A stretch of DNA of 64,000 bases from Octopus sinensis. Taxonomy: Eukaryota. The stretch lies in assembly GCF_006345805.1 (NCBI RefSeq), contig NC_043011.1, positions 35,724,464 through 35,788,463 of the forward strand, written 5' to 3'. Every line of letters begins with the position of its first letter. Positions within the stretch are counted from its first letter, which is position 1. Made by a program: the position numbers and the translations under genes. A model generated the notes under the pieces. The model worked only from the letters and a program-made list of their open reading frames with translations, was not told where the DNA came from and made no database searches. Shown here piece by piece: positions 1 through 64,000 of the stretch.

Positions 1-493
1 AAATTGTAAATATCATTGAAGTCGTTAAATTATACGAAGTTAATGTCATTTGGTGTATTTCTTGTATGGTGTGTGTTATTAGTTTTAACTAGATTATCGT
101 CCATGTTTATGCGCTCTGTCAGTGTTGATGTTGGGAATAGTTACACTTGATTAAGAAGTCCACAATCATCATGTATGCATGCTTTTGTGACTTTCGCAAA
201 TCTCCTATGTTTGAGCCTACTGAGATCAAAGCACCATCCTACCCACAGAGCTGCTGCGTTTCAGCTTCCCGATGTTGCTCACATAAATCTCTCGTGAACA
301 TCCGCATTGTTATTACGTTGCATTTAAAAAAATCATCTTAAGTTGAGGGTAGCCTCTTACATTTACTTAAGTTCAATTAGTGTACATAGCGAAAAAAGAA
401 GCGTTTCGTACATTACGAGCTAATCCACACCACCAACAACAACAACAACAACAACACTTCCTATTAATTCTTTAAGTACAGCATATTAGGAGT

Positions 494-862
494 AAAGATT
501 ATTTGCAAACATAACATGGCAGTCCTGGTTTAGGACGAATGTTGCTGTAATTTAGCTCCATGAGACATCGTCTCCAGCTGGCCACGCGACACGATCTGTG
601 TCCTTATATTTTCGAACAAGGGAATCTAGTATCCCCACTCAGCTCAAAACAATATCTGTGTATCGCGATTTCCGGGTTATTTCCCTTCATCAGCACAGAA
701 TAATTGTTCGCACAGAACAATTGTTCGTATAGCCAGCTGGAGACGATGTCTCCTGGGGCTAAATTACAGCAACATTCGTCCTAAACCAGGACTGCCATGT
801 TATGTTGGCAAATAATCTTTATTCGAAAGTACTGTTGCTGAATATCTCTCGTTGTGAGATTT
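494..862. repeat. Fold-back (inverted-repeat) element, PLE pseudo-LTR-like, copy 1
   Basis: ~90-bp arms 494-583 and 731-820 are reverse complements; homologous copy at 28801-29082; hammerhead motif in the spacer. Confidence 0.8.
655..699 (-). ncRNA. Type I minimal hammerhead ribozyme motif
   Basis: Minus strand: tctgtg CTGATGA a-ggg-aaataa-ccc-g GAAA tcgcga TA cacaga; 6-bp stem I, intact core, palindromic stem III (ATCGCGAT). Confidence 0.85.
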
Positions 863-995
863 ACAAATAATAATTTTCTAATTTACACAATATTATTTAT
901 TATAGAATTATTGTAAAATGCAACTGTGTTGGCTAACACTCGTTGAGATGAAAGCTTTAGAATTGCCTATGTACTGGAATTCGATAGTGGGTTAC

Positions 996-1070
996 CTGAC
1001 AGCGGTGTACCTCAGCTACTATTTCAAAAAGGCTCATGCTATCACTAGAAGATACTATATGAATAGGTGC
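996..1070 (-). CDS. Candidate host exon (phase 0-0, APIHIVSSSDSMSLFEIVAEVHRCQ)
   Basis: cag acceptor, cag|gtaac donor, 75-nt open frame; weak pyrimidine tract; could be chance. Confidence 0.2.
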
Positions 1071-1242
1071 CTGTGTTTATGAAATTTTAGGAATCTACTT
1101 TGTCTCACCTAGCGCATTTTGCTTCCACGTTTTTATGATACAAAACTACAACTTAACTTAGTCTTTGTTGAAGTAAGTCTAATTAATAGACAATATGAAC
1201 AAGGCTGCAAAGTACCTCAGCATAAGTCTCTTCGATCTAAAC

Positions 1243-1531
1243 CAGTGGTTCCCAAACTTTTTCGGGATGCCCTCCCTTTGACACCCAGGTCACATTCCTA
1301 CCGTCCCACCCCGACTAACCATCACAGAGAGATACCTCTTTCTGAAGCAAACTCGAAGCAACTGTATTTCACAAATAAAACTTAACCTATTGAACCCATT
1401 ATTTTGTTGTTTTTACATGAATTGCCACTCCATTATCGCCCCAATTTTTACATGAATCGCTACCCCATAAGCGCCTTGCTTTTCTTCAACGCCCCCTTGG
1501 AACATTTCACAGCCCACTTTGAGAATCACTG
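1243..1531. mobile_element. hAT (Charlie-like) MITE
   Basis: TIRs cagtggttcccaaa / tttgagaatcactg; 8-bp TSD atctaaac/atctaacc. Confidence 0.8.
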
Positions 1532-1707
1532 ATCTAACCTGTCCTAGTACTAAACTACAGCAACTTCTTGAGAATTATTTCCATGTCAACTGACATACAG
1601 TCAGATACAAATTCACTGATCGATAAACATAAGCTCCGTTTATAATATGCAAATTTATTCCACCAGTCCTTCTTACAATGCTTTAGTCGTATGTAGTGAT
1701 TTCCTTA

Positions 1708-1831
1708 AGTCAATTACATCGAACCCAGTGCGTAACTGATACTTAATTTATCGATCCCAAAAGGATGAAAAGCAAAGTCGACCTCGGCGGAATTTGAACT
1801 CAGAACGTAACGGCAGACGAAATACTGCTAA
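1708..1831 (-). mobile_element. SINE family C fragment (tRNA-derived, Meta-domain-like core)
   Basis: Matches the gagttcaaattccgccgaggtcgactttgcc core of the other copies. Confidence 0.8.
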
Positions 1832-1856
1832 CGAGCGGGAAGAAATGTCACCAGAC

Positions 1857-1887
<31 letters not shown>

Positions 1888-1980
1888 TGTATGTATGTAT
1901 GTATGTATGTATGTATGTATGTATGTATGTATGTATGTATGTATGTATGTATGTGTGTGTGTGTGTGTGTGTGTGTATGT
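1857..1980. repeat. (TATG)n/(TG)n microsatellite
   Basis: Directly visible. Confidence 0.95.
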
Positions 1981-2812
1981 ATATAGAGTGTCTGAAAATA
2001 TGTATATACACATTGAAGCATTATAAAGTTAGTATATGTTACAACGCATTCCCCAAATTTGACTCTATTTTGAGAATATAATTTTTGTTTAACGGACACC
2101 TCTTTTGAAACTGATGGCAGTTCTAATCTAGGCACCGCTGGTAATGCCAAGCAATGGTTTCACAAGCATCAAGAAAGATTTCATTTGCTATTTCTGCATA
2201 GTCTCGTTCAGTAGCTGCCTTTAATTCGTCGAGCGTTGCCGGTTTTGTACCGTAAAACTTTGTCCGATAAATACACAGGTTATTCTATTGAATATCTTCC
2301 TAGCAAAAGCTCACCAAAGTAGATCGTCTCATTACTATGGTAGAGAAGGAGTGCCACATGCTACTAGAAGTCCTCTTGAATGCTTGGCGTGATAAATTGC
2401 CGTAGAACCGTTGAAAAAGACATGTTCCAAGTAATTCTTTTGAAGATAAGATACACCGACGCCTGATAAATTAACATGGCGTTCTTCTGTGATATGAGAA
2501 TATTCAGGTCCTAAGTAGTGCAACTGTGGAAGTTATTCGAGCCATTCATTTAATTTAAATGTAAGCTCTTCATTCCAAAAGTGTTTGTTGGAGAGTGTGC
2601 ATCTTCTACATATCTAGCGACGTACAACTTGCAACACTCTAAACGTCGTTCGAAACATCTCCACTGAGAGAATGAACTATTCTTTCAATGAAAATTTTCC
2701 ACTGATATTGCATCAAAATGCGTTGGACATTTGATTGTGAGATTCCTATCACAGAAATCGCTTTCTGCACAGAGATTCTGGAACTCTATGCAATATGTTT
2801 ATAATACCTTTT

Positions 2813-3236
2813 GGATCTTTTTGGTTTGAAAGGCAGTTTTTTCTAGCGGTGTCATATGAAATTGTCACCCATAATTATGACCCTAGTATTGATCTGTTGC
2901 ATTTCAATCTGTTTTAGGGTTAGGGTTAGTTAGGGTTAGGGGTATGGGAAGGGTATCTTTTTTTCTTCAGAAATGTAAATAAACCCAATCTGTTTCTTAA
3001 ACGAGAGACATATTCATACGGCACAGAAAGTTTTCACCTCAGTAGACGTCATTGATTGGTTGAAATTGCAGAAATTGAAGTAAAAGACAACAAATATCTT
3101 ACAAACTATAGAATTTTCTCAATAAAGCCAAGAGATATAGATGTTTTATAATCACATTCTACCAGTATACGAAGTTAAAAGTGTTTAGTTTCGTGGAAAT
3201 TATTTTAAAAAGCTGCCGTTCAAACCGAAAAGAGCC
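2813..3236. mobile_element. MITE with ~28-bp GG-start TIRs, 8-bp TSD and internal TTAGGG repeats (Merlin-like?), copy 1
   Basis: TIR ggatctttttggtttgaaaggcag / ctgccgttcaaaccgaaaagagcc; TSD tacctttt; second copy at 15899-16316. Confidence 0.85.
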
Positions 3237-3496
3237 TACCTTTTCTTTCATTTTATGGAGTTCGATGTCCGCATTCTTTCAGAATGTTTCTTCTGGGCAT
3301 TCTGAACAATTCCGTCTGCTTCAAACTTAGCACTAATTCAACTGGGGGGTAATCTGCGAAGATGAATCTATTTGCAACTCTCTCCTAAGCTGCATTTTCA
3401 CATCGAGTGCAATTTTCAAACTTTCACTAGTTCTTCAGGAAAAAAATTCCCTTTGTCCAAAGCTTAGTGTTTCTCCTTTCATTATTTCCATTGGGT

Positions 3497-3938
3497 TAAG
3501 GCAGCAAGCTGGCGGAATCGTTAGTACGTCGGACAAAATGTTTGGTGATATTTCTTACGTTAGCACGCCGGGCAAAATGCTTAGCAGTATTTCGGCTGCC
3601 GCTACGTTCTGAGTTCAAATTCCGCCGAGGTCAAATTTGCCTTTCGTCCTTTCGGGGTCGATTAAATAAGAACCAGTTAAGCACTGGGGTCGACCTAATC
3701 GACTTAATCCGTTTGTCTGTACTTGTTTGTCCTCTCTGTGTTTAGCCCCTTGTGGGCAGTAAAGAAATAGGTATTTCGTCTGCCGCTACGTTCTGAGTTC
3801 AAATTCCGCCGAGGTCGACTTTGCCTTTCATCCTTTCAGAGTCGATGAAACAAGTACCAGTTAAACATTGGGGTTGATGTAATCACTTAGCCCTTTCCCC
3901 ACAAAGTTCCAGGCTTTCTGCGTAGAGTAGAAAGGATT
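3497..3938 (+). mobile_element. SINE family C dimer (tail A unit + tail B unit)
   Basis: A-box-like tggcggaatcgttag, B box gagttcaaattcc, core repeated; TSD-like atttccattgg/acttccaatgg. Confidence 0.85.
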
Positions 3939-4377
3939 ACTTCCAATGGATTAAATCTAAAAAGAAATGAAAACCAAGCGAGCTTTCAGCATTTGAAGTG
4001 TGTATACAATTTTTAGAGACGCCCTATATATGTACATATATGTTTGCATGTATGAACCATGTGTATATCAGCAATCTGTCTATAAATTTTTGTTCGACAC
4101 AGAAATATAGCCTGCTCGTGTCGTAATCTATGTAAGAAACCATAAAAGAAAAAATTTGGAGAAGCGTATTTTTCTTTTCTTTTTATTAATTTAATTTTAG
4201 TTTTCTTTTGTTGGAAAGCATTAAATGGATTCCGTTTCTACATCCTTTTCAAATGAAGATGAGAATTCGCGGTTTAATGAAAGATTATACATAAAAATAT
4301 CAAGACGGGTTACAGCCAAGAATAACCGGATTATGTGTAACAGCGAGTTGACTATAAAGATGTTAAAAACCATAGCA

Positions 4378-4424
<47 letters not shown>

Positions 4425-4551
4425 TACATGCACACACACATATATGTAGATAAAAAATGCCCCTACAATGTTTAATACATACATACATACATACATACAT
4501 ACATACATACATACACGCGCATACATATGTATGCATGTATACAAATATTCG

Positions 4552-4552
4552 C

Positions 4553-4637
<85 letters not shown>

Positions 4638-4650
4638 CCTATCTATCTAA

Positions 4651-4718
<68 letters not shown>

Positions 4719-4720
4719 CT
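4552..4720. repeat. (TATC)n microsatellite
   Basis: Directly visible. Confidence 0.95.
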
Positions 4721-4814
4721 GGTTCAGCTTCGTTATTTTATGCAAATGGAACATGGATAACACATCTATTCATTGTGCCCTCGCGCACACACGCACACAT
4801 ACACATTATAAATT

Positions 4815-4884
4815 TCCCCCTCTGACGAATTTCTAACAGGAAACACCTTACACATATTAGCAAATGAAACACGTGTAATGGAGA
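4815..4884 (+). ncRNA. Hammerhead motif with long stem II and degenerate stem I
   Basis: CTGACGA (4822-28), atttctaa...ttagcaaat stem II, GAAA cacgtg TA; stem I tccccct/atggaga has 2 mismatches. Confidence 0.7.
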
Positions 4885-5091
4885 CTAAATAATGCCAAAA
4901 AATCCCCACTTTTCTGTTTCGTTATACAGTAACTCTGCAAATAATATTTCCATGATTCTCAATTTCAATATGTATTTTGACTAACGTACAGCAGCAGCCG
5001 TAGGTATATATTGATTGTAATAATGAAATAAGCAGACGAGCTTCAAGAGGAAACATCTAGAATTTACCCTCACTACCTACATTATATATAC

Positions 5092-5452
5092 GGAAGCGCA
5101 ATGGCTCAGTCCTTATTGCAGCGGACTCGCGGTCTTAGGATCGCAGTTTCAATTCCCGGACCGGGCGTTGTGGGGTGTTTATTGCGCAAAAACACCTAAA
5201 GCTCCACGAGGCTCCGGCACGGGGTGGTGGCGAACCTTGATATACTCTTTCACCACAAATTTCTCTCACTCTTTCTTCCTGTTTCTACTGTACTCTGTAT
5301 TTCAAAGGGTCAGCGTTGTCACACTCTGTGTCACGCTGAATCACCCCAAGAACTCTACGTTAAGGCTACACGTGTCTGTAGAGTGCTCGGCCACTTGCAT
5401 GTTAATTTCACGAGCAGGCTGTTCCGTAGATCGTCGTAACCAATGGAGTGCC
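5092..5452 (+). mobile_element. SINE family B (tRNA-derived head)
   Basis: tRNA-like head; body homologous to 6713-7065 and 23545-23830. Confidence 0.8.
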
Positions 5453-5529
5453 ACATTATGTGTGTATATATATATATCCTCTCTCTCTCTCTCCTTTGCT
5501 TCTCTTTCTTTTCTTTTCTCTCTTTCTGT

Positions 5530-5995
5530 CACGTGACTGCTGGCCGAAATCTGCCTTTCAGCTTCTCACCAGCGTGTGTTACATCGTGTTTTCGTCCGCC
5601 GCTATAGGCATCGCCGATAAGGCTCCTTTCCAATGCGCCAGAGAAAAAATTTGTTTGCTTGTATCAGTCGTAAGACACTTGTTGTTGTTTTCACCGTTAA
5701 TGCTTCTGTATTCCATTATTGTTTTTGTTTTTTTATATTCGTCCCTTTTGCTGTCCTGGTGTCCGTATGCATTCGATCCTTCTTCCAGGAAATCTACGCT
5801 CCCAGCTTAGTTTTTCTAATGCTCGTTGCTTAGTTTTTCTTGGAGGGCTGGCGCGTGATCTAGTAATCTCAAGATTAATCAGCCGAAATTACTACGATGA
5901 TCCGGTTCTTGACTGAAGACTGAGGGTTTCGAATGTCCTGTCCGTGTTTATTGTATCGTCTTCTGAGTACGTTCTTGTCCATGTTGTATTTTTCT
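5530..5995 (+). repeat. Dispersed repeat with conserved structured core
   Basis: 5816-5990 homologous to 58760-58977 (minus). Confidence 0.7.
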
Positions 5996-6007
5996 ACATA
6001 CCTTAAC

Positions 6008-6023
6008 ATTATATATATATATG

Positions 6024-6076
<53 letters not shown>

Positions 6077-6283
6077 TATATATGGGTGTATATATATATA
6101 TATATGTGTGTATGTATAGATATATATATATATAGTGTATATTATATATATATATATATGTGTTGTGTATATATATATATATATATATATAATGTATGTA
6201 TATATATATATATGTATATATATATATGTATATATATATATGTATATATATATATTGTTATATATATATATGTGTTATATATA

Positions 6284-6325
<42 letters not shown>

Positions 6326-6337
6326 TATATATATAAT

Positions 6338-6386
<49 letters not shown>

Positions 6387-6452
6387 TGTATATATATATA
6401 TATATGTGTATATAATATGTATATACATTTTATAGATATATGTATATATATA
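6008..6452. repeat. (TA)n-rich microsatellite
   Basis: Directly visible. Confidence 0.95.
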
Positions 6453-6712
6453 TTTAGCTCGCGCCTCTGTGTGTGTGTACGTTTATATATATATCCAAAC
6501 ATTGAATACATCCACATGCACACACAAAATCAGAAGGATTATGATTTTAATTTTCATGAGTTCTTGGTATAGAGTTACAAACATAAACATCTTTTACGAA
6601 GTATTAGCCAGAGATGTAAATTTTATGTATACTTATACGCAAAAATTATACATTTGCATATATACGAACATGAATACATATGCATGTATATAGCTATATA
6701 CATACATACATC

Positions 6713-7180
6713 GTGGCATTCCGTCGGTTACGACGACGAGGGTTCCAGTTGATCCGATCAACGGAACAGCCTGCTCGTGAAATTAACGTGCAAGTGGCTG
6801 AGCACTCCACAGATACGTGTACCCTTAACGTAGTTCTCGGGGAGATTCAGCGTGACATAGTGTGACATAGGTACAACGGAAACAGGAAGTAAGAGTGAGA
6901 GAAAGTTGTGATGAAAGAGTACAGCGGGGTTCACCCCGCCTCCTGCCGGAGCAACGTGGAGCTTTAAGTGTTTTCGCTCAATAAACACCCACATCACCCT
7001 GTCTGGGAATCGGAAGCGCGATCCCACGACCGCGAGTCCGCTGTCCCTACCACTGGGCCATTGCACTTCACATGCATACATAAAATGCACATATTTACAT
7101 AGACATCGCCCGGCCTGAGATTCGAGCTCGCGATCCCTCGACCGCATGTCCGCTGCTCTAACCACCTGACCATGTACCTC
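6713..7180 (-). mobile_element. SINE family B with a second tRNA-like head (7105-7180)
   Basis: Heads tggcccagtggtaggg and tggtcaggtggttagagcagcgg; shared body. Confidence 0.8.
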
Positions 7181-7489
7181 CACATAACATGCCTAAGGTA
7201 TGCATATGGTTAAAAAGTTCTAGACTGTAGCGGTGATCTCGGGAAATGTCCCTTTACAGATGTTGTATGTTAAAAAGAAACCTCATACCTCAGAGCTAGA
7301 CGAAATGAAATCCTCTGATATAGTTTCTATCAAAAGTATCTTAAAGTATATTAAGTATATGGCAATGATAATTTGCAAAACGTTCGGAAGACAAATCTAA
7401 TGTTTCATATCATTGTGACACCCATGACATAATAGTATCACCAGATATATGGGTATGCATCTGTGTCTCTGCCTGTGTAAGCATTTATT

Positions 7490-7770
7490 CGTATGCATAT
7501 ATATATATACATGTGTGTGTCTCTCTCTATATATGTGTGTGTATATATATATGTAAATGTATATATATATATGTATATATATATACATGTGTGTGTCTCT
7601 CTCTATATGTGTGTGTGTGTATATATATGTAAATGTATAATATATATTTATATATTATATATATTATATACCATATATATATGTATGTATATATATAACA
7701 TACATATATATACTCGTATATATATACCCGTATATATATATATTATATATATATATACGTATATATATAC

Positions 7771-7826
<56 letters not shown>

Positions 7827-7940
7827 GTGTGTGTGAACATATATATGTGCGAACATACATGTCATTGTGTGTGTTTCTGTGTGTGTGTGTGTGCGTGTGT
7901 GTGTGTGTTTCTGTGTGTGTGTGTTTCTGTGTGTGTGTGT
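7490..7940. repeat. (TA)n/(TG)n microsatellite
   Basis: Directly visible. Confidence 0.95.
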
Positions 7941-8532
7941 GGAACAGATGAAATTACTTGAATTACTCGAAAAATTTTCTGCAAATGAGTAGTTTGCAGA
8001 AGCCGAATGGATTAGGTTACGGCTAAATGGTAAACGGGGAAATTACACAGGAGATTGATTATACGGGAAATTGAATTTTCTTTTGAAAACGTCTACTGTT
8101 AAATTGATATGGAAGTAACTGACACCAATTTCTTTGGTTTTGACCTCAAATATGACATGGATAACCACTTGTCTTGCCACGTGTTGAGATGTCTAAAAAT
8201 GAATTTATATCCAATTTATATACTGGCTATTATCGCAAAGCAGATAAAATAATCACTTTAAGCGAGTTTCAGTTCTACCTTGAGGGCTATTTCATTTAAA
8301 TTACGTCGCTAAATAGTCTTCAGAAAAATGCACGAATTTTTAAAATAGCCATCTTTTCCTATTCCTCTACATATTTGAACTTGAATGTTTAAGTACGAGA
8401 TTGGTTCTTCTACCTTATAATGCTATATTATAATATTGTTGTTGCGGCCCATTTTACAAAACGTCCTTTGGTTTTGTTTGAAATCGATCAAATTTCTTTC
8501 ATATAAGTTAAAATGCAGTCGAACTTTCTCCC

Positions 8533-8632
8533 NNNNNNNNNNNNNNNNNNNNNNNNNNNNNNNNNNNNNNNNNNNNNNNNNNNNNNNNNNNNNNNNNNNN
8601 NNNNNNNNNNNNNNNNNNNNNNNNNNNNNNNN
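8533..8632. other. Assembly gap (100 N)
   Basis: N run. Confidence 1.
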
Positions 8633-8861
8633 TTATTTAACCAACTCCCAAAAAGATGAAAGGTAAATATGTAATTACTTCTGATTTGGGCAAAAACCCA
8701 GCAATTTTGAGGGAGGTGAGTTAGTTAATATAATCGACCCCCTTTGTAGACTGGCCCCTCATTTTATCGACCCTTGTCAAGTTTTGGTTAAAAGAATAAA
8801 AAAATTTACTTGGCGGGATATGAAGTCGGAACGCGAATAGCTGGAACAAATATTCATGTCT

Positions 8862-9582
8862 ACTCTAGGCATACAGCCAGAAATTTTAGGGGAGGAGGCC
8901 AGTCAATTAGATTGACCCCAGTATGCAACTGGTACTTAATTTATCGACCCCGAAAGGATGAAAGGCAAAGTCGACCTCGGCGGAATTTGAACTCAGAATG
9001 TAAAGACAGACGAAATACCTCTTTCTTTACTACCCACAAGGGGCTAAACACAGAGAGGACAAACAAGGACAGACAAACGGATTAAGTCGATTATATCGAC
9101 CTCAGTTCGTAACTGGTACTTATTTAATCAACCCCGAAAGCATGAAAGGCAAAGTCGACCTCGGCGGAATTTGAACTCAGAACGTAGCGGCAGACGAAAT
9201 ATCGCTAAGCATTTCTCCCGGCGTGCTAACGTTTCTTATTTCTTTATTGTCCACAAGAGGCTAAACATAGCGGGGACAAACAAGGACAGACAAAGGGATC
9301 AAGTCGATTACATTGATCGCAGTGCTAACGTTTCTGCCAGCTCACGGCCTTAGTTGGAACAAATATTCTTTTCTACTCTAGGCACAAGGCCCGAAATTTT
9401 TGGGGATGAGAGGCCAGTCGATTAGATTGACCCTAGTACGCAACTGGTACTTAATTTATCGACCCCGAAAGGATGAAAGGCAAAGTCGACCTCGGTGGAA
9501 TTTGAACTCAGAAGGTAAAAACAGACGAAACACCGCTAAGCATTTCGCCCGGCGTGCTAACGTTTCTGCCAGCTCGCCGCCT
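8862..9582 (-). mobile_element. SINE family C multimer cluster
   Basis: Three cores with A and B tails; target sequence tagctggaacaaatatt repeated three times. Confidence 0.85.
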
Positions 9583-10716
9583 TAGCTGAAATAAATATTG
9601 CAAGATGAATTTCTTTATTAAGCCAAGTAGGGCCGAACACAGAGGGGACAATACAATGTAGAATTTTTCTTTTTGAAACCGACCAGTATGAATCGAAAAC
9701 GTTTAAGACAGTTTGTTCAACGTTTTAACGTTTCAGCCAGCTTACTCCCACCGTGTATGAAAATGGAAAAAGACTCAAGCGAAAACCATTTGATTTAATG
9801 CATTTCCTGACTTTATGTCGGATTTTATTTATTGACATGACGTGTACCGTCAAATAAAATACATGTCATAACGAATATCCATCAACTGATATAGATTATA
9901 TTTCAAGTTTTGAATTACAGTTCAATAGTTAAAATCTTCACATAGCAACCACGTTGCATCAACTTTGCTCACTACTATATGACAGTTTGGAAAAGTATCT
10001 TCTCTTGTATTCTTAGTTAGACTAACGACTTGTGAAGGGAGTTTAGTAGGTCGAAACTATGCGGAAGCCCGACGTGTTACGCTAAGTATGTGTGGTCGAT
10101 AATGTCTAACGTTTATACACTGGTTATCTTACATCATTCATACGTTCTATCATCTATCAATCTCATCTCTTATCTATTTACTATCTATCTCTCTATCTAT
10201 CTTCAATCTATTTAATACAGATTCACAAGCCTACACCAAACACAACGACACACACACACACATACACACACAATATGTAATGGTAAACTCCAACGATCTA
10301 GATGTAGGAAGTTAGTAAGATTCGAACAGCCCGTTGTAGTATAAGAAACAACTTTGAGGAAAAATAATAGTTTATTGGCGTAGAAGGTCTTAGGGTTTTC
10401 TCATATCGAAGTTCGATAAACGGGAAAAAGTGTTTTTATAGTTTACGCTTAGCATCTCGTGTTGCAACGAATGCGAATAAAAAATCCAAATTGAAGGAAA
10501 TGGAACAAGTAAAATCCAGGCTACACATATTCCTGGCTAGCAGAACCACGAAAGTAATAATTAACTCAACGAGGTGTACTTCACTAGCTATTCATGAGAC
10601 TGAAGATACTTCACTAGCTAGTCCTCAGGCCAAAGATACCATCGGCCTGATGTGTAGCAAGTGGAGCTTGTAATTATTACATCCAAGGTTCTTTCTATCT
10701 AGGCGACATGTCGCTT

Positions 10717-10758
<42 letters not shown>

Positions 10759-11260
10759 TCTAGCAGTATCGCCCGGCGTTGCTCGGGTTTGTAAGGGAAA
10801 TAACTATATAAGCATTTTTTAGAGAGTTACTTCCTTATAGATGCCAATCGGGCTTTCTTAGCCATTTCTGTTTTGGTGTCTTCAAGCCATGAAGTCGTTG
10901 TTCTAAAAGAAACGCTGGTCTCCTTGACAACGCTTTACGACGTTGATTTCCTTACACTCCCTTCCCCACAGCTTCACGAGGGAGGGAGGAAGGGGAGAAG
11001 CAAACAGGTGCAGCTTTTGAGCGTGGACGCCAACTCCGCCGCCATCGACAACACGAAAAATTATGCATTAAAATGGAATAAAAAATGATGTTAAATTATT
11101 TTTAAAATCGTAGACTCATCGTAGACGCGCGCTAATACTCAGACGGGCTCGATATGAATAACGACTATAAGATACCCAATTTGGTTTAACTGCACCGCAA
11201 AATGTGGGAGTAGTTAGAATCTAATTGAAGGGGACAGACACTCACACAACTACAGTTTAT
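10759..11260 (+). mobile_element. Helentron/HINE-like non-autonomous rolling-circle element
   Basis: Start ctagcagtatcgcccggcgttgctcggg with short hairpin; end gtgggagtagttag...acagac...ttttata; sits in (TA)n; similar ends at 24583-25440. Confidence 0.55.
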
Positions 11261-11264
11261 ATAT

Positions 11265-11316
<52 letters not shown>

Positions 11317-11318
<2 letters not shown>

Positions 11319-12052
11319 GGTTCCGGGTGATTCGGGGTTAACCACAGTAAATAAGGTACTCAATACATAGCAGAGTAAAATTAATTTATTATATAGAAGG
11401 AGCTTCTACAGGACTAGAACTGTTTCATTCAAGAGAAATCTTCAGGAATCTAGTTAACAAGATTGTATTGGCCTTTATACATTTAGGCAGGTTTAAAGGG
11501 TGTTGGTGGGGGACTTTTTGGGGGTAGGCATAGCGCAAAATATCATACTTGGGGGAGTGGTCAGGGAGTCAGTGTTAAATTAGATAGAAGAATAAATAAA
11601 AAATAAAAAAATAAAAAAAATAAAAAAATATATATATAGAAAAAATGGGGGAGTAGAGTGTTAGGTAAATAAGGAAGATTCTCACCTCTACTTATACTAT
11701 GCACATATGTATACATATATACACACAATACAAACATATATACATATACATACACACATACTACACACACACATATATACATATATATACACTTACACAT
11801 ACATATACATATCTACACATACACATATATGTATACATACACCACTCACATGCATAACGTATACACACATGTAATATACACACACGACACACATACATAT
11901 ACACACAGAAAAATATATATACACATACAACACATACTCACATACACGCATACACACACATATCCACACACCACACATGCACACACACAGCACACTAGTC
12001 CCTATATACACATATATACACATACACACATATATACATACACACCATACAT

Positions 12053-12083
<31 letters not shown>

Positions 12084-12702
12084 CATATGTGTACCTATAT
12101 ATATACCATACAATACAGACCCATTCCCTAATTTTATTTTATTATCTTCGTTTATTACTTTTGTTATCTTTGGCCGCTTGGTCACAAACATCTTGGCTAT
12201 GACAGCCAGTCCATATATCTGTCTACTGGAAAACAAGCACTCATTCACTCACGCACACTCTTTAGCACGTACACTCACTCATTCGTACACTCATACACAT
12301 ACACACGCACTCACGCGTTATATTCATACATACATACATCTACATACATTCACGTATATACACATACGTACGCGTACCTACAGATTCATGTCTACACTCT
12401 TAGAGGCTAGTCTATACATATACACCAATAAATATAAATACACACACATACATATACACCTACATACAAAATCATACATGTATATATATATATATATAAT
12501 ATATATATTATTCACATATAATACACATATATATAATATATATATATACACATATATACACACATACACACATATACATATATATACACACATACACATA
12601 CATACATATACACACATACACATACATACGTATACATACATACATACATCCATACATACATACATTTATACACATACACACACCCAGATACATACATATA
12701 TA

Positions 12703-12741
<39 letters not shown>

Positions 12742-13081
12742 TCATACACACACATACATATACATACATACATATACAAATATACGCACACACATACATA
12801 CATACTCATATACACATACACGCACATACACATGTACATGCGTACCCATACACACACACACACACGCGCGCATCCATATATACACATAAGTACAACACAT
12901 GCGTAAAGTATACAATATATCTATGCTTACACATACACACACACACACGCGCCTCCTTATATTCATACTTCATGCATACTCAAAAAAATAAGTAAATAGT
13001 AAAATATATATACGCGCAGTTATTCATACATGCATACTCAAAAAATAAATAATAAATATTAAGTATATGTACGTAATAAAT

Positions 13082-13116
<35 letters not shown>

Positions 13117-13414
13117 TATATGTAGGAGTATTGTTTGTTGGTGTTGTGTGCACGGGCATGTGTATGTGCGCGTGGGGTTGTGTGGGTGTGTTATAGGTGT
13201 GGAAGTGTGTGTGCGTACATGTGCATGTAGGCTGTATGTGTGTGGTGTGTTGGAAGTAGGTGTGTTCGTGGATACGTGAGTATGTGTTTGTGTGTTTCTT
13301 TCTGTATAAGGACAAAATATTTAAAAAAAAGTTGCTAGTGGGGGGAAGTGGAGCGCAGTCACTAAGAGGAGGGGGCTGTGTTGAGTCCGTGTGGGGTATT
13401 GGTCTGTAGAATGA

Positions 13415-13415
<1 letters not shown>
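11317..13415 (-). mobile_element. 3' end of a Penelope-like element with a microsatellite-expanded 3' region
   Basis: Minus strand 13415-13362 reads FILQTNTPHGLNTAPSS* (LxTxxPxGLN, typical PLE GIY-YIG C-terminus); hammerhead 2 kb downstream on the same strand. Confidence 0.65.
11401..11451 (-). ncRNA. Type I hammerhead motif with true stem III
   Basis: agattc CTGAAGA t-ttc-tctt-gaa-t GAAA cag-ttctagtc-ctg TA gaagct. Confidence 0.75.
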
Positions 13416-13447
<32 letters not shown>

Positions 13448-13459
13448 ATATATATAGTA

Positions 13460-13780
13460 GTAACTGAAAAAAGGAATTTCGATTATCCCCACGTGGTGAG
13501 TTGAAATGTATATAAGAAATTAAAAATGGAAAATACGCACACTTACATAGTTTTAATATAATTTTTAATATATCGACCGGTTTCGCTATCGCTATTCATG
13601 ATATTATGTTTTACTTATTTGAATATGTATTTTTTCTTAAGAAGAAATTTTGTCCATGTAGTGTGTGATGAAATCTACGAGTGAATGATTTCACAAGTAG
13701 ATAAATAAGGGGAGGTAATTGGTTATCGTTATTATTGTTATTCTTGTGGGTAAGGGAGATAACTGTTCAGCTTTCTGTAA
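13460..13780 (-). repeat. PLE pseudo-LTR fragment related to 19530-20010
   Basis: Shared agttRtctcc(c)cttacccacaa and ccacgtg motifs; broken hammerhead atatc-ATGA...GAAA ccgg TC gatat at ~13569-13603. Confidence 0.55.
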
Positions 13781-13899
13781 TATATATGTACAGACAAAAA
13801 GCAAATTTCGGAAACCTTGTTTAGTGAGGGGATTTATGTACAGTGATGTAATCGTGAATTGAAATTTCTAAAAAAATAAAAGTTAGTTACGCGAGCATA

Positions 13900-14262
13900 T
13901 TAAAAATTTCATATTCGCGTTGTAATGCTTTTCTTGTTTTTTTTTAAAGAGAAAATGCAACAAAGACTTTCAAAAACATTTGTGAAGTTTATGGTGTGAT
14001 GATGTAGGTGAATCATCCGTTCGAAGGTGGTTTGCAAAATTTAAAGCTGGAGAGTTTAGCTTGGAAGATGACAATCACAGTGGAACACCGACAAAACTGG
14101 ATGAAGATGTTTTGAAGATAAACATCGAAGAAAGCTCAAATATCACGACCGGAAAACTTGCAGACGATTTAGAAGTTTCTAAAAGTACACTTCATGAAGT
14201 ATGTCCCTTTTTGCATATCAAAAAGAAAAAAAAAAAACGCTCAGAAATTTCCGAACAACCTA
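13900..14262 (+). mobile_element. Mariner transposase remnant (N-terminal HTH) with right TIR
   Basis: Frameshifted NICEVYG / VRRWFAKFKAGEFSLEDDNHSGTP...LADDLEVSKST; TIR-like gaaatttccgaacaacctaa. Confidence 0.8.
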
Positions 14263-14487
14263 AGAGTTGTCGTATTTCTGCTGAATTCACCGCCCTTGAT
14301 TCAATTGATTTGGAAGTAATAAAGAATTTAGTAAAATAACTTCGTCATTATTACGTTGGTATTCAGAACATAAATTTAATGGAAGGATTTAATTTAGATC
14401 ACATTAAAAGAAGTTTGTATTATAGAGCGGTTTGATATCAAAAGCGTCAACGTGGGAGAACATATTCCAATATTTTTGAATGGTTAC

Positions 14488-14599
14488 CTGGAAAAATCTT
14501 CTCCAATCTCAGTCCTGTTGCTGGATTCGTCAAAAATAACAGTCAGGTTACCATCAAATTGTATTTCACCGCTTGGAAAAGAATATATTGGATATGTGC
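14488..14599 (-). CDS. Candidate host exon (TYPIYSFPSGEIQFDGNLTVIFDESSNRTEIGEDFS)
   Basis: tttcttaag acceptor, ccag|gtaac donor, 112-nt open frame, unique sequence, two NxT sequons. Confidence 0.45.
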
Positions 14600-14929
14600 C
14601 TTAAGAAATGACGTTATGGTCATGAATTGATAGTCTTTCTCTTGAGGTTTGTACGAGCAGCGCAGTTCTGTGACTAAATGACGACTACAACAACAAAAGT
14701 AACAGAATTGTATAAAATTTTCATATTTATAATGATATTTTCAATTTAGAATTTATTGTTTGATTTTTGAGAAGCTTTTGGCGAAATGGGATTTAATAGT
14801 TGCAGAAAATATATTTTTCCCTATTTCAAATTATTAACGCATAATTAGAATCCAAAGAGACTTGTCGGGGTTTTCCATCGGAAAAATCTTGTACTATTGA
14901 GAAATTTTATTCTCTTTTAATCGACATTT

Positions 14930-15555
14930 CTAAAACAAGTGAGAATTTACAAAAAAAAAAAAAGAAAAACATAAGAAACAGATAAACATAACAAACAGAT
15001 ATATTAGTTTAATGCTCGGGAAGTGGGAAAGTCTTTTACATTTCGAGCCTGCGCTCTTCAACAGAAAGGAACACAGAAATAAACAGGGAGAGAAAATGAA
15101 AAAAAAGAAAGGTTTAGTGGCTAGCGATTTATCATGGCGAATGCCGGGCAGAGGGGTAAAAACAGAGTAAGAAGAAACGACAAATGGAAAAAGCAGAAAG
15201 TACAAAAAAGTTTAGAAAAGTTCTAAAGGTTCAAACGTCGTGGTGCATTGGAGCGACTTCTCATCAACGGTAGAATCCAGTGTAATCCATGGGTAGGAGA
15301 GGTGCAGCATAAGTGTAGGAGTTCGAGTGTAGGAGAGTAAAATGTCCAGGTAGAGAATCCAGGTACAATAGTCCGAAATGTAGAAGGTGTATAAAATCCA
15401 AGAAAAGTTCGAAGTGTTGTGAGGTAGAGACAGAATGAAACTGGTGCGACCACGTGAGCGTGTAATACATAGTGAGAATTTACAGAAAAACAAAAGACGA
15501 AGACGAGTGTCTAAACAACAAACAGGTCTATTGGTTTAACGCTCAGGAAGTGAGT
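14930..15555 (-). repeat. PLE-like repeat carrying the A6U hammerhead variant
   Basis: Homologous to 62890-63075; internal duplication of the aaacag...tttaacgctcaggaagtg block. Confidence 0.65.
15033..15068 (-). ncRNA. Minimal hammerhead-like motif, core CUGUUGA
   Basis: cttt CTGTTGA a gagc-gcag-gctc GAAA tg TA aaag. Confidence 0.6.
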
Positions 15556-15898
15556 TTGCTGTTGTAATGTTCAACAGACAGAAATGTTTAATATGATATA
15601 CATACATACAAATATTTCAGAATAATACACATACGCACTCTCACTGATGCGCACACTTCTCGTCACAGATTCCGACATTATATCGAATGTCTTTACAAAG
15701 AAGGTCGTGATTTAAAGTCAGCAGGTGGGTGACAAATCAAGCTCGCATAAAGCTCCCTATGTTTGCTTGTCTTTTTATCGTTGTCTTCTTCAGCCAGCAA
15801 CGAAGACCATTCCATCTTTCTCTAGTGATTATTTGCCATCATTCTCTAGTGATTATTGCCATATAACAGTTATAATTATACGGTAAATAGCCATTAAG

Positions 15899-16316
15899 GG
15901 GTCTTTTCGATTTGAACGGCAGTTTTTTAAAATAATTTCCACGTAACTAAACACTTTTAAACTTCGTATACTGGTAGAATGTGTTTATAAAACATCTTTT
16001 TCTCTTGGCTTTATTGAGAAAATTCTAGAGTTTGTAAGATAGTTGTTGTTTTCTTTTCTTTAATTTCTGCAATTTCAACCAATCAATGACGTCTATTTGA
16101 GGTGAAAACATTCTGTGCTGTATGAATATGTCCCTCATTTAAGAAACAAATTGGGTTTATTTACATTTCTGAAGAAAAAAGATACCCTTCCCCCCACCCC
16201 TAACCCTAACCCTAAAACAGATTGAAATGCAATAGATCGATACTAGGGTCATAATTATGGGTGACAATTTCATATGACACCGCTAGAAAAAACTGCCGTT
16301 CAAACCGAAAAGATCT
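15899..16316. mobile_element. TTAGGG-containing MITE, copy 2 (opposite orientation)
   Basis: Same TIRs as 2813-3236; 8-bp TSD ccattaag. Confidence 0.85.
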
Positions 16317-16549
16317 CCATTAAGAAAAGATATGGAACCAAATTTCAAATATTCACTCGAGTTTTACAACACTTTTTTTCTCCACACATTCTAAATTTTT
16401 AAAAGGGTAATGTACACCACAGTTGCATATTATTATATTAGTAAACAAAAATATAATAGAGGCTACAATCTACGAAGAAACAAGCAAGAGTGAACGTCTA
16501 AATTGTACTAGTAAAGGCAGAAATGTAACATTAAAAATGAATTATTCTC

Positions 16550-16752
16550 GTTGTGGCTGTGTGGCAAGTAGCTTGCTTACTAACCACATGGTTCCGGGTT
16601 CAGTCGCTCTGCGTGGCACCTTGGGCAAATGTCTTCTACTATAGCCTCGGACCAACCAAAGCCTTGTGAGTGGATTTGGTAGACGGAAACTGAAAGAAGC
16701 CCATCGTATATATGTATATATATATATGTATGTGTGTCTGTGTTTGTCCCCC
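16550..16752 (+). mobile_element. SINE family A, 3'-truncated
   Basis: tRNA-like head gtggctgtgtggcaagtagcttgc...gggttcagtc; body gccttgtgagtggatttggtagacggaaactg. Confidence 0.8.
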
Positions 16753-17773
16753 CCATTACCTCTTATTTTATCTTAATGACCGTTAGTTTTATTATGTATA
16801 ATGCAATTATTTCTATTGATAAAATTTAATATGTTAATTACGTTACCTCACCATCACCTCAACTACCATTAATGTCTATTGCCCTCTTAGACATTCCCAG
16901 TGCTCCCTTGAGGGTGGTAGCACGCACGTTGAGAAACTCTGGTATAACTGAAGCAAAATTAGTTTTTATTTTTTGTTGGTGGGGACTGCGAATTGGGCTG
17001 CTTACAAGAGCTTATTCTCGTTCTTCAGTTTCCATCATTCCATACTTATACCGAAAGAAAAATAATCCTTCTCAATGCCATTTTCGAGAATAAGGGGAAA
17101 AAATAATGTGAAAGAAAAGAACGTCGGTTAATAAGAAGTTTAATGCATAAGGTGAAATAAGAAGAAAAAAAGAGAAGTGGGGAATAAGAAAAACGAAGAA
17201 AACAACATGAAGAAATTTGATGCTGATGAAAGTAAGAGAGCATACAGGAAAATAAGATATGAGGATGATGGGGATGATGAACATGGTGACCATGATGATG
17301 ATGACGATGACGGCGATCGTAGTGGTGGTAGTATCGTTGTAGGTGACGGTAAAATCAAGAAAAAACATACGGAAGAAAAAAGGCAGAGGATTAATGTAAA
17401 ATATGAAGCATAGGAATGGTAAGAAAATGGAGAAAATAAAAAAGCAGGAAAAGAAGAAGAAGATTAAGAAGAGAGGGAGTAGGAAGAGAGTCAGAATAAA
17501 AAAGTATAAAAAAAGGAAAGACGAGAATATGTGAGATCTATCTCCGGCAGCCATTTTTGTATGGAATCAGCTTCGTGATGTAGAAGGGAAACGTTCACTT
17601 AAATTGTCTGCAACTAATATTTTAAAACCTCAGCCGATTTTCTCTGAGGTGGTGAGAAATATGTCACAGTGGCTTTACCAAAGTCAGTTCGGCTTTTAAC
17701 TAAAATTCGATGTAATATCATTTTGTGGTGTATCAGCTTGTATATGTAACAGTGTGTGGTGCGTCTGAGAAAG

Positions 17774-17800
17774 ATATATATATATATGTATATATATATT

Positions 17801-17834
<34 letters not shown>

Positions 17835-17845
17835 ATATATATATT

Positions 17846-17880
<35 letters not shown>

Positions 17881-17894
17881 CATACATATATATG

Positions 17895-17953
<59 letters not shown>

Positions 17954-18157
17954 ACATATATATATATATATATAATATATATATATATGTATGTATGTAT
18001 ACATATATATATATATATATGTATGTATACATATATATATATATATTATATATATATATATATATATATTGTATATATATATATATGTATATATATATGT
18101 ATATATATATGTATATATATATACATATATATAATATATATAATATATATATATATA
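17774..18157. repeat. (TA)n-rich microsatellite
   Basis: Directly visible. Confidence 0.95.
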
Positions 18158-18497
18158 AAGAGAGAGAACGTGTGCGGTGTGTGTGGAGTGTGTACATGTT
18201 TGAAACACCTAGTGTTGAATATATACGAAGAGGAGGAGGAGGAGGAGAAGAGAACGAGAGAGAGAGAGAAAGATAGTAAACGATGTGGGGGGAAAGGTGA
18301 TTTGCAAAAAGGAGAAAAAGAATTAAAGGTAAATGGCATTTAGTTTCATATATCAGAGTTTAATCTTCAGATCTAATCGACTTTTCGATTGGAAGTTTAT
18401 GTGTATGGACGTCAAACGTATAGAAGTAGGCATTTGTGAGTATTTATATGTACGAATCTACGTAAGTATATATATATATATACACTATTACAACGTC

Positions 18498-19211
18498 AAT
18501 ATCCCTCCACCCTTATAGAGTATGGAATAAAACGCGCCAAAGAACTAGACAACACTACACTGAAAACCACCCAACCTAACACCACACACAACCTCAAAAT
18601 ACTTCCATACATTTCCACCCACAACCCCAAAAATATCGAAGCATACACCACAATCATACAAAACCTCAGTCTACTGTCAACAGACCCAAAAATGAAAAAC
18701 ATTATAAATACACACAAAATCCTCAAATGCAAAAGGCAACACAAATCTTTAAAAAAACTCTTGACAAATGCCAACTTCACACACCACATCCACCCCCAAC
18801 AGTAAAAAAATGTGCACGCTCAAACTGTGGTACCTGCCCCTTTCTACTTGAAGGCTCTGAATTTACCTTCAAACAAGGTACGAAGTTTAAAATCAAGACT
18901 AACTTCTCCTGTTCCTCCGAGAACCTTATCTACGTTCTCACATGCGCTGGTTGCCAACATAATTATGTTGGACAAACGAGTCTCCGTTACGTAAACGAGT
19001 AACGGTGCATAAAGAACAATAAATCTCCCGGAATACCGACAAATTCCACTGAGTGACCACTTCGACTCATGTGCTAAAGACTTAAACCCCAAATTCTATA
19101 TATTCCCCTTCTACCAATGTAAAGACGGGATCACCACAGGAGAGAATTAACAAGGAGAATATCTTTATTGAAAAATTCCAAACACAACTTAATATGCAAA
19201 CTCCTCGTTGA
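18498..19211 (+). pseudogene. Penelope-like element RT C-terminus / Cys-rich linker / GIY-YIG endonuclease remnant
   Basis: LPYISTHNP, KKCARSNCGTCPF, FSCSSENLIYVLTCAGCQHNYVGQT; frameshifted. Confidence 0.85.
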
Positions 19212-19840
19212 TCAAACTTCCTTTCTCTACCTCACTCTTCATGGATGGACTAACACAAATATATAAAGATACCATGCATTCATCACTTCAAGCTAAAACT
19301 TATATTCTTTAAATATCATTTTTACTATTGTGTTATTACTATCATTTTTATTATAAATGATATGACAATTTGAAATGCAATTGTCTATGCAGATTTATAT
19401 TATTAGAAAAATAATATAAATAAAGTGTTAAAATCTGAAAGTTAAGTTAACAAGCAATTATATAAAAAAGATAATGCAAATGAAGCTAAAATGATAGTTT
19501 TATAATTTGGGTTTTATTGAAGAACTCAAAAGAGTTGTCTCCCCTTACCCACAACACAGGAACTGAAGAACCAGGACCACAATTATACTACTTCCTGTCC
19601 TGCAACATGCTGAATTTAACAACACAACACATCACATGCTCTTAATCCCTTTGGATCTTAACACCTCAAGGTAATTTTTTGGTAAACAACCATAAAACTC
19701 AAGATACACAACGAACTCACAATGTATCGGAGAACTTATTTTTTAATTTTTGTACATTTTATCATTATTCTTTTACAAAAAACAATGCAATTTTCTTTTT
19801 GCCCCTTTCTAATTTTTAAAATAACTTCTTAAAACATAAA

Positions 19841-19881
19841 TATTCTTGACAAGTCATACAATGACGAAAACCGGTTGAATA
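19841..19881 (+). ncRNA. Decayed hammerhead motif in the PLE 3' region
   Basis: tattc TTGACAA gtcat-aca-atgac GAAA accggtt gaata; perfect stems I and II, core mutated by transitions. Confidence 0.6.
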
Positions 19882-20590
19882 AATATATTTATATATTTTA
19901 TCATTTTCTCATTTTATTAAAATTTTCTTTCATTTGAGCATTCTGCATTTTTAAAAAAATTTTTCCTTACTTATCATTTCTCCACGTGCGGTCAACACAA
20001 CCCCACCATTTATTGATCTATATATATATATATATATAGATATATATATATATATGTATATATGTGTGTGTGTGTGTGTCTGTTGTATGTTGTGTTATAT
20101 ATATATATTATATATATATATATCTATATATATAATATATATATATATGTAATATATATATAATGATATATAATGTATATATATATAGCACGTATGTATG
20201 CATAACTACAGGTGTGAATGTATTGTTGAAAAAATTGTAGGAAGATAGTGAGTTGAAGCAAATCAATGTCACGAATAAGGCACACATTTATATACATATA
20301 CGAATATAATATGTATATATTATATATATATATATATAATATATATATATATATAATATATATAGGCTATGAGAGGTAATGGTGTCAGTAAGACCCAAGG
20401 TGTCAGGTAATGCTGAGGTAAGTGCTATGGATAGACCACAGTTAAGCTCCAGGTCCGGTGATTATGCGAATAAGGAGTCCAACATTTGTAGATCCATCAT
20501 TTAGGCAGAATAGTATACATATGTATTCCACTTCACTCCATATTTAGTATCTTATCTAAATTAACTATTGCTTAACCATATTCTCACACC

Positions 20591-20638
20591 GTTTCCGATG
20601 AAGGGATATAATAAATATCCTGGAAACAGCTGTAAGAC
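20591..20638 (+). ncRNA. Minimal hammerhead motif, core CCGAUGA
   Basis: gttt CCGATGA ag ggatat-aataa-atatcc tg GAAA cagctg TA agac; within a ~340-bp block (20365-20700) between (TA)n tracts. Confidence 0.7.
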
Positions 20639-20730
20639 CTTCTATTTATAAATGTTCTAAAATCTTCACAGCTTTGGTTTTTTAATCGCATTCTGAAAAA
20701 AATTTATATATATACACATGTTTGTATAGG

Positions 20731-20788
<58 letters not shown>

Positions 20789-21956
20789 GAGAGAGAGATA
20801 CATAGCCAGATATTATGAATGGCTGAAAGCGAATTTTCAATTTTAATCGGAACTTATTTATCTCTACAATTATTAAAGGGTGTGTAATTTATTAAATGAT
20901 CATTCACATCACATTATCCATAAATATGTGTAAATAAAAAGAGAGACGTCAAAGAAAAAGAGCAGTGGGTATTTTGATTTTCTCTGTTACAAGTACAATA
21001 TTAGATATATAACTTGTCCAAAGCCACCTTGAATCTAGCTGCATCTTCTTATACTACAAGCGGGATCAGGTGGTCAAAGTACTTGATGGTTGCTACATAT
21101 CAGACTGGGCGTCAAAATAACCTTGTGCATTTAGAGGTGAGACTGGAGATTTGGTAATTCGCTCATAAGTGTTAGTGATAGCAAGGGTACAATCGCCTTT
21201 GCGAAAGCTCTACTGTTTCATGAATAACATTACTGTCGTTATCGTCTAAGTGTGAGAATATCATGAGTTAAAACGGAAAGAGAAAGTGAAGAAGGAAAAA
21301 AGTGGGGGTTGTAGCCGAAAGAAAAGGGTGTGAGAATAAGAAAATTGCTGCAGAAAGAAGGGGAGGAGGCAGAAGTGTGTGTGTGTGTGGGTGTACAATA
21401 TGGTTGTCATCGAAGAGGAAGAAGGTTAAAGGAAGTTGAAGAAAAATTAAAAGTGAGAAGTAGAAGGAGAGAAGGAAAATCCTCGAAGATATTAGCAAAG
21501 TGGAAAGTAAGAAGTGTGAAAGACGAAAAGAGAATGAAAAGGAGGAGGAGGAGGGAGATGGAATGAAGAGAAGGATATAGATAAGAAGATGATAGAAGTC
21601 AAAAGAAAGAATAACACGGAAAACAAGAACACGAAGAGGGACACTAAGAACACCAAGAAGAACATGCAGAAGAAAACAAAATAAAAAAGGAAGAAGACAT
21701 AAGGCAAAAGAATCAGACGAAGGAGGGAGAAAAAAATGAAGAAAGAAAAAAACGGAAAAAGGTAAGATTAAATGAATCAATTGATGTATCTGACTTTGGC
21801 AAAATGACCTGTCTTTCTTGTTTCATGAAGATAATAACATTGGAATGATGATATAGTCTTTGATTTGAACTCAATGCAAAGTACTTGATGAGAATTGTTT
21901 AATTAGGCATCATTAACTATGTTGGTTGTCACGAAGGGATAACTACAGAAAATGTA

Positions 21957-22035
<79 letters not shown>

Positions 22036-22036
<1 letters not shown>

Positions 22037-22512
22037 TTCAGCAAAATTTAGATTCAGATGAATATGGTACCTAAGTTAAAGGCACCAGAATTTTATATGG
22101 TATTATCCATATAAATCAAATGGGGTGATTATAATCAAAATAAGCAACAAGGATATCCAAGGTCGAGCAATCTTCAGCCACATATAGAATTTTTCAATTA
22201 AACGGGCAATGCACGTTCTTATACTTATTTCATTTGCCAACATTACAAAGAGGGTAGATATATAGACAGAGAGGTTGATTTCATCATTAAGAACATGATG
22301 GTAGTATGTTCATTCTCCGTCTGTAGATTTTATCATTGAGTTCATTTTGTTATTTAGAGCTATCAGTGGGGAGGGATTTTTATTCTTGGTTGAATGGAAG
22401 AAGATTGCTCGACATTTTAAAACTAATGTAATACTTACAGTGTTTAATAAAATGAGGTAGCATGAAACAAATGTACTACTCTACCTTGGATATCCTTGTT
22501 GCTTATTTTCAT
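22036..22512. repeat. Partially inverted PLE-like repeat with split hammerhead
   Basis: 22137-22163 inverted with 22483-22509; 22162-22175 inverted with 22400-22413; GAAA caaatg TA ctac at 22464-79. Confidence 0.65.
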
Positions 22513-22524
22513 TATATATATATA

Positions 22525-23185
22525 ATGCATTGAATAAACTGTCGTCTAAATTACGCAAAAATGAAAATAACACTCCTTTCTATTATAAGCAGAAAGCCTA
22601 GAAACTGGAGGGGAGGAAGAGGCCAGTCGATTAGATTGGCCTCAGTACACAACTAGTACTTAATTTATCGACTCCGAAAGGATGAAAGACAAAGTCGACA
22701 TCGGCGGAATTTGAAATCAGAACGTAGCGGCTGTCAAACGCTTAGCATTTCGTCCGGCGCGTTAACGATTCTGCCAGCTCGCCGTCTTAATATGAAAATA
22801 ACATTGACATTGCATTTTAACAGATATATTTACCAACCTTACATAAAAATATCTTGAAATACTAAAGAGTAGTTTTATTCAATAAAATCGCCATTGGCTT
22901 CAACCATAGCTGCCAGACTACTTCGGAATCTACCGCAACTGTTCTGAATGGACTCCTTGTTTAAGTTAGTGAATGCTGCCATAATCCTTGCTTTTAATTC
23001 ATCTTTGGTGTTACAAGGAGTTTTGCCAGTCTCTCGTTCAACTGTGCCCTACACAAAATAATCAAGAGGGTTTCAATCTGGGGTTTAGGTGGCCAGATGT
23101 TAGGGATGATGTGGCCGCAGAAATTGTCTGACAGCTATGACTGGGTTCTCCTGCTTATGTAGCATGATACTGAGTCCTGTTGCAA
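22525..23185 (-). mobile_element. Tc1-family transposase 3' remnant interrupted by SINE C (22575-22788, TSD atgaaaataaca)
   Basis: Minus strand NIWPP..P.NPLDYFV*GTVERET..TPCNTKDELKARI. Confidence 0.75.
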
Positions 23186-23322
23186 CATATATATAATGAT
23201 GATAATAAAAATGGATGTCTGTGTGTGTGTGTATGTCATTTTTCAATATGTGACCGCGCGTGTATCGTTGGCGATTTTCTTTCTCCGTCCTCCCTTCCTT
23301 GGACTTTTTTCCTTTTTTCTAT

Positions 23323-23357
23323 ATTTCTGACGAAGATCCCCACTCGAAACGTTAAAT
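23323..23357 (+). ncRNA. Minimal hammerhead motif
   Basis: attt CTGACGA a gat-cccca-ctc GAAA cg TT aaat; stem II partly decayed; in repeat 23240-23455. Confidence 0.6.
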
Positions 23358-23454
23358 CCTCCTTCTTTCTTCCCTTTTCTGAGCATCCAATAACACTATA
23401 CTTGTTCCACGTCCTCGCGTTGTAGTGTTTTATCTTTGTTCATATTTGGATTAG

Positions 23455-23489
<35 letters not shown>

Positions 23490-23544
23490 TATGTATATAT
23501 ATGTATATATATCAAACGGTCACAAAACAGTGATGACACGTAAA

Positions 23545-23830
23545 TTCGTGGTTAGGGTACTTGGCTCACGATCATGTGTTTGATTCTTGGTGGCGTGTTG
23601 TGTCTTGGAGGAACAGACTTTAATTCACGTTGCTCCAGTACACTCAGCTGGCAACAATGAGTAGAACCTGTAATTCAAAGGGCCAGCCTTGTCACATTCT
23701 CTGTCATGCTGAATTGCCCTACGTTAAGGGTCAGCGTGTCTGTGGAGTGCTCAGCCAGATGTACCTTAATTTTACGAACAGGCTGTTCCCGTTGATCCGA
23801 CCCTCACCGTCGTAACCAACGAAGTGCCAG
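23545..23830 (+). mobile_element. SINE family B-related copy
   Basis: Shared 3' body ...aggctgttcccgttgatccg...tcgtaacc...gtgcca. Confidence 0.7.
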
Positions 23831-24024
23831 TTTTAGTCACAAGGCCACATAGGTGATAAAACTTTTAATCAGTACTTAGTTGACTCTTAGTTATATCGAC
23901 TGCCGTAAGAAAGACTAGCACAGTTGAACTCGTTGAGATATGAACTCAGAACGTAAGACAACGTAGCAAAAAGCACTGCAAAAAATAAAGAAATGAAGTC
24001 ATAACAACATTTGAGCAAAAGAAG

Positions 24025-24240
24025 CACAATTAAATATATCTATAAGCTATCAATAGACATCAACTCTCAAAGTATTAAATGGTAAGATTCTAAAATGAAA
24101 TAAAACCAAGAACCATGAGAACAGACAATTAAATATATCTGTAAGCTATTAATAGATGTTAACCTCCAAATCATATATGCTAAAAAATTATTAAATGCAA
24201 AAATTAGAAAAATAAACAATGAATCATGAGAGTAGACGAA
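24025..24240. repeat. Degenerate ~100-bp tandem duplication
   Basis: acaattaaatatatctRtaagctatYaataga occurs twice. Confidence 0.7.
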
Positions 24241-24582
24241 TTCATGTAGAATCTCTCTTGGCAGTGAGCACTATGTTGGAAAGATATAATTGAGGTCTGC
24301 TGTAATACTTGTCTTTCAATGACTCTGCATGAAACTTTAGAAATCGACAACAAAACTAGCAGTAATTATTTAATGAAGAAAAAGAATTGAGAATCATAAG
24401 AAAGAGACAGCAATTTACTAGATAAAGGTAATTAGCTAAGATGGTAAATTTACGAAAGAAAGAAAATTAAAAAAATCTGATGACCGTTTAATTTAGTTTA
24501 ATTCGAACTATTAGTTAAATGAAACTACACGGAAGGAAAAAAAACAGAGCACAATTAAGATATACGGAATATTATATTATAG

Positions 24583-25440
24583 TACTAGCTGACGTACCCG
24601 GTAATTCCCAGGAATGCGGGGCTTATCCGTTTTCATAATTGTTTCGCTGATCCAATAACAACAATACAAAGTATATAGCCTTTAAAACGGTTTTTGTGCT
24701 CTACAGAGAACACCGAACTGTCTTACACAGGATCTTGTTTATAGGAATTCCCAATAAGTTACGAATACCCAAATTGTAAAGTCAGTTATGTAATAACGTG
24801 AAATTAGTTACCCGACAGTAAGAATTCAAATAAAGAAACCCCGAAAAGGGCTTTAATGCGTTCTCAGAGTATATAGAACATAGGAGGAAATGCTAATAAG
24901 GCATGTATGCTAAAATCGTGAATCATGTTACGTAATAACAGGTTAATCAGATATGGGATAATAACAATTAAAAGTAAATAACTCTGAAATGGGCTTTTGT
25001 ACTTTCCCAGAGAATATTACCCCCAGAGGCATTAGTGTTGGTATATCCGTGAATAAGTCACTAACCGAAATAAGTGGATCTGTTGTTTAGGAAAACTATT
25101 TACTTGTTTAAGGGTTGTACTGGATAAATTGCGAAAATAACTCTAACAGTTCAAATACTAAGAAATATGAAATAAGCAGTTTCATTTTTACCAAATAATT
25201 TAGGAAAACGAATGGGTTATTTCCCTTGGCTATATATAAGGATCCTTTCCAGGGGTCAATGGGTTATTTCCTTTAGTTTTTAAAATAAAATATATTAGAT
25301 ATATATAAGGATCCGTACTAGGGGCCCTAATATTTCAACAATCTGAGGATGTCATGAGGTTTCCAGATATGAGTTTTACTCATGTGTCGTTTCATCAAAA
25401 TCGATAAACAATGTAGGAGGAGTTAGCTAACAACATATAT
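24583..25440 (+). mobile_element. Helentron/HINE-like element with internal subrepeats
   Basis: tactagctgacgtacccgg start; gtagggagGAGTTAG-like end; ~150-bp and ~50-bp internal repeats. Confidence 0.5.
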
Positions 25441-25583
25441 AGTAGATGTTATTAGAATGGTCACATGACACTGTCAGTGAGCAAGGATTTAGATTCCTTC
25501 GTCTTACATTATTCCTTAATAAATAAATTATTTATCAGGAATTTTCCTGGTTCGAGTTGATGCAGTAATATCGCTACAAGTTG

Positions 25584-25632
<49 letters not shown>

Positions 25633-25634
<2 letters not shown>

Positions 25635-25888
25635 CACTTCCATCGAAGACGACGTGTGAGCGTCCAGATTTTGCCGAACGACCTGCACAAATGATTTGTT
25701 TATAGTGATCAAATGTATGTGCTACACATTAGCCCACTCCCTGCATCACATCAGCGTTTCCTGAACAGATGCCCGGCGTGCCACGCGTCATGTGCCGAAG
25801 TGATGGCAGAACAATGTTGTGAGATGAAGTGTTTTGCTCAAGAACACAACGTACCGCCCGGTCTGGGAATTGAAATCACGATCGCTCG
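25633..25888 (-). mobile_element. SINE family D
   Basis: Homologous to 37200-37462. Confidence 0.6.
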
Positions 25889-25889
25889 T

Positions 25890-26090
25890 ATTTCGCAAGA
25901 CATTTCCTGGATTAAGATGTTAAAACGTAGAGTTTCTGGAGAAATTTTGCCTCTTAGGGACAGGAAACATTATCAGAAGGGTTTTGAGCACTTGGGAGAT
26001 TATTGAAAGCTTGTGGATATCCAAGGTTAACAGCTCGCAACCGACTACCCACAAATTCTACCAGGAATAGGAACAAACCTGAGTGAAACT
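25890..26090 (+). mobile_element. 3' end of an RLE-type (R4/Dong-like) non-LTR element
   Basis: LEKFCLLGTGNIIRRVLST resembles the LQKxxLLGTAxIxRxVL terminus; followed by (ACT)n(AAT)n. Confidence 0.55.
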
Positions 26091-26091
26091 G

Positions 26092-26137
<46 letters not shown>

Positions 26138-26198
26138 ATAATAATAATAATAATATATAGGCGCAGGAGTGGCTGTGTGGTAAGTAGCTTGCTTACCT

Positions 26199-27630
26199 TA
26201 CCATTGCGCACGAGCGAGACAGAGTTGTGTTTGACACCGAAGCGTTAAGACGTGCTTTTGATGCCATCTTAAATTGAAGACTTGAAACTTAGCTGTAAGG
26301 TAAGACTTTCTTCTGTCTAATGAGGTCCTGTTGTATGTCGCAATTAATTTTACAAACAAGAAGTCCTCACTGGACTCTAGTCTGCCTGAGGCTGAGTGAA
26401 AAATCTTTTTCACTTAATTGTGAAAATTATTGGTTTGGTGGGCGTATTCTGCCGCAAAATTTTGTTTGAAAATAGTGTTTCAATAATATTGTTCCTGTCA
26501 AGGAGTACCTAGGAGAAGTAATTTGGAATGATTTTTTAACTGTTTTACAAATGCGTTAAAATTTTGGCCTGGAGTACTGAGTGGCCTTTGCTGTGTTTTG
26601 AACTGTTGCTCTCTCTTCATCTACCTTTTATTAAGAAAAAACTCTTTATTGAACTGTTAATTTTTTTCTCTGCTTTTTTGTTTGGACTTTTTCCACGTCC
26701 TTTTTTTCCTTTATTTATATTTTAACAATTGTTTTTTGGACTCTTTAAAAAAAGATCATGGCAAATAACAATGAAAAGTTGGTGGAGTAGGAAATTACAC
26801 CTCCCCAAAAATGGTTAAAAGAACTTCAAAGTAAGGCGGTGGTTTCGAGGACCTACTCTAGGACCCTCGACGCCATTACCGTTTTCAGAAAGGATATAAT
26901 CGAAAGAGGGCTGGCAGAATTTAAGCCAGCGATTAAGTTTATCTCTCTGGGGGGTCAAATACGTAACCGTGTGGTTGTTGTTTGACTCCCCAGAAGTGGC
27001 CGGTGAATTTGCGAGCCAGCCACTGGAGGGCAATGAAATTTTGTTTCTTCCCACTTATTGTGGGACGAAATTGACGAGGGCTTGGGTTTGCGGCTTGCCA
27101 CCCGGAGTTGAACTCGAGTGGATAGGAGATACTATCCGCCGGGGTCTGGATGGCAGTAACACCAAGCTCCTTAGCGTAAATATTCTGCCTGCAGCTGACT
27201 GGGAGGGGTCAAAAGCTGAAAGTCTGGTATTTCCAGACGTTTTGAGAATGGCCTTTCTTGGTATCCGGTGATGCTTGAAGGACGCCCTCCCCCAAGTGTC
27301 ATCGGTGCTTGAAGTCTGGCCACATAAAAAAGAACTGTTCTCAAGGGCAAAGCAAAGTCCTAGAGTGGTTGGCGGAGACCTCTGTAGAGGAGAGAATGAA
27401 GGTGGCCGAGGAGACGGAAGACTCCTCAAAGAGCCGCAAAAGGAAAAAGGTGAGCAATAATGGGTGCTCACCGAAGGATGCTGTGGATGAGCGAGGGGGG
27501 ACAAATCTCCAGGTCACGGAGGAGACGCACCCTTCCCTAGTCGAGAAGAAAAAAGGAGGAAGAGGAGTGAACACCGATAGAATAATCAGGCCAAGAGACC
27601 CGATATAATTGTGGATAACTGTTAAAAGAA
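26199..27630 (+). mobile_element. Decayed Tx1-type ORF1 element inserted in a SINE A head
   Basis: LFDSPEVA...ILFLPTYCGTKLTRAWVCGLPPGVELEWI aligns with both other ORF1s; zinc knuckle CHRCLKSGHIKKNC; SINE A head 26158-26198 ends abruptly. Confidence 0.7.
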
Positions 27631-27639
27631 AATATGTCC

Positions 27640-28000
27640 TTTAAATGGCGTGGACGTAACATTTAATCGTAGCATCTTCTGGAAGGAGTCCCGAAACCTC
27701 AGTAAATATAAAAATCTGATAAATAAAGTTGAGAAAATGTGGCATCTTGAGGCCTGTATAATACTGGAGATTGTCGGTGCACTTGAGATAAGAAAGCGAA
27801 CAAAAATGTATTTGGACCAGATACCCGGAAAGCCATCTCTGCAAGAAATACAGAAAATAGTATTGTCTGACCCTGTACGTATCTTGGGAAGGGAATTACC
27901 GATTTAAATACCTCTTCGTATTAACAAATTTTGCCTCAGGTATCAGGATGACTCTCGGCATGATATGGAAAAGACGCAGAATTCAAACGAAGTTCCAAAT
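27640..28000 (+). mobile_element. 3' end of an RLE-type (R4/Dong-like) non-LTR element
   Basis: KE..LSKYKNL..VEKMW..IVGAL..YLDQIPGKPSLQEIQKIVL..ILGREL; followed by (AAT)n. Confidence 0.75.
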
Positions 28001-28007
28001 CATCATC

Positions 28008-28062
<55 letters not shown>

Positions 28063-28800
28063 TAATAATAATAATAATAATAATCTATGTTATTGCTGTA
28101 ACACATAATTGTATGTGTTACAATACAATTCATATTTAAAAATAAGAAGCATATAGTGCAATTCACCTTATAATGCATATAACTTATTTCTTTAACCTGT
28201 TAATAGAAATTAATGTGACTTTCCTGTTGGTTTTCATATCTTTTCTGAAGAAACGGAGCTGAAAATGGAAATATATAACACCCTGGAGTTGTTGAAACCA
28301 CTTAATCATAAAGCTTTTGTGTTATGGAACATCTTCTAAATGAATATCAAATCGAAATGAAGAGAGAATATGGGAGAGAAAATCAAAAACAAACATCATT
28401 ATTTATTATGCGATACGAGCGAGTGCTTTGTAAAGATTGTTTCCAAAGTCAAATAAATAAAGTTGACATTCCATTGTTTTATTATTGCAACCACTTTGGA
28501 AAGCATGGCGACACTTAAATTCTCAAGTATTCAAGTATTCTTTTTCTTGAAGCGTATGTTTGATTTCGTTACTGAATCGTTTACAGAACACATTGAAAAC
28601 GTCAAGTACTGCCTCTGGTGGTGGTGTGTTTCCAATGTTAATATACTTTCTGTGATTAAATTCGATTTCACGTTAGAGAATTTACATGGTTATAAATGAA
28701 AATTCTGATTTTCTGATATAAGCACAAGGCCTCGAAATTTAGGGAATGTTCTGTAGTCGATTATATTGATAACAATTCTTGACTGAAAATTAATATTTTA

Positions 28801-29082
28801 AAATCTCATAACGTGAGATATTCAGCAACAGTACTTTCTAGTAAAGATTGTTTGCCAACATAACATGGTAGTCCTGGTTTAGGATTAATGTTGCTGTAAT
28901 TTAGCCCCAGGGGACATCGTCTCCAGCAGGCTATACAACATGATCTGTGTCCTAACATGTTCGACAATGTAAGGACACAGATCGTGAAGTATAGTCAGCT
29001 GGATACGATGTCCCCTGGGGCTAAATTACAGCAACATTAATCTTAAACCAGGACTGCCATGTTATGTTGGCAAACAATCTTT
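28801..29082. repeat. Fold-back element copy 2 (near-perfect ~240-nt hairpin)
   Basis: Arms 28843-28955 and 28969-29082. Confidence 0.85.
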
Positions 29083-29242
29083 AATACTTGACTGGTACTT
29101 TATTTTATCGACCCTGGAAGGATGGAATGCAAAATGGTCCTCCGCTGTATTTCGAATCAGAATAAAAAGTATCACAAATGCGTTTTTGCGTCAGACCAAT
29201 TCCGTAATTTAATTCAATGCCATGTTTACTAACGAAAATACT

Positions 29243-29456
29243 GGTTTCAAATTTTGGCACAAGGACAGCAATTTTGAGGAAGGAGCAAAGATGACTACAT
29301 CGACCCCAGTCCACAACTGATACTTATTTTATCGATACCGAAAAGATGAAAGGCAAAATCAACCTCGGTGAATTTGAACCCAGAGCATAGAGGCGGACGA
29401 AATACCACTAAGCATTTTGCCTGGCGTGCTTGGGATTCTGTTAGCTAGTCGCCGTC
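29243..29456 (-). mobile_element. SINE family C monomer
   Basis: Core plus tail B; TSD ttactaacgaaaata. Confidence 0.8.
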
Positions 29457-29976
29457 TTACTAACGAAAATAATAAAATAGCTTTCTATCTTCAGGTTATG
29501 AGACGTTGTGGCGTAGCCGTTTTGGCGTCGCCGATTAGGCGCTGAATTATTTGGCATCAGGCATGTAAATGTTTTTCTAGTTTTCTCCTCCTTTTCACTG
29601 TTCATGTTCGCGAGCATCTAGTAATGTTTATATATATATATATATATATACGCATATGTGTGTGTGTGTGAGAGAGAGAGAGTGTATGTATATATATATA
29701 AATATATACTTCGATATTTTTTCTCCTTATCTGCGTGTGTTGAGAGTATTGCTGTCTGGGAGATGTGTTATGGTAGTGGAGTACTATTTAACTACTATTT
29801 CTAAATTTCGGTATGTGTTGAAGCAATTTTTGCTGAACCCTAATTAAAAATTATGCTTATAATTATAGAATTTTTGTATCAGGTTACCGATAATGGTTAA
29901 TTTAACATAGCGAACTACTTTGTAAAATTATTAATTGTTAATTGATTAATTAATTTTACCCTTTATTATTATTGAT

Positions 29977-30014
<38 letters not shown>

Positions 30015-30347
30015 CCTCTCTCTCCCTACCTCTCTCCCTCTCTTTGTCGGTCTATCTATATGTGTATATTTCTGCGCATATATGCCCGTGTGTGTGTGTG
30101 TAGTATGTTTACTTCTAGCGCCAAAACGATCTGTCGCCAAAATGGATGGAATATCCAGTCAGTCGCGTCAAATTACCAGCATCCAAACAGCCGCACTCAT
30201 TCGTCTCCTTCCATTGTCCTCATGAGTTTCAGAATACAAATAAAGGTATCAAGAAAGATTGGAAAATAAATAAATAAATAAATAAATAATAATAATGATG
30301 ATAATAATAATAATAATAATAATATAATAATAATAATAATAATAATC

Positions 30348-30380
<33 letters not shown>

Positions 30381-30381
<1 letters not shown>

Positions 30382-30927
30382 TACAGTACCAGGCAGTAGC
30401 TCTCATGGCTTCTGATCTTAACTGATTGGAAGTGTTATCATGTACATTGTTTTATCTTGGTATAAAAGATGGGCTACAGCAAATATTCTGCTCAATACCA
30501 CAGATTTGCTTGTCAGTTGTTTGACCTTAACCAGTTGAGCATGTCCCTTAGTGGCTGACGATATTTGCATCTCTGATCACGAGCAGAAGTAGTGGGGGAG
30601 CATCATAGCCATGTGTTGAGAGGGATTCTTTGGGGTTTGAATAATTCACCTCAGGAAACACGGGTGGTTCTTTCAACATCCTTAAACAACACTTATTCAG
30701 GGACCTTTGAGTGGGATGGGCTACTCAACCTGAAGAAAATTCTAACTGGGCACCACCTGCAAGGTCATGTGCTGTTTATCTTGATATGAGATCACCATGT
30801 CGCGCACATATGGTTGTGATGCATGTGCCTGGTGTACCCTTAACAGACGGGTAGTCATGATGGGTATACTGGGCTTCGTATATTTTACCCCAGTGTCACT
30901 TTGATGGCATGAACTACTCTCTCACTC

Positions 30928-30928
<1 letters not shown>
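30381..30928. mobile_element. ~550-bp non-coding insertion inside (AAT)n
   Basis: Complex sequence flanked on both sides by (AAT)n; no recognisable ORF. Confidence 0.5.
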
Positions 30929-30965
<37 letters not shown>

Positions 30966-31002
30966 GAATAATAATAATAATAATGATAATGTTAATAATA
31001 AT

Positions 31003-31860
31003 AGGCGTAGGAATGACTTTGTGGTAAATAGCTTGCTTACCAACCACGTGGTTCGGAGTTCAGTTCCACTGCGTGGCACATTGGGCAAATGTCTTCTACT
31101 ATAGCCTTGGGCCGACCAAAGCCTTGTGAGTGGATTTCGTGGACGGAAACTGAAAGGAGCCCGTCGTATGTATGTATGTATGTATGTATGTATGTATGTA
31201 TGTATGTAGCAACATATGGATGCGAGACCTGGACACTAAAAAAAGCTGACCAAAAGAGAATTAATGCATTCGAGCTTTAGTGTTGGAGAAGACTTTTACG
31301 GATTCCATGGACAGCGAGGCTCACCAATGTAGAAGTTCTTAAGCAGATCAGGCCGAAAATGTCGCTAGAAGCTAGGATCACCAAGCATAGATTGGCATAT
31401 TTTGCGGAGAAAATCCCTGGAGAAGGACATCATGCTCGGAATGGTCAGTGACTAGAGAGGAAGAGGCCGACCAAGAACCCGCTGGCTTGACACCATCAAG
31501 AGTGATACCGGAATGGACATAGCCAATCTGAAAGAAGCGGCCCAGGATAGAACTGACTGGAGGACACTGATCCAACGAGTAACCGAGAGTCGACTTTGAC
31601 TGAGTGTATGTATGTATGTATGTATGTATGTATGTGTATGTATGTGTGTGTATATGTTTGTGTGTCTGTGTTTGTCCCCCAACATCGCTTGACAGCCGAT
31701 GCTGGTGTGTTTTCTTCCCCGTAACTTAGCGGTTCAGCAAAAGAGACCAATAGAATAAGTACTAGGCTTACAAAGAATAAGTCCTGGGGTCGATTTGCTC
31801 GACTAAAGGCAGCGCTTCAGTGAAATGACTGAAACAAGTAAAAGAGTAAAGAGTAAAGAG
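31003..31860 (+). mobile_element. SINE family A, full length, with RTE insertion
   Basis: Head, central microsatellite, tail ...atgactgaaacaagtaaaag. Confidence 0.85.
31205..31603 (+). mobile_element. RTE-clade (BovB-like) LINE 3' fragment
   Basis: YGCETWTLKKADQKRINAFEL*CWRRLLRIPWTAR...LEKDIMLG...RGRPRTRWLDTIK...DRTDWR; inside (TATG)n. Confidence 0.9.
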
Positions 31861-32321
31861 AGTATGATAAATAAATTAAAAACTGTAACTTCGTCAGATG
31901 CTAAATCATTACACACGCGACTAATTTTGAGTTCTTCACTTCCATTTTGGAAATATTCTCAGTTTTACTTTTGATTTTACGAATTACTGACATCTAGACA
32001 TAAATTCTCATCATAATACAGAAAACGTTTACAATTACCCTGCGGGATGTTAACAAATTTCAGGTGCTTTTGAAGTTACTAAATGTCTACTCATGCGTGA
32101 ATGAGCAAATTAGACATCGGAGCAAAAGCAAATAGTTCTAGAAATAGGCGAGAACTTGACAATCAAGTAAATCATTCTTAACCGATAAGTGTAAGTATGG
32201 TTGAAGTAGTTAATTTCGCAATCGTGTTACTCCGTGTTCGATTCCAGTGCGTGACGCGTTGGTAGTGGGAGGACAAGTGTTTTCTATCTTAGACACAGAT
32301 TGATTACAATATCAAATGAGT

Positions 32322-32725
32322 GGCGGCGATTTGGCAGAAACGTTAGCGTGCTGAGCGAAATTCTTAACGGTATTACGGCTGCCGTTACGTTCTGAGTCCA
32401 AATTCCGCCGAGGTCGACTTTGCCTTTCATCCTTTCGAGGTCGATTAAATAAGTACCAGTTACGCACTGGAGTCGATATAATCGACTTAATCCGTTTGTC
32501 TGTTCTTGTTTGTCCTCTCTGTGTTTAGCCCCTTGTGGGTAGTAAAGAAATAAGTATTTCGTCTGCCGCAACGTTCTGAGTTCAAATCCCACCGAGGTCG
32601 ACTTTGCATTTCATCCTTTCGGGGCCGATTAAATAAGTACCAGTTACGCACTGGGGTCGACCTAATCGACTTAATCCCTTTGTTTGTCCTTTCTATGTTT
32701 AGCCGCTTGTGGGCAATAAAGAAAT
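32322..32725 (+). mobile_element. SINE family C dimer with two A tails
   Basis: TSD aatatcaaatgRgt flanks the whole dimer. Confidence 0.85.
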
Positions 32726-32769
32726 AAATATCAAATGGGTGTAGCTTGTTAGACGGAAACTGAGCGGCG

Positions 32770-33370
32770 TCAGGTTTAGATGTGGGGTTAAGAAGCTCGC
32801 TTTACAACCATGTGGTTTTAAGTTCAGTCTCGGTGCGTGGTACCTTGTGACAATGTATCTCCAGGCTGTGCTATGCTTTTAAAGTGAATTTGGTAAACGT
32901 AAACTGCATGATCATTCGTCGTACCCCCCCACCCAACACACATATATAATATATACGTGTGTGAGTGTATCTTTGTGTTTGTCCCCAACCCCGCTTGGCA
33001 CTCGGTATTACTCTACTTACGACCCCCGTAACTTAGCAGTTCGGCTATAAGTAACAGATGTAAAAAGTAACTGGAAGTATTGAGGGCGAATTTTTCGACT
33101 AAACTCTCCAACTCGATGCTCCCTGCATGGACGCCATTCAATGAATGAAACAAGCAAACGAATAAAAAAAATACGTGTATGTCTATAAGATATATTTTAT
33201 TTATATTCGTTATTCGTAAAAGGGAAGATACTTTTCTAAAAGTACGATAAAACGATGAATAGAGTTCGATAAAACGAGAACCGGACTTAATATTGGGATA
33301 TTTCGACTAGAACACCTGAATGCGGTGTGTCAGCATGGTTGCAGTCCATTGACTTGAAACAAGTGAAATT
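32770..33370 (+). mobile_element. Degenerate SINE family A plus extra tail
   Basis: Diverged head, body and two tails. Confidence 0.65.
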
Positions 33371-33472
33371 AGATAAAAAAAAAGAAAACAATTCTAATCG
33401 AAAACTGTCATGCATAGTACGGAATTTTGTCAGTGAACAGGTCGCGGTCTCAAAGCGACGAAAATATTTTGA

Positions 33473-35154
33473 GGACGTCGGTTGTTATTTTTGAACGCTC
33501 ATGAAATTGTGTAAAAAAGAAGAAAAAGTAAGTTGGAAAATTGTTGTTGTTGAATTTTGTTGTACGTTTGTTGATACGGTTTCGTGTTATACTGTTTCTG
33601 TTCTGGCGGCCGTTGTCTGTCTGTGTGAGACAGACAAGAGGATATGGACGACCCCTCTCTGATGGAAGAGTCGGAGGAGGAATGGTTTTTCGAGACCTTG
33701 TCGGAGGCACCGACCTCTGAGGACGAGCTGACCGGCGCTGTGAATAATATTAAAACCGGGAAGACGTACGCGGGAGCTGCAAAAAAGAAGACGACGGAGG
33801 AAAAGGAGATAAACCTAGAAAAATTGCCAGGTTTTCAAGCTTACATAGCTAAAGCAGGTGGTGAGGTAAAACTACTTCCACCAGAGAAACGAGAAGAATG
33901 ATTTATGAAGAGGATTATAAAATACCGGACATATGGAAAGGATAACAGGAAAGTAGAAATAATAAAAATGGAAGATATTGAGGAGGCGCTGAGAAGAGAG
34001 AAGGAAGAAATCACATTCATGACACGAGGAAACGAGTTCGGAACTATAATAGTGCAGTTCGAAAGCAAAAATATAGCAAGGAAAATGGCAACAAAGACAA
34101 TAAAAACTGAAAAAGTAATATTGTTACCTTCCTACATGAACCAAAGAATAAATAGAATAAGAGTTGAAGGGATACCCCTCCCCCACATAGAGGGTGAATG
34201 GGTTGTCGCGGCGATTATAAAAGATGTGGAAGAAGAGACGGACATTTTACAAGCGACCGTAAAAAATGAAGGTTTACGTGGCAAAACGCTAGAAATGAGC
34301 GTTCAAGCAGAGGAGGGTGCACTGGAGAAGATGGCGGACAGCATAATTTTAGGGAATATAGTAATGAGAGTGTGGGTGGATTGCAGAGCACCAAGGTGCT
34401 ATAAATGTGGCCTGAGGGGCCACATAAGAGCCTACTGCCCTCCCCCACAAAAAGAAACAGTGATCCAGGAAGAGGAGGAGACGGAGCCGGAAAAAGTTGA
34501 GGAGGAAGAATCTGATGAGGAGAATGAGGCCCAAACTGAGTGGGAAGACGTAAGGAAAAAAAGAAGAAGGAAAGTGAACTTTATCGAACCCCAATCCACC
34601 CCAACACCACCCGCACCCTCTGAACCCCATCCTTCCCCTGCAAACAAAGATCCCACCCACTCCCCGCCTACAAGAAAACCTAAAAACGCAGACATACAGA
34701 GTAAACAAGAGCCCAAGTCCCATTTTTTATGTTTTGTAAAAAAAAAGGAAGACAATGAGAACACACAAGACTCTTTGGTAAAGAAGCATGGCATGAGGAA
34801 GAAGATGGGAGTTACTTGGTGGTGGAAGGTGAAGTAATGGACATAAGGAAGATGTGTGTAATATGAGGGCGTAAAAGCGATTGAGATGGAATTTTCGAAT
34901 GAGAAGATAAAAGAGTATGAAAGGATATTTGAGATAGTATTAAGAAAAGAGAGGCTTTTGATTGGAGATGATAGGTGACGAGGGGTTGTGAAGGACAGGT
35001 AAGTGGTGCTGGCGGATGGGGCCGTCAGCATCGCTTTCATATTATCACTATCATTCTAAAAATTCATTCTCCATACTATTAATTATAATGTTCTATGTCC
35101 CCAATGTCTTGTGGTGTCCCCTCTGTGTCGCCCCTAGTGGGTAATAAAGAAAGA
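33473..35154 (+). mobile_element. ORF1-only non-autonomous Tx1/L1-type retroelement (HAL1-like), 1682 bp
   Basis: 13-bp TSD gaaaatattttga; single gag-like ORF; no RT or endonuclease; 3' tail shared with the Tx1 LINE. Confidence 0.85.
33644..34837 (+). pseudogene. Tx1-type ORF1 (RRM-like region plus CCHC knuckle), one in-frame stop at 33899-33901
   Basis: ORFs 33644-33901 and 33905-34837 are in the same frame; CYKCGLRGHIRAYC; WEDVRKKRRRK. Confidence 0.8.
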
Positions 35155-36197
35155 GAAAATATTTTGACAAATTAAATTTAAATGTTGAAGTGAATTTAAC
35201 GGATTTTGTGTGTTTCTTAAATGGCTTATAAACACCTTCCACACTGCAATTGTTTTCGTTCCAGCACACGATCTCAGATCAGGTCATTTGCTATGCAAGT
35301 ACATCTCCGTAACAAATGTATGTGTTTCCTCTTTCATTATGTCAATCTACGTACAACGTAACAGACATCATTAAACTACTGCAACGTAACTGTCACATGC
35401 TTTGATTGAAATCCAAATCTCTCAGTTGCACTGTCTCATGTACTTCTCGCATATCTCAGCTCTCTTCTGTCTCACATACATCGCACGTCTCTTGGCGATA
35501 TACTGCTACCAATTTCAACACGAAAAGTTGTGTCTGTACTTTGTCTAGTCATTCCCCGCTATCACTAATAGCAAAAGGACTTCCAAATACTTTTGGTTTA
35601 TAGTCTCTTTAAATTAAATGTAATTTATATATCTCTTTCTCTGCTAACACCTCTTACTACCACCAAATATTTGATAAGAATTTCGCCTCCCACTTTCTCT
35701 TCTAGTCATGAACTAGAAAATTCAGCATTCACAAATGCGTTTCTTTGGTGAATACATATCGAAACTAGGATAAACTATAAAATGGAATTTTGTGGCTAAG
35801 CTTCTTTTAAAGAAGGAAAATATTGAGCTTTAAATACCATAAACAACAGATAAATTTCAGATGTAATGGTGGATTTTCAATTTCAGCAGAAGCACACGTC
35901 ATAAGCTCGTTAAGGTTAAACTACTATCACACACCCGCCTCCAATTTTTCATATCTATTTGTTCTATCATAATAATGCTACCCCGGTCAGATAATGAAAA
36001 ATGCAAGCCATTCACCCTGAAAAATTGAGCAGTCAAATGGTTATTCAGATAAGTATCATGGCTTTTAATAAATAAATATAATTATTCTTTTATTCGTTTA
36101 CTTTTTTCAGTCGTTAAACTGCGGCCATGCTGGAGCACCAACCTCAAGAATTCTAGTCGATCTGGAGCCTATAGGCGACTGTAAAATACGTGCAGTG

Positions 36198-36765
36198 AAA
36201 GGCGGCGAGCTGGCAGAAACGTTAGTACGCCGGGCGAAATGCGTTGCCGTATTTCGTCTGCCGTTACGTTCTGAGTTCAAATTCCGCCGAGGTCGACTTT
36301 GCCTTTCGTCCTTTCGGGGTCGATAAATTAAGTACCAATTATGCACTGGCGTCGATGTAATCGACTTAATCCGTTTGTCTGTCCTTGTTTGTCCCTTTTG
36401 TTTAGCCTCTTGTGGGTAGTAAACAAATAGGTATTTTAGAATGGCTGCGAGCTGGCAGAAACTTTAGCACGCCGGGCGAAATGCTTAGTGGTATTTCGTC
36501 TGCCGCTACGTTCTGTGTTCAAATTTCGCCGAGGTCGACTTTGCCTTTCATCCTTTCGGGGTTGATTGAATAAGTATCAGTTACGCACTGGGGTCGATAT
36601 AATCGAATTAATCCGTTTGTCTGTCCTTGTTTGTTCTCTTTGTGTTTAGCCTCTTGTGTGTAGTAAAGAAGTAGGTACCAGTTACGCATTTGGGTCGATA
36701 TAATCGACTGGCCCCCTTCCACCAAAATTTCGGGCCTTGTGCCTAGAGTAAAACGAAAGAAGGAA
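36198..36765 (+). mobile_element. SINE family C multimer
   Basis: Two full A-tail units plus a B tail. Confidence 0.85.
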
Positions 36766-36965
36766 TACGTCTAGTGGGTGTACTCCTGTGTGACTTTGAA
36801 TACATGTTATGTATGCTGTCAGTACTTGTGACTGTGTGCATAACGGGTATAACAAACCCGTATTTAGTCAGTAACCGTTGTTAATGAGCTGATGCGCTAT
36901 CTCCGACTCTACCTTGGTGACGTTACTATTTAAATACCTGATTCTATCGGATCCTGAAAAATATA

Positions 36966-37168
36966 CAGCACGGAATTTTGTCAGTGATCAGGTCGCGGTC
37001 TCATAGCGATGAAAATATTTTGGCAAATTAAATTTATATGTTGAAATGAATCTAACTGATTTTGTGTGTTTCTTAAATGGCTTATAAACATCTTCCACGC
37101 AGCAATTGTTTTTGTTTCAACACACGATCTCAGATCAGGTCACTTGCTATGCAAGTACATCTCCGTAA
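36966..37168 (+). repeat. G3:C8-hammerhead repeat, copy 2 (empty site)
   Basis: Colinear with the two halves of copy 1. Confidence 0.85.
36977..37027 (+). ncRNA. Hammerhead motif with reciprocal G3:C8 core
   Basis: tttgtca GTGATCA g gtcgc-ggtctcata-gcgat GAAA atat TT tggcaaa. Confidence 0.7.
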
Positions 37169-37199
37169 TCCTGAAAATTATATTTTATATATACGATGG

Positions 37200-37462
37200 A
37201 CTCTCCCGTCGAAGACGACGTATGTGTGTTCAGCTTTTTGTCGGAAGACCTGCGCGAATGAATTGTTTATAGTGATCAAATGTTCATGCCATGCATTAGC
37301 TTCCTCCCTCCATCAAATTGATGTTTCCTGCGCAAGTTCATGGTGTACCACACGTCAAGTGTGTCAAAGTGATCTCAAAGCAACGTGAGGTGAAATGTTT
37401 TGTTCAAGAACAAAATGCTCCGGAATTGCAACCACAATCGCTTACACTAGGCCCATGCACCC
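37200..37462 (-). mobile_element. SINE family D
   Basis: Homologous to 25633-25888. Confidence 0.6.
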
Positions 37463-37464
37463 TC

Positions 37465-37497
<33 letters not shown>

Positions 37498-37853
37498 TAC
37501 ACACACTCATATATATCAATGGGAAGACGATTTAGTTAAACGATTTAGACCGAGATGGATAAACATGGGGCTATCAAGAAAGGATTGGAAGCTTGGAAAT
37601 ACTTGGTGAACAGCAGTGTATAACAACACACAGCAGTCTAATCGATGCAGGTGATTTCATATATATATATACACACACACATACACACACACACATATAT
37701 ATATATATACACACACACACATATATACATATACATATATATATACACACACACATATATACACACACACACATATATATATACACACACACATACACAC
37801 ACATATATATATACACACACACATACACACACATATATATACACACACCACAT

Positions 37854-37913
<60 letters not shown>

Positions 37914-38024
37914 ATGTTTGATGTCACTTAAACATGGCTGTTCCGTAGAAACCGACGCTGCTGCTATTTTAAAATCCAGGAGGACGTCCCCTTCGGCTGG
38001 TTATTCGATGCAATCTGCACCCGT

Positions 38025-38064
<40 letters not shown>

Positions 38065-38893
38065 TTGCAAGCAGGGGAGTGACTCCCTACCATCTTCCAG
38101 CCACGAGACCAACAAACCGTACGGTTTCGACCTCGCTGTGGCCATCCTCGGTGGTGGATGCCGTCCGCTTGACATAGCAGTAGATCACTCCAGATCGCAA
38201 TATATAGAACACACAGGCACACACACACAATAAAGTACTATGAAATGATTTAACAGTCAATAGAGTACAATGTAGGTTTCCCCCTCAATGAATGTTGCAT
38301 ACACATGAAACTCTCTTGTATCCAAGGTACTGATGTTTTAGGTACCAGTACCGTTGCATGATTTGCTGTTAGAAAGTACAGAACTGGACCGGGAACACAT
38401 ACCACAAAGCATCTTACTTGACGCTCTTATAGTTTCGCTGATCTATTACCCTGAAATGTAAAATAGTACATCTCAAACGATGCGTACTGAATTTTTAGAA
38501 TTGTAATCCTTAGGCTTAAAAAAAAATTTACTAATATTTGAGTGCCTTGAAAGCGTGTATAATTTTGATCTACACAAGTATGATTAATGCGACAAATTAT
38601 ACATCAATTTACTTAAAGTTTGATTTAAGAAAATCATTCCATGAAAATATCCCAGTAGATATTTTTTTAAATTGTTATATGAATCGTATCAGAATTTATT
38701 TTCATTCGGTTTCCTATGCGTTACGAAGTTAAAAAAGAAAAAACTGAGAAGACCTGGCTTAGGTTTTTAACTTTCAGTTATATCATAGTTTTATTTTTAT
38801 ATTTTCAGATCGATAGAACTGATAACATTAGCATGCTAACGTCAAGAATTAAGAGTTATATCGTATATAGCATGTCCTGTTCATAGACCTTAC

Positions 38894-38969
38894 TTTCGTG
38901 TGATGTAGCACAGACTGTTTATCTTCAACAAGACTGAGGCTACACACAAAATAATTTACGTGCATTGTC
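38894..38969 (-). CDS. Candidate host exon (TMHVNYFVCSLSLVEDKQSVLHHTK)
   Basis: gctttctag acceptor, aaa|gtaagg donor, open frame. Confidence 0.3.
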
Positions 38970-41180
38970 CTAGAAAGCTATTGTCTGCTGCATGCAACAC
39001 TCAGAGATAGGGACGGGAAATGTAGTAATCTTTATAACAAACATATGAGAATATTAATGGCTTTAGAAAGAAGGGTCAGTTATTTTGCAACCGTCTCAGT
39101 AAATGAATAATATTAGACAAACAAAAAATAATAAGAAACCAAATGAATTTGTATTTGACCATAACAAGTGACTCTAATGCATTTGGACGAAAAAACCATT
39201 TACCTGGGTTTTATACGTCTGTAAGTTTATAATAACTTATCTTGTTACTAAAACTTTATTCGTCGTACACAAACTGCAGTTCCGTTGCAGTTCGAAAAAA
39301 AATAGATTCTGTTATTTTTTTTCTTTTAGTTCTAATCTAGCTTTACCTCCTTTTCATTCTGATGGAAAAAAATAACAAAGAAATTTAGAAACATGCATTA
39401 AACCATTTCAACATCAGACCTAAACTCTATACATTTTATTGGCTAGTTGAAAGAAAGAAATATATTTAAGAGAATCTAAGATCGAAACTGGAATAAAGTG
39501 TCAATGTATATATGTGATAGGAGGTTCTAAAAATGGTAAATTGAAACGACCCATTTCTCTTTTTTCTTTTTTTGCCTGCGTTGTGTTTATTGGCAGAAAA
39601 TGTCAGTGATAATGGTTACTTTGGAATGTTTGGAGATACGAAATGGCTATAATGATTTAGTTTTATGGGCAAAGTTCACATTAATAAATGCTTCGAAGGT
39701 CCATTTCTGGGCGAAAACTCTTTATAGTGAAAGTTTTAAATTTAGCACAACTAAAAGAAAAAGAAAAACAATAAAAAGTAAAATAAAACTTAAGAGAGTT
39801 AAATAAAGTTGTTCTTTTTTTGTGTGTGGAGAATACTCGTAAGCTTTAGGTAGCCATGTTATGTTTAAAATACGGTAAAAATGAAAGTATATAAATTCGA
39901 AAATAATTCAACCAGATCAGGTAAAATGGATTTTATTTTCTGAATGTAAGCGAACGCAATTAGCACGAAGTCATTTAATAACAGTTTAGAACTACCAAGA
40001 GAAATTCTTCATCTGTACACATCAGTAATTGACTAGATAGGTCACATTTTGATAGCTTATAAGTAGATGATATGGCAATATTGAATAGAGTATTTACTGA
40101 AAAACAGATTTATATCAGAATCTTCAGTATCGAAGTCAAATAGTCAACCTTAGTAAATGAAATTATCCAAAAACAAAAGAAAATACAAAAACAAAACACC
40201 AACAAAACAATAGACTGTCTTCTTATCTCTTTCAAAGATAGCACTTTGTTTTCTTAATAGGAAATCATACAAAAGTAAAAACGAAAACAATAAAAGTATG
40301 ATAATCATAGTCTTGTATTTTAAAAAGATTATAGTTTCCTCAACATAAAACGTCTATACCCATAAATAACTATTGTTTATCGCACAGATTAATCAGTATT
40401 TAAATGCTACACAAAACAGTTTATTAATTGTTCCCACAATGAAAGAAAAAAAATTATGTGGCCAGCACTGGTCATGTGGTTTTTTTGTTGATAATCAGAT
40501 GCAGGAAAACTGTCTTCGTGTAGGATACTGGTCTATTTAAGGGTTCGTTTTCAAATAATAGAAACTCAAAATTGGCACAAGTGAAGGGAATTGTTAATTT
40601 CGAAATTAATGGTGGTGAGTTGTTCCATCTTCAGAACCAATTTCAAACTAACTGAACTATGTTAATTAAGTTACTTAATCATTACAAAAACAAAAAAAAA
40701 AGAAAGAAAAACGAGCTGGCAGATTCATTAGCGAATCGGAAATAGTACTTCGCCACAGTTTTCCAGCTCGCTACATTCTGAGTTCAAATTTCGCTGAGGT
40801 TAAAGTTTGCTATTCATTGTACTGGAATCGATAAAATAAAATCCCAGTCTAGTGTTGGAGTCGATGGTAGAGACTAACACACACCTCTCAAAATTGTTGG
40901 CTTTGTGCATAACTAAAAAAAAAAGGCCTTTGACAAAATGCAACACATGTGACAGCTTGCAAACCGCCAACCTTTTGGCTGGTTAGCAAATCAGATCGGC
41001 CATATGTGCTCTAATATTTAACAGACATTATTTTTCGGTGAAATGGCTGAGGAGATCATAACGCATAACCTTTACTTTAAATATTCTTTGTGATCATACA
41101 TACAAAAAATATCGTTGATGAAATCTGTTTTTGACTGGTTACTCTGCTTTAATGGGCTGTGTATGTATGTGTATACATGG

Positions 41181-41230
<50 letters not shown>

Positions 41231-41397
41231 AATATATGCCTAAACACACGCACACATATACACTTATATAAGCTAGAGATTTTGCTTTTCTAGAGAGTAT
41301 TCAGGCGTTATGCTTATTGTTGTATATACATCTATAAATCTTCATGACATCCTAAAAATCTACCATTCGAAAATACCCAGCATAGCTCGCTATTTAC

Positions 41398-41487
41398 CTC
41401 TAATCTTCCACACTGTGACATTCATCACAGGAAAGAGAACTACATCAAATTGCACAGTATGTACAATTTGTCATTCTTCAAAGCGAA
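41398..41487 (-). pseudogene. Candidate phase 1-1 exon with one TGA (RFEE*QIVHTVQFDVVLFPVMNVTVWKIR)
   Basis: ttttctatgtag acceptor, gag|gtaaat donor, 90 nt. Confidence 0.35.
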
Positions 41488-41899
41488 CTACATAGAAAAT
41501 ATTCTATAGCAGAAGTTATCGACCATCAACTATTATCGTATATATCAGCATCTGATTACTCTATCACTTTATAATATGTAACAATTCCGAAGCAAGGCTG
41601 TGCAAAATATCCAACAGATGTTCCTGTGTCACTCATTAATTATATATATATTCCTACTTACTTTCATAAAGACACACGCATATTTTGTGTGTGTATGTGT
41701 ATTTATTGCTTATATATTAGATATTATATGTCTACGTGTAACACACACACATAGACGAACAAATATATATAAATATACTCAGATATATGCATAATACATA
41801 CATACATATATATTTATATATGTATGTATACATATATACATACATACACGTGCGAGTATATATATATATATATATAATATATATACATATATGTATATT

Positions 41900-41937
<38 letters not shown>

Positions 41938-42625
41938 GTATGTATGTATACCCGCACGTGCTCACGCACTCATACACATGTATTACTTCTGTGTTAATAG
42001 TTTTGTTTCAATGCTATATATCTAACGATTTTAACCAACACTAAGTGTAAACACCTCGTCTTCTATGCTAAAGATATTTCATATATCATACATGATATAC
42101 GTATATACATATGCATATATATTTATGCATATATGTAGAATATATATATGTATGTGTGTGTGTTTATGCATATAATACGTATATACGTATTATATGCATA
42201 AACACATACACACATTTATATGTATATACACATATATATATATACATATGTTATATATATATGTTTGTAAGAAGAATATATCCATATATTCTACTTTCAT
42301 ACATACATATTTCATTTATTAAAAAACACGACTATATTCCAGTTTGACTTTTTTATGGAAGCTTTGTTTTTCATATTCCTGTATGAGAAGTTTTGCTGTT
42401 TGGTTGAAGCAATAAAGTTCGATGTTCCACACCCAATGCCTCCACCATTTCACAGTGTTATTTTCAGGATATGAATACAGGTTTGTTTCTGTATTGCTTC
42501 TTGAGTAAAGGTTAAATCATTATAGTTCTAATTGTTATGTCATAACATATATTGGAAACTGTGTCAGTGATTCACAAACATTGGTCGTACTTGCAAATCG
42601 AAAACCATTAATAATTTGCTCTGAT

Positions 42626-42838
42626 AAGGTCGCGAGTTGGTCGAATCGTTAGCACTCCGGGCGAAATGCTTAGCGGCATTTCGTCCGTGTTCATATTCTG
42701 AGTTCAAATCTCGCCGCGGTCGACTTTGCCTATCATTCTTTCGAGGATCGATAAAATAAATACCAGTTGAGTACTGGGACCGATGTAACTGACTTAACAC
42801 CTTCTCCGAAATTGCTGGCCTTGTGCGAAAATTCGAAA
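42626..42838 (+). mobile_element. SINE family C monomer
   Basis: TSD aataatttgctctga. Confidence 0.85.
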
Positions 42839-43279
42839 TCAATAATTTGCTCTGACGAATTTACATCAAATATCTCATTCACAAAACTCTCATTCGCTTT
42901 AATTTTATCAGACAAATAAATATCAATTAAATCCGAGAGAAAAAAAAATACGCAGTTCGGTTTCTAAAATTGATCTACCATTAAAGATTTTATTCGAGAT
43001 GAATCATTTTGTAAATTCCAATTGATCTGAATTCCATCGAAACGATTTTCAAGCAAAACTAAACAAAGGATAAAATATACGGTGACGGTTTCAAATTTCA
43101 TGTTGCATTTTGGATTCAACATCTATAAAGTGAAAACGTGAAAAATTTCATAGAGATAACTTATGCTTAATACTAAAAATAAAAAAAGGAAAAAGAAAAA
43201 AAAAAACACAAGTGAATTCTTGAGCAGCTGCAAGACGCTTTTTCGGAGATAGAGCAGTATTTGCAGTATCTCTTTTAGG

Positions 43280-43690
43280 CTTTTACTTGTTTCAGTCATT
43301 TGATGTAGCCATGCTGAAGCACCGCCTTCAGTCGAACTTTGTAAGCCTAGTACTTATTTTATCGGTCTCTTTTGCCGAACCGCTAGATTACGGGGACGTA
43401 AACACACCAGCATCAGTTTGCAAGTGACGTTGGAGAGGGGACAAACACAGACACACAAATACATACATATATACATACATAATGCGTACACACACACACG
43501 CACATGTATATATATATATATATATATGATGGGTTTCTTTCATTTTCCGTCTACCAAATCCACTCACAAGGCTTTAATCGGTCCGAGGCTATAGTAGAAG
43601 GCACTTGCAGAAGGTGCCACGCAGTGGGACTGAACCCGGAACCATGTGGTTGGGAAGCAAGCTACTTACCACAAAGCCATTCCTGCACCT
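43280..43690 (-). mobile_element. SINE family A
   Basis: Full head-to-tail match. Confidence 0.85.
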
Positions 43691-43699
43691 ACGAGTAAA

Positions 43700-44338
43700 A
43701 ATTTTGGCACAAAGCCAGCAATTTCGAGAGAGGAGCAAATCGATTCGATCGACCCCAGTGCTTAACTAGGTCTTATTTTATCGACCCCGAAAGAATGAAG
43801 GGAAAATTCGACCACCACGGAATTTGAACTCAGAACTTAAAGACGGGCGAAATGTCGCAAAGCATTTTTCTCGTCGTGCTGAGTATTATACCAGCTCGCC
43901 ACTTTTGCTTAGGTCGCAGATTAATACATACAATTCTTTCTTTTTTACTCTAGGCACAAGGCCCGAAATTTTGGGGGAGGGAACCGATCGATTAAATCGA
44001 TCCCAGTACGTAACTGGTACTTAATTTATCGACCCTGAAAGGATGAAAGGCAAAGTCGTCCTCAGCAGAATTTGAACTAACAACGTAACGATAGACGAAA
44101 TGCCTATTTCTTTACTACCCACAGGAGGCTAAACACAGAGAGGACAAGCAAGGACAGACAAACGGATTAAGTCGATTATATCGGCCCCAGTGCATAACTG
44201 GTACTTATTTAATCGACCCCGAAAGGTTGAAAGGCAAAGTCAACCTCGGCGGAATTTGATCTCAGAGCGTAACGGCAGCCGAAATACCGCTAAGCATTTC
44301 GCCCGGCGTGCTGACGTTTCTGCCAGCTCGCCGCCTTA
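43700..44338 (-). mobile_element. SINE family C monomer plus dimer
   Basis: Dimer 43942-44338 flanked by tacaattctttct. Confidence 0.85.
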
Positions 44339-44699
44339 TGTACAATTCTTTCTACACGATAATTATGCTATCAGTAGCTCATTTCAAGTTTGAAGAAATA
44401 TCTAATTTCCCAAATTATTATTGCAAGACAAAATTAACAAAAAATTGTGTATCATAACAATAATAAAATAAGTTGGATGAAATAGAACTATATCTTAAAA
44501 TACTTAAACGTAAATTATCAAAATTTGACAAAGATATAAGATTTATTGGAAATATTTCAGAAGATCATGAACTATTCCTTAACCCTAAACCACAGTACGA
44601 AAGAATATTTAGATTAGGAGGACATTCCATGAGAAACACCATCTCTTTTATGACACTAGTACAATTCTGTTAATTAGAGACGACTTCTGAAGCTTGGAA

Positions 44700-44766
44700 A
44701 TATACACATATATATATATATAGTATGTATATATATAATATGTATGTATATATATATATATGTATG

Positions 44767-44840
<74 letters not shown>

Positions 44841-44898
44841 AATATATATATATATATATGTATGTATATATAATATGTATGTATATATAATATGTATG

Positions 44899-44930
<32 letters not shown>

Positions 44931-45180
44931 GTATGTATATATATATTATGTATGTATATATATATATGTATGTATATATATATATATATATGTATGTATA
45001 TATATATATATGTGTGTATTTATATATGTGTATATATGTGTGTGTGTATGTGTGTGTTTATATATATGTGTATATATATATGCATATATGTATATGTATG
45101 AATGCATACATGTGTGTATATATATGTGTGGGTGTGTATGTATGTGTGGTCATGTGTCTATGTATGTGTCTGTATATACT
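44700..45180. repeat. (TA)n/(TG)n microsatellite
   Basis: Directly visible. Confidence 0.95.
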
Positions 45181-46027
45181 TCAATATTTAATCAATAATC
45201 TATTACATATCACTTATGAAACCGTTTAACTGAATGAAGAAGGAACGCCTCGAGGAGCATATTATTGAATGAGATTATCAATACGTGTCAATAGATTTTA
45301 TGTAGCTTTTCCTACTATGAAGACTTTAACAGAAAGAAACGAGAAATGGGAAGTGTCAAATGCACTGACGGTTAGACTTGCAATCAAAGGTTCGACGATA
45401 AACGACATAATGGAGTAAAGTAATGGAAAACCCTGTTGGCAACAGCTTTTTGCTGTTTTACTGAACTGTAAGTCTGTCGACCTGTGAACAGACACAGCAG
45501 TATATCTTGCACTACTAGAATATTGTTAATATGATACGTTAAAAGTGGTATAAGCATCTATAAGTAACTAATTATTAGTTAAGTATATTTTATGATAGAC
45601 ATCTCAAAATTGGTTTACCGTGGGAAAGAGGAAAAGCCGGACTTTTAAAGAAACGCACTTTAACAGTGCGATAAGTTTTTGAGGAACAATCAAGTAAAAG
45701 AAAAAAACTTTTCATGACAAAAGGTTCTGACCGAAGCGTCAAGATTGTTTTCGTTCCTCATTTGAAACCGATAATATTTTCCACTTTTGAGCTGCTCGCC
45801 GATACAGAGCAACAATAGATATTTTCGTATCTTATAAGTTTGCTTCGTTATATCTTAAAATACGAGGAGCACGTATATGAAATTACTTGACTGGGGGCCA
45901 TAGAGTATTTTGAATGTTAGTCCTAACTGTAACCTGTAACGCTAATAAATTGGATAGAATTCACAAATAAAACACTGATACGCACTACGAAAGTGTTTAA
46001 TATTTCTTCCTTTCTTTCTTTTCTTTT

Positions 46028-46424
46028 CTTTTACTTGTTTCAGTCATTTGACTGCGGCCATGCTAGAGCACCGCCTTTAGTCGAGCGAAACGACCCCGGG
46101 ACTTATTCTTTGTAAGCCCAGTACTTATTCTATCGGTCTCTTTTTGCCGAACGGCTAAGTGACGGGGACGTAAGCACGCCAGCATCGGTTGTCAAGCAAT
46201 GCTAGGGGGACAAACACAGACACACAAACACATACACACACATACATATATATATATACATATATACGACAGGCTTCTTTCAGTTTCCGTCTACCAAATC
46301 CACTCACAAGGCATTGGTCGGCCCGGGGCTATAGCAGAAGACGCTTGCCCAAGATGCCACGCCGTGAGACTGAACCCGGAACCATGTGGTTGGTTAGCAA
46401 GCTACTTACCACACAGCCACTCCT
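46028..46424 (-). mobile_element. SINE family A
   Basis: Full head-to-tail match. Confidence 0.85.
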
Positions 46425-47911
46425 GAATATGTGATGTCTAGAAATATTTATGCCAAATCAATTCAATTCTTTTAATAGCCTAAGTCAAAGACAGGCAAGG
46501 AGCACTTTTTTATGCCACCTTAAGATGACGTATAAGCCTGGTTGGAAAAAGATCTAAGAAGAAACCAAAATTTATGTGTTACTGAAGTAAAAAAAACTGC
46601 ACCAAAAATATCGAGTTGTTCTCAAATCAGAGACCTTGATTCAAATGCTTGCAAGGATTAAATGGTAGTGTGACACCAAGGGATGTATTATGTGCACCAC
46701 CCAACAACAATCTCGATATGCTACTGTATATTTTCCGGCTATGAGTTTCTTAAAGATTTTGGTCGCTCCAAGGATATGACAGAAGATGCTTGCTCAAGGT
46801 TCCACATTAAATTCCAGCTCAGAGTCATGAATTTTTAAAGCATGCAGGAATACCTATATCAATACCTTCTGATCATAGGTCTGTTTGGTTAGAAATGTCC
46901 TTGGGCTAAATAAAAAAACAATATGCAGGAATACCTATATCAATCTAATTTTCATGCTTCTTTTATTCTTAATTCTTATTTGCATTTTTCTATCAGGTCA
47001 TATTAAAAAAAATCGAACCAAAAATTTTTCACAACAGAATATAGAAATCAATGTAATTTGATGGTTCGCAGATTATCAATATATTATTAGTATTATCATT
47101 GTTATAATTATCATTATCATGTTTTACATTAGGATTTGTTATGGGATCAAGCCAGATATAAACAAATACCATGCTAAAGTTTCATAACTGAACTCAAGAT
47201 CTCGGCGAAAATATTCAGATTGTTCTTCGTCGTTTTTGCCAAAAGTTTCTCAATAAGCAACCAAGACGCGAAGTTGTTTGGAAACTTCCGTCCAACCAAT
47301 TGTTTCATAACCTGGTGCTCTATCCAATGTAATTTACAAGCGTTTGAATGTTTAACGTGCTGCCCTTTGTGTAGTATATCAATCTGCCAGAAATAACTGA
47401 TAAATCTCCCTCAAATTTCATCATTGCGATTAAGATAATTCACGATAGATTATATAGTCCTGAGTGTTATCATTCTGAGAAAATGAAAGGATGGTATGGG
47501 CTGGAATGCTTCTGATCATAGGTCTGCTTGGTTAGATATGTCCTGGGGTTAAATAACAAACCAACAAATGACGAGAGAAATAGGAGTGAGATTGCAAAGC
47601 CAATGTGCTTTCGCTTTCCAAAAAAGAACTGTAAAAACGCTTTTAGTTCTTAGCGTATTACGTTCCTAGGAAACCATTTCTGCTCTGTATTAAAGTACAT
47701 ACGACGCCAACCATCTCTGTTCATACACACACGCAGACACACACACACACACACACGAACATGTGTATATGTATATTTACAGATAGTGTTATGTGCACAT
47801 ATATATGTCCACATATATAACATATATATATATACATTATATATATAATATACACACAAATTTTATATATATTATATATATGTATATATATATTATATAT
47901 ATATTATGTAT

Positions 47912-47951
<40 letters not shown>

Positions 47952-48824
47952 TATACACACACACATATATATATATATATACATACAGAGAGCGAGAGAG
48001 AGAGAGAGAAAGTGAGACAGAGCGAGCGAGGGAGAGAGAGCGATACATTATCTGATAGAAGGTTAAATAAGGCAACATTAAGGTTCCCGATTAAGTTTTA
48101 TTGCATTTAAACGAGGACCAACTAAACGATCGTGGTCGTAATAATTTAACCTTTTATAGGCGGGAGGTATCTGCATTCATATGTCTCTGAGGGCCGCACA
48201 GAATGTGATGAGGTATAAAAAGATGCGAGCGAACTATTATACAGCAACACCGCTTTTATGGATCTCTTTGAAGAATTAATAGCATACGATCTCCAAGCTT
48301 CTATTTTGGATGATGTTTCAATTAGTTTAATTTGTTCAATTGAGCCTGGAATAAGTTTTGCAGGAAATAAATGTATTCTCATTGCTAAAGTAACCCATTA
48401 AATCTTTCTCTTAAAGTAGCATAAATTACTCTTCCAACGTGCTTCACCAAACCGCAAACATAATAGCCATCCTGAAGACATTTATTATAAATATTACACA
48501 ATATTACTTAATAATCCTATAAGTAGCAACCATAAACATATTATATGTAATTTAAACAAATAAAATATTGTAAATATATATTATGACAATTTAAAATCCG
48601 GGAATTATATATACACGCTCGGAATTACAAAATATTATTTAATATAATTTTGTTATAAATTGAGGCAGACCTGTGTAATTTGAGAAATTTTCATTTATGT
48701 TTGTTACTTCAGGTATTAAAGCAATTAGCTTGACACACGCTACAAACCATATACACAGTCATAAAAAGGAAAAAAAATGTTGAACTTGAAGAGATGCAGA
48801 TGTGCATATTTATGTAAAAGCATG

Positions 48825-48863
<39 letters not shown>

Positions 48864-48947
48864 GTCTGTCTGTCTGTCTGTCTGTCTGCCTGCCTGCCTG
48901 CCTGTCTGTCTGTCTGTCTAGCTAGATATTCATGTATCTCTCTTTCC

Positions 48948-48988
<41 letters not shown>

Positions 48989-49087
48989 AATTTATCTATA
49001 TATCTATCTATCTAGCTAGCTAGCTAGATAGATAATAATGTATCTCTCCCTCTCCCTCTTTCTTTCCCTATCTATCTGTCTGTCTAT

Positions 49088-49166
<79 letters not shown>
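48825..49166. repeat. (TATC)n microsatellite, left flank of the LINE
   Basis: Directly visible; resumes at 55228. Confidence 0.95.
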
Positions 49167-49387
49167 ACGACATGGACGAACGCTAGTCAAATGGGCTCCA
49201 CGTAAGTTGGCCACTTTTACATGTTTAAAACTCCTTGTTGTCAAATATTTTATTTTAATCGTTGTGCAAGTTCATTCACTAAAAAACCTGAGAATTATTC
49301 ACGTAGAATTCCGCCCCTGTATGGGCGAAATTACCAAAAACTTTCAAAACTTTCGTGGGTTCCTTTTAGCTATTTTTCACTTTGAAA

Positions 49388-51321
49388 ATGGCAACTAGAA
49401 ACCACATGGCTAGCCCGCCAGTCATGCGGAACGGTAGCGAAACACTACTGCTACCACTAGCTGCTAAACCTCGCAGCTTGAACACCGCTGTCACCACCAC
49501 CACCAACAACAACAACAACAAAACTAACGTCGCAAGACCATTCACCATCGCTGCGACCAAAGACATTAACTTAGATTTCCCCCCACTCCCTACACCACTT
49601 GTCGATGATAAAAGGACAGAGAAAGGGATTTCAAAAACGAATACAGACGAAAGCATGAATGCCAGCACCACCACCATCACTACCAACAACAGCAACAACG
49701 AAATCAGCACAAAACCGCCTACCAAAGACAACACCGCCTACACCAACACCACTACCACGACTTCAACTGCTACAACTAACCCTGCTGCTGCTAACACCGC
49801 CAAAATTAAAACGAATTTCGCGGATGCGACAAAACAAAAACGAACAATCGTAAAATTCACCACACTGGAAATAAACCTCACAAAAGCACTATTCACCAAA
49901 GAAGGAGATAAATTGCATCTTCACATTCCACAACACATCGTGAAAAACACACACAAAAAAACAATAATCTACAAAGTCATCAACAAGAAAACAAAACGAC
50001 CAGAAAATGCACCGCAGGAAAAAATTGGAAAATGCCTTCGTCCTGCATAGGACTCTAAAGAGTATATCAGTTGGGGAAATAAATTTGGTACAGTCCAAGT
50101 ACGTTTCCTCAACAAAAATTTAGCAAAACGATTCTCCACATTGGAGCTGCATTCAGACGACTTGGTAATGATACCAATCTATTTAAACCAGAGAGTGACG
50201 AAAGTCCAAATAAAGAATGTACCACCTGATGTCGAAATACAATGGTAAGTCTCTGCCATCTGCTTTGAAATGGCAGAGACAATGGCAGAGACAAACATCC
50301 TTGAAATCGCTGTTCTAGGACAAAAAGACTGGGTGGAAAAATCAATCCAATTCCTGCTCCAAATGGATGAAACAACAAGAGATAAAATACCCACCACTAT
50401 AGAACTGCCAGGAGGCTATAAACTTCATGTAGTTGTAGAGGGCAGGCGACCACGTTGCTATTTGTGTGGAAGCAAAACACACTTGAAAAAGACGTGCCCA
50501 ACCACTCCACACCAAGAGCAACAACAACAACCACTACCACAACCAAAACACTCCGAAAAAAAAGCTCTACTACCCACACCGCCATCAACACAGAAGACGA
50601 CAAGAGAAGCACACCAAGCTAAGCCATCAACAACCAAAAATTACTCAACACCTGAGAAAATACCAACACCACCAAGAACCAAAGGAACAGAAAAACAAAG
50701 AAAATATACAAAAACTGATTCCCCATCCCTTATACCGCACTCACCACACACAAACACTCAACAACCAACAGCAACGAAAATAACAGCACAACCACCTACA
50801 CAGACATACATAGAAGCCTACAACATACCCCTACCCCCTACTGATTCCTCAGAAAATTCGTCGGAAGACGAAACCAGTGAGGAATGGCAAATAGCTAGAA
50901 AAAGAAGGAAAATAAAGAGCAGAAACACAACCAAACCAAATGTAAACACAAACAAAGCAGGGGGAATACATCTCCCGAAGACACTTCAAAACCCAACACA
51001 AACAACAGCCACACCAACACCACAAAAATATATACAGCAAATATGCTCACAGCTATAGACACCAAAAACACAAATTTGATGGAATACATCAAATCAAAAA
51101 CAAACATAACAGAAGATGACATAAAAACAAACAATCACCCATACACAACACCACCAGACCACATCAAAATATTACACATCTCCAAAAGTCTGCACCACAC
51201 ACTCAAAGGCATTTTCCCCAGTGCGGTTGGTAAATGCCAAAAATATCTAACAAAGAAACTTTACTGGGATCTCCTCGAGGACAAACCAAAGGAGGATAAA
51301 GAAAAAACTTTCGAGCAGTAA
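49388..51321 (+). pseudogene. LINE ORF1 (gag-like, CCHC knuckle), disrupted
   Basis: CYLCGSKTHLKKTC; RRM-like VQVRFLNKNLAK...IPIYLNQRVTKVQIKNVPP; frameshifts and stops. Confidence 0.85.
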
Positions 51322-51365
51322 GTAACCCTCTGTTTCTTTTACTTGTATTCTAATTCATTAGGAGT

Positions 51366-54300
51366 ATGATCAAGATTGGTTGTGTAAATGCGCGTGGCTT
51401 GGGGTCCCATTGGAAACAAGGGTGCCTCTTAAATGACATAAAGTCACATAAGTTAGAAATCATATCCATAAGTGAGACCAGACTCCACAATCCGCGGGCC
51501 CTAAAGACCATGTTTGGCGGACAGTTAATTTATTTTCCCCTCTGTCTGCCAAGAATGGGCGGTAGTGGCACCGCGGTACTTTTTCGCAAGAGTCTGGATC
51601 TCAAAGTAAAGACAACATTCTTAGACCCGGAGGGTAGACTGGTCGTCCTGGATGTCGACGGCAGCAATGGGTGCGCTTTTCGACTCGTATCAGTTTACGC
51701 ACCGCCCTTAACAGGTCGGGCGGATTTCTTTCAACGACTAGAAGTATTCTTGGGAACGTCTCGTCCTTTACTCTTAGTGGGGGATTGGAATGCTACCTTG
51801 GACACGCATGTAGACTACGTGGGTAGAGATAGGAATAGACGGGGATGCAAATGCCTCAGAGACCTGCTCAAACGCTTTCAACTGTCTGACAGGTTCCGAC
51901 TAGACCACCCGAATGCGCCAACGTTGACATGGAGCAACCGCATCGCGTCATCGAGATCGTATCTAGATAGTATACTGTGTAGGACAGTAGATAGAGATAG
52001 CATAGGAAGTCCACAATTCCACATAGTCAGCTACACGGATCACAAACTTGTGACATGTACGCTAGACTTAGGTAAGACACTTAGGCAGGGTCCCGGATAC
52101 TGGAAACTAAACGCGTCTTTCCCATCGAGACAGGTTTTCAGAGACCGGATTAGCACACTAGTAAAGAGGGCTTTGACGGGAGCCATCATCAACAACAAAT
52201 GGTGGTTTGCCCTCAAGAGAGCAGTAAAAGCAGAAGCGATTAGGTACAGCAAAGCACTAGCCATAGATAGAAATAGAGTAGAGGGTGAGCTAGTAAGAAG
52301 CTAGAAGAGGCAATTAAAAGCGGCATCGCATCCGACGTTTTGGCGGCGAGGTTGGCCCTCGACCAACACTTCAACGCCAAACACGAAGGGTGTGCTGTTA
52401 GAGCTAGGATGCGTGCTCTAAGGAACGAAGGTGTTGGAGCCGCGAGAGAGGCTCGGGTGGCAGAAGCGCAACAGGGCAACAAAGCCACCATTCGGTCTCT
52501 GGTAGATGAACAGGGGCGCGAATTGATTGAGCGAAGTAAAATGTGTGAGGCCTTTCAACAGAATTTTCCCAACTGTTCGGGACGAGTGGCGGGCAAGAAC
52601 GTAGGGTGGACTTCAGTGCCTACCTACACAGCCTACCATGACTCTCGACAAGAGAGGCAGGGTGAGCGAAGGTGCCATCACGGCGGCGGAAGTGCAGGAC
52701 GCGATGGCAGAATGCTCGAGGGACAAATCGCCGGGTTTGGATGGTCTACCCTACGAGCTTTATAGTTGTATGCCAGACTTGTTTGGAGACGTCTTGGCAG
52801 CGGTGTACTGCAACTGGCAGCAAAACGGGAGCATTCCTGGTTTTGTGAGCTGAGGAGCCGTAACACTGCTGAAGAAAGTTCTAAACAAGGGAAATGTAAT
52901 AGATAACTTTAGGCCCATCACTCTGCTTAATGCAGACTTGAAAAATTTGGCCAAGGCGTTAGCCAAGAGGTTGGCGCTTGTCATCGAGAAACTGGTCGAC
53001 AAGGCGCAAACGTACGCCGTGCCGGGCCGGACCATCCATGACAACCTCCACCTGATGCGCTACATCATAGACAGGGTAGTTAACGAACATGGCATGGGTG
53101 GGGCGCTGATCAACTTGGATCAATTGAAAGCTTTCGATAGGGTAGACCATCGATTCTTGGAGGCAGTCCTCAGAGCGGCTGGCTTCGGTCCCGTCTTCCG
53201 CGGGTGGATAGCCGCTTTGTACAGAGGCATCCGTTCGGTAATTCGCGTAAATGGACATCTATCGAGACCTTTCGACATCGCACGTTCGGTCCGTCAGGGA
53301 TGCCCCCTCTCGTCGCTTCTATACGTATTGACTCTCGAGCCACTATTGCGGAAGCTGGCAACTCTGAGGGGCATCCCGCGAGAACTGGAATGCGGGACGA
53401 GTGTGTCTGCATACGCGGACGACGTCACCGTCATAGTGTCTAGCCACGAGCACATCGAGCAGGTCGGCGAGACACTGAAAAACTACGAAGCGGTGACAGG
53501 AGCAAAAATCAACCGGGAAAAGTCAGTGGGCTTGCGACTAGGCACCTGGAGAAGCAAGCCCATGTCGTCCACCAGCGCCTCCGTTGTGGGACGCTGGACC
53601 GACGGTCCGGTCGAGTTGCTCGGGGTCTGGTTTGGTCCGGACCTCCAAATGGAGAAGAACTGGAACGAGATAACGAGTAGGGTGGTCACTCTCGCCCGGC
53701 AATGGGCCGAGAGGAAACTGTCCCTAAGAGGTCGGGCGGTGGTGGCGAACACGTACATCGCGTCCGTCATCTACTACCGTCTGACCTTCATGCCTTGTCA
53801 CGGCCCTACCATCACCAAACTAGAGCGCATTCTCTTTCGCTTCTTGTGGAAAGGATGCGTCCCGATGGTCAGGCGATCCATTTGCTGTCAACACCCGTTA
53901 AAAGGAGGACTGGGCATGCCGTGGTTAATGATGCGCAGACACGCGCTGAGACTGCGACATCTCAGGCTATTCGTAGACGACGGTGAACAGGTGTGGTCGC
54001 CGTTTGTGAGGCACGCTTTCCCGCAGCTCGTCTCCATGACCGAACGGCAATCGTGGATCAAAAAGAGGCCGAGGAAGGGCGAATGGCACCGCGAGTGTCG
54101 CGTTGCTCTCAAGCAACTCTGCCGTCCTGGGTCAACCTTGAGTGACTCCATCACAACCAAAGCATTCTATAGGGGATTAGTGGAGGGGAGGTACGACGAC
54201 GAGCTCGGGGCGAACCTGGACGTCGACGAGGAATACCTGACCCGCCTGTTCGGGACGACTTTCGGGCCAGGGCCCATGGACAACTTCCAGAGATCCCTGG

Positions 54301-54786
54301 CCTGGCAGTGCTACCGAGAAGAGCTACCCGTTCGGGATAAGCTCTACAGACACGGCTCGAGAAACACGGGGCCGACCTGCCCGAGATGCGGTCAGAGCGA
54401 CGAAACCGTTCTGCACGCACTCGTGCAGTGTCCAACAATTTCCGACCTGTCGAACAACTGCTGTCACATGTGGGACGAGTCGGTTTATCAGCTGAGTCTA
54501 TCGTCAATATTGTCACGCCTCCTTCCTTCAAACGGGAAGGAAGAGCTATTTTCATCATCCTTGTGGCTATGGCGAAAGAATGTATCTGGTGGACGCGTCT
54601 GAAAGGATTGGAGACAAACACTTTCCTCTCTGGTCAACCTCTCATCAACTTCTTCAAGTACCACTTGAAAAGGAAAGTGAGAGGAGAGAGGCAATTTTGT
54701 CTAGCGAATGTTTAAAAAAAGATAGGTGAATGTAGCAAGGATGGCATGTATGAATGACGAAGCCACCATCAGCATAATCTTATGAA
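51366..54786 (+). pseudogene. LINE ORF2: AP endonuclease, reverse transcriptase, C-terminal zinc finger; disrupted
   Basis: NARGL, SET, GDWN, TDH; KSPGLDG, KAFDRVDH, RQGCPLS, YADD; CPRC...HALVQC. Confidence 0.93.
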
Positions 54787-55226
54787 CCCAGAAATTGAAA
54801 ACAGAGGGTTGCCCACTTGCAAACAAATGTGGTAACATATAACAATATTGACCAAGGTTACCGTGGTCTTTTTCGTAGGCTTTTCTTCCCACGGATAAAC
54901 CTTACTTGCTTTCCCCTTTACACGATACATCATGACACTGTGATACACGATCCCTATTGATCGTTTTTTTTCCTCTTCCCCTTTTTTCCCTCTTTTTTCT
55001 TCTTTTTTCCTTTTTCTTTTCTTTTGTTCCTTTTCCTTTTTTTCTTTTTCTCTTTTCTTTTTTTTGTTCTTTTTTCTCTTTAACGATCCCTCTTGATCGA
55101 AAACCTACGCCACCTTTTCCTTTTTTTTGTTTCTTTTGTTTTTTGTTTTTTTCATCCCCCAAAAGAAAAGCTCTACCTTGTAACTTGTCCCATCTGTGTG
55201 CAGCCCTGTGTGGCCAATAAAGAAAC

Positions 55227-55265
<39 letters not shown>

Positions 55266-55691
55266 CACGTGTGTATATATGTATGTATGTACACAAATAT
55301 GCTACACACACACATACATATCTGCATATGTGGACGAATGGGTCGATGAATAGATAGCACGATCATATGAAAGGCATTTCTCGATGAGAACCAAATAGAT
55401 AATGAGAGTATTTGCTTTCAGCTGCATTAACACACGCATGTAAATCTATCTTATCCTGGTCTACAGTCTCCACATGCTTCAGAGAAAATTTATAGTTCTA
55501 AGTGTATTTCAGTAAAAGTTTTCTTTCTACAGCCATGCTATTCTAAAACACACGCACACAAAAAAAAAATTAGCACACTATATACGTGAGTGTATGTAAG
55601 TGTGTGTGTGTGTATTTGTGCGTCTGCGCCTGTGTCTATTCCCATAACGATTAGCAACCAGTGTTGGTTTGTTTACATCCCTGATCCGGTA

Positions 55692-56077
55692 TAAGGCGGC
55701 GAGCTGGCAGAAACGTTAGCACGCTGGGCGAAAAGCTATGCAGTATTTCGTCTGCCGCTACGTTCTGAGTTCAATTTCCGCCGAGGTCGACTTTGCCTTT
55801 CATCCTTTCGGATGCACTGGGGTCGATATAATCGACTTAATCCATTTGTCTGTCTTTGTTTGTCCTGTCTGTGTTTAGCCCCTTGTGGGTAGTAAAGAAA
55901 TAGGTATAAGTCGATTAGATCGACTCCAGTGCGCAACTGGTACTTAATTTTTCGACCCCGAAAGGTTGAAAGACAAAGTCGACTTCGGTGGAATTTGAAC
56001 TCGGGACGTAACGGCAGACGAAATACGGTTACGCATTTCGCCCGGCGTGCTAACGTTTCTGCCAGCTCGCCGCCTTA
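55692..56077. mobile_element. Two SINE C copies tail-to-tail
   Basis: 55692-55903 (+) and 55908-56077 (-). Confidence 0.8.
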
Positions 56078-56824
56078 CAAAAACAAAACAATCGAACAAA
56101 ACAGGTTTACAAACATTGAAAAGGAATATATTAAAAAAAACAAAAAAAAAAAAGAAGAAAAAAAGCAAGAAAGATTTCATTCATAGAAAATAATTCTACT
56201 GACTTGATCTCTGATTGGGGATTATGCACATTCATCATCATTAGAAGCTTATTAGGTAAAAACTAATCCACTAAAACTGTCAAGTTGTGGAAGTGGAATG
56301 AGTGCATATTTTGTAAGAGCGTGCTTTTCTTGTCATCGGAGCCTTTTCTACTGTTTAATATAATTTGGATTTCTATTTCTAAACTGTTTATAATTACGTT
56401 TACAGTTCGCTACGAAATAACGAGTTTTTTTCTAGTTTTGTTTCTCGGATTTCTCTTCAGCGAAGAAAGTGTCGGTTCCTATTCTAGAAGCAAAACTATT
56501 TTAGTGGAATTAAAAAAAAAAAACCCATCAATGGCGTGTTTATGCATGTATATGTATACACATGTGAAACTAGCTTTTGCAATTTTTTTTCCTGGCTCTC
56601 TTTGTTTTCTTTCTTTCCTCTTCCTTCTTTCCTCTTCCTTCTCTTCCTACTCTCTCCTGGTCTTTCCCATAGAATCTGACGAAAGACAATGTCTGAAGCG
56701 TTGTACATTTTTTCTATAACTGTTTTCCTTCTCTAAGTTTCGATCCCCACGTTCAAAATTACAGGCCTTGTGTCTATAAATTATTTACATTTGACGGATA
56801 TTTGTCCTCATCTTGTTTGTTGTT

Positions 56825-56870
56825 AACACAACGTTTCGGCTGATATACCCTCCAGCCTTCATTAGGTGTC
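56825..56870 (-). ncRNA. Hammerhead motif, left arm (G5A)
   Basis: gacac CTAATGA a ggctg-gagggtatat-cagcc GAAA cg TT gtgtt. Confidence 0.7.
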
Positions 56871-56993
56871 TTGCAGAAATTTTGAACCTGGGTTTTCATT
56901 CCTAAGGTATTTTTCGATGTTATCATCATCATTATTGTTATTATTATTATTATTATTATCATTATTATTATTGTTGTTGTTGTTGTTGTTGTT

Positions 56994-57068
56994 CAGGTCA
57001 CTGCTTGGAATCGAACTCGGAATCTTGGGGGTTAGTAGCCCGCGCTCTTAACCACTGCGCCATATGCC
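56994..57068 (-). promoter_or_regulatory. tRNA-derived Pol III internal promoter (not a functional tRNA)
   Basis: A box TGGCGCAGTGG, B box GAGTTCGATTCC; acceptor stem does not pair. Confidence 0.75.
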
Positions 57069-57197
57069 TGTGGGCATACTAACGCCAAGATTACGAGTTC
57101 GATTCCAAGCAGTGACATGGACACTAATAATAATAATAATAATAATAACATCGAAAAATACCTTAGGAGTGAGAACCCAGTTTCGAAATTTCCGCAA

Positions 57198-57244
57198 GAC
57201 ACCTGAAGAAGGCTTGGGGGCTAAATTAACCAAAATGTTGTATT
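57198..57244 (+). ncRNA. Hammerhead motif, right arm (decayed)
   Basis: gacac CTGAAGA a ggct...aacc AAAA tg TT gtatt. Confidence 0.5.
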
Positions 57245-58094
57245 AACAACAAACAAGATGAGGACGAATATCCGTCAAATGTAAATAATGTAAATAATTT
57301 ACAGAATTCCTCATCTCTTAAATATAGAACTTGTGTCTATGTTAGTGAATAAGTTCAAGGTTTTTCAAAGGTTTTCAAACCGTGAACATCAACTTCGTCT
57401 CCATACTAATTTTTATCTTGTCTAATATAACCATTCAATTTCTTTTAAGGATTTGAAAGGGCTTTGGCATCTTCTTACAGCAGATCGCACAATAGCATAG
57501 AGGATCCATTGTTGGCACTTGAAGGTTGTTTGTTTTTTTTTGTCCCACTGTAATATTTGCAGTCTGTTTAATGGGTTGATAAAGGAACGATAAAAAAAAA
57601 CGCAGCATGTGAGCGTGCTCTTCTGTATAAATACGTAAAAAGAAAGCATTTTGAAAACACCGTGCTTCTGAAACAAATAAATGGATAAACTTGACCATAA
57701 ACTAAGACATATTGAATAATGAGGTCTTAGATAACAATACCCCACTAAGCAAAATAAGAAGGTAATAGCTGGAACGCCTTTAACTGGCACTCTTTTCAAT
57801 CAGGGCTGAAGGCCAGCTGATCAACATCAACCATTACTGTTGAATTGTATGAATATATATGATGATACTTAAGGCGTATAATATATTTGGGCCATTCACG
57901 AGGTAATTTCATGCATTTCATTGTATGTATTTTCGTGTGTATATTTGTGTATGTGTATGAGAATTTGTGTTTGTGTGGCGTCGATATACGTTTAGAAATA
58001 TTTTTAATGCATACGTATAGTGGTTAATATGTGTATATGATTGAATGGAATGTAAAATGGCCGAATGAATCAGGGTATTAAACTAGTTGCCTAC

Positions 58095-58180
58095 GCCTGT
58101 AGTGTTTATATCAACTCCATGAAAGACATTTAACACTTCACGCTTTAGCTCAGTCGGGCGTAGAGAATAACTTTCCATAT
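58095..58180 (-). CDS. Candidate host exon (DMESYSLRPTELKREVLNVFHGVDINTTG)
   Basis: tctttcttaaag acceptor; phase-1 start compatible with 61893-62012; donor uncertain. Confidence 0.4.
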
Positions 58181-58362
58181 CTTTAAGAAAGATACTTGTG
58201 AGGGATTGGTATTTCTAAACACACATAGAATCGGTAGATCCATTCAATAAGCATAGAGAAGAGATAAACACAGACACACAAATATATTCATACATACATG
58301 CATACATACATACATACATACATATATACATACATACATACACACACACACACAATACACAT

Positions 58363-58400
<38 letters not shown>

Positions 58401-58640
58401 GTATATTTGGAGAGAAGATTTTTTCTCAGGGAGTTAAGATTGAGAAAAGAGCCTTCAGAACTGAAAGCGCTTGCACGTCTATGAAGCAAAAGCGACACAC
58501 ATTTTGTGAAATCTCTTCCCAAACGTTAGTCTTTCGACTTTCTAAAAAGGCTCTTTCCTCAATCTTTGAGAAAAAATCTCTCCAAATATTATAACTGTAT
58601 CAAGGAATTTCAAAACACTCCGAATATATATATATATATG

Positions 58641-58718
<78 letters not shown>

Positions 58719-58759
58719 ATAAATGACCAAAGTGTACGTACGTCGCTATATTATATATA

Positions 58760-58977
58760 TAATACAAAATGGGACAAGAACGCAAAATATCCGGACAGGT
58801 GATACAAAAATGGAACAACAAAACATCCAGATAGACGATACAAAGAAAAGAAGTACGGGTCATTCGAAGTTTTTTTCCTCAGTCAAGTACCAGATTATCT
58901 TCGCAATTTCGGCTGATTACACTTGAGATTGCTCCAATCTGGCCATCCCCAAGGAAAAACTAAGCTATGAGCATTAG
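58760..58977 (-). repeat. Second copy of the structured repeat at 5816-5990
   Basis: Sequence homology; flanked by (TA)n. Confidence 0.75.
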
Positions 58978-58985
58978 TATATATA

Positions 58986-59021
<36 letters not shown>

Positions 59022-59029
59022 TGTATGTA

Positions 59030-59071
<42 letters not shown>

Positions 59072-60331
59072 CGATGGACATCTTTTAGATTCCGCCTACC
59101 AAATTCATTCACAAGATGGGTGCCCAAGTTGCCAGAATGACTTAGATCATCAGTCACTTTGACTGAGATTGTCATAAATTTAACAACACCTAATACAACA
59201 AGGTACATGCCATAATACCATTGACGAAGGAGCGTTTACTAACTGGCGCAGCCTACTAGAAACATCAGTCAGGTCTGCATCATTTCATATATATTCTTTA
59301 TAATAAATATTTAAGAAAGCATTCGAGAATGTTGACCTGAACAGGCTGCATTCACACACACACACACAAAAGAAGAAGATAGGTGGAACGCCATTGATTA
59401 GAGGCCTCTTCGATCATGTCTGACCTGCGGTTAAACTTCAAAACCAACAACAACAATGAAGATAAGGCTAATGATGCTAAATTGCAGCCTTCATTAAAAC
59501 AACTTTTTAATGAAGGCGACAGTTTTAATGAAAACGGCAACAATAAAATTTAAACAAGAAAGTGAACGAGATCCTCCCATCCCCCATACACTTCCTTTTC
59601 ACACGCTATTAGTCGGTTTTTCTTTCTGACCCTACCCTGCGTTTTTCACTTATCATATTTTCTACATAATGACGCGACGCTTATGTGAAACATTATCCAA
59701 AAATAGCAATTTAACTAGAAGATTGTTCTAATTATTTTAACGATACAATTTTCTTTCTCTCTGAAGTACATTTATTTATTTTTACATTATCGTTCTTGAA
59801 TATAGGACATAGAACATTTTATATAATTATAAATGTGATTGAAAGAAATTCAGAGGAAGAAATACTCTCAGATAAATGAAAACACATACGGGCACACACA
59901 CACACACACAAATACACATACACACACACATACATACGTATATACACACAAATGTTTATGGAAAATAACTCTTCCTTGATGTATGTCTATTTTACACATT
60001 CGCAGACAATACAGCAAACACAAACACATACACGCATACACACACACACACACACACACAACACACATACTTACACACACACAAAATGTCTGGATATAAT
60101 CAAGATGGGTGAAATTTTACTCATATATATCTTCAAAAGAATACATTTAATTAGCGCTCACTCACACTCTCACACATTGCACAAATACTGCGTTGAGGTA
60201 CATATATATATATACCTAAGCATCTATGAGTGTATATATTTGGTGTGTGTGCCTATATATGCATGTGTACAAATAATATATATATATGTGTCTATATTAT
60301 ATAATATGAATATATGATAATTATTTATAAT

Positions 60332-60364
<33 letters not shown>

Positions 60365-60413
60365 GAGTATTGACACCATTAATAAGCAACCTCCTGTAAT
60401 ATATGGACAGACG

Positions 60414-60910
60414 AAGGCGGCGAGCTGGCAGAAACGTTAGCAAGCAGGGCGAAATGCTTAGCCGTATTTCGTCTGTCTTTACGTTCTGAGTTCAAATTCC
60501 GCCGAGGTCGACTTTGCCTTTCATCCTTTCGGGGTCGATGTAATCGACTTAATCCATTTGTCTGTCCTTGTTTGTCCCCTCTACGTTTAGCCCCTTGTGG
60601 GTAATAAAAAAATAGGTATTTCGTCTGCCGTTACGTTCTGAGTTCAAATTCCGCTGAGGTCGACTTTGCCTTTCATCCTTTCGGGGTCGATTAAATAAGT
60701 ACCAGTTACGCACTGAGGTCGATATAATCGACTTAATCCCTTTGTCTGTCCTCTCTGTGTTTAGCCCCTTGTTGGTAGTAAAGAAATAGGTATTTCATCT
60801 GCCTTTCATCCTTTCAGGGTCAATAAATTAAGTACCAGTTGCATTCTGGGGTCGATCTAGTCGACTGGCCCCTTCCCACAAAATTTCGGGTTTTGTGCCT
60901 AGAGTAGAAA
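60414..60910 (+). mobile_element. SINE family C trimer
   Basis: A tail, A tail, B tail. Confidence 0.85.
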
Positions 60911-61287
60911 ATAATATGTGAACGAAGTGAATGGCAAATAAAGAGCAGAACTCCAATAATATCAGCTAATACATAAACAAAAAATGTAGTGCCAATATAG
61001 TTAGGAATAGATCTTATCTTCGAAGCTCACAAACTGGTATTATTTCATTTATCTCCCTTGACAGCTCTTCTCTTTATATATTTTAAACGCCTATAGAACG
61101 AATATGTTTTTGTCTTCTAATTGCCAAGATAATAAATATAGCTTAATCAAAATTTTAAGCTCAATTTATTATATATATAAAATTTTAGTGCAGCTGTATT
61201 CACTCACCATGGCGACAAGCATCTCTCACTCGTGTGGTTGGTATTCGTAATTAGTGTTATAGTCTTTCTATTATTTATAGAAAGACA

Positions 61288-61850
61288 AAGGCTACGAGCT
61301 GGCAGAAACGTTAACACGCCGGGCGAAATGCTTAGCGGTATTTCGTCTTTCGTCTGCCATTACGTTCTGAGTTCAAATTCCGCCGAGGTCGACTTTGCCT
61401 CTCATCCTTTCGGGGTCGATTAAATAAGTACCAGTTACGGACTGGGGTCGATATAATCGACTTAATCCGTTTGTCTGTCCTTGTTTGTTCTCTCTGTGTT
61501 TAGCTCCTTGTGGGTAGTAAAGAAATAGGTATTTCGTCTGCCGTTACGTTCGGAGTTCAAATTCCGCCGAGGTTGACTTTGCCTTTCATCCTTTCGGGGT
61601 CGATTAAATAAGTACCAGCTACGCGCTGGGGTCGATATAATCGACTTAATCCGTTTGTCTGTCCTTGTTTGTTCTCTCTGAGGTTTAGCCCCTTGTGAGT
61701 AGTAAAGAAATAGGCATTTCGTCTGTTTTTACGTTGTTAGTTCAAATTCCGCCGAGGTCGACTTTGCCTTTCATCCTTTCGCGATCGATAAATTAAGTAC
61801 CTGTTGCGTACTGCGGTCGATCTAATTGACTGGGCCTTCCCCCAAATTTC
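61288..61850 (+). mobile_element. SINE family C trimer
   Basis: A tail, A tail, truncated B tail. Confidence 0.85.
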
Positions 61851-61892
61851 GATATTGCAAACATGCATTTCATTTGTGTATTTTGTTGGTAC

Positions 61893-62012
61893 CTACATTT
61901 TCACTTCTGCTTATAGAAGAATGGAACTTTGTTTCGCCTTCTAAAGCAAAATTTACAGTATCTCCACCTCTTATAACGATAGGGATAGTGTGCTTTCGTA
62001 AAATCCTTTCAT
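61893..62012 (-). CDS. Candidate host exon, phase 1-1 (ERILRKHTIPIVIRGGDTVNFALEGETKFHSSISRSENV)
   Basis: tctacatctag acceptor, tag|gtacc donor, 120-nt open frame. Confidence 0.45.
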
Positions 62013-62964
62013 CTAGATGTAGATAATGGTAACCACGGCGAATATTAAGCTTAAATTTGACACAATTTAAATAGACGCTTAATTAACCCTATACTTGTTC
62101 CTTTATAAATTTAAATGCATAACTGCGCACGTATTTACATCACATTATCAGTACAACTTTGAACAGTTTATGATGGACAATTCATTTAGCTATCGAAAAT
62201 ATACGCCATTCTATGAACTATAAAATATAATTACAATATGTACCACTTGATTCCCTATGCTGTCGAATACATTAAAATGTTAAATCATTTACAGTTATTC
62301 CTCAGAGAGTATTTGTAAGTACACATTTCGCAGTTCTATGAAATTAGTTCTTCAATTGATAAATTTCCGGGCACTACAATCGCAAAATGGCTTAGTGATC
62401 AGTTCTTATTATTACGTACCGAACTCGCAGTTATTTACCGAGAATAACATAAACGGTGGTGACATGTCACGAAATAAACAGACAAACTTCTAGTAAATGC
62501 CTAAATTATTTTTAATGTAAATTTAACAAAATTAGCAGTTGAATGATGGGGGTGGAAGTCCAAGGTAAATCCCTAACAATTAGGCACGGTCTAAATCTCT
62601 GTATCTACCGTATAAGCCATAAAAAGCCACATGGTCTCTCGTGTAATAGAAATAGAAGTAAAATCTTTTTCGAATAACATCCTACCGTTTTAAGAATAAA
62701 GGAAAGATACACTGGATAACAAATGTAGTACTTGAAGAGGGGGAAGGTGACATTACAGTTATAGAAAACAAGAAAAGAAGGTGATAAATGTATAGATATA
62801 TACGAGAGAAGAAACGGCTGGGACAGTATAAATATGCTATAGAAAAGTGGTGTTGGAAACTACGTATATATATAGGGAGAGTTTATGAAAAAAACAAAAG
62901 ACGAAGACAGGTGGTGTACAAAACAAACAGATGTATTAGTATAACGCTCAGGAATAGAAAAAGT

Positions 62965-63000
62965 CTTTTACGTTTCGAGCCTACGCTCTTCTACAGAAAG
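62965..63000 (-). ncRNA. Minimal hammerhead-like motif, core CUGUAGA
   Basis: cttt CTGTAGA a gagc-gtag-gctc GAAA cg TA aaag; in repeat 62890-63075. Confidence 0.65.
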
Positions 63001-63208
63001 GGACACAGAAAAAACAAGGAGAGAAACAAGGAGAGGAAAAAATGTGTGTAGTGGCTAACGATCTATCATGGCGATGTTGAGGTGTATTCCGTTAAGAACG
63101 TATTAGAGTACAAAATAAAGCTCGTTGTATCGAAACATGTGTAGTGGTCATTAAACAGCTGTCGAATCGTACTCCCTCTTAGTTTTGACTAAATTTATTG
63201 TTTCTTTT

Positions 63209-63276
<68 letters not shown>

Positions 63277-63425
63277 TTTGTACTCATGGGTATATGTCGA
63301 TTAGCGTGTTAATGTGTTGAGTAAAGCACTGGCACTGTTTGGGCTACCTAGTGACATCCGCAGCTGGAATATATTTCCGTTGGATCTACTTCAGGATTTC
63401 TGCAGTGTTAGTGTCAGTCGAAATA

Positions 63426-63520
63426 ATAATTGATTGAGTAACCAGAAGGTGGATTTGGTATTTGTCTTTATTTTGTGAAGACTAATACCAAATCCATCCT
63501 CTGGTTACTCAATCAATTAT
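63426..63520. repeat. 45-bp-arm hairpin with 5-nt loop
   Basis: Four non-Watson-Crick positions, two of them G-U. Confidence 0.85.
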
Positions 63521-63657
63521 ATTACATACATATAAGAGGGATGACCACTAAGTGGACATTCATTATGCTAGAAGTAGACCCCCTATGATCTTACCACTAC
63601 GAAAGGATTGTTCTCAAGAAAATTTAGCAGAAAATGTATATGTCTTGAGATGTTTAC

Positions 63658-63717
63658 CTAGCTCTACCGTTTGTTGTTCTCTTTAACAATTATGTATCCG
63701 TATAATCGATACAGTAC
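63658..63717 (-). pseudogene. Candidate phase 1-1 exon with one TAA (TVSIIRIHNC*REQQTVEL)
   Basis: cttgtttgtatag acceptor, tag|gtaaac donor, 60 nt. Confidence 0.3.
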
Positions 63718-64000
63718 CTATACAAACAAGACCAGTAGAAGGGTAATAGTATAGCTATTCTATACAAGAAGGGGTGATAATTGTACAGATATACTTTACA
63801 AGATAATATACTGTATATGAAAGTGGAAGTGTTAAGAGTAAAAATATACAAGAGGGAATGGTAATGGCCTCACTGACAGTGTTGCGTTGTTTTATAACCA
63901 GGAGCAGACCTATGACCAAAGCTGTCAGGTTATAGCTGGAAAGTCAAGCCACAATCTATCCGTTACTTATATACATGGGAGTGTATTAGTCAATGTGACG

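Follow-up and report, generated by a model that had tools for sequence, protein, structure and literature searches.

In this animal genome, probably that of an octopod, type I hammerhead motifs are likely to sit in the pseudo-LTRs of many Penelope-like element (PLE) families, with copies that are mostly truncated or inverted, and the precursor RNA of master elements would be self-cleaved in dimers paired through the palindromes, an event that the element's protein probably aids. Massive and diverse populations of minimal PLE hammerheads have already been published (PMC4209133), and the real novelty is the fixation of variant cores. These variants are family-wide and do not represent private decay; several motifs that a preceding sequence-only reading had called broken are such variants, misread as decay. 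In the window (the whole stretch of 64,000 nucleotides analysed), all four Watson-Crick kinds of 3-8 pair occur, namely C-G, U-A (19846), A-U (13599), and G-C (33433 and 36984). The features are collected in Table 1, and a site may be named by its outer stem I end (e.g., 36977) or by its core coordinate (36984). The coordinates first reported, which mark the outer ends of stem I, agree with the sequence.

Table 1. Hammerhead motifs and PLE pieces in the window, in order of position.
Position	Strand	Core	Description
655..699	-	693	Canonical type I minimal; C3-G8, 6-bp stem I, palindromic stem III, A17
4815..4884	+	4822	Decayed, long-stem-II family; mutations in the 5' strand of stem I, internal deletion in stem II
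11401..11451	-	11445	Full 4-bp stem III (monomer type); 1 stem I mismatch relative to other copies
13570..13604	-	13599	A3-U8; 5-bp stem I, 2-bp stem II, 6-nt palindrome, C17
15033..15068	-	15064	A6U-family hammerhead, palindrome CpG-decayed
18482..19208	+		PLE coding remnant, 5'-truncated and frameshifted: RT C-terminus, Cys-rich linker, GIY-YIG
19841..19881	+	19846	U3-A8; 3' pseudo-LTR of the PLE with remnant 18482-19208; extra A after GAAA
20591..20638	+	20595	U4C family; 7-bp stem II, 8-nt palindrome
22395..22480	+	22400	Dead remnant, long-stem-II family
23323..23357	+	23327	Decayed, canonical core; superfamily sharing stem II with the A6U family
33426..33471	+	33433	5' half of a G3-C8 hammerhead, interrupted by an insert
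35155..35312	+		3' half of the G3-C8 element whose 5' half is 33426..33471
36977..37027	+	36984	G3-C8; 7-bp stem I, extra G, 5-bp stem II with G10.1, 6-nt palindrome, U17
38109..38157	-	38151	U4C, 10-nt palindrome; absent from the sequence-only list
56671..56707	+	56676	Weak hammerhead-like motif, unsupported
56825..56870	-	56865	Canonical-family hammerhead, private G5A; arm of head-to-head pair 56777-57331
57198..57244	+	57203	Decayed second arm of inverted pair 56777-57331
62965..63000	-	62996	A6U family, identical to its subfamily; 210-bp element 62865-63075

The swapped 3-8 pairs are nearly invariant within their families. U3 and A8 are both present in 39/39 copies of the U3-A8 family, and the motif at 19841, described earlier as decayed, is identical to the family form; the PLE carrying it is young, with copies about 98% identical. 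The same holds for the supposedly broken motif at 13569, which equals the A3-U8 family form (pair kept in 31 of 32 copies) and sits in the 3' end (13415-13903) of a GIY-YIG PLE. The motifs at 33426 and 36977 had been read as CUGANGA, but their cores are actually G3-C8, a family in which G3 is found in 74/74 copies and C8 in 71/74, and which is estimated at about 20,000 copies genome-wide. The intact member, with a predicted cut at 37020/37021, lies in a 205-bp PLE end (36963-37168). When positions 3 and 8 were left free in a 690-kb genome sample, 27 of 30 matches were Watson-Crick (21 C-G, 4 U-A, and 2 G-C) and the remaining three were each one step from C-G, compared with 2.0 matches per 690 kb in shuffles, 0.3 of them Watson-Crick. 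In a tree containing no named reference elements, one clade (support 96/99) unites the A3-U8 PLE with two U3-A8 PLEs, all three having an identical stem III palindrome; on whether A3-U8 arose from U3-A8, the tree gives no resolution (support 80/31).

Two further families each show one fixed core-base departure from the type I consensus. The A6U family, the most abundant in the sample (11 copies in 690 kb) and estimated at about 43,000 copies genome-wide, carries U6 in 36 of 37 copies, while N7 is A21/U9/G4/C3 and H17 is A29/U6/C2/G0 (n=37). Its member at 15064 belongs to an element spanning about 14931-15552, including a partial direct duplication. In the 20595 family, C4 is found in 18/21 copies; for 38151-, a second copy was not found among the loci compared. 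At the family level, U4-G5-A6-N7, A9, G12-A13-A14, A15.1-U16.1, H17, and a three-helix junction open at stem I are otherwise present, and stem III is a short palindrome in all families but that of 11445. The motifs are mostly of the minimal type I form and come from many families; 11401 carries a full 4-bp stem III in place of the tiny palindrome. The additional base after A9 is often present, as had been noticed. Stem sequences were said to be unrelated between families; 15033/62965 and 23323, however, share stem II (GAGC/GCUC). Two-sided stem covariation is absent among copies within a family. As for folding energy, 20595 alone beats its shuffles, via a non-hammerhead fold, and the A3-U8 motif, with its 2-bp stem II, is no better than shuffles (z 0.06).

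The comparison with dinucleotide shuffles proposed earlier shows an enrichment over chance. With a strict descriptor (CUGANGA/GAAA/palindrome/UH) and 40 local dinucleotide shuffles of the window as a control, one motif was found (core 693-) vs. 0 in the shuffles, and with one core mismatch allowed, six vs. a shuffle mean of 0.075; one of the latter, 52616-, is probably a chance match, since it lies inside a LINE coding region. A scored descriptor adding any Watson-Crick 3-8 pair, long stem II, or full stem III yielded, at a score of at least 9, ten motifs in the window vs. 0.1 in 10 shuffles, nine of them already in the sequence-only list and one new (38151-). As this descriptor was broadened with the window already in view, the window count is flattered. 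In 69 evenly spaced 10-kb stretches (690 kb), it found 40 motifs vs. 1.3 in shuffles, or 38 (0.55 per 10 kb) after removal of two simple-repeat matches, which would correspond to about 150,000 motifs in the whole genome. The window is dense, as had been said, at no more than about 2.8 times the genome mean, but not exceptional: resampled 64-kb stretches hold at least ten motifs with P=0.015, the motifs are spread genome-wide, and the idea of a special hotspot was rejected. An Rfam scan of the window (E<=10) gave, among the 150 of 237 matches listed, just microsatellite-driven miRNA matches and no hammerhead family.

The link to PLEs is established for three families, U3-A8, A3-U8, and G3-C8. 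The coding remnant upstream of 19846 retains the Cys-rich linker between RT and EN, a candidate for the zinc-finger linker by which the Neptune or Nematis clade is recognised. A longer copy of this remnant (L215) has a Pfam GIY-YIG match of E 6.7e-4 that does not reach the gathering score. PLE coding remnants occur within 1.5 kb in 19/29 U3-A8 loci and 23/29 A3-U8 loci, and 9 of 69 10-kb genome stretches contain one as background. RT with a C-terminal GIY-YIG lies upstream of the pseudo-LTR in both families, and for G3-C8 the GIY-YIG part only: of 11 loci extended upstream, three (L354, L355, and L360) have the motif collinear with a GIY-YIG C-terminus, L360 having an inverted pseudo-LTR joined to it. 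Two motifs had been placed downstream of GIY-YIG remnants; 19846 does belong to 18482-19208, but this is the one remnant detected in the window, since tblastn, a search with a PLE profile, and a motif scan all failed to reveal a second, and 20595 was inserted separately, on the far side of a (TA)n tract. A PLE lying 1 kb upstream of G3-C8 in one locus (L124) was rejected as its parent, the motif occurring in 1/30 copies of that PLE; it carries its own hammerhead of another U3-A8 family, and what separates the two is a unique stretch that forms an inverted-repeat element of its own.

Among the families without an established parent, the 1.5-kb search covered five: PLE coding was found in 1/19 loci for 693 and 1/14 for 4822, and in 0/19 for A6U, 0/19 for 56865, and 0/14 for 20595. 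One-ended tails and inverted copies are marks of PLEs (10.1101/2021.04.23.441226). Visual inspection showed a head-to-head arrangement in 10 of 29 short G3-C8 loci, one arm alone bearing the 55-60 nt tail, and 9-12 bp target duplications in 7 of 30. Such insertion marks (5' truncation, inverted copy, one-sided tail, and target duplication) were found in the G3-C8, U3-A8, 693, and 56865 families. Judging by inversions in head-to-head orientation, tails on one arm, and target duplications of 9-12 bp, we infer that the other families may also be PLE ends. The PLE-mobilised origin proposed earlier is shown for U3-A8, A3-U8, and G3-C8 and is a putative one for the other families. The proposal that a radiation of ribozyme-bearing elements makes up much of the unexplained repeat DNA is not supported by their extent, about 5.4 kb (8.5%) of the window, in which short tandem repeats occupy 6.7 kb and one SINE-like unit 4.2 kb.

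The copies, being dispersed or inverted and seldom in tandem, make the retrozyme reading raised earlier a weak one. That most motifs are non-LTR retrozymes, i.e., short tandem units with circular RNAs, mobilised in trans by PLEs, is improbable: many copies measure just 200-500 bp, the A6U family has a few direct tandems (L094; C23 matches), and retrozymes derive from PLE pseudo-LTRs (10.64898/2026.07.22.740005), but no hammerhead-based tandem array is present in the window, short copies of the U3-A8, A3-U8, G3-C8, and A6U families represent longer elements that have lost their 5' part, and no head-to-tail joint is found among the RNA joints listed, which come from libraries unsuited to circular RNA. 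Even less credible is the explanation of variant-core motifs as chance look-alikes in amplified repeats, caught by a loose descriptor. One lucky master can yield copies by the thousand, a single family stands here behind each of G3-C8 and A3-U8, and the descriptor was loosened on a known window; against this, 10 shuffles of 690 kb contain no G-C or A-U match with a score of at least 10, both motifs occupy the usual PLE hammerhead position, and they show features that were not demanded (G10.1, the extra base, and a palindrome common to sister U3-A8 families).

A more serious alternative, although still an unlikely one, is that hammerhead folds persist as a signal for protein binding or RNA dimerisation, with cleavage vestigial and weak cores (A6U, U4C, and 2-bp stem II) fixed at no cost. 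Minimal PLE hammerheads have low activity in vitro (PMC4209133), changes at A6 and U4 reduce activity (PMC3088659), the weak-core A6U family is the commonest sampled, and catalytic mutants leave PLE insertion in vitro unimpaired in the anole system, for which RNA ends at the cut site are described as not found (PMC11167929). Nor did the proposed search for RNA ends succeed here: reads of three RNA-seq runs match the G3-C8 copy on both strands, but their ends do not accumulate at 37020/37021, a weak test relying on fragmented libraries, about 6% of each run, and reads mostly from other copies, in runs whose species label may differ from that of the window. Yet the 3-8 pair, a tertiary contact of the catalytic fold, survives via double changes, and H17 takes the three permitted bases, with G in none of the 37 A6U copies. 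A retained Watson-Crick 3-8 pair and the absence of G17 are the pattern expected from catalysis, and the swapped core versions suggest a ribozyme fold under selection. In the preferred reading of cleaving masters, selection on master lineages would maintain the pair in all four forms, the A6U family would likewise be under selection, as N7 and H17 vary without G17, and the genomic copies would be passengers copied from uncleaved RNA and then decaying neutrally. Variant cores are likely to be slow cleavers, which would fit an RNA also needed as a template. Isolated palindrome duplexes range from -0.2 to -16.4 kcal/mol in all families computed, G3-C8 (-0.2) and A6U (-1.7 kcal/mol) being weak; in one PLE hammerhead, which is protein-assisted, C3G/G8C partly restores cleavage (PMC11167929).

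Cervera and de la Pena 2014 (PMC4209133) described the same type I architecture, with a short palindromic stem III and an extra base between A9 and G10.1, many families per genome whose copies are mostly single and dispersed, pairs on opposite strands separated by 100-700 bp, and the U3-A8 variant, which is thus published as natural (also PMC3088659). No cephalopod was included; the representative motifs of their Fig. S3 are C3-G8, U3-A8, and one U3-G8, with no G3-C8, A3-U8, A6U, or U4C, and their counts were about 2,000-9,000 per genome, against about 150,000 here with a different descriptor. Perreault et al. 2011 (PMC3088659) likewise report natural U3-A8 covariation, A6C, a 2-bp stem II, and a viroid U4C, as rare variants known from single examples, whereas those found here are fixed across thousands of copies; section 8 of that paper contains no G3-C8, A3-U8, or A6U. 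The anole Poseidon element (Frangieh et al. 2024, PMC11167929) has a pseudo-LTR hammerhead and two reverse-transcription start sites that give an optional tail; its partly active C3G/G8C is an engineered rescue, whereas here G3-C8 is natural and shared across a family. Non-LTR retrozymes (PMC7229834; 10.64898/2026.07.22.740005) are also short, non-coding, and PLE pseudo-LTR kin with type I hammerheads, but are described with canonical hammerheads, circular RNAs, and tandem units of a kind absent from the window. In a literature search that missed some key papers, G3-C8 was met solely as a laboratory rescue mutant, and natural A3-U8 or A6U was not found. A 2017 study by Lunse et al. reportedly, going by its title, concerns numerous small PLE-associated hammerhead variants that cleave as dimers.

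What hammerheads do for PLEs is still debated in the field: their activity in vitro is low, and in the one reconstituted system cleavage was dispensable for insertion. Families with both 3-8 partners changed, yet amplified to thousands of copies, are evidence from nature for selection on the catalytic fold, and they offer a ready test panel for the debated role of the ribozyme. A broader reading can be put forward tentatively, with more doubt than conviction: about 10^5 hammerheads with all four 3-8 pairs, including previously unreported natural G3-C8 and A3-U8 and, in tens of thousands of copies, A6U, would all be active, slow, and protein-assisted, with PLEs tuning the rate via the core. If true, PLEs would be shown to be selected for self-cleavage, at a rate adjusted through core changes. 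Because descriptors fixed on CUGANGA miss variant families, animal hammerhead counts may be too low. The motifs also mark short unclassified repeats as putative PLE ends, which aids repeat annotation.

Fourteen of the 15 or so hammerheads first proposed sit in repeated hammerhead families. Seven are equal or near to the family form (693-, 11445-, 13599-, 19846+, 20595+, 36984+, and 62996-) and seven are decayed or interrupted members (4822+, 15064-, 22400+, 23327+, 33433+, 56865-, and 57203+), while the fifteenth, 56676+, was dropped, having GAAG, an unpaired stem I, and three genome matches counting itself. The core CUGAUGA is found in 14 of 17 copies of the 693 family and 31 of 38 of the 56865 family, and 23327 has three related copies in 600 kb. 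The 655..699 hammerhead lies within an inverted-pair element (486-881), for which a DNA-transposon MITE was considered and set aside, its asymmetric arms suiting PLE inversion. The insert splitting the 33433 hammerhead is 1.7 kb long and LINE-like, with a 12-bp target duplication, and the 5' core piece of 22400 lies on the minus strand near 22160-22182.

Hammerhead motifs can be searched for with structural descriptors run against shuffled sequence as a control. Three were used: a strict one, a version permitting one core mismatch, and a scored one (threshold score of at least 9), which admits any Watson-Crick 3-8 pair, a full stem III and long stem II loops, and which was broadened after the window had been inspected. 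The sole strict match in the window is 693(-) (sites, and the families named after them, are given as core position and strand). With one core mismatch, six motifs are found, versus 0.075 in shuffles, and the scored descriptor retrieves 10 versus 0.1, well in excess of chance. The sequence-only reading had listed about 15 hammerheads. Family searches place 14 of these 15 in repeated hammerhead families and leave 56676 unsupported; with such corrections, the hammerhead observation is real. Seven of the 14 match or approach the family form, while seven are decayed or interrupted. A further hammerhead, absent from that list, is included in the table.

The window is hardly special, the hammerhead population being genome-wide. 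In 69 evenly spaced 10-kb stretches (690 kb) of the 2.72-Gb assembly containing the window (the window itself having 36% G+C and many microsatellites), the scored descriptor yields 40 motifs, versus 1.3 in shuffles. Once two simple-repeat matches are removed, the remaining 38 amount to 0.55 per 10 kb (bootstrap 0.35-0.78), or about 150,000 genome-wide (95,000-213,000); 27 have no core mismatch, which extrapolates to about 106,000. The window stands at about 2.8 times the genome mean (P = 0.015 by resampling), a ratio flattered by the descriptor tuning. Using descriptors that differ from ours, about 9,000 hammerheads were counted in Xenopus tropicalis (PMC4209133) and more than 6,000 in Acropora millepora (PMC7229834). 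Elements that bear hammerheads occupy about 5.4 kb, or 8.5%, of the window and, therefore, do not constitute the majority of its repeat DNA, contrary to the suggestion that much of the unexplained repeat DNA was a radiation of such elements.

Several motifs first read as broken turn out to display the fixed form of their family. In hammerhead numbering, U3-A8 is found in 39/39 copies of the 19846 family, A3-U8 in 31/32 of the 13599 family, U4C in 18/21 of the 20595 family, and A6U in 36/37 of the 15064 and 62996 family; in the 33433 and 36984 family (G3-C8), G3 is present in all 74 copies and C8 in 71. As copies were collected by similarity to the window's own copy, these counts apply to the closest subfamilies. 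Five G3-C8 copies (roughly 20,000 genome-wide) and 11 A6U copies (roughly 43,000) occur in the unselected 690 kb, and no A3-U8 copy; an own-genome search for A3-U8 gave 40 scored copies, at 93-100% identity, from 1,646 candidates. An internal control placed no constraint on positions 3 and 8 across the 690 kb: 27 of 30 matches were Watson-Crick and the other three were each a single step away from C-G, versus 2.0 matches, 0.3 of them paired, in shuffles. A6U subfamilies differ at N7 (all four bases) and H17 (A, U or C, never G), the two positions that hammerheads leave free. Unselected stretches also hold further variants, namely an A6C, a different U4C family and two additional U3-A8 families.

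Carriage by Penelope-like elements (PLEs) is shown for three families. About 640 bp upstream of the U3-A8 motif is a PLE coding remnant, whose best named protein relatives come from Argonauta, oysters, mussels and Octopus, which makes an octopod the likely source of the DNA. Longer copies of this PLE, about 98% identical and arranged as partial tandems and inverted pairs, encode a reverse transcriptase (RT), a Cys-rich linker (compare the Neptune/Nematis linker idea for PLEs) and a GIY-YIG endonuclease. The A3-U8 motif forms the end of a second PLE, with a protein about 60% identical to the first; a PLE coding remnant accompanies it at 23 of 29 loci. Both PLEs fall in one supported clade with some database proteins and with a third PLE, which has another U3-A8 motif, and the same stem III palindrome is present in all three. 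Purely as speculation, stem II of the A3-U8 motif, which is 2 bp long, might instead form a G-A-mismatched duplex across two copies and so stabilise a dimer.

A 205-bp piece typically holds the G3-C8 motif; it shows target duplications of 9-12 bp, and its 3' end comes in two alternative forms. By locus, 10 of 29 loci (counted by eye) are head-to-head pairs with a tail on one arm only. Upstream, longer copies have about 2 kb of microsatellite-rich sequence, followed in 3 of 11 extensions by a GIY-YIG C-terminus (Pfam E 4.7e-4, under the gathering score); at one locus, L360, an inverted pseudo-LTR (PLE end repeat) is joined to this C-terminus. The 33433 copy is interrupted by a 1.7-kb insert. 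Long copies also display a branch-point-like motif, a pyrimidine tract and an AG whose end lies 14 nt upstream of stem I. Around this point many of the short copies start, and the arrangement is reminiscent of the Drosophila virilis Penelope intron, which ends at helix I. Sequencing runs with six different organism labels contain words of the element, so that several species may have the family; contigs under label A and reads under label B were the ones aligned. For the A6U, 56865, 693, 4822 and 20595 families, no PLE parent was found within 1.5 kb, and their inverted pairs suggest a PLE origin likewise.

Hammerhead anatomy is present at PLE ends. Cleavage by minimal PLE hammerheads is weak and takes place in dimers formed through the stem III palindrome (PMC4209133). 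The anole PLE hammerhead depends on the protein of its element, has its cleavage partly restored by C3G/G8C, and is dispensable for insertion in vitro (PMC11167929). Since the whole motif is present in genomic copies, these would have been copied from uncleaved RNA and have decayed afterwards, and the between-family constraint would arise because master elements were selected to keep a fold able to cleave, probably slowly. The main rival is a non-catalytic, protein-binding role. Weak-looking cores and stems in some motifs count in its favor and against selection for cleavage competence, as does the lack of ends piled at the predicted G3-C8 cut, 37020/37021, in three RNA-seq runs (1,648, 1,269 and 1,160 reads placed, from about 6% of each run, whose species label may differ), in which the element is covered on both strands.

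The phenomenon is real, genome-wide and of an already-known type: abundant, heterogeneous and mostly single PLE minimal hammerheads, the extra base after A9, the palindromic stem III and U3-A8 are published (PMC4209133), and natural occurrences of U3-A8 and A6C, and of U4C in a viroid, are on record (PMC3088659). The specific twist, which looks new, is the high-copy natural core variants spanning all four 3-8 pairs. In the literature searched, which covers few subscription papers, G3-C8 was found solely as an engineered mutant (PMC11167929, PMC3884650, PMC8495972), and no natural A3-U8 or A6U hammerhead was found; Lunse 2017 or Arkhipova 2017, or the supplements to either, could list such cores. 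No octopus hammerhead paper turned up, and the words 'ribozyme' and 'hammerhead' are absent from a 2026 Octopus vulgaris repeat annotation.

Features in the window and, where a stretch label (L) precedes the position, elsewhere in the genome
Feature	Position	Strand	Details
Additional hammerhead	38151	(-)	
PLE coding remnant	18482-19208		
A3-U8 stem II	13585-13592	(-)	
Insert in G3-C8 hammerhead	33472-35154		LINE-like, 311-codon ORF1-like frame, polyadenylation-signal end, 12-bp target duplication
3' half of 33433 copy	35155-35312		
Branch-point/pyrimidine/AG stretch	L042:9050-9085; L124:1648-1680; L037	(-) for L042 and L124	Equivalent site in the window is immediately upstream of 36963
Further variant hammerheads	L067:4926; L068:1848; L079:2543; L042:8748	(-); (-); (+); (+)	
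Inverted 693-family pair	28785-29083		Ends before hammerhead; near-perfect palindrome remains
SINE-like unit, 180-240 bp	e.g., 36197-36677, 61348-61831, 3557-3942		Very abundant, often partial tandems; 25 matches, 4.2 kb
LINE, near full-length, broken	49370-54700		ORF1-like frames, endonuclease PF03372, RT PF00078, zf-RVT
Mariner/Tc1-like transposase remnant	13986-14339		HTH domains
420-bp repeat with telomere-like (CCCTAA) units	2814-3236 and 15899-16315		Two copies in inverted orientation, 92% identity
Assembly gap (N)	from 8533		100 bases

Stretches L262-L290 hold a high-copy element of about 1 kb, whose inverted ends measure 190 bp and whose interior contains SINE-like fragments; it is likely a non-autonomous DNA transposon.

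Follow-up and report, generated by a model that had tools for sequence, protein, structure and literature searches.

A decayed palindrome in the Octopus sinensis genome as a probable pseudo-LTR insertion of a Penelope/Poseidon element with a tRNA-like head

Introduction

The window analyzed here is a 64,000-nt stretch of the Octopus sinensis genome (NC_043011.1, positions 35,724,464 to 35,788,463) and harbors a palindrome whose two arms each combine a tRNA-like sequence with a hammerhead ribozyme. Which kind of mobile element does such a unit belong to, and how did it come to be inserted head to head? An earlier note took it for a ribozyme-SINE hybrid that is transcribed by Pol III, cleaves itself, and is mobilized by a PLE. 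The genome-wide comparison leads to a different answer, to which we give a probability of roughly 0.7: the palindrome would be a short, decayed, head-to-head pseudo-LTR (pLTR) insertion of a Penelope/Poseidon element in which a tRNA-derived A/B-box sequence, likely a Pol III promoter, forms the start of the repeat.

Layout of the palindrome

The inverted repeat spans positions 56778-57329 of the window, and alignment of its arms gives a complementarity of 81-87%. It is symmetrical around TATGCC-TGTG-GGCATA and is bracketed by an exact 11-bp TSD, which is the sole direct repeat of at least 8 bp linking both palindrome ends. Outward from the center, the arms are ordered as tRNA-like head, (AAC/AAT)n, spacer, hammerhead, and 3′ part.

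56767-56777, plus strand: left TSD CTTGTGTCTAT, inside a short remnant of another SINE's tail
56778-56824, minus strand: left-arm 3′ part with an AC-rich stretch and one 9-mer repeat, stopping before the tail (proximal end cluster)
56825-56870, minus strand: left-arm minimal type I hammerhead with lesion G5A, within the PLE coding frame
56871-56920, minus strand: left "spacer", consisting of a 21-nt leader, the ORF ATG (56899-56897), and the first codons
56921-56992, minus strand: left (AAC/AAT)n tract, variable in length among copies and often a site where other LINEs insert
56993-57069, minus strand: left head, likely tRNA-derived, with A box at 57052-57062 and B box at 57007-57016
57063-57078, no strand: central hairpin, where the unit has its 5′ end (GCCCACGGGC form) and most 5′ ends stop
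57079-57120, plus strand: remainder of the right head, with the B box at 57097-57106 but without the deleted A box
57121-57149, plus strand: right-arm (AAT)n tract
57150-57197, plus strand: right spacer and ORF start, the ATG decayed to GTG at 57169-57171
57198-57244, plus strand: right minimal hammerhead with G12A and stem II/III lesions
57245-57331, plus strand: right-arm 3′ part with an AC-rich stretch, two 9-mer repeats in frame, and, at 57301-57331, the PLE tail of ~31 nt, which the left arm lacks
57330-57340, plus strand: right TSD, its first 2 nt common to the tail

The left head carries an A box TGGCGCAGTGG and a B box GTTCGATTCC that are separated by 34 nt. In the right head, the B box is retained and a 26-nt deletion has removed the A box. 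The arm alignment bears out what had been read by eye, namely the palindrome with its tRNA-like heads, (AAT)n tracts, and two decayed hammerheads, the lost right A box, and the TSD around the whole. A tail had also been assigned to each arm; it is present on the right arm, but the left arm ends before it. This proximal end of the left arm is likely the first RT start site when compared with the priming pattern in PMC11167929. The flanking remnant had been given the reader's own label "SINE C tail-B"; as a SINE tail it is modestly supported. Its 21-nt motif does recur (9 of 288 loci with up to 3 mismatches, against 0 in the reversed control), but blastn of the palindrome flanks returned no match at E≤1e-3. 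Rfam and ARAGORN made no calls at standard thresholds across the whole window, and the free-energy folds of its decayed hammerheads and heads are no better than those of shuffles (z −0.87 to +0.26). A second inverted pair lies at 55692-56077 of the window, with 120-nt arms that are 88% complementary; it is formed by another abundant tRNA-type SINE (126 blast matches among the 288 loci).

Genome-wide family

The unit belongs to a real and abundant Penelope/Poseidon family. Searching the 2.72-Gb genome with the body yielded 1,778 candidates, the best 40 of which have 93-100% identity. Exact patterns occur 1,551 times for a 34-mer of the core and 8,471 times for a 27-mer (reversed controls, 0); of 113 arms sampled, 28 contain the 27-mer without a mismatch, which leads to a rough estimate of ~34,000 arms. 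The non-CpG divergence of the family is 3.9%.

Head and hammerhead are linked in other copies as well, in accordance with the earlier reading. Of 55 loci that were selected by the core only, 41 contain the head and 29 contain an inverted body. Conversely, selection by the head gave 29 non-self loci; the body follows downstream on the same arm in 26 of them and is present on either arm in 28. A pattern search for bodies without an upstream (AAT)n gave 27 matches that have no upstream sequence in common. Five close pairs of cores proved not to be repeats that flank an ORF. A direct tail-to-body junction is found at locus L135. Long LINE copies have repeatedly inserted in the (AAT)n tract (L092:3300-4200, L025, L105, L109, and L112); we take these to be Dong/R4-like.

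Autonomous element

By its sequence, each palindrome arm is assigned to the pseudo-LTR of an autonomous Penelope/Poseidon element in the same genome. The lead to this element is a recurrent sequence upstream of some heads that translates as the end of a PLE endonuclease. Among 30 loci selected by this endonuclease end, 27 have the head and/or body directly downstream, the head starting ~33 nt past the stop; among 30 loci selected by the N terminus, 24 have the body or tail directly upstream. The full tandem junction of ORF end, head, AAT, hammerhead, tail, and ORF is found in 4 of 30 loci (L275, L277, L282, and L283). The autonomous unit runs from the head through (AAT)n and the ATG to hammerhead and tail, which lie within the first ~55 codons; RT and a GIY-YIG-type endonuclease follow, and the next head comes 33 nt after the stop. 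In three of six translated copies, no stop codon interrupts the frame that leads from the spacer ATG into the ORF across the hammerhead, the 9-mer repeats, and the tail.

Upstream of the endonuclease, RVT_1 matches with 32 bits, above the cut-off. The 127 homologs include an 836-aa protein from Anolis carolinensis; in a quick tree the element groups with the homologs P0002, P0003, and P0005-P0007, and P0006 has the same N-terminal motifs. The Pfam GIY-YIG profile (PF01541) does not match the element's endonuclease and is carried by three of the homologs. Used on the genome, this profile retrieves other PLE families, and none of the 30 loci matched the element. We presume these families to be mostly Neptune-like. 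A second PLE family as source gave no match in 30 loci. Because no intact full ORF was found among the 150 matches inspected (longest open frame, 449 aa), the family is probably inactive now. The ~34,000 arms compare with 4,755 C-terminal and 471 N-terminal first-look candidates, although these measures differ.

The proposal that the unit is mobilized by a PLE is upheld by the autonomous element found in the genome. The idea of a separate ribozyme-SINE hybrid is not: the spacer, hammerhead, and tail form the start of the PLE ORF, and the 3′ end consists of PLE pLTR plus ORF start instead of being borrowed from a LINE partner. Since the whole unit belongs to the autonomous PLE, it would not be a free-standing SINE hybrid. 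Four copies (L265, L275, L276, and L288) end ~415 nt beyond the tail within the ORF, and L265 is itself a palindrome with both arms reaching into the ORF; these ORF-internal ends possibly reflect a further RT start site.

Insertion pattern

The insertion pattern was followed in 112 loci, from which 3 duplicates had been removed beforehand. The two counts that the earlier note had proposed as a check were made here: 64 loci are palindromic and 48 are not, and a TSD of at least 8 bp flanks 36 of the 64 palindromes (median 11 bp), compared with 4.3% of shuffled flank pairs. TSD lengths range from 8 to 14 bp among copies, with about 11-13 bp being typical. The tail is found on exactly one arm in 57 of the 64 palindromes and can be on either arm. 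Arm ends form two clusters ~35-40 nt apart, short copies mostly begin at the head, the palindrome centers vary, and microhomology jumps are frequent. The palindromic shape and the TSD would also suit a MITE, in which a DNA transposon bounded by long terminal inverted repeats moves as a fixed palindrome. This reading is rejected as hardly conceivable, as the ends are unequal with the tail on one arm, the centers vary, the TSD length is not fixed, many loci are not palindromic at all, and the sequence belongs to an ORF that encodes an RT.

Derived alleles are common to both arms of a palindrome more often than to random pairs, in 17 cases versus 7.0 ± 2.5 expected (65 pairs), and at one head site the arms agree in 20 of 21 pairs. 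Ten pairs have an A at hammerhead position 7, and in 8 of these the two arms differ, which argues against a strict single-template origin.

The head-to-head form had been described as unfamiliar. It is a published pattern of PLEs (PMC4209133, PMC8557442): an inverted, 5′-truncated copy with a one-ended tail of 30-40 bp is usual for these elements (PMC8557442), and in PMC11167929 the tail is delimited by a pair of internal RT start sites, both target strands are extended, and hammerhead cleavage is not required. The octopus inserts match both descriptions, and the head-to-head form is therefore already known.

Hammerhead ribozyme

The commonest letter in each hammerhead column (~180 arms) gives the canonical minimal core, in counts biased by hammerhead-containing searches that favor intact cores. 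The ancestral core was accordingly canonical, as had been proposed. The column counts further contain the minimal features, namely an extra base between positions 9 and 10.1, the G10.1-C11.1 pair, and a palindromic 15.2-16.2, and a minimal hammerhead with these features is described for PLEs in PMC4209133. The two ribozymes of the window were said to carry different lesions. This stands for G5A on the left and for G12A with the stem II/III changes on the right, but the U7A of the right arm is rejected as a lesion: N7 is a free position at which A occurs in 20 of 185 arms, and in the coding frame U7A is a D-to-E change. Other PLE families of the genome (L064, L068, L077, and L081-L083) have variant cores such as UUGAUAA, located downstream of the ORF. 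Rfam at its E-value threshold gave neither a tRNA nor a hammerhead match on L042 and L299.

Self-cleavage, the remaining step of the initial proposal, appears unsupported and unneeded for the insertion pattern, because sequence on either side of the cleavage site is retained in the inserts, the ribozymes of the two arms are on opposite strands, minimal hammerheads are reported to be inactive as monomers (PMC4209133), and hammerhead cleavage is described as dispensable for PLE insertion (PMC11167929). The hammerhead was likely uncut in the template. The same evidence bears on an independent ribozyme-SINE, whose Pol III transcript would be processed by the hammerhead and mobilized by a PLE in trans, similar to schistosome SM-alpha. 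Short copies do outnumber ORF-bearing ones, and those with intact boxes could retranspose as SINEs. With a unit that belongs to the PLE itself, with uncleaved sites in the inserts examined, with hammerheads on opposite strands of the palindrome, and with the reports of inactive monomers (PMC4209133) and dispensable cleavage (PMC11167929), we regard this origin as very improbable.

tRNA-like head and T4 runs

The A and B boxes of the head agree with the consensus and the spacing quoted in PMC8969392. The head was compared with 43 distinct genomic tRNAs, which represent 10 sampled isoacceptors, and matches tRNA-Arg(TCT) best; Ile is another candidate isotype. A profile of the genome's own tRNAs scores the head with 11-16 bits only, and Rfam does not recognize it as a tRNA. 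Its motifs suggest that the head is likely a tRNA-derived A/B-box sequence serving as the element's Pol III promoter. Of 25 core-selected loci with complete heads, 18 stop at the head start; this clustering of 5′ ends could also be an RT stop at the hairpin instead of a start site.

Runs of four T (T4) provide a second sign. In the 2.6-kb sense strand no T4 run is common to more than two copies (76,198 aligned ORF bases), and the sense strand of the ORF holds 0.29 T4 per kb versus 2.09 expected, while A4 is normal. Codon shuffling of L253 gives 0 T4 versus 3.4 expected (P=0.013) with T3 being normal; for five other copies P ranges from 0.015 to 0.07, and one of them has a single T4. Control families of the same genome have 6 versus 6.8, 2 versus 2.9, and 1 versus 2.2 T4 (observed versus expected). 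Metagenome controls comprise 79 loci, 47 of which have sufficient ORF and represent 13 Poseidon families; they contain 421 T4 versus 357 expected, and T4 is absent from the ORF in 2 of the 47 loci, corresponding to 1 of the 13 families. This T4-free family (L298 and L319) has a T-rich 3′ region and no tRNA head and is a real counter-example. The depletion, coming from one family, is suggestive. Together, the A/B boxes in the pLTR, the 5′ ends of the short copies, and the lack of shared T4 runs make it plausible that Pol III transcribes the unit and perhaps the coding element in full.

The head could instead be a passenger. A tRNA SINE composed of head and AAT tail would then have landed in the 5′ leader of a PLE driven by Pol II or read-through, the short copies would be 5′-truncated and hairpin-stalled, and the lack of T4 would be chance. 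Head and (AAT)n indeed resemble a complete simple SINE, 7 of the 25 complete heads continue into the ORF end, the T4-free control family has no head, and ordinary PLEs yield the same palindromes (PMC8557442). However, heads without a PLE body are few, given the body on one arm in 28 of the 29 head-selected loci, the full-length copies L265, L272, and L274 begin with the head, and T3 runs occur at a normal level despite the absence of T4. We consider the passenger origin unlikely and keep to the reading of a pLTR that starts with its own likely Pol III promoter.

An unrelated, intact tandem Poseidon (L299:2800-2990, JGI1357J11328_10009043; 2,791-bp unit with an 855-aa ORF) displays motifs resembling A and B boxes together with CCA and AATAATAAT; these are located between the end of its ORF and the hammerhead, and each unit contains only 2 T4. 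It is a possible independent tRNA-headed case, although the tRNA-like motif behind its ORF reaches 4.4 bits (E 0.78) and is not counted as support.

RNA reads

Three raw, unstranded RNA-seq runs under a different species label place ~570-690 reads per million on a natural copy, with both strands equal. Read ends have no common start or stop, which fragmented RNA-seq would hide, and the reads are compatible with Pol II read-through. Among the sites listed, positions 1501, 1521, 1551, and 1614 have A>G or T>C in ~6-24% of the reads, and clustered A>G changes occur in loose read ends. Three of these sites lie in the body, where at most 2% of the DNA copies have the change. This pattern suggests A-to-I editing, with reads and DNA being unmatched in species and individual. 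All three runs (X21-X23) contain a tail-to-body junction from 1684 to 1505 of L013, with the identical 17 linking letters and 140-200 reads per run, which stems from either a direct tandem locus or a circular RNA.

Discussion

Proposed mechanism

In the proposed route, Pol III would start ~13 nt upstream of the A box, at the hairpin. The PLE protein would nick both target strands ~12 nt apart, and reverse transcription would be primed behind the hammerhead, with a separate internal start site for each of the two ends. From there, the cDNAs would extend to the 5′ end of the RNA and be joined head to head via microhomology or by fold-back at the self-complementary GCCCACGGGC, yielding a palindrome with a tail on one arm. 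Two kinds of template are conceivable: the long RNA, with priming close to the 5′ end, or short transcripts that Pol III makes from older copies.

An extended version is more tentative, and we lean somewhat against it. Here, the full 2.6-kb coding retrotransposon would be transcribed by Pol III from a captured tRNA promoter, its ORF would have been purged of T4, and the uncapped RNA would be translated; internal priming would yield the element's own SINE-like copies, and within host transcripts the perfect hairpins formed by these copies would undergo A-to-I editing. Ribozyme-aided cap-independent translation is reported for viruses in PMC13725137, whereas the cleavage site of the octopus element lies behind the ATG.

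Comparison with known systems

The element resembles Poseidon of Anolis carolinensis as described in PMC11167929 in its RT with C-terminal endonuclease, its pLTR overlapping the ORF start, its hammerhead in the coding region, its tail between two end positions, and its tandem and inverted copies. It differs from it in the tRNA-derived A/B-box head and (AAT)n at the start of the pLTR and in the sense strand without T4 runs. Repeats that combine Pol III promoters with hammerheads are known from schistosomes (PMC6765202, PMC8490949), where SM-alpha and Sj-alpha likewise have a Pol III promoter sequence followed by a type I hammerhead. These are direct tandems that are reported to self-cleave, whereas the octopus unit resides within an autonomous PLE and is inserted head to head and uncut.

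Non-LTR retrozymes (bioRxiv 10.64898/2026.07.22.740005) are also short, hammerhead-bearing derivatives of PLE pLTRs. By definition, they consist of two or more units in direct tandem whose ribozymes are intact, an arrangement that is absent from the locus in the window, which is inverted; the text consulted of that preprint makes no mention of a tRNA promoter. Similar to tRNA-derived SINEs (PMC8969392), the unit is short, has A/B boxes ~13 nt from the 5′ end, and reaches a high copy number; unlike them, its 3′ part is a PLE pLTR with no LINE tail, and the head is also present in an autonomous element. The literature, judged mostly by title and abstract, yielded no report of a tRNA-headed or Pol III-driven PLE, and the available text of PMC13282606 describes no such family; Repbase, Dfam, and subscription journals may contain it. 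What is unusual is the tRNA-derived A/B-box promoter sequence in the pLTR together with the T4-poor sense strand, and the palindrome is ordinary for PLEs.

Biological meaning

The internal promoter of Drosophila Penelope is a Pol II promoter. It is overlapped by an intron (PMC8557442). The octopus family offers a traceable case in which a short repeat with a tRNA promoter is tied to a PLE, a relation that the curation guides, as far as their accessible text goes, raise for retrozymes as a possibility only. With their ends, TSDs, and junctions mapped, the ~60 palindromes sampled here offer a way to test, on genomic copies, the two-start-site priming model that was derived for PLEs in vitro. Coding retroelements are usually transcribed by Pol II, and noncoding SINEs by Pol III. 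If the full element is driven by Pol III, this split would be challenged, and translation of a Pol III RNA would become testable. Finally, thousands of ~250-bp hairpins may supply double-stranded RNA for A-to-I editing.
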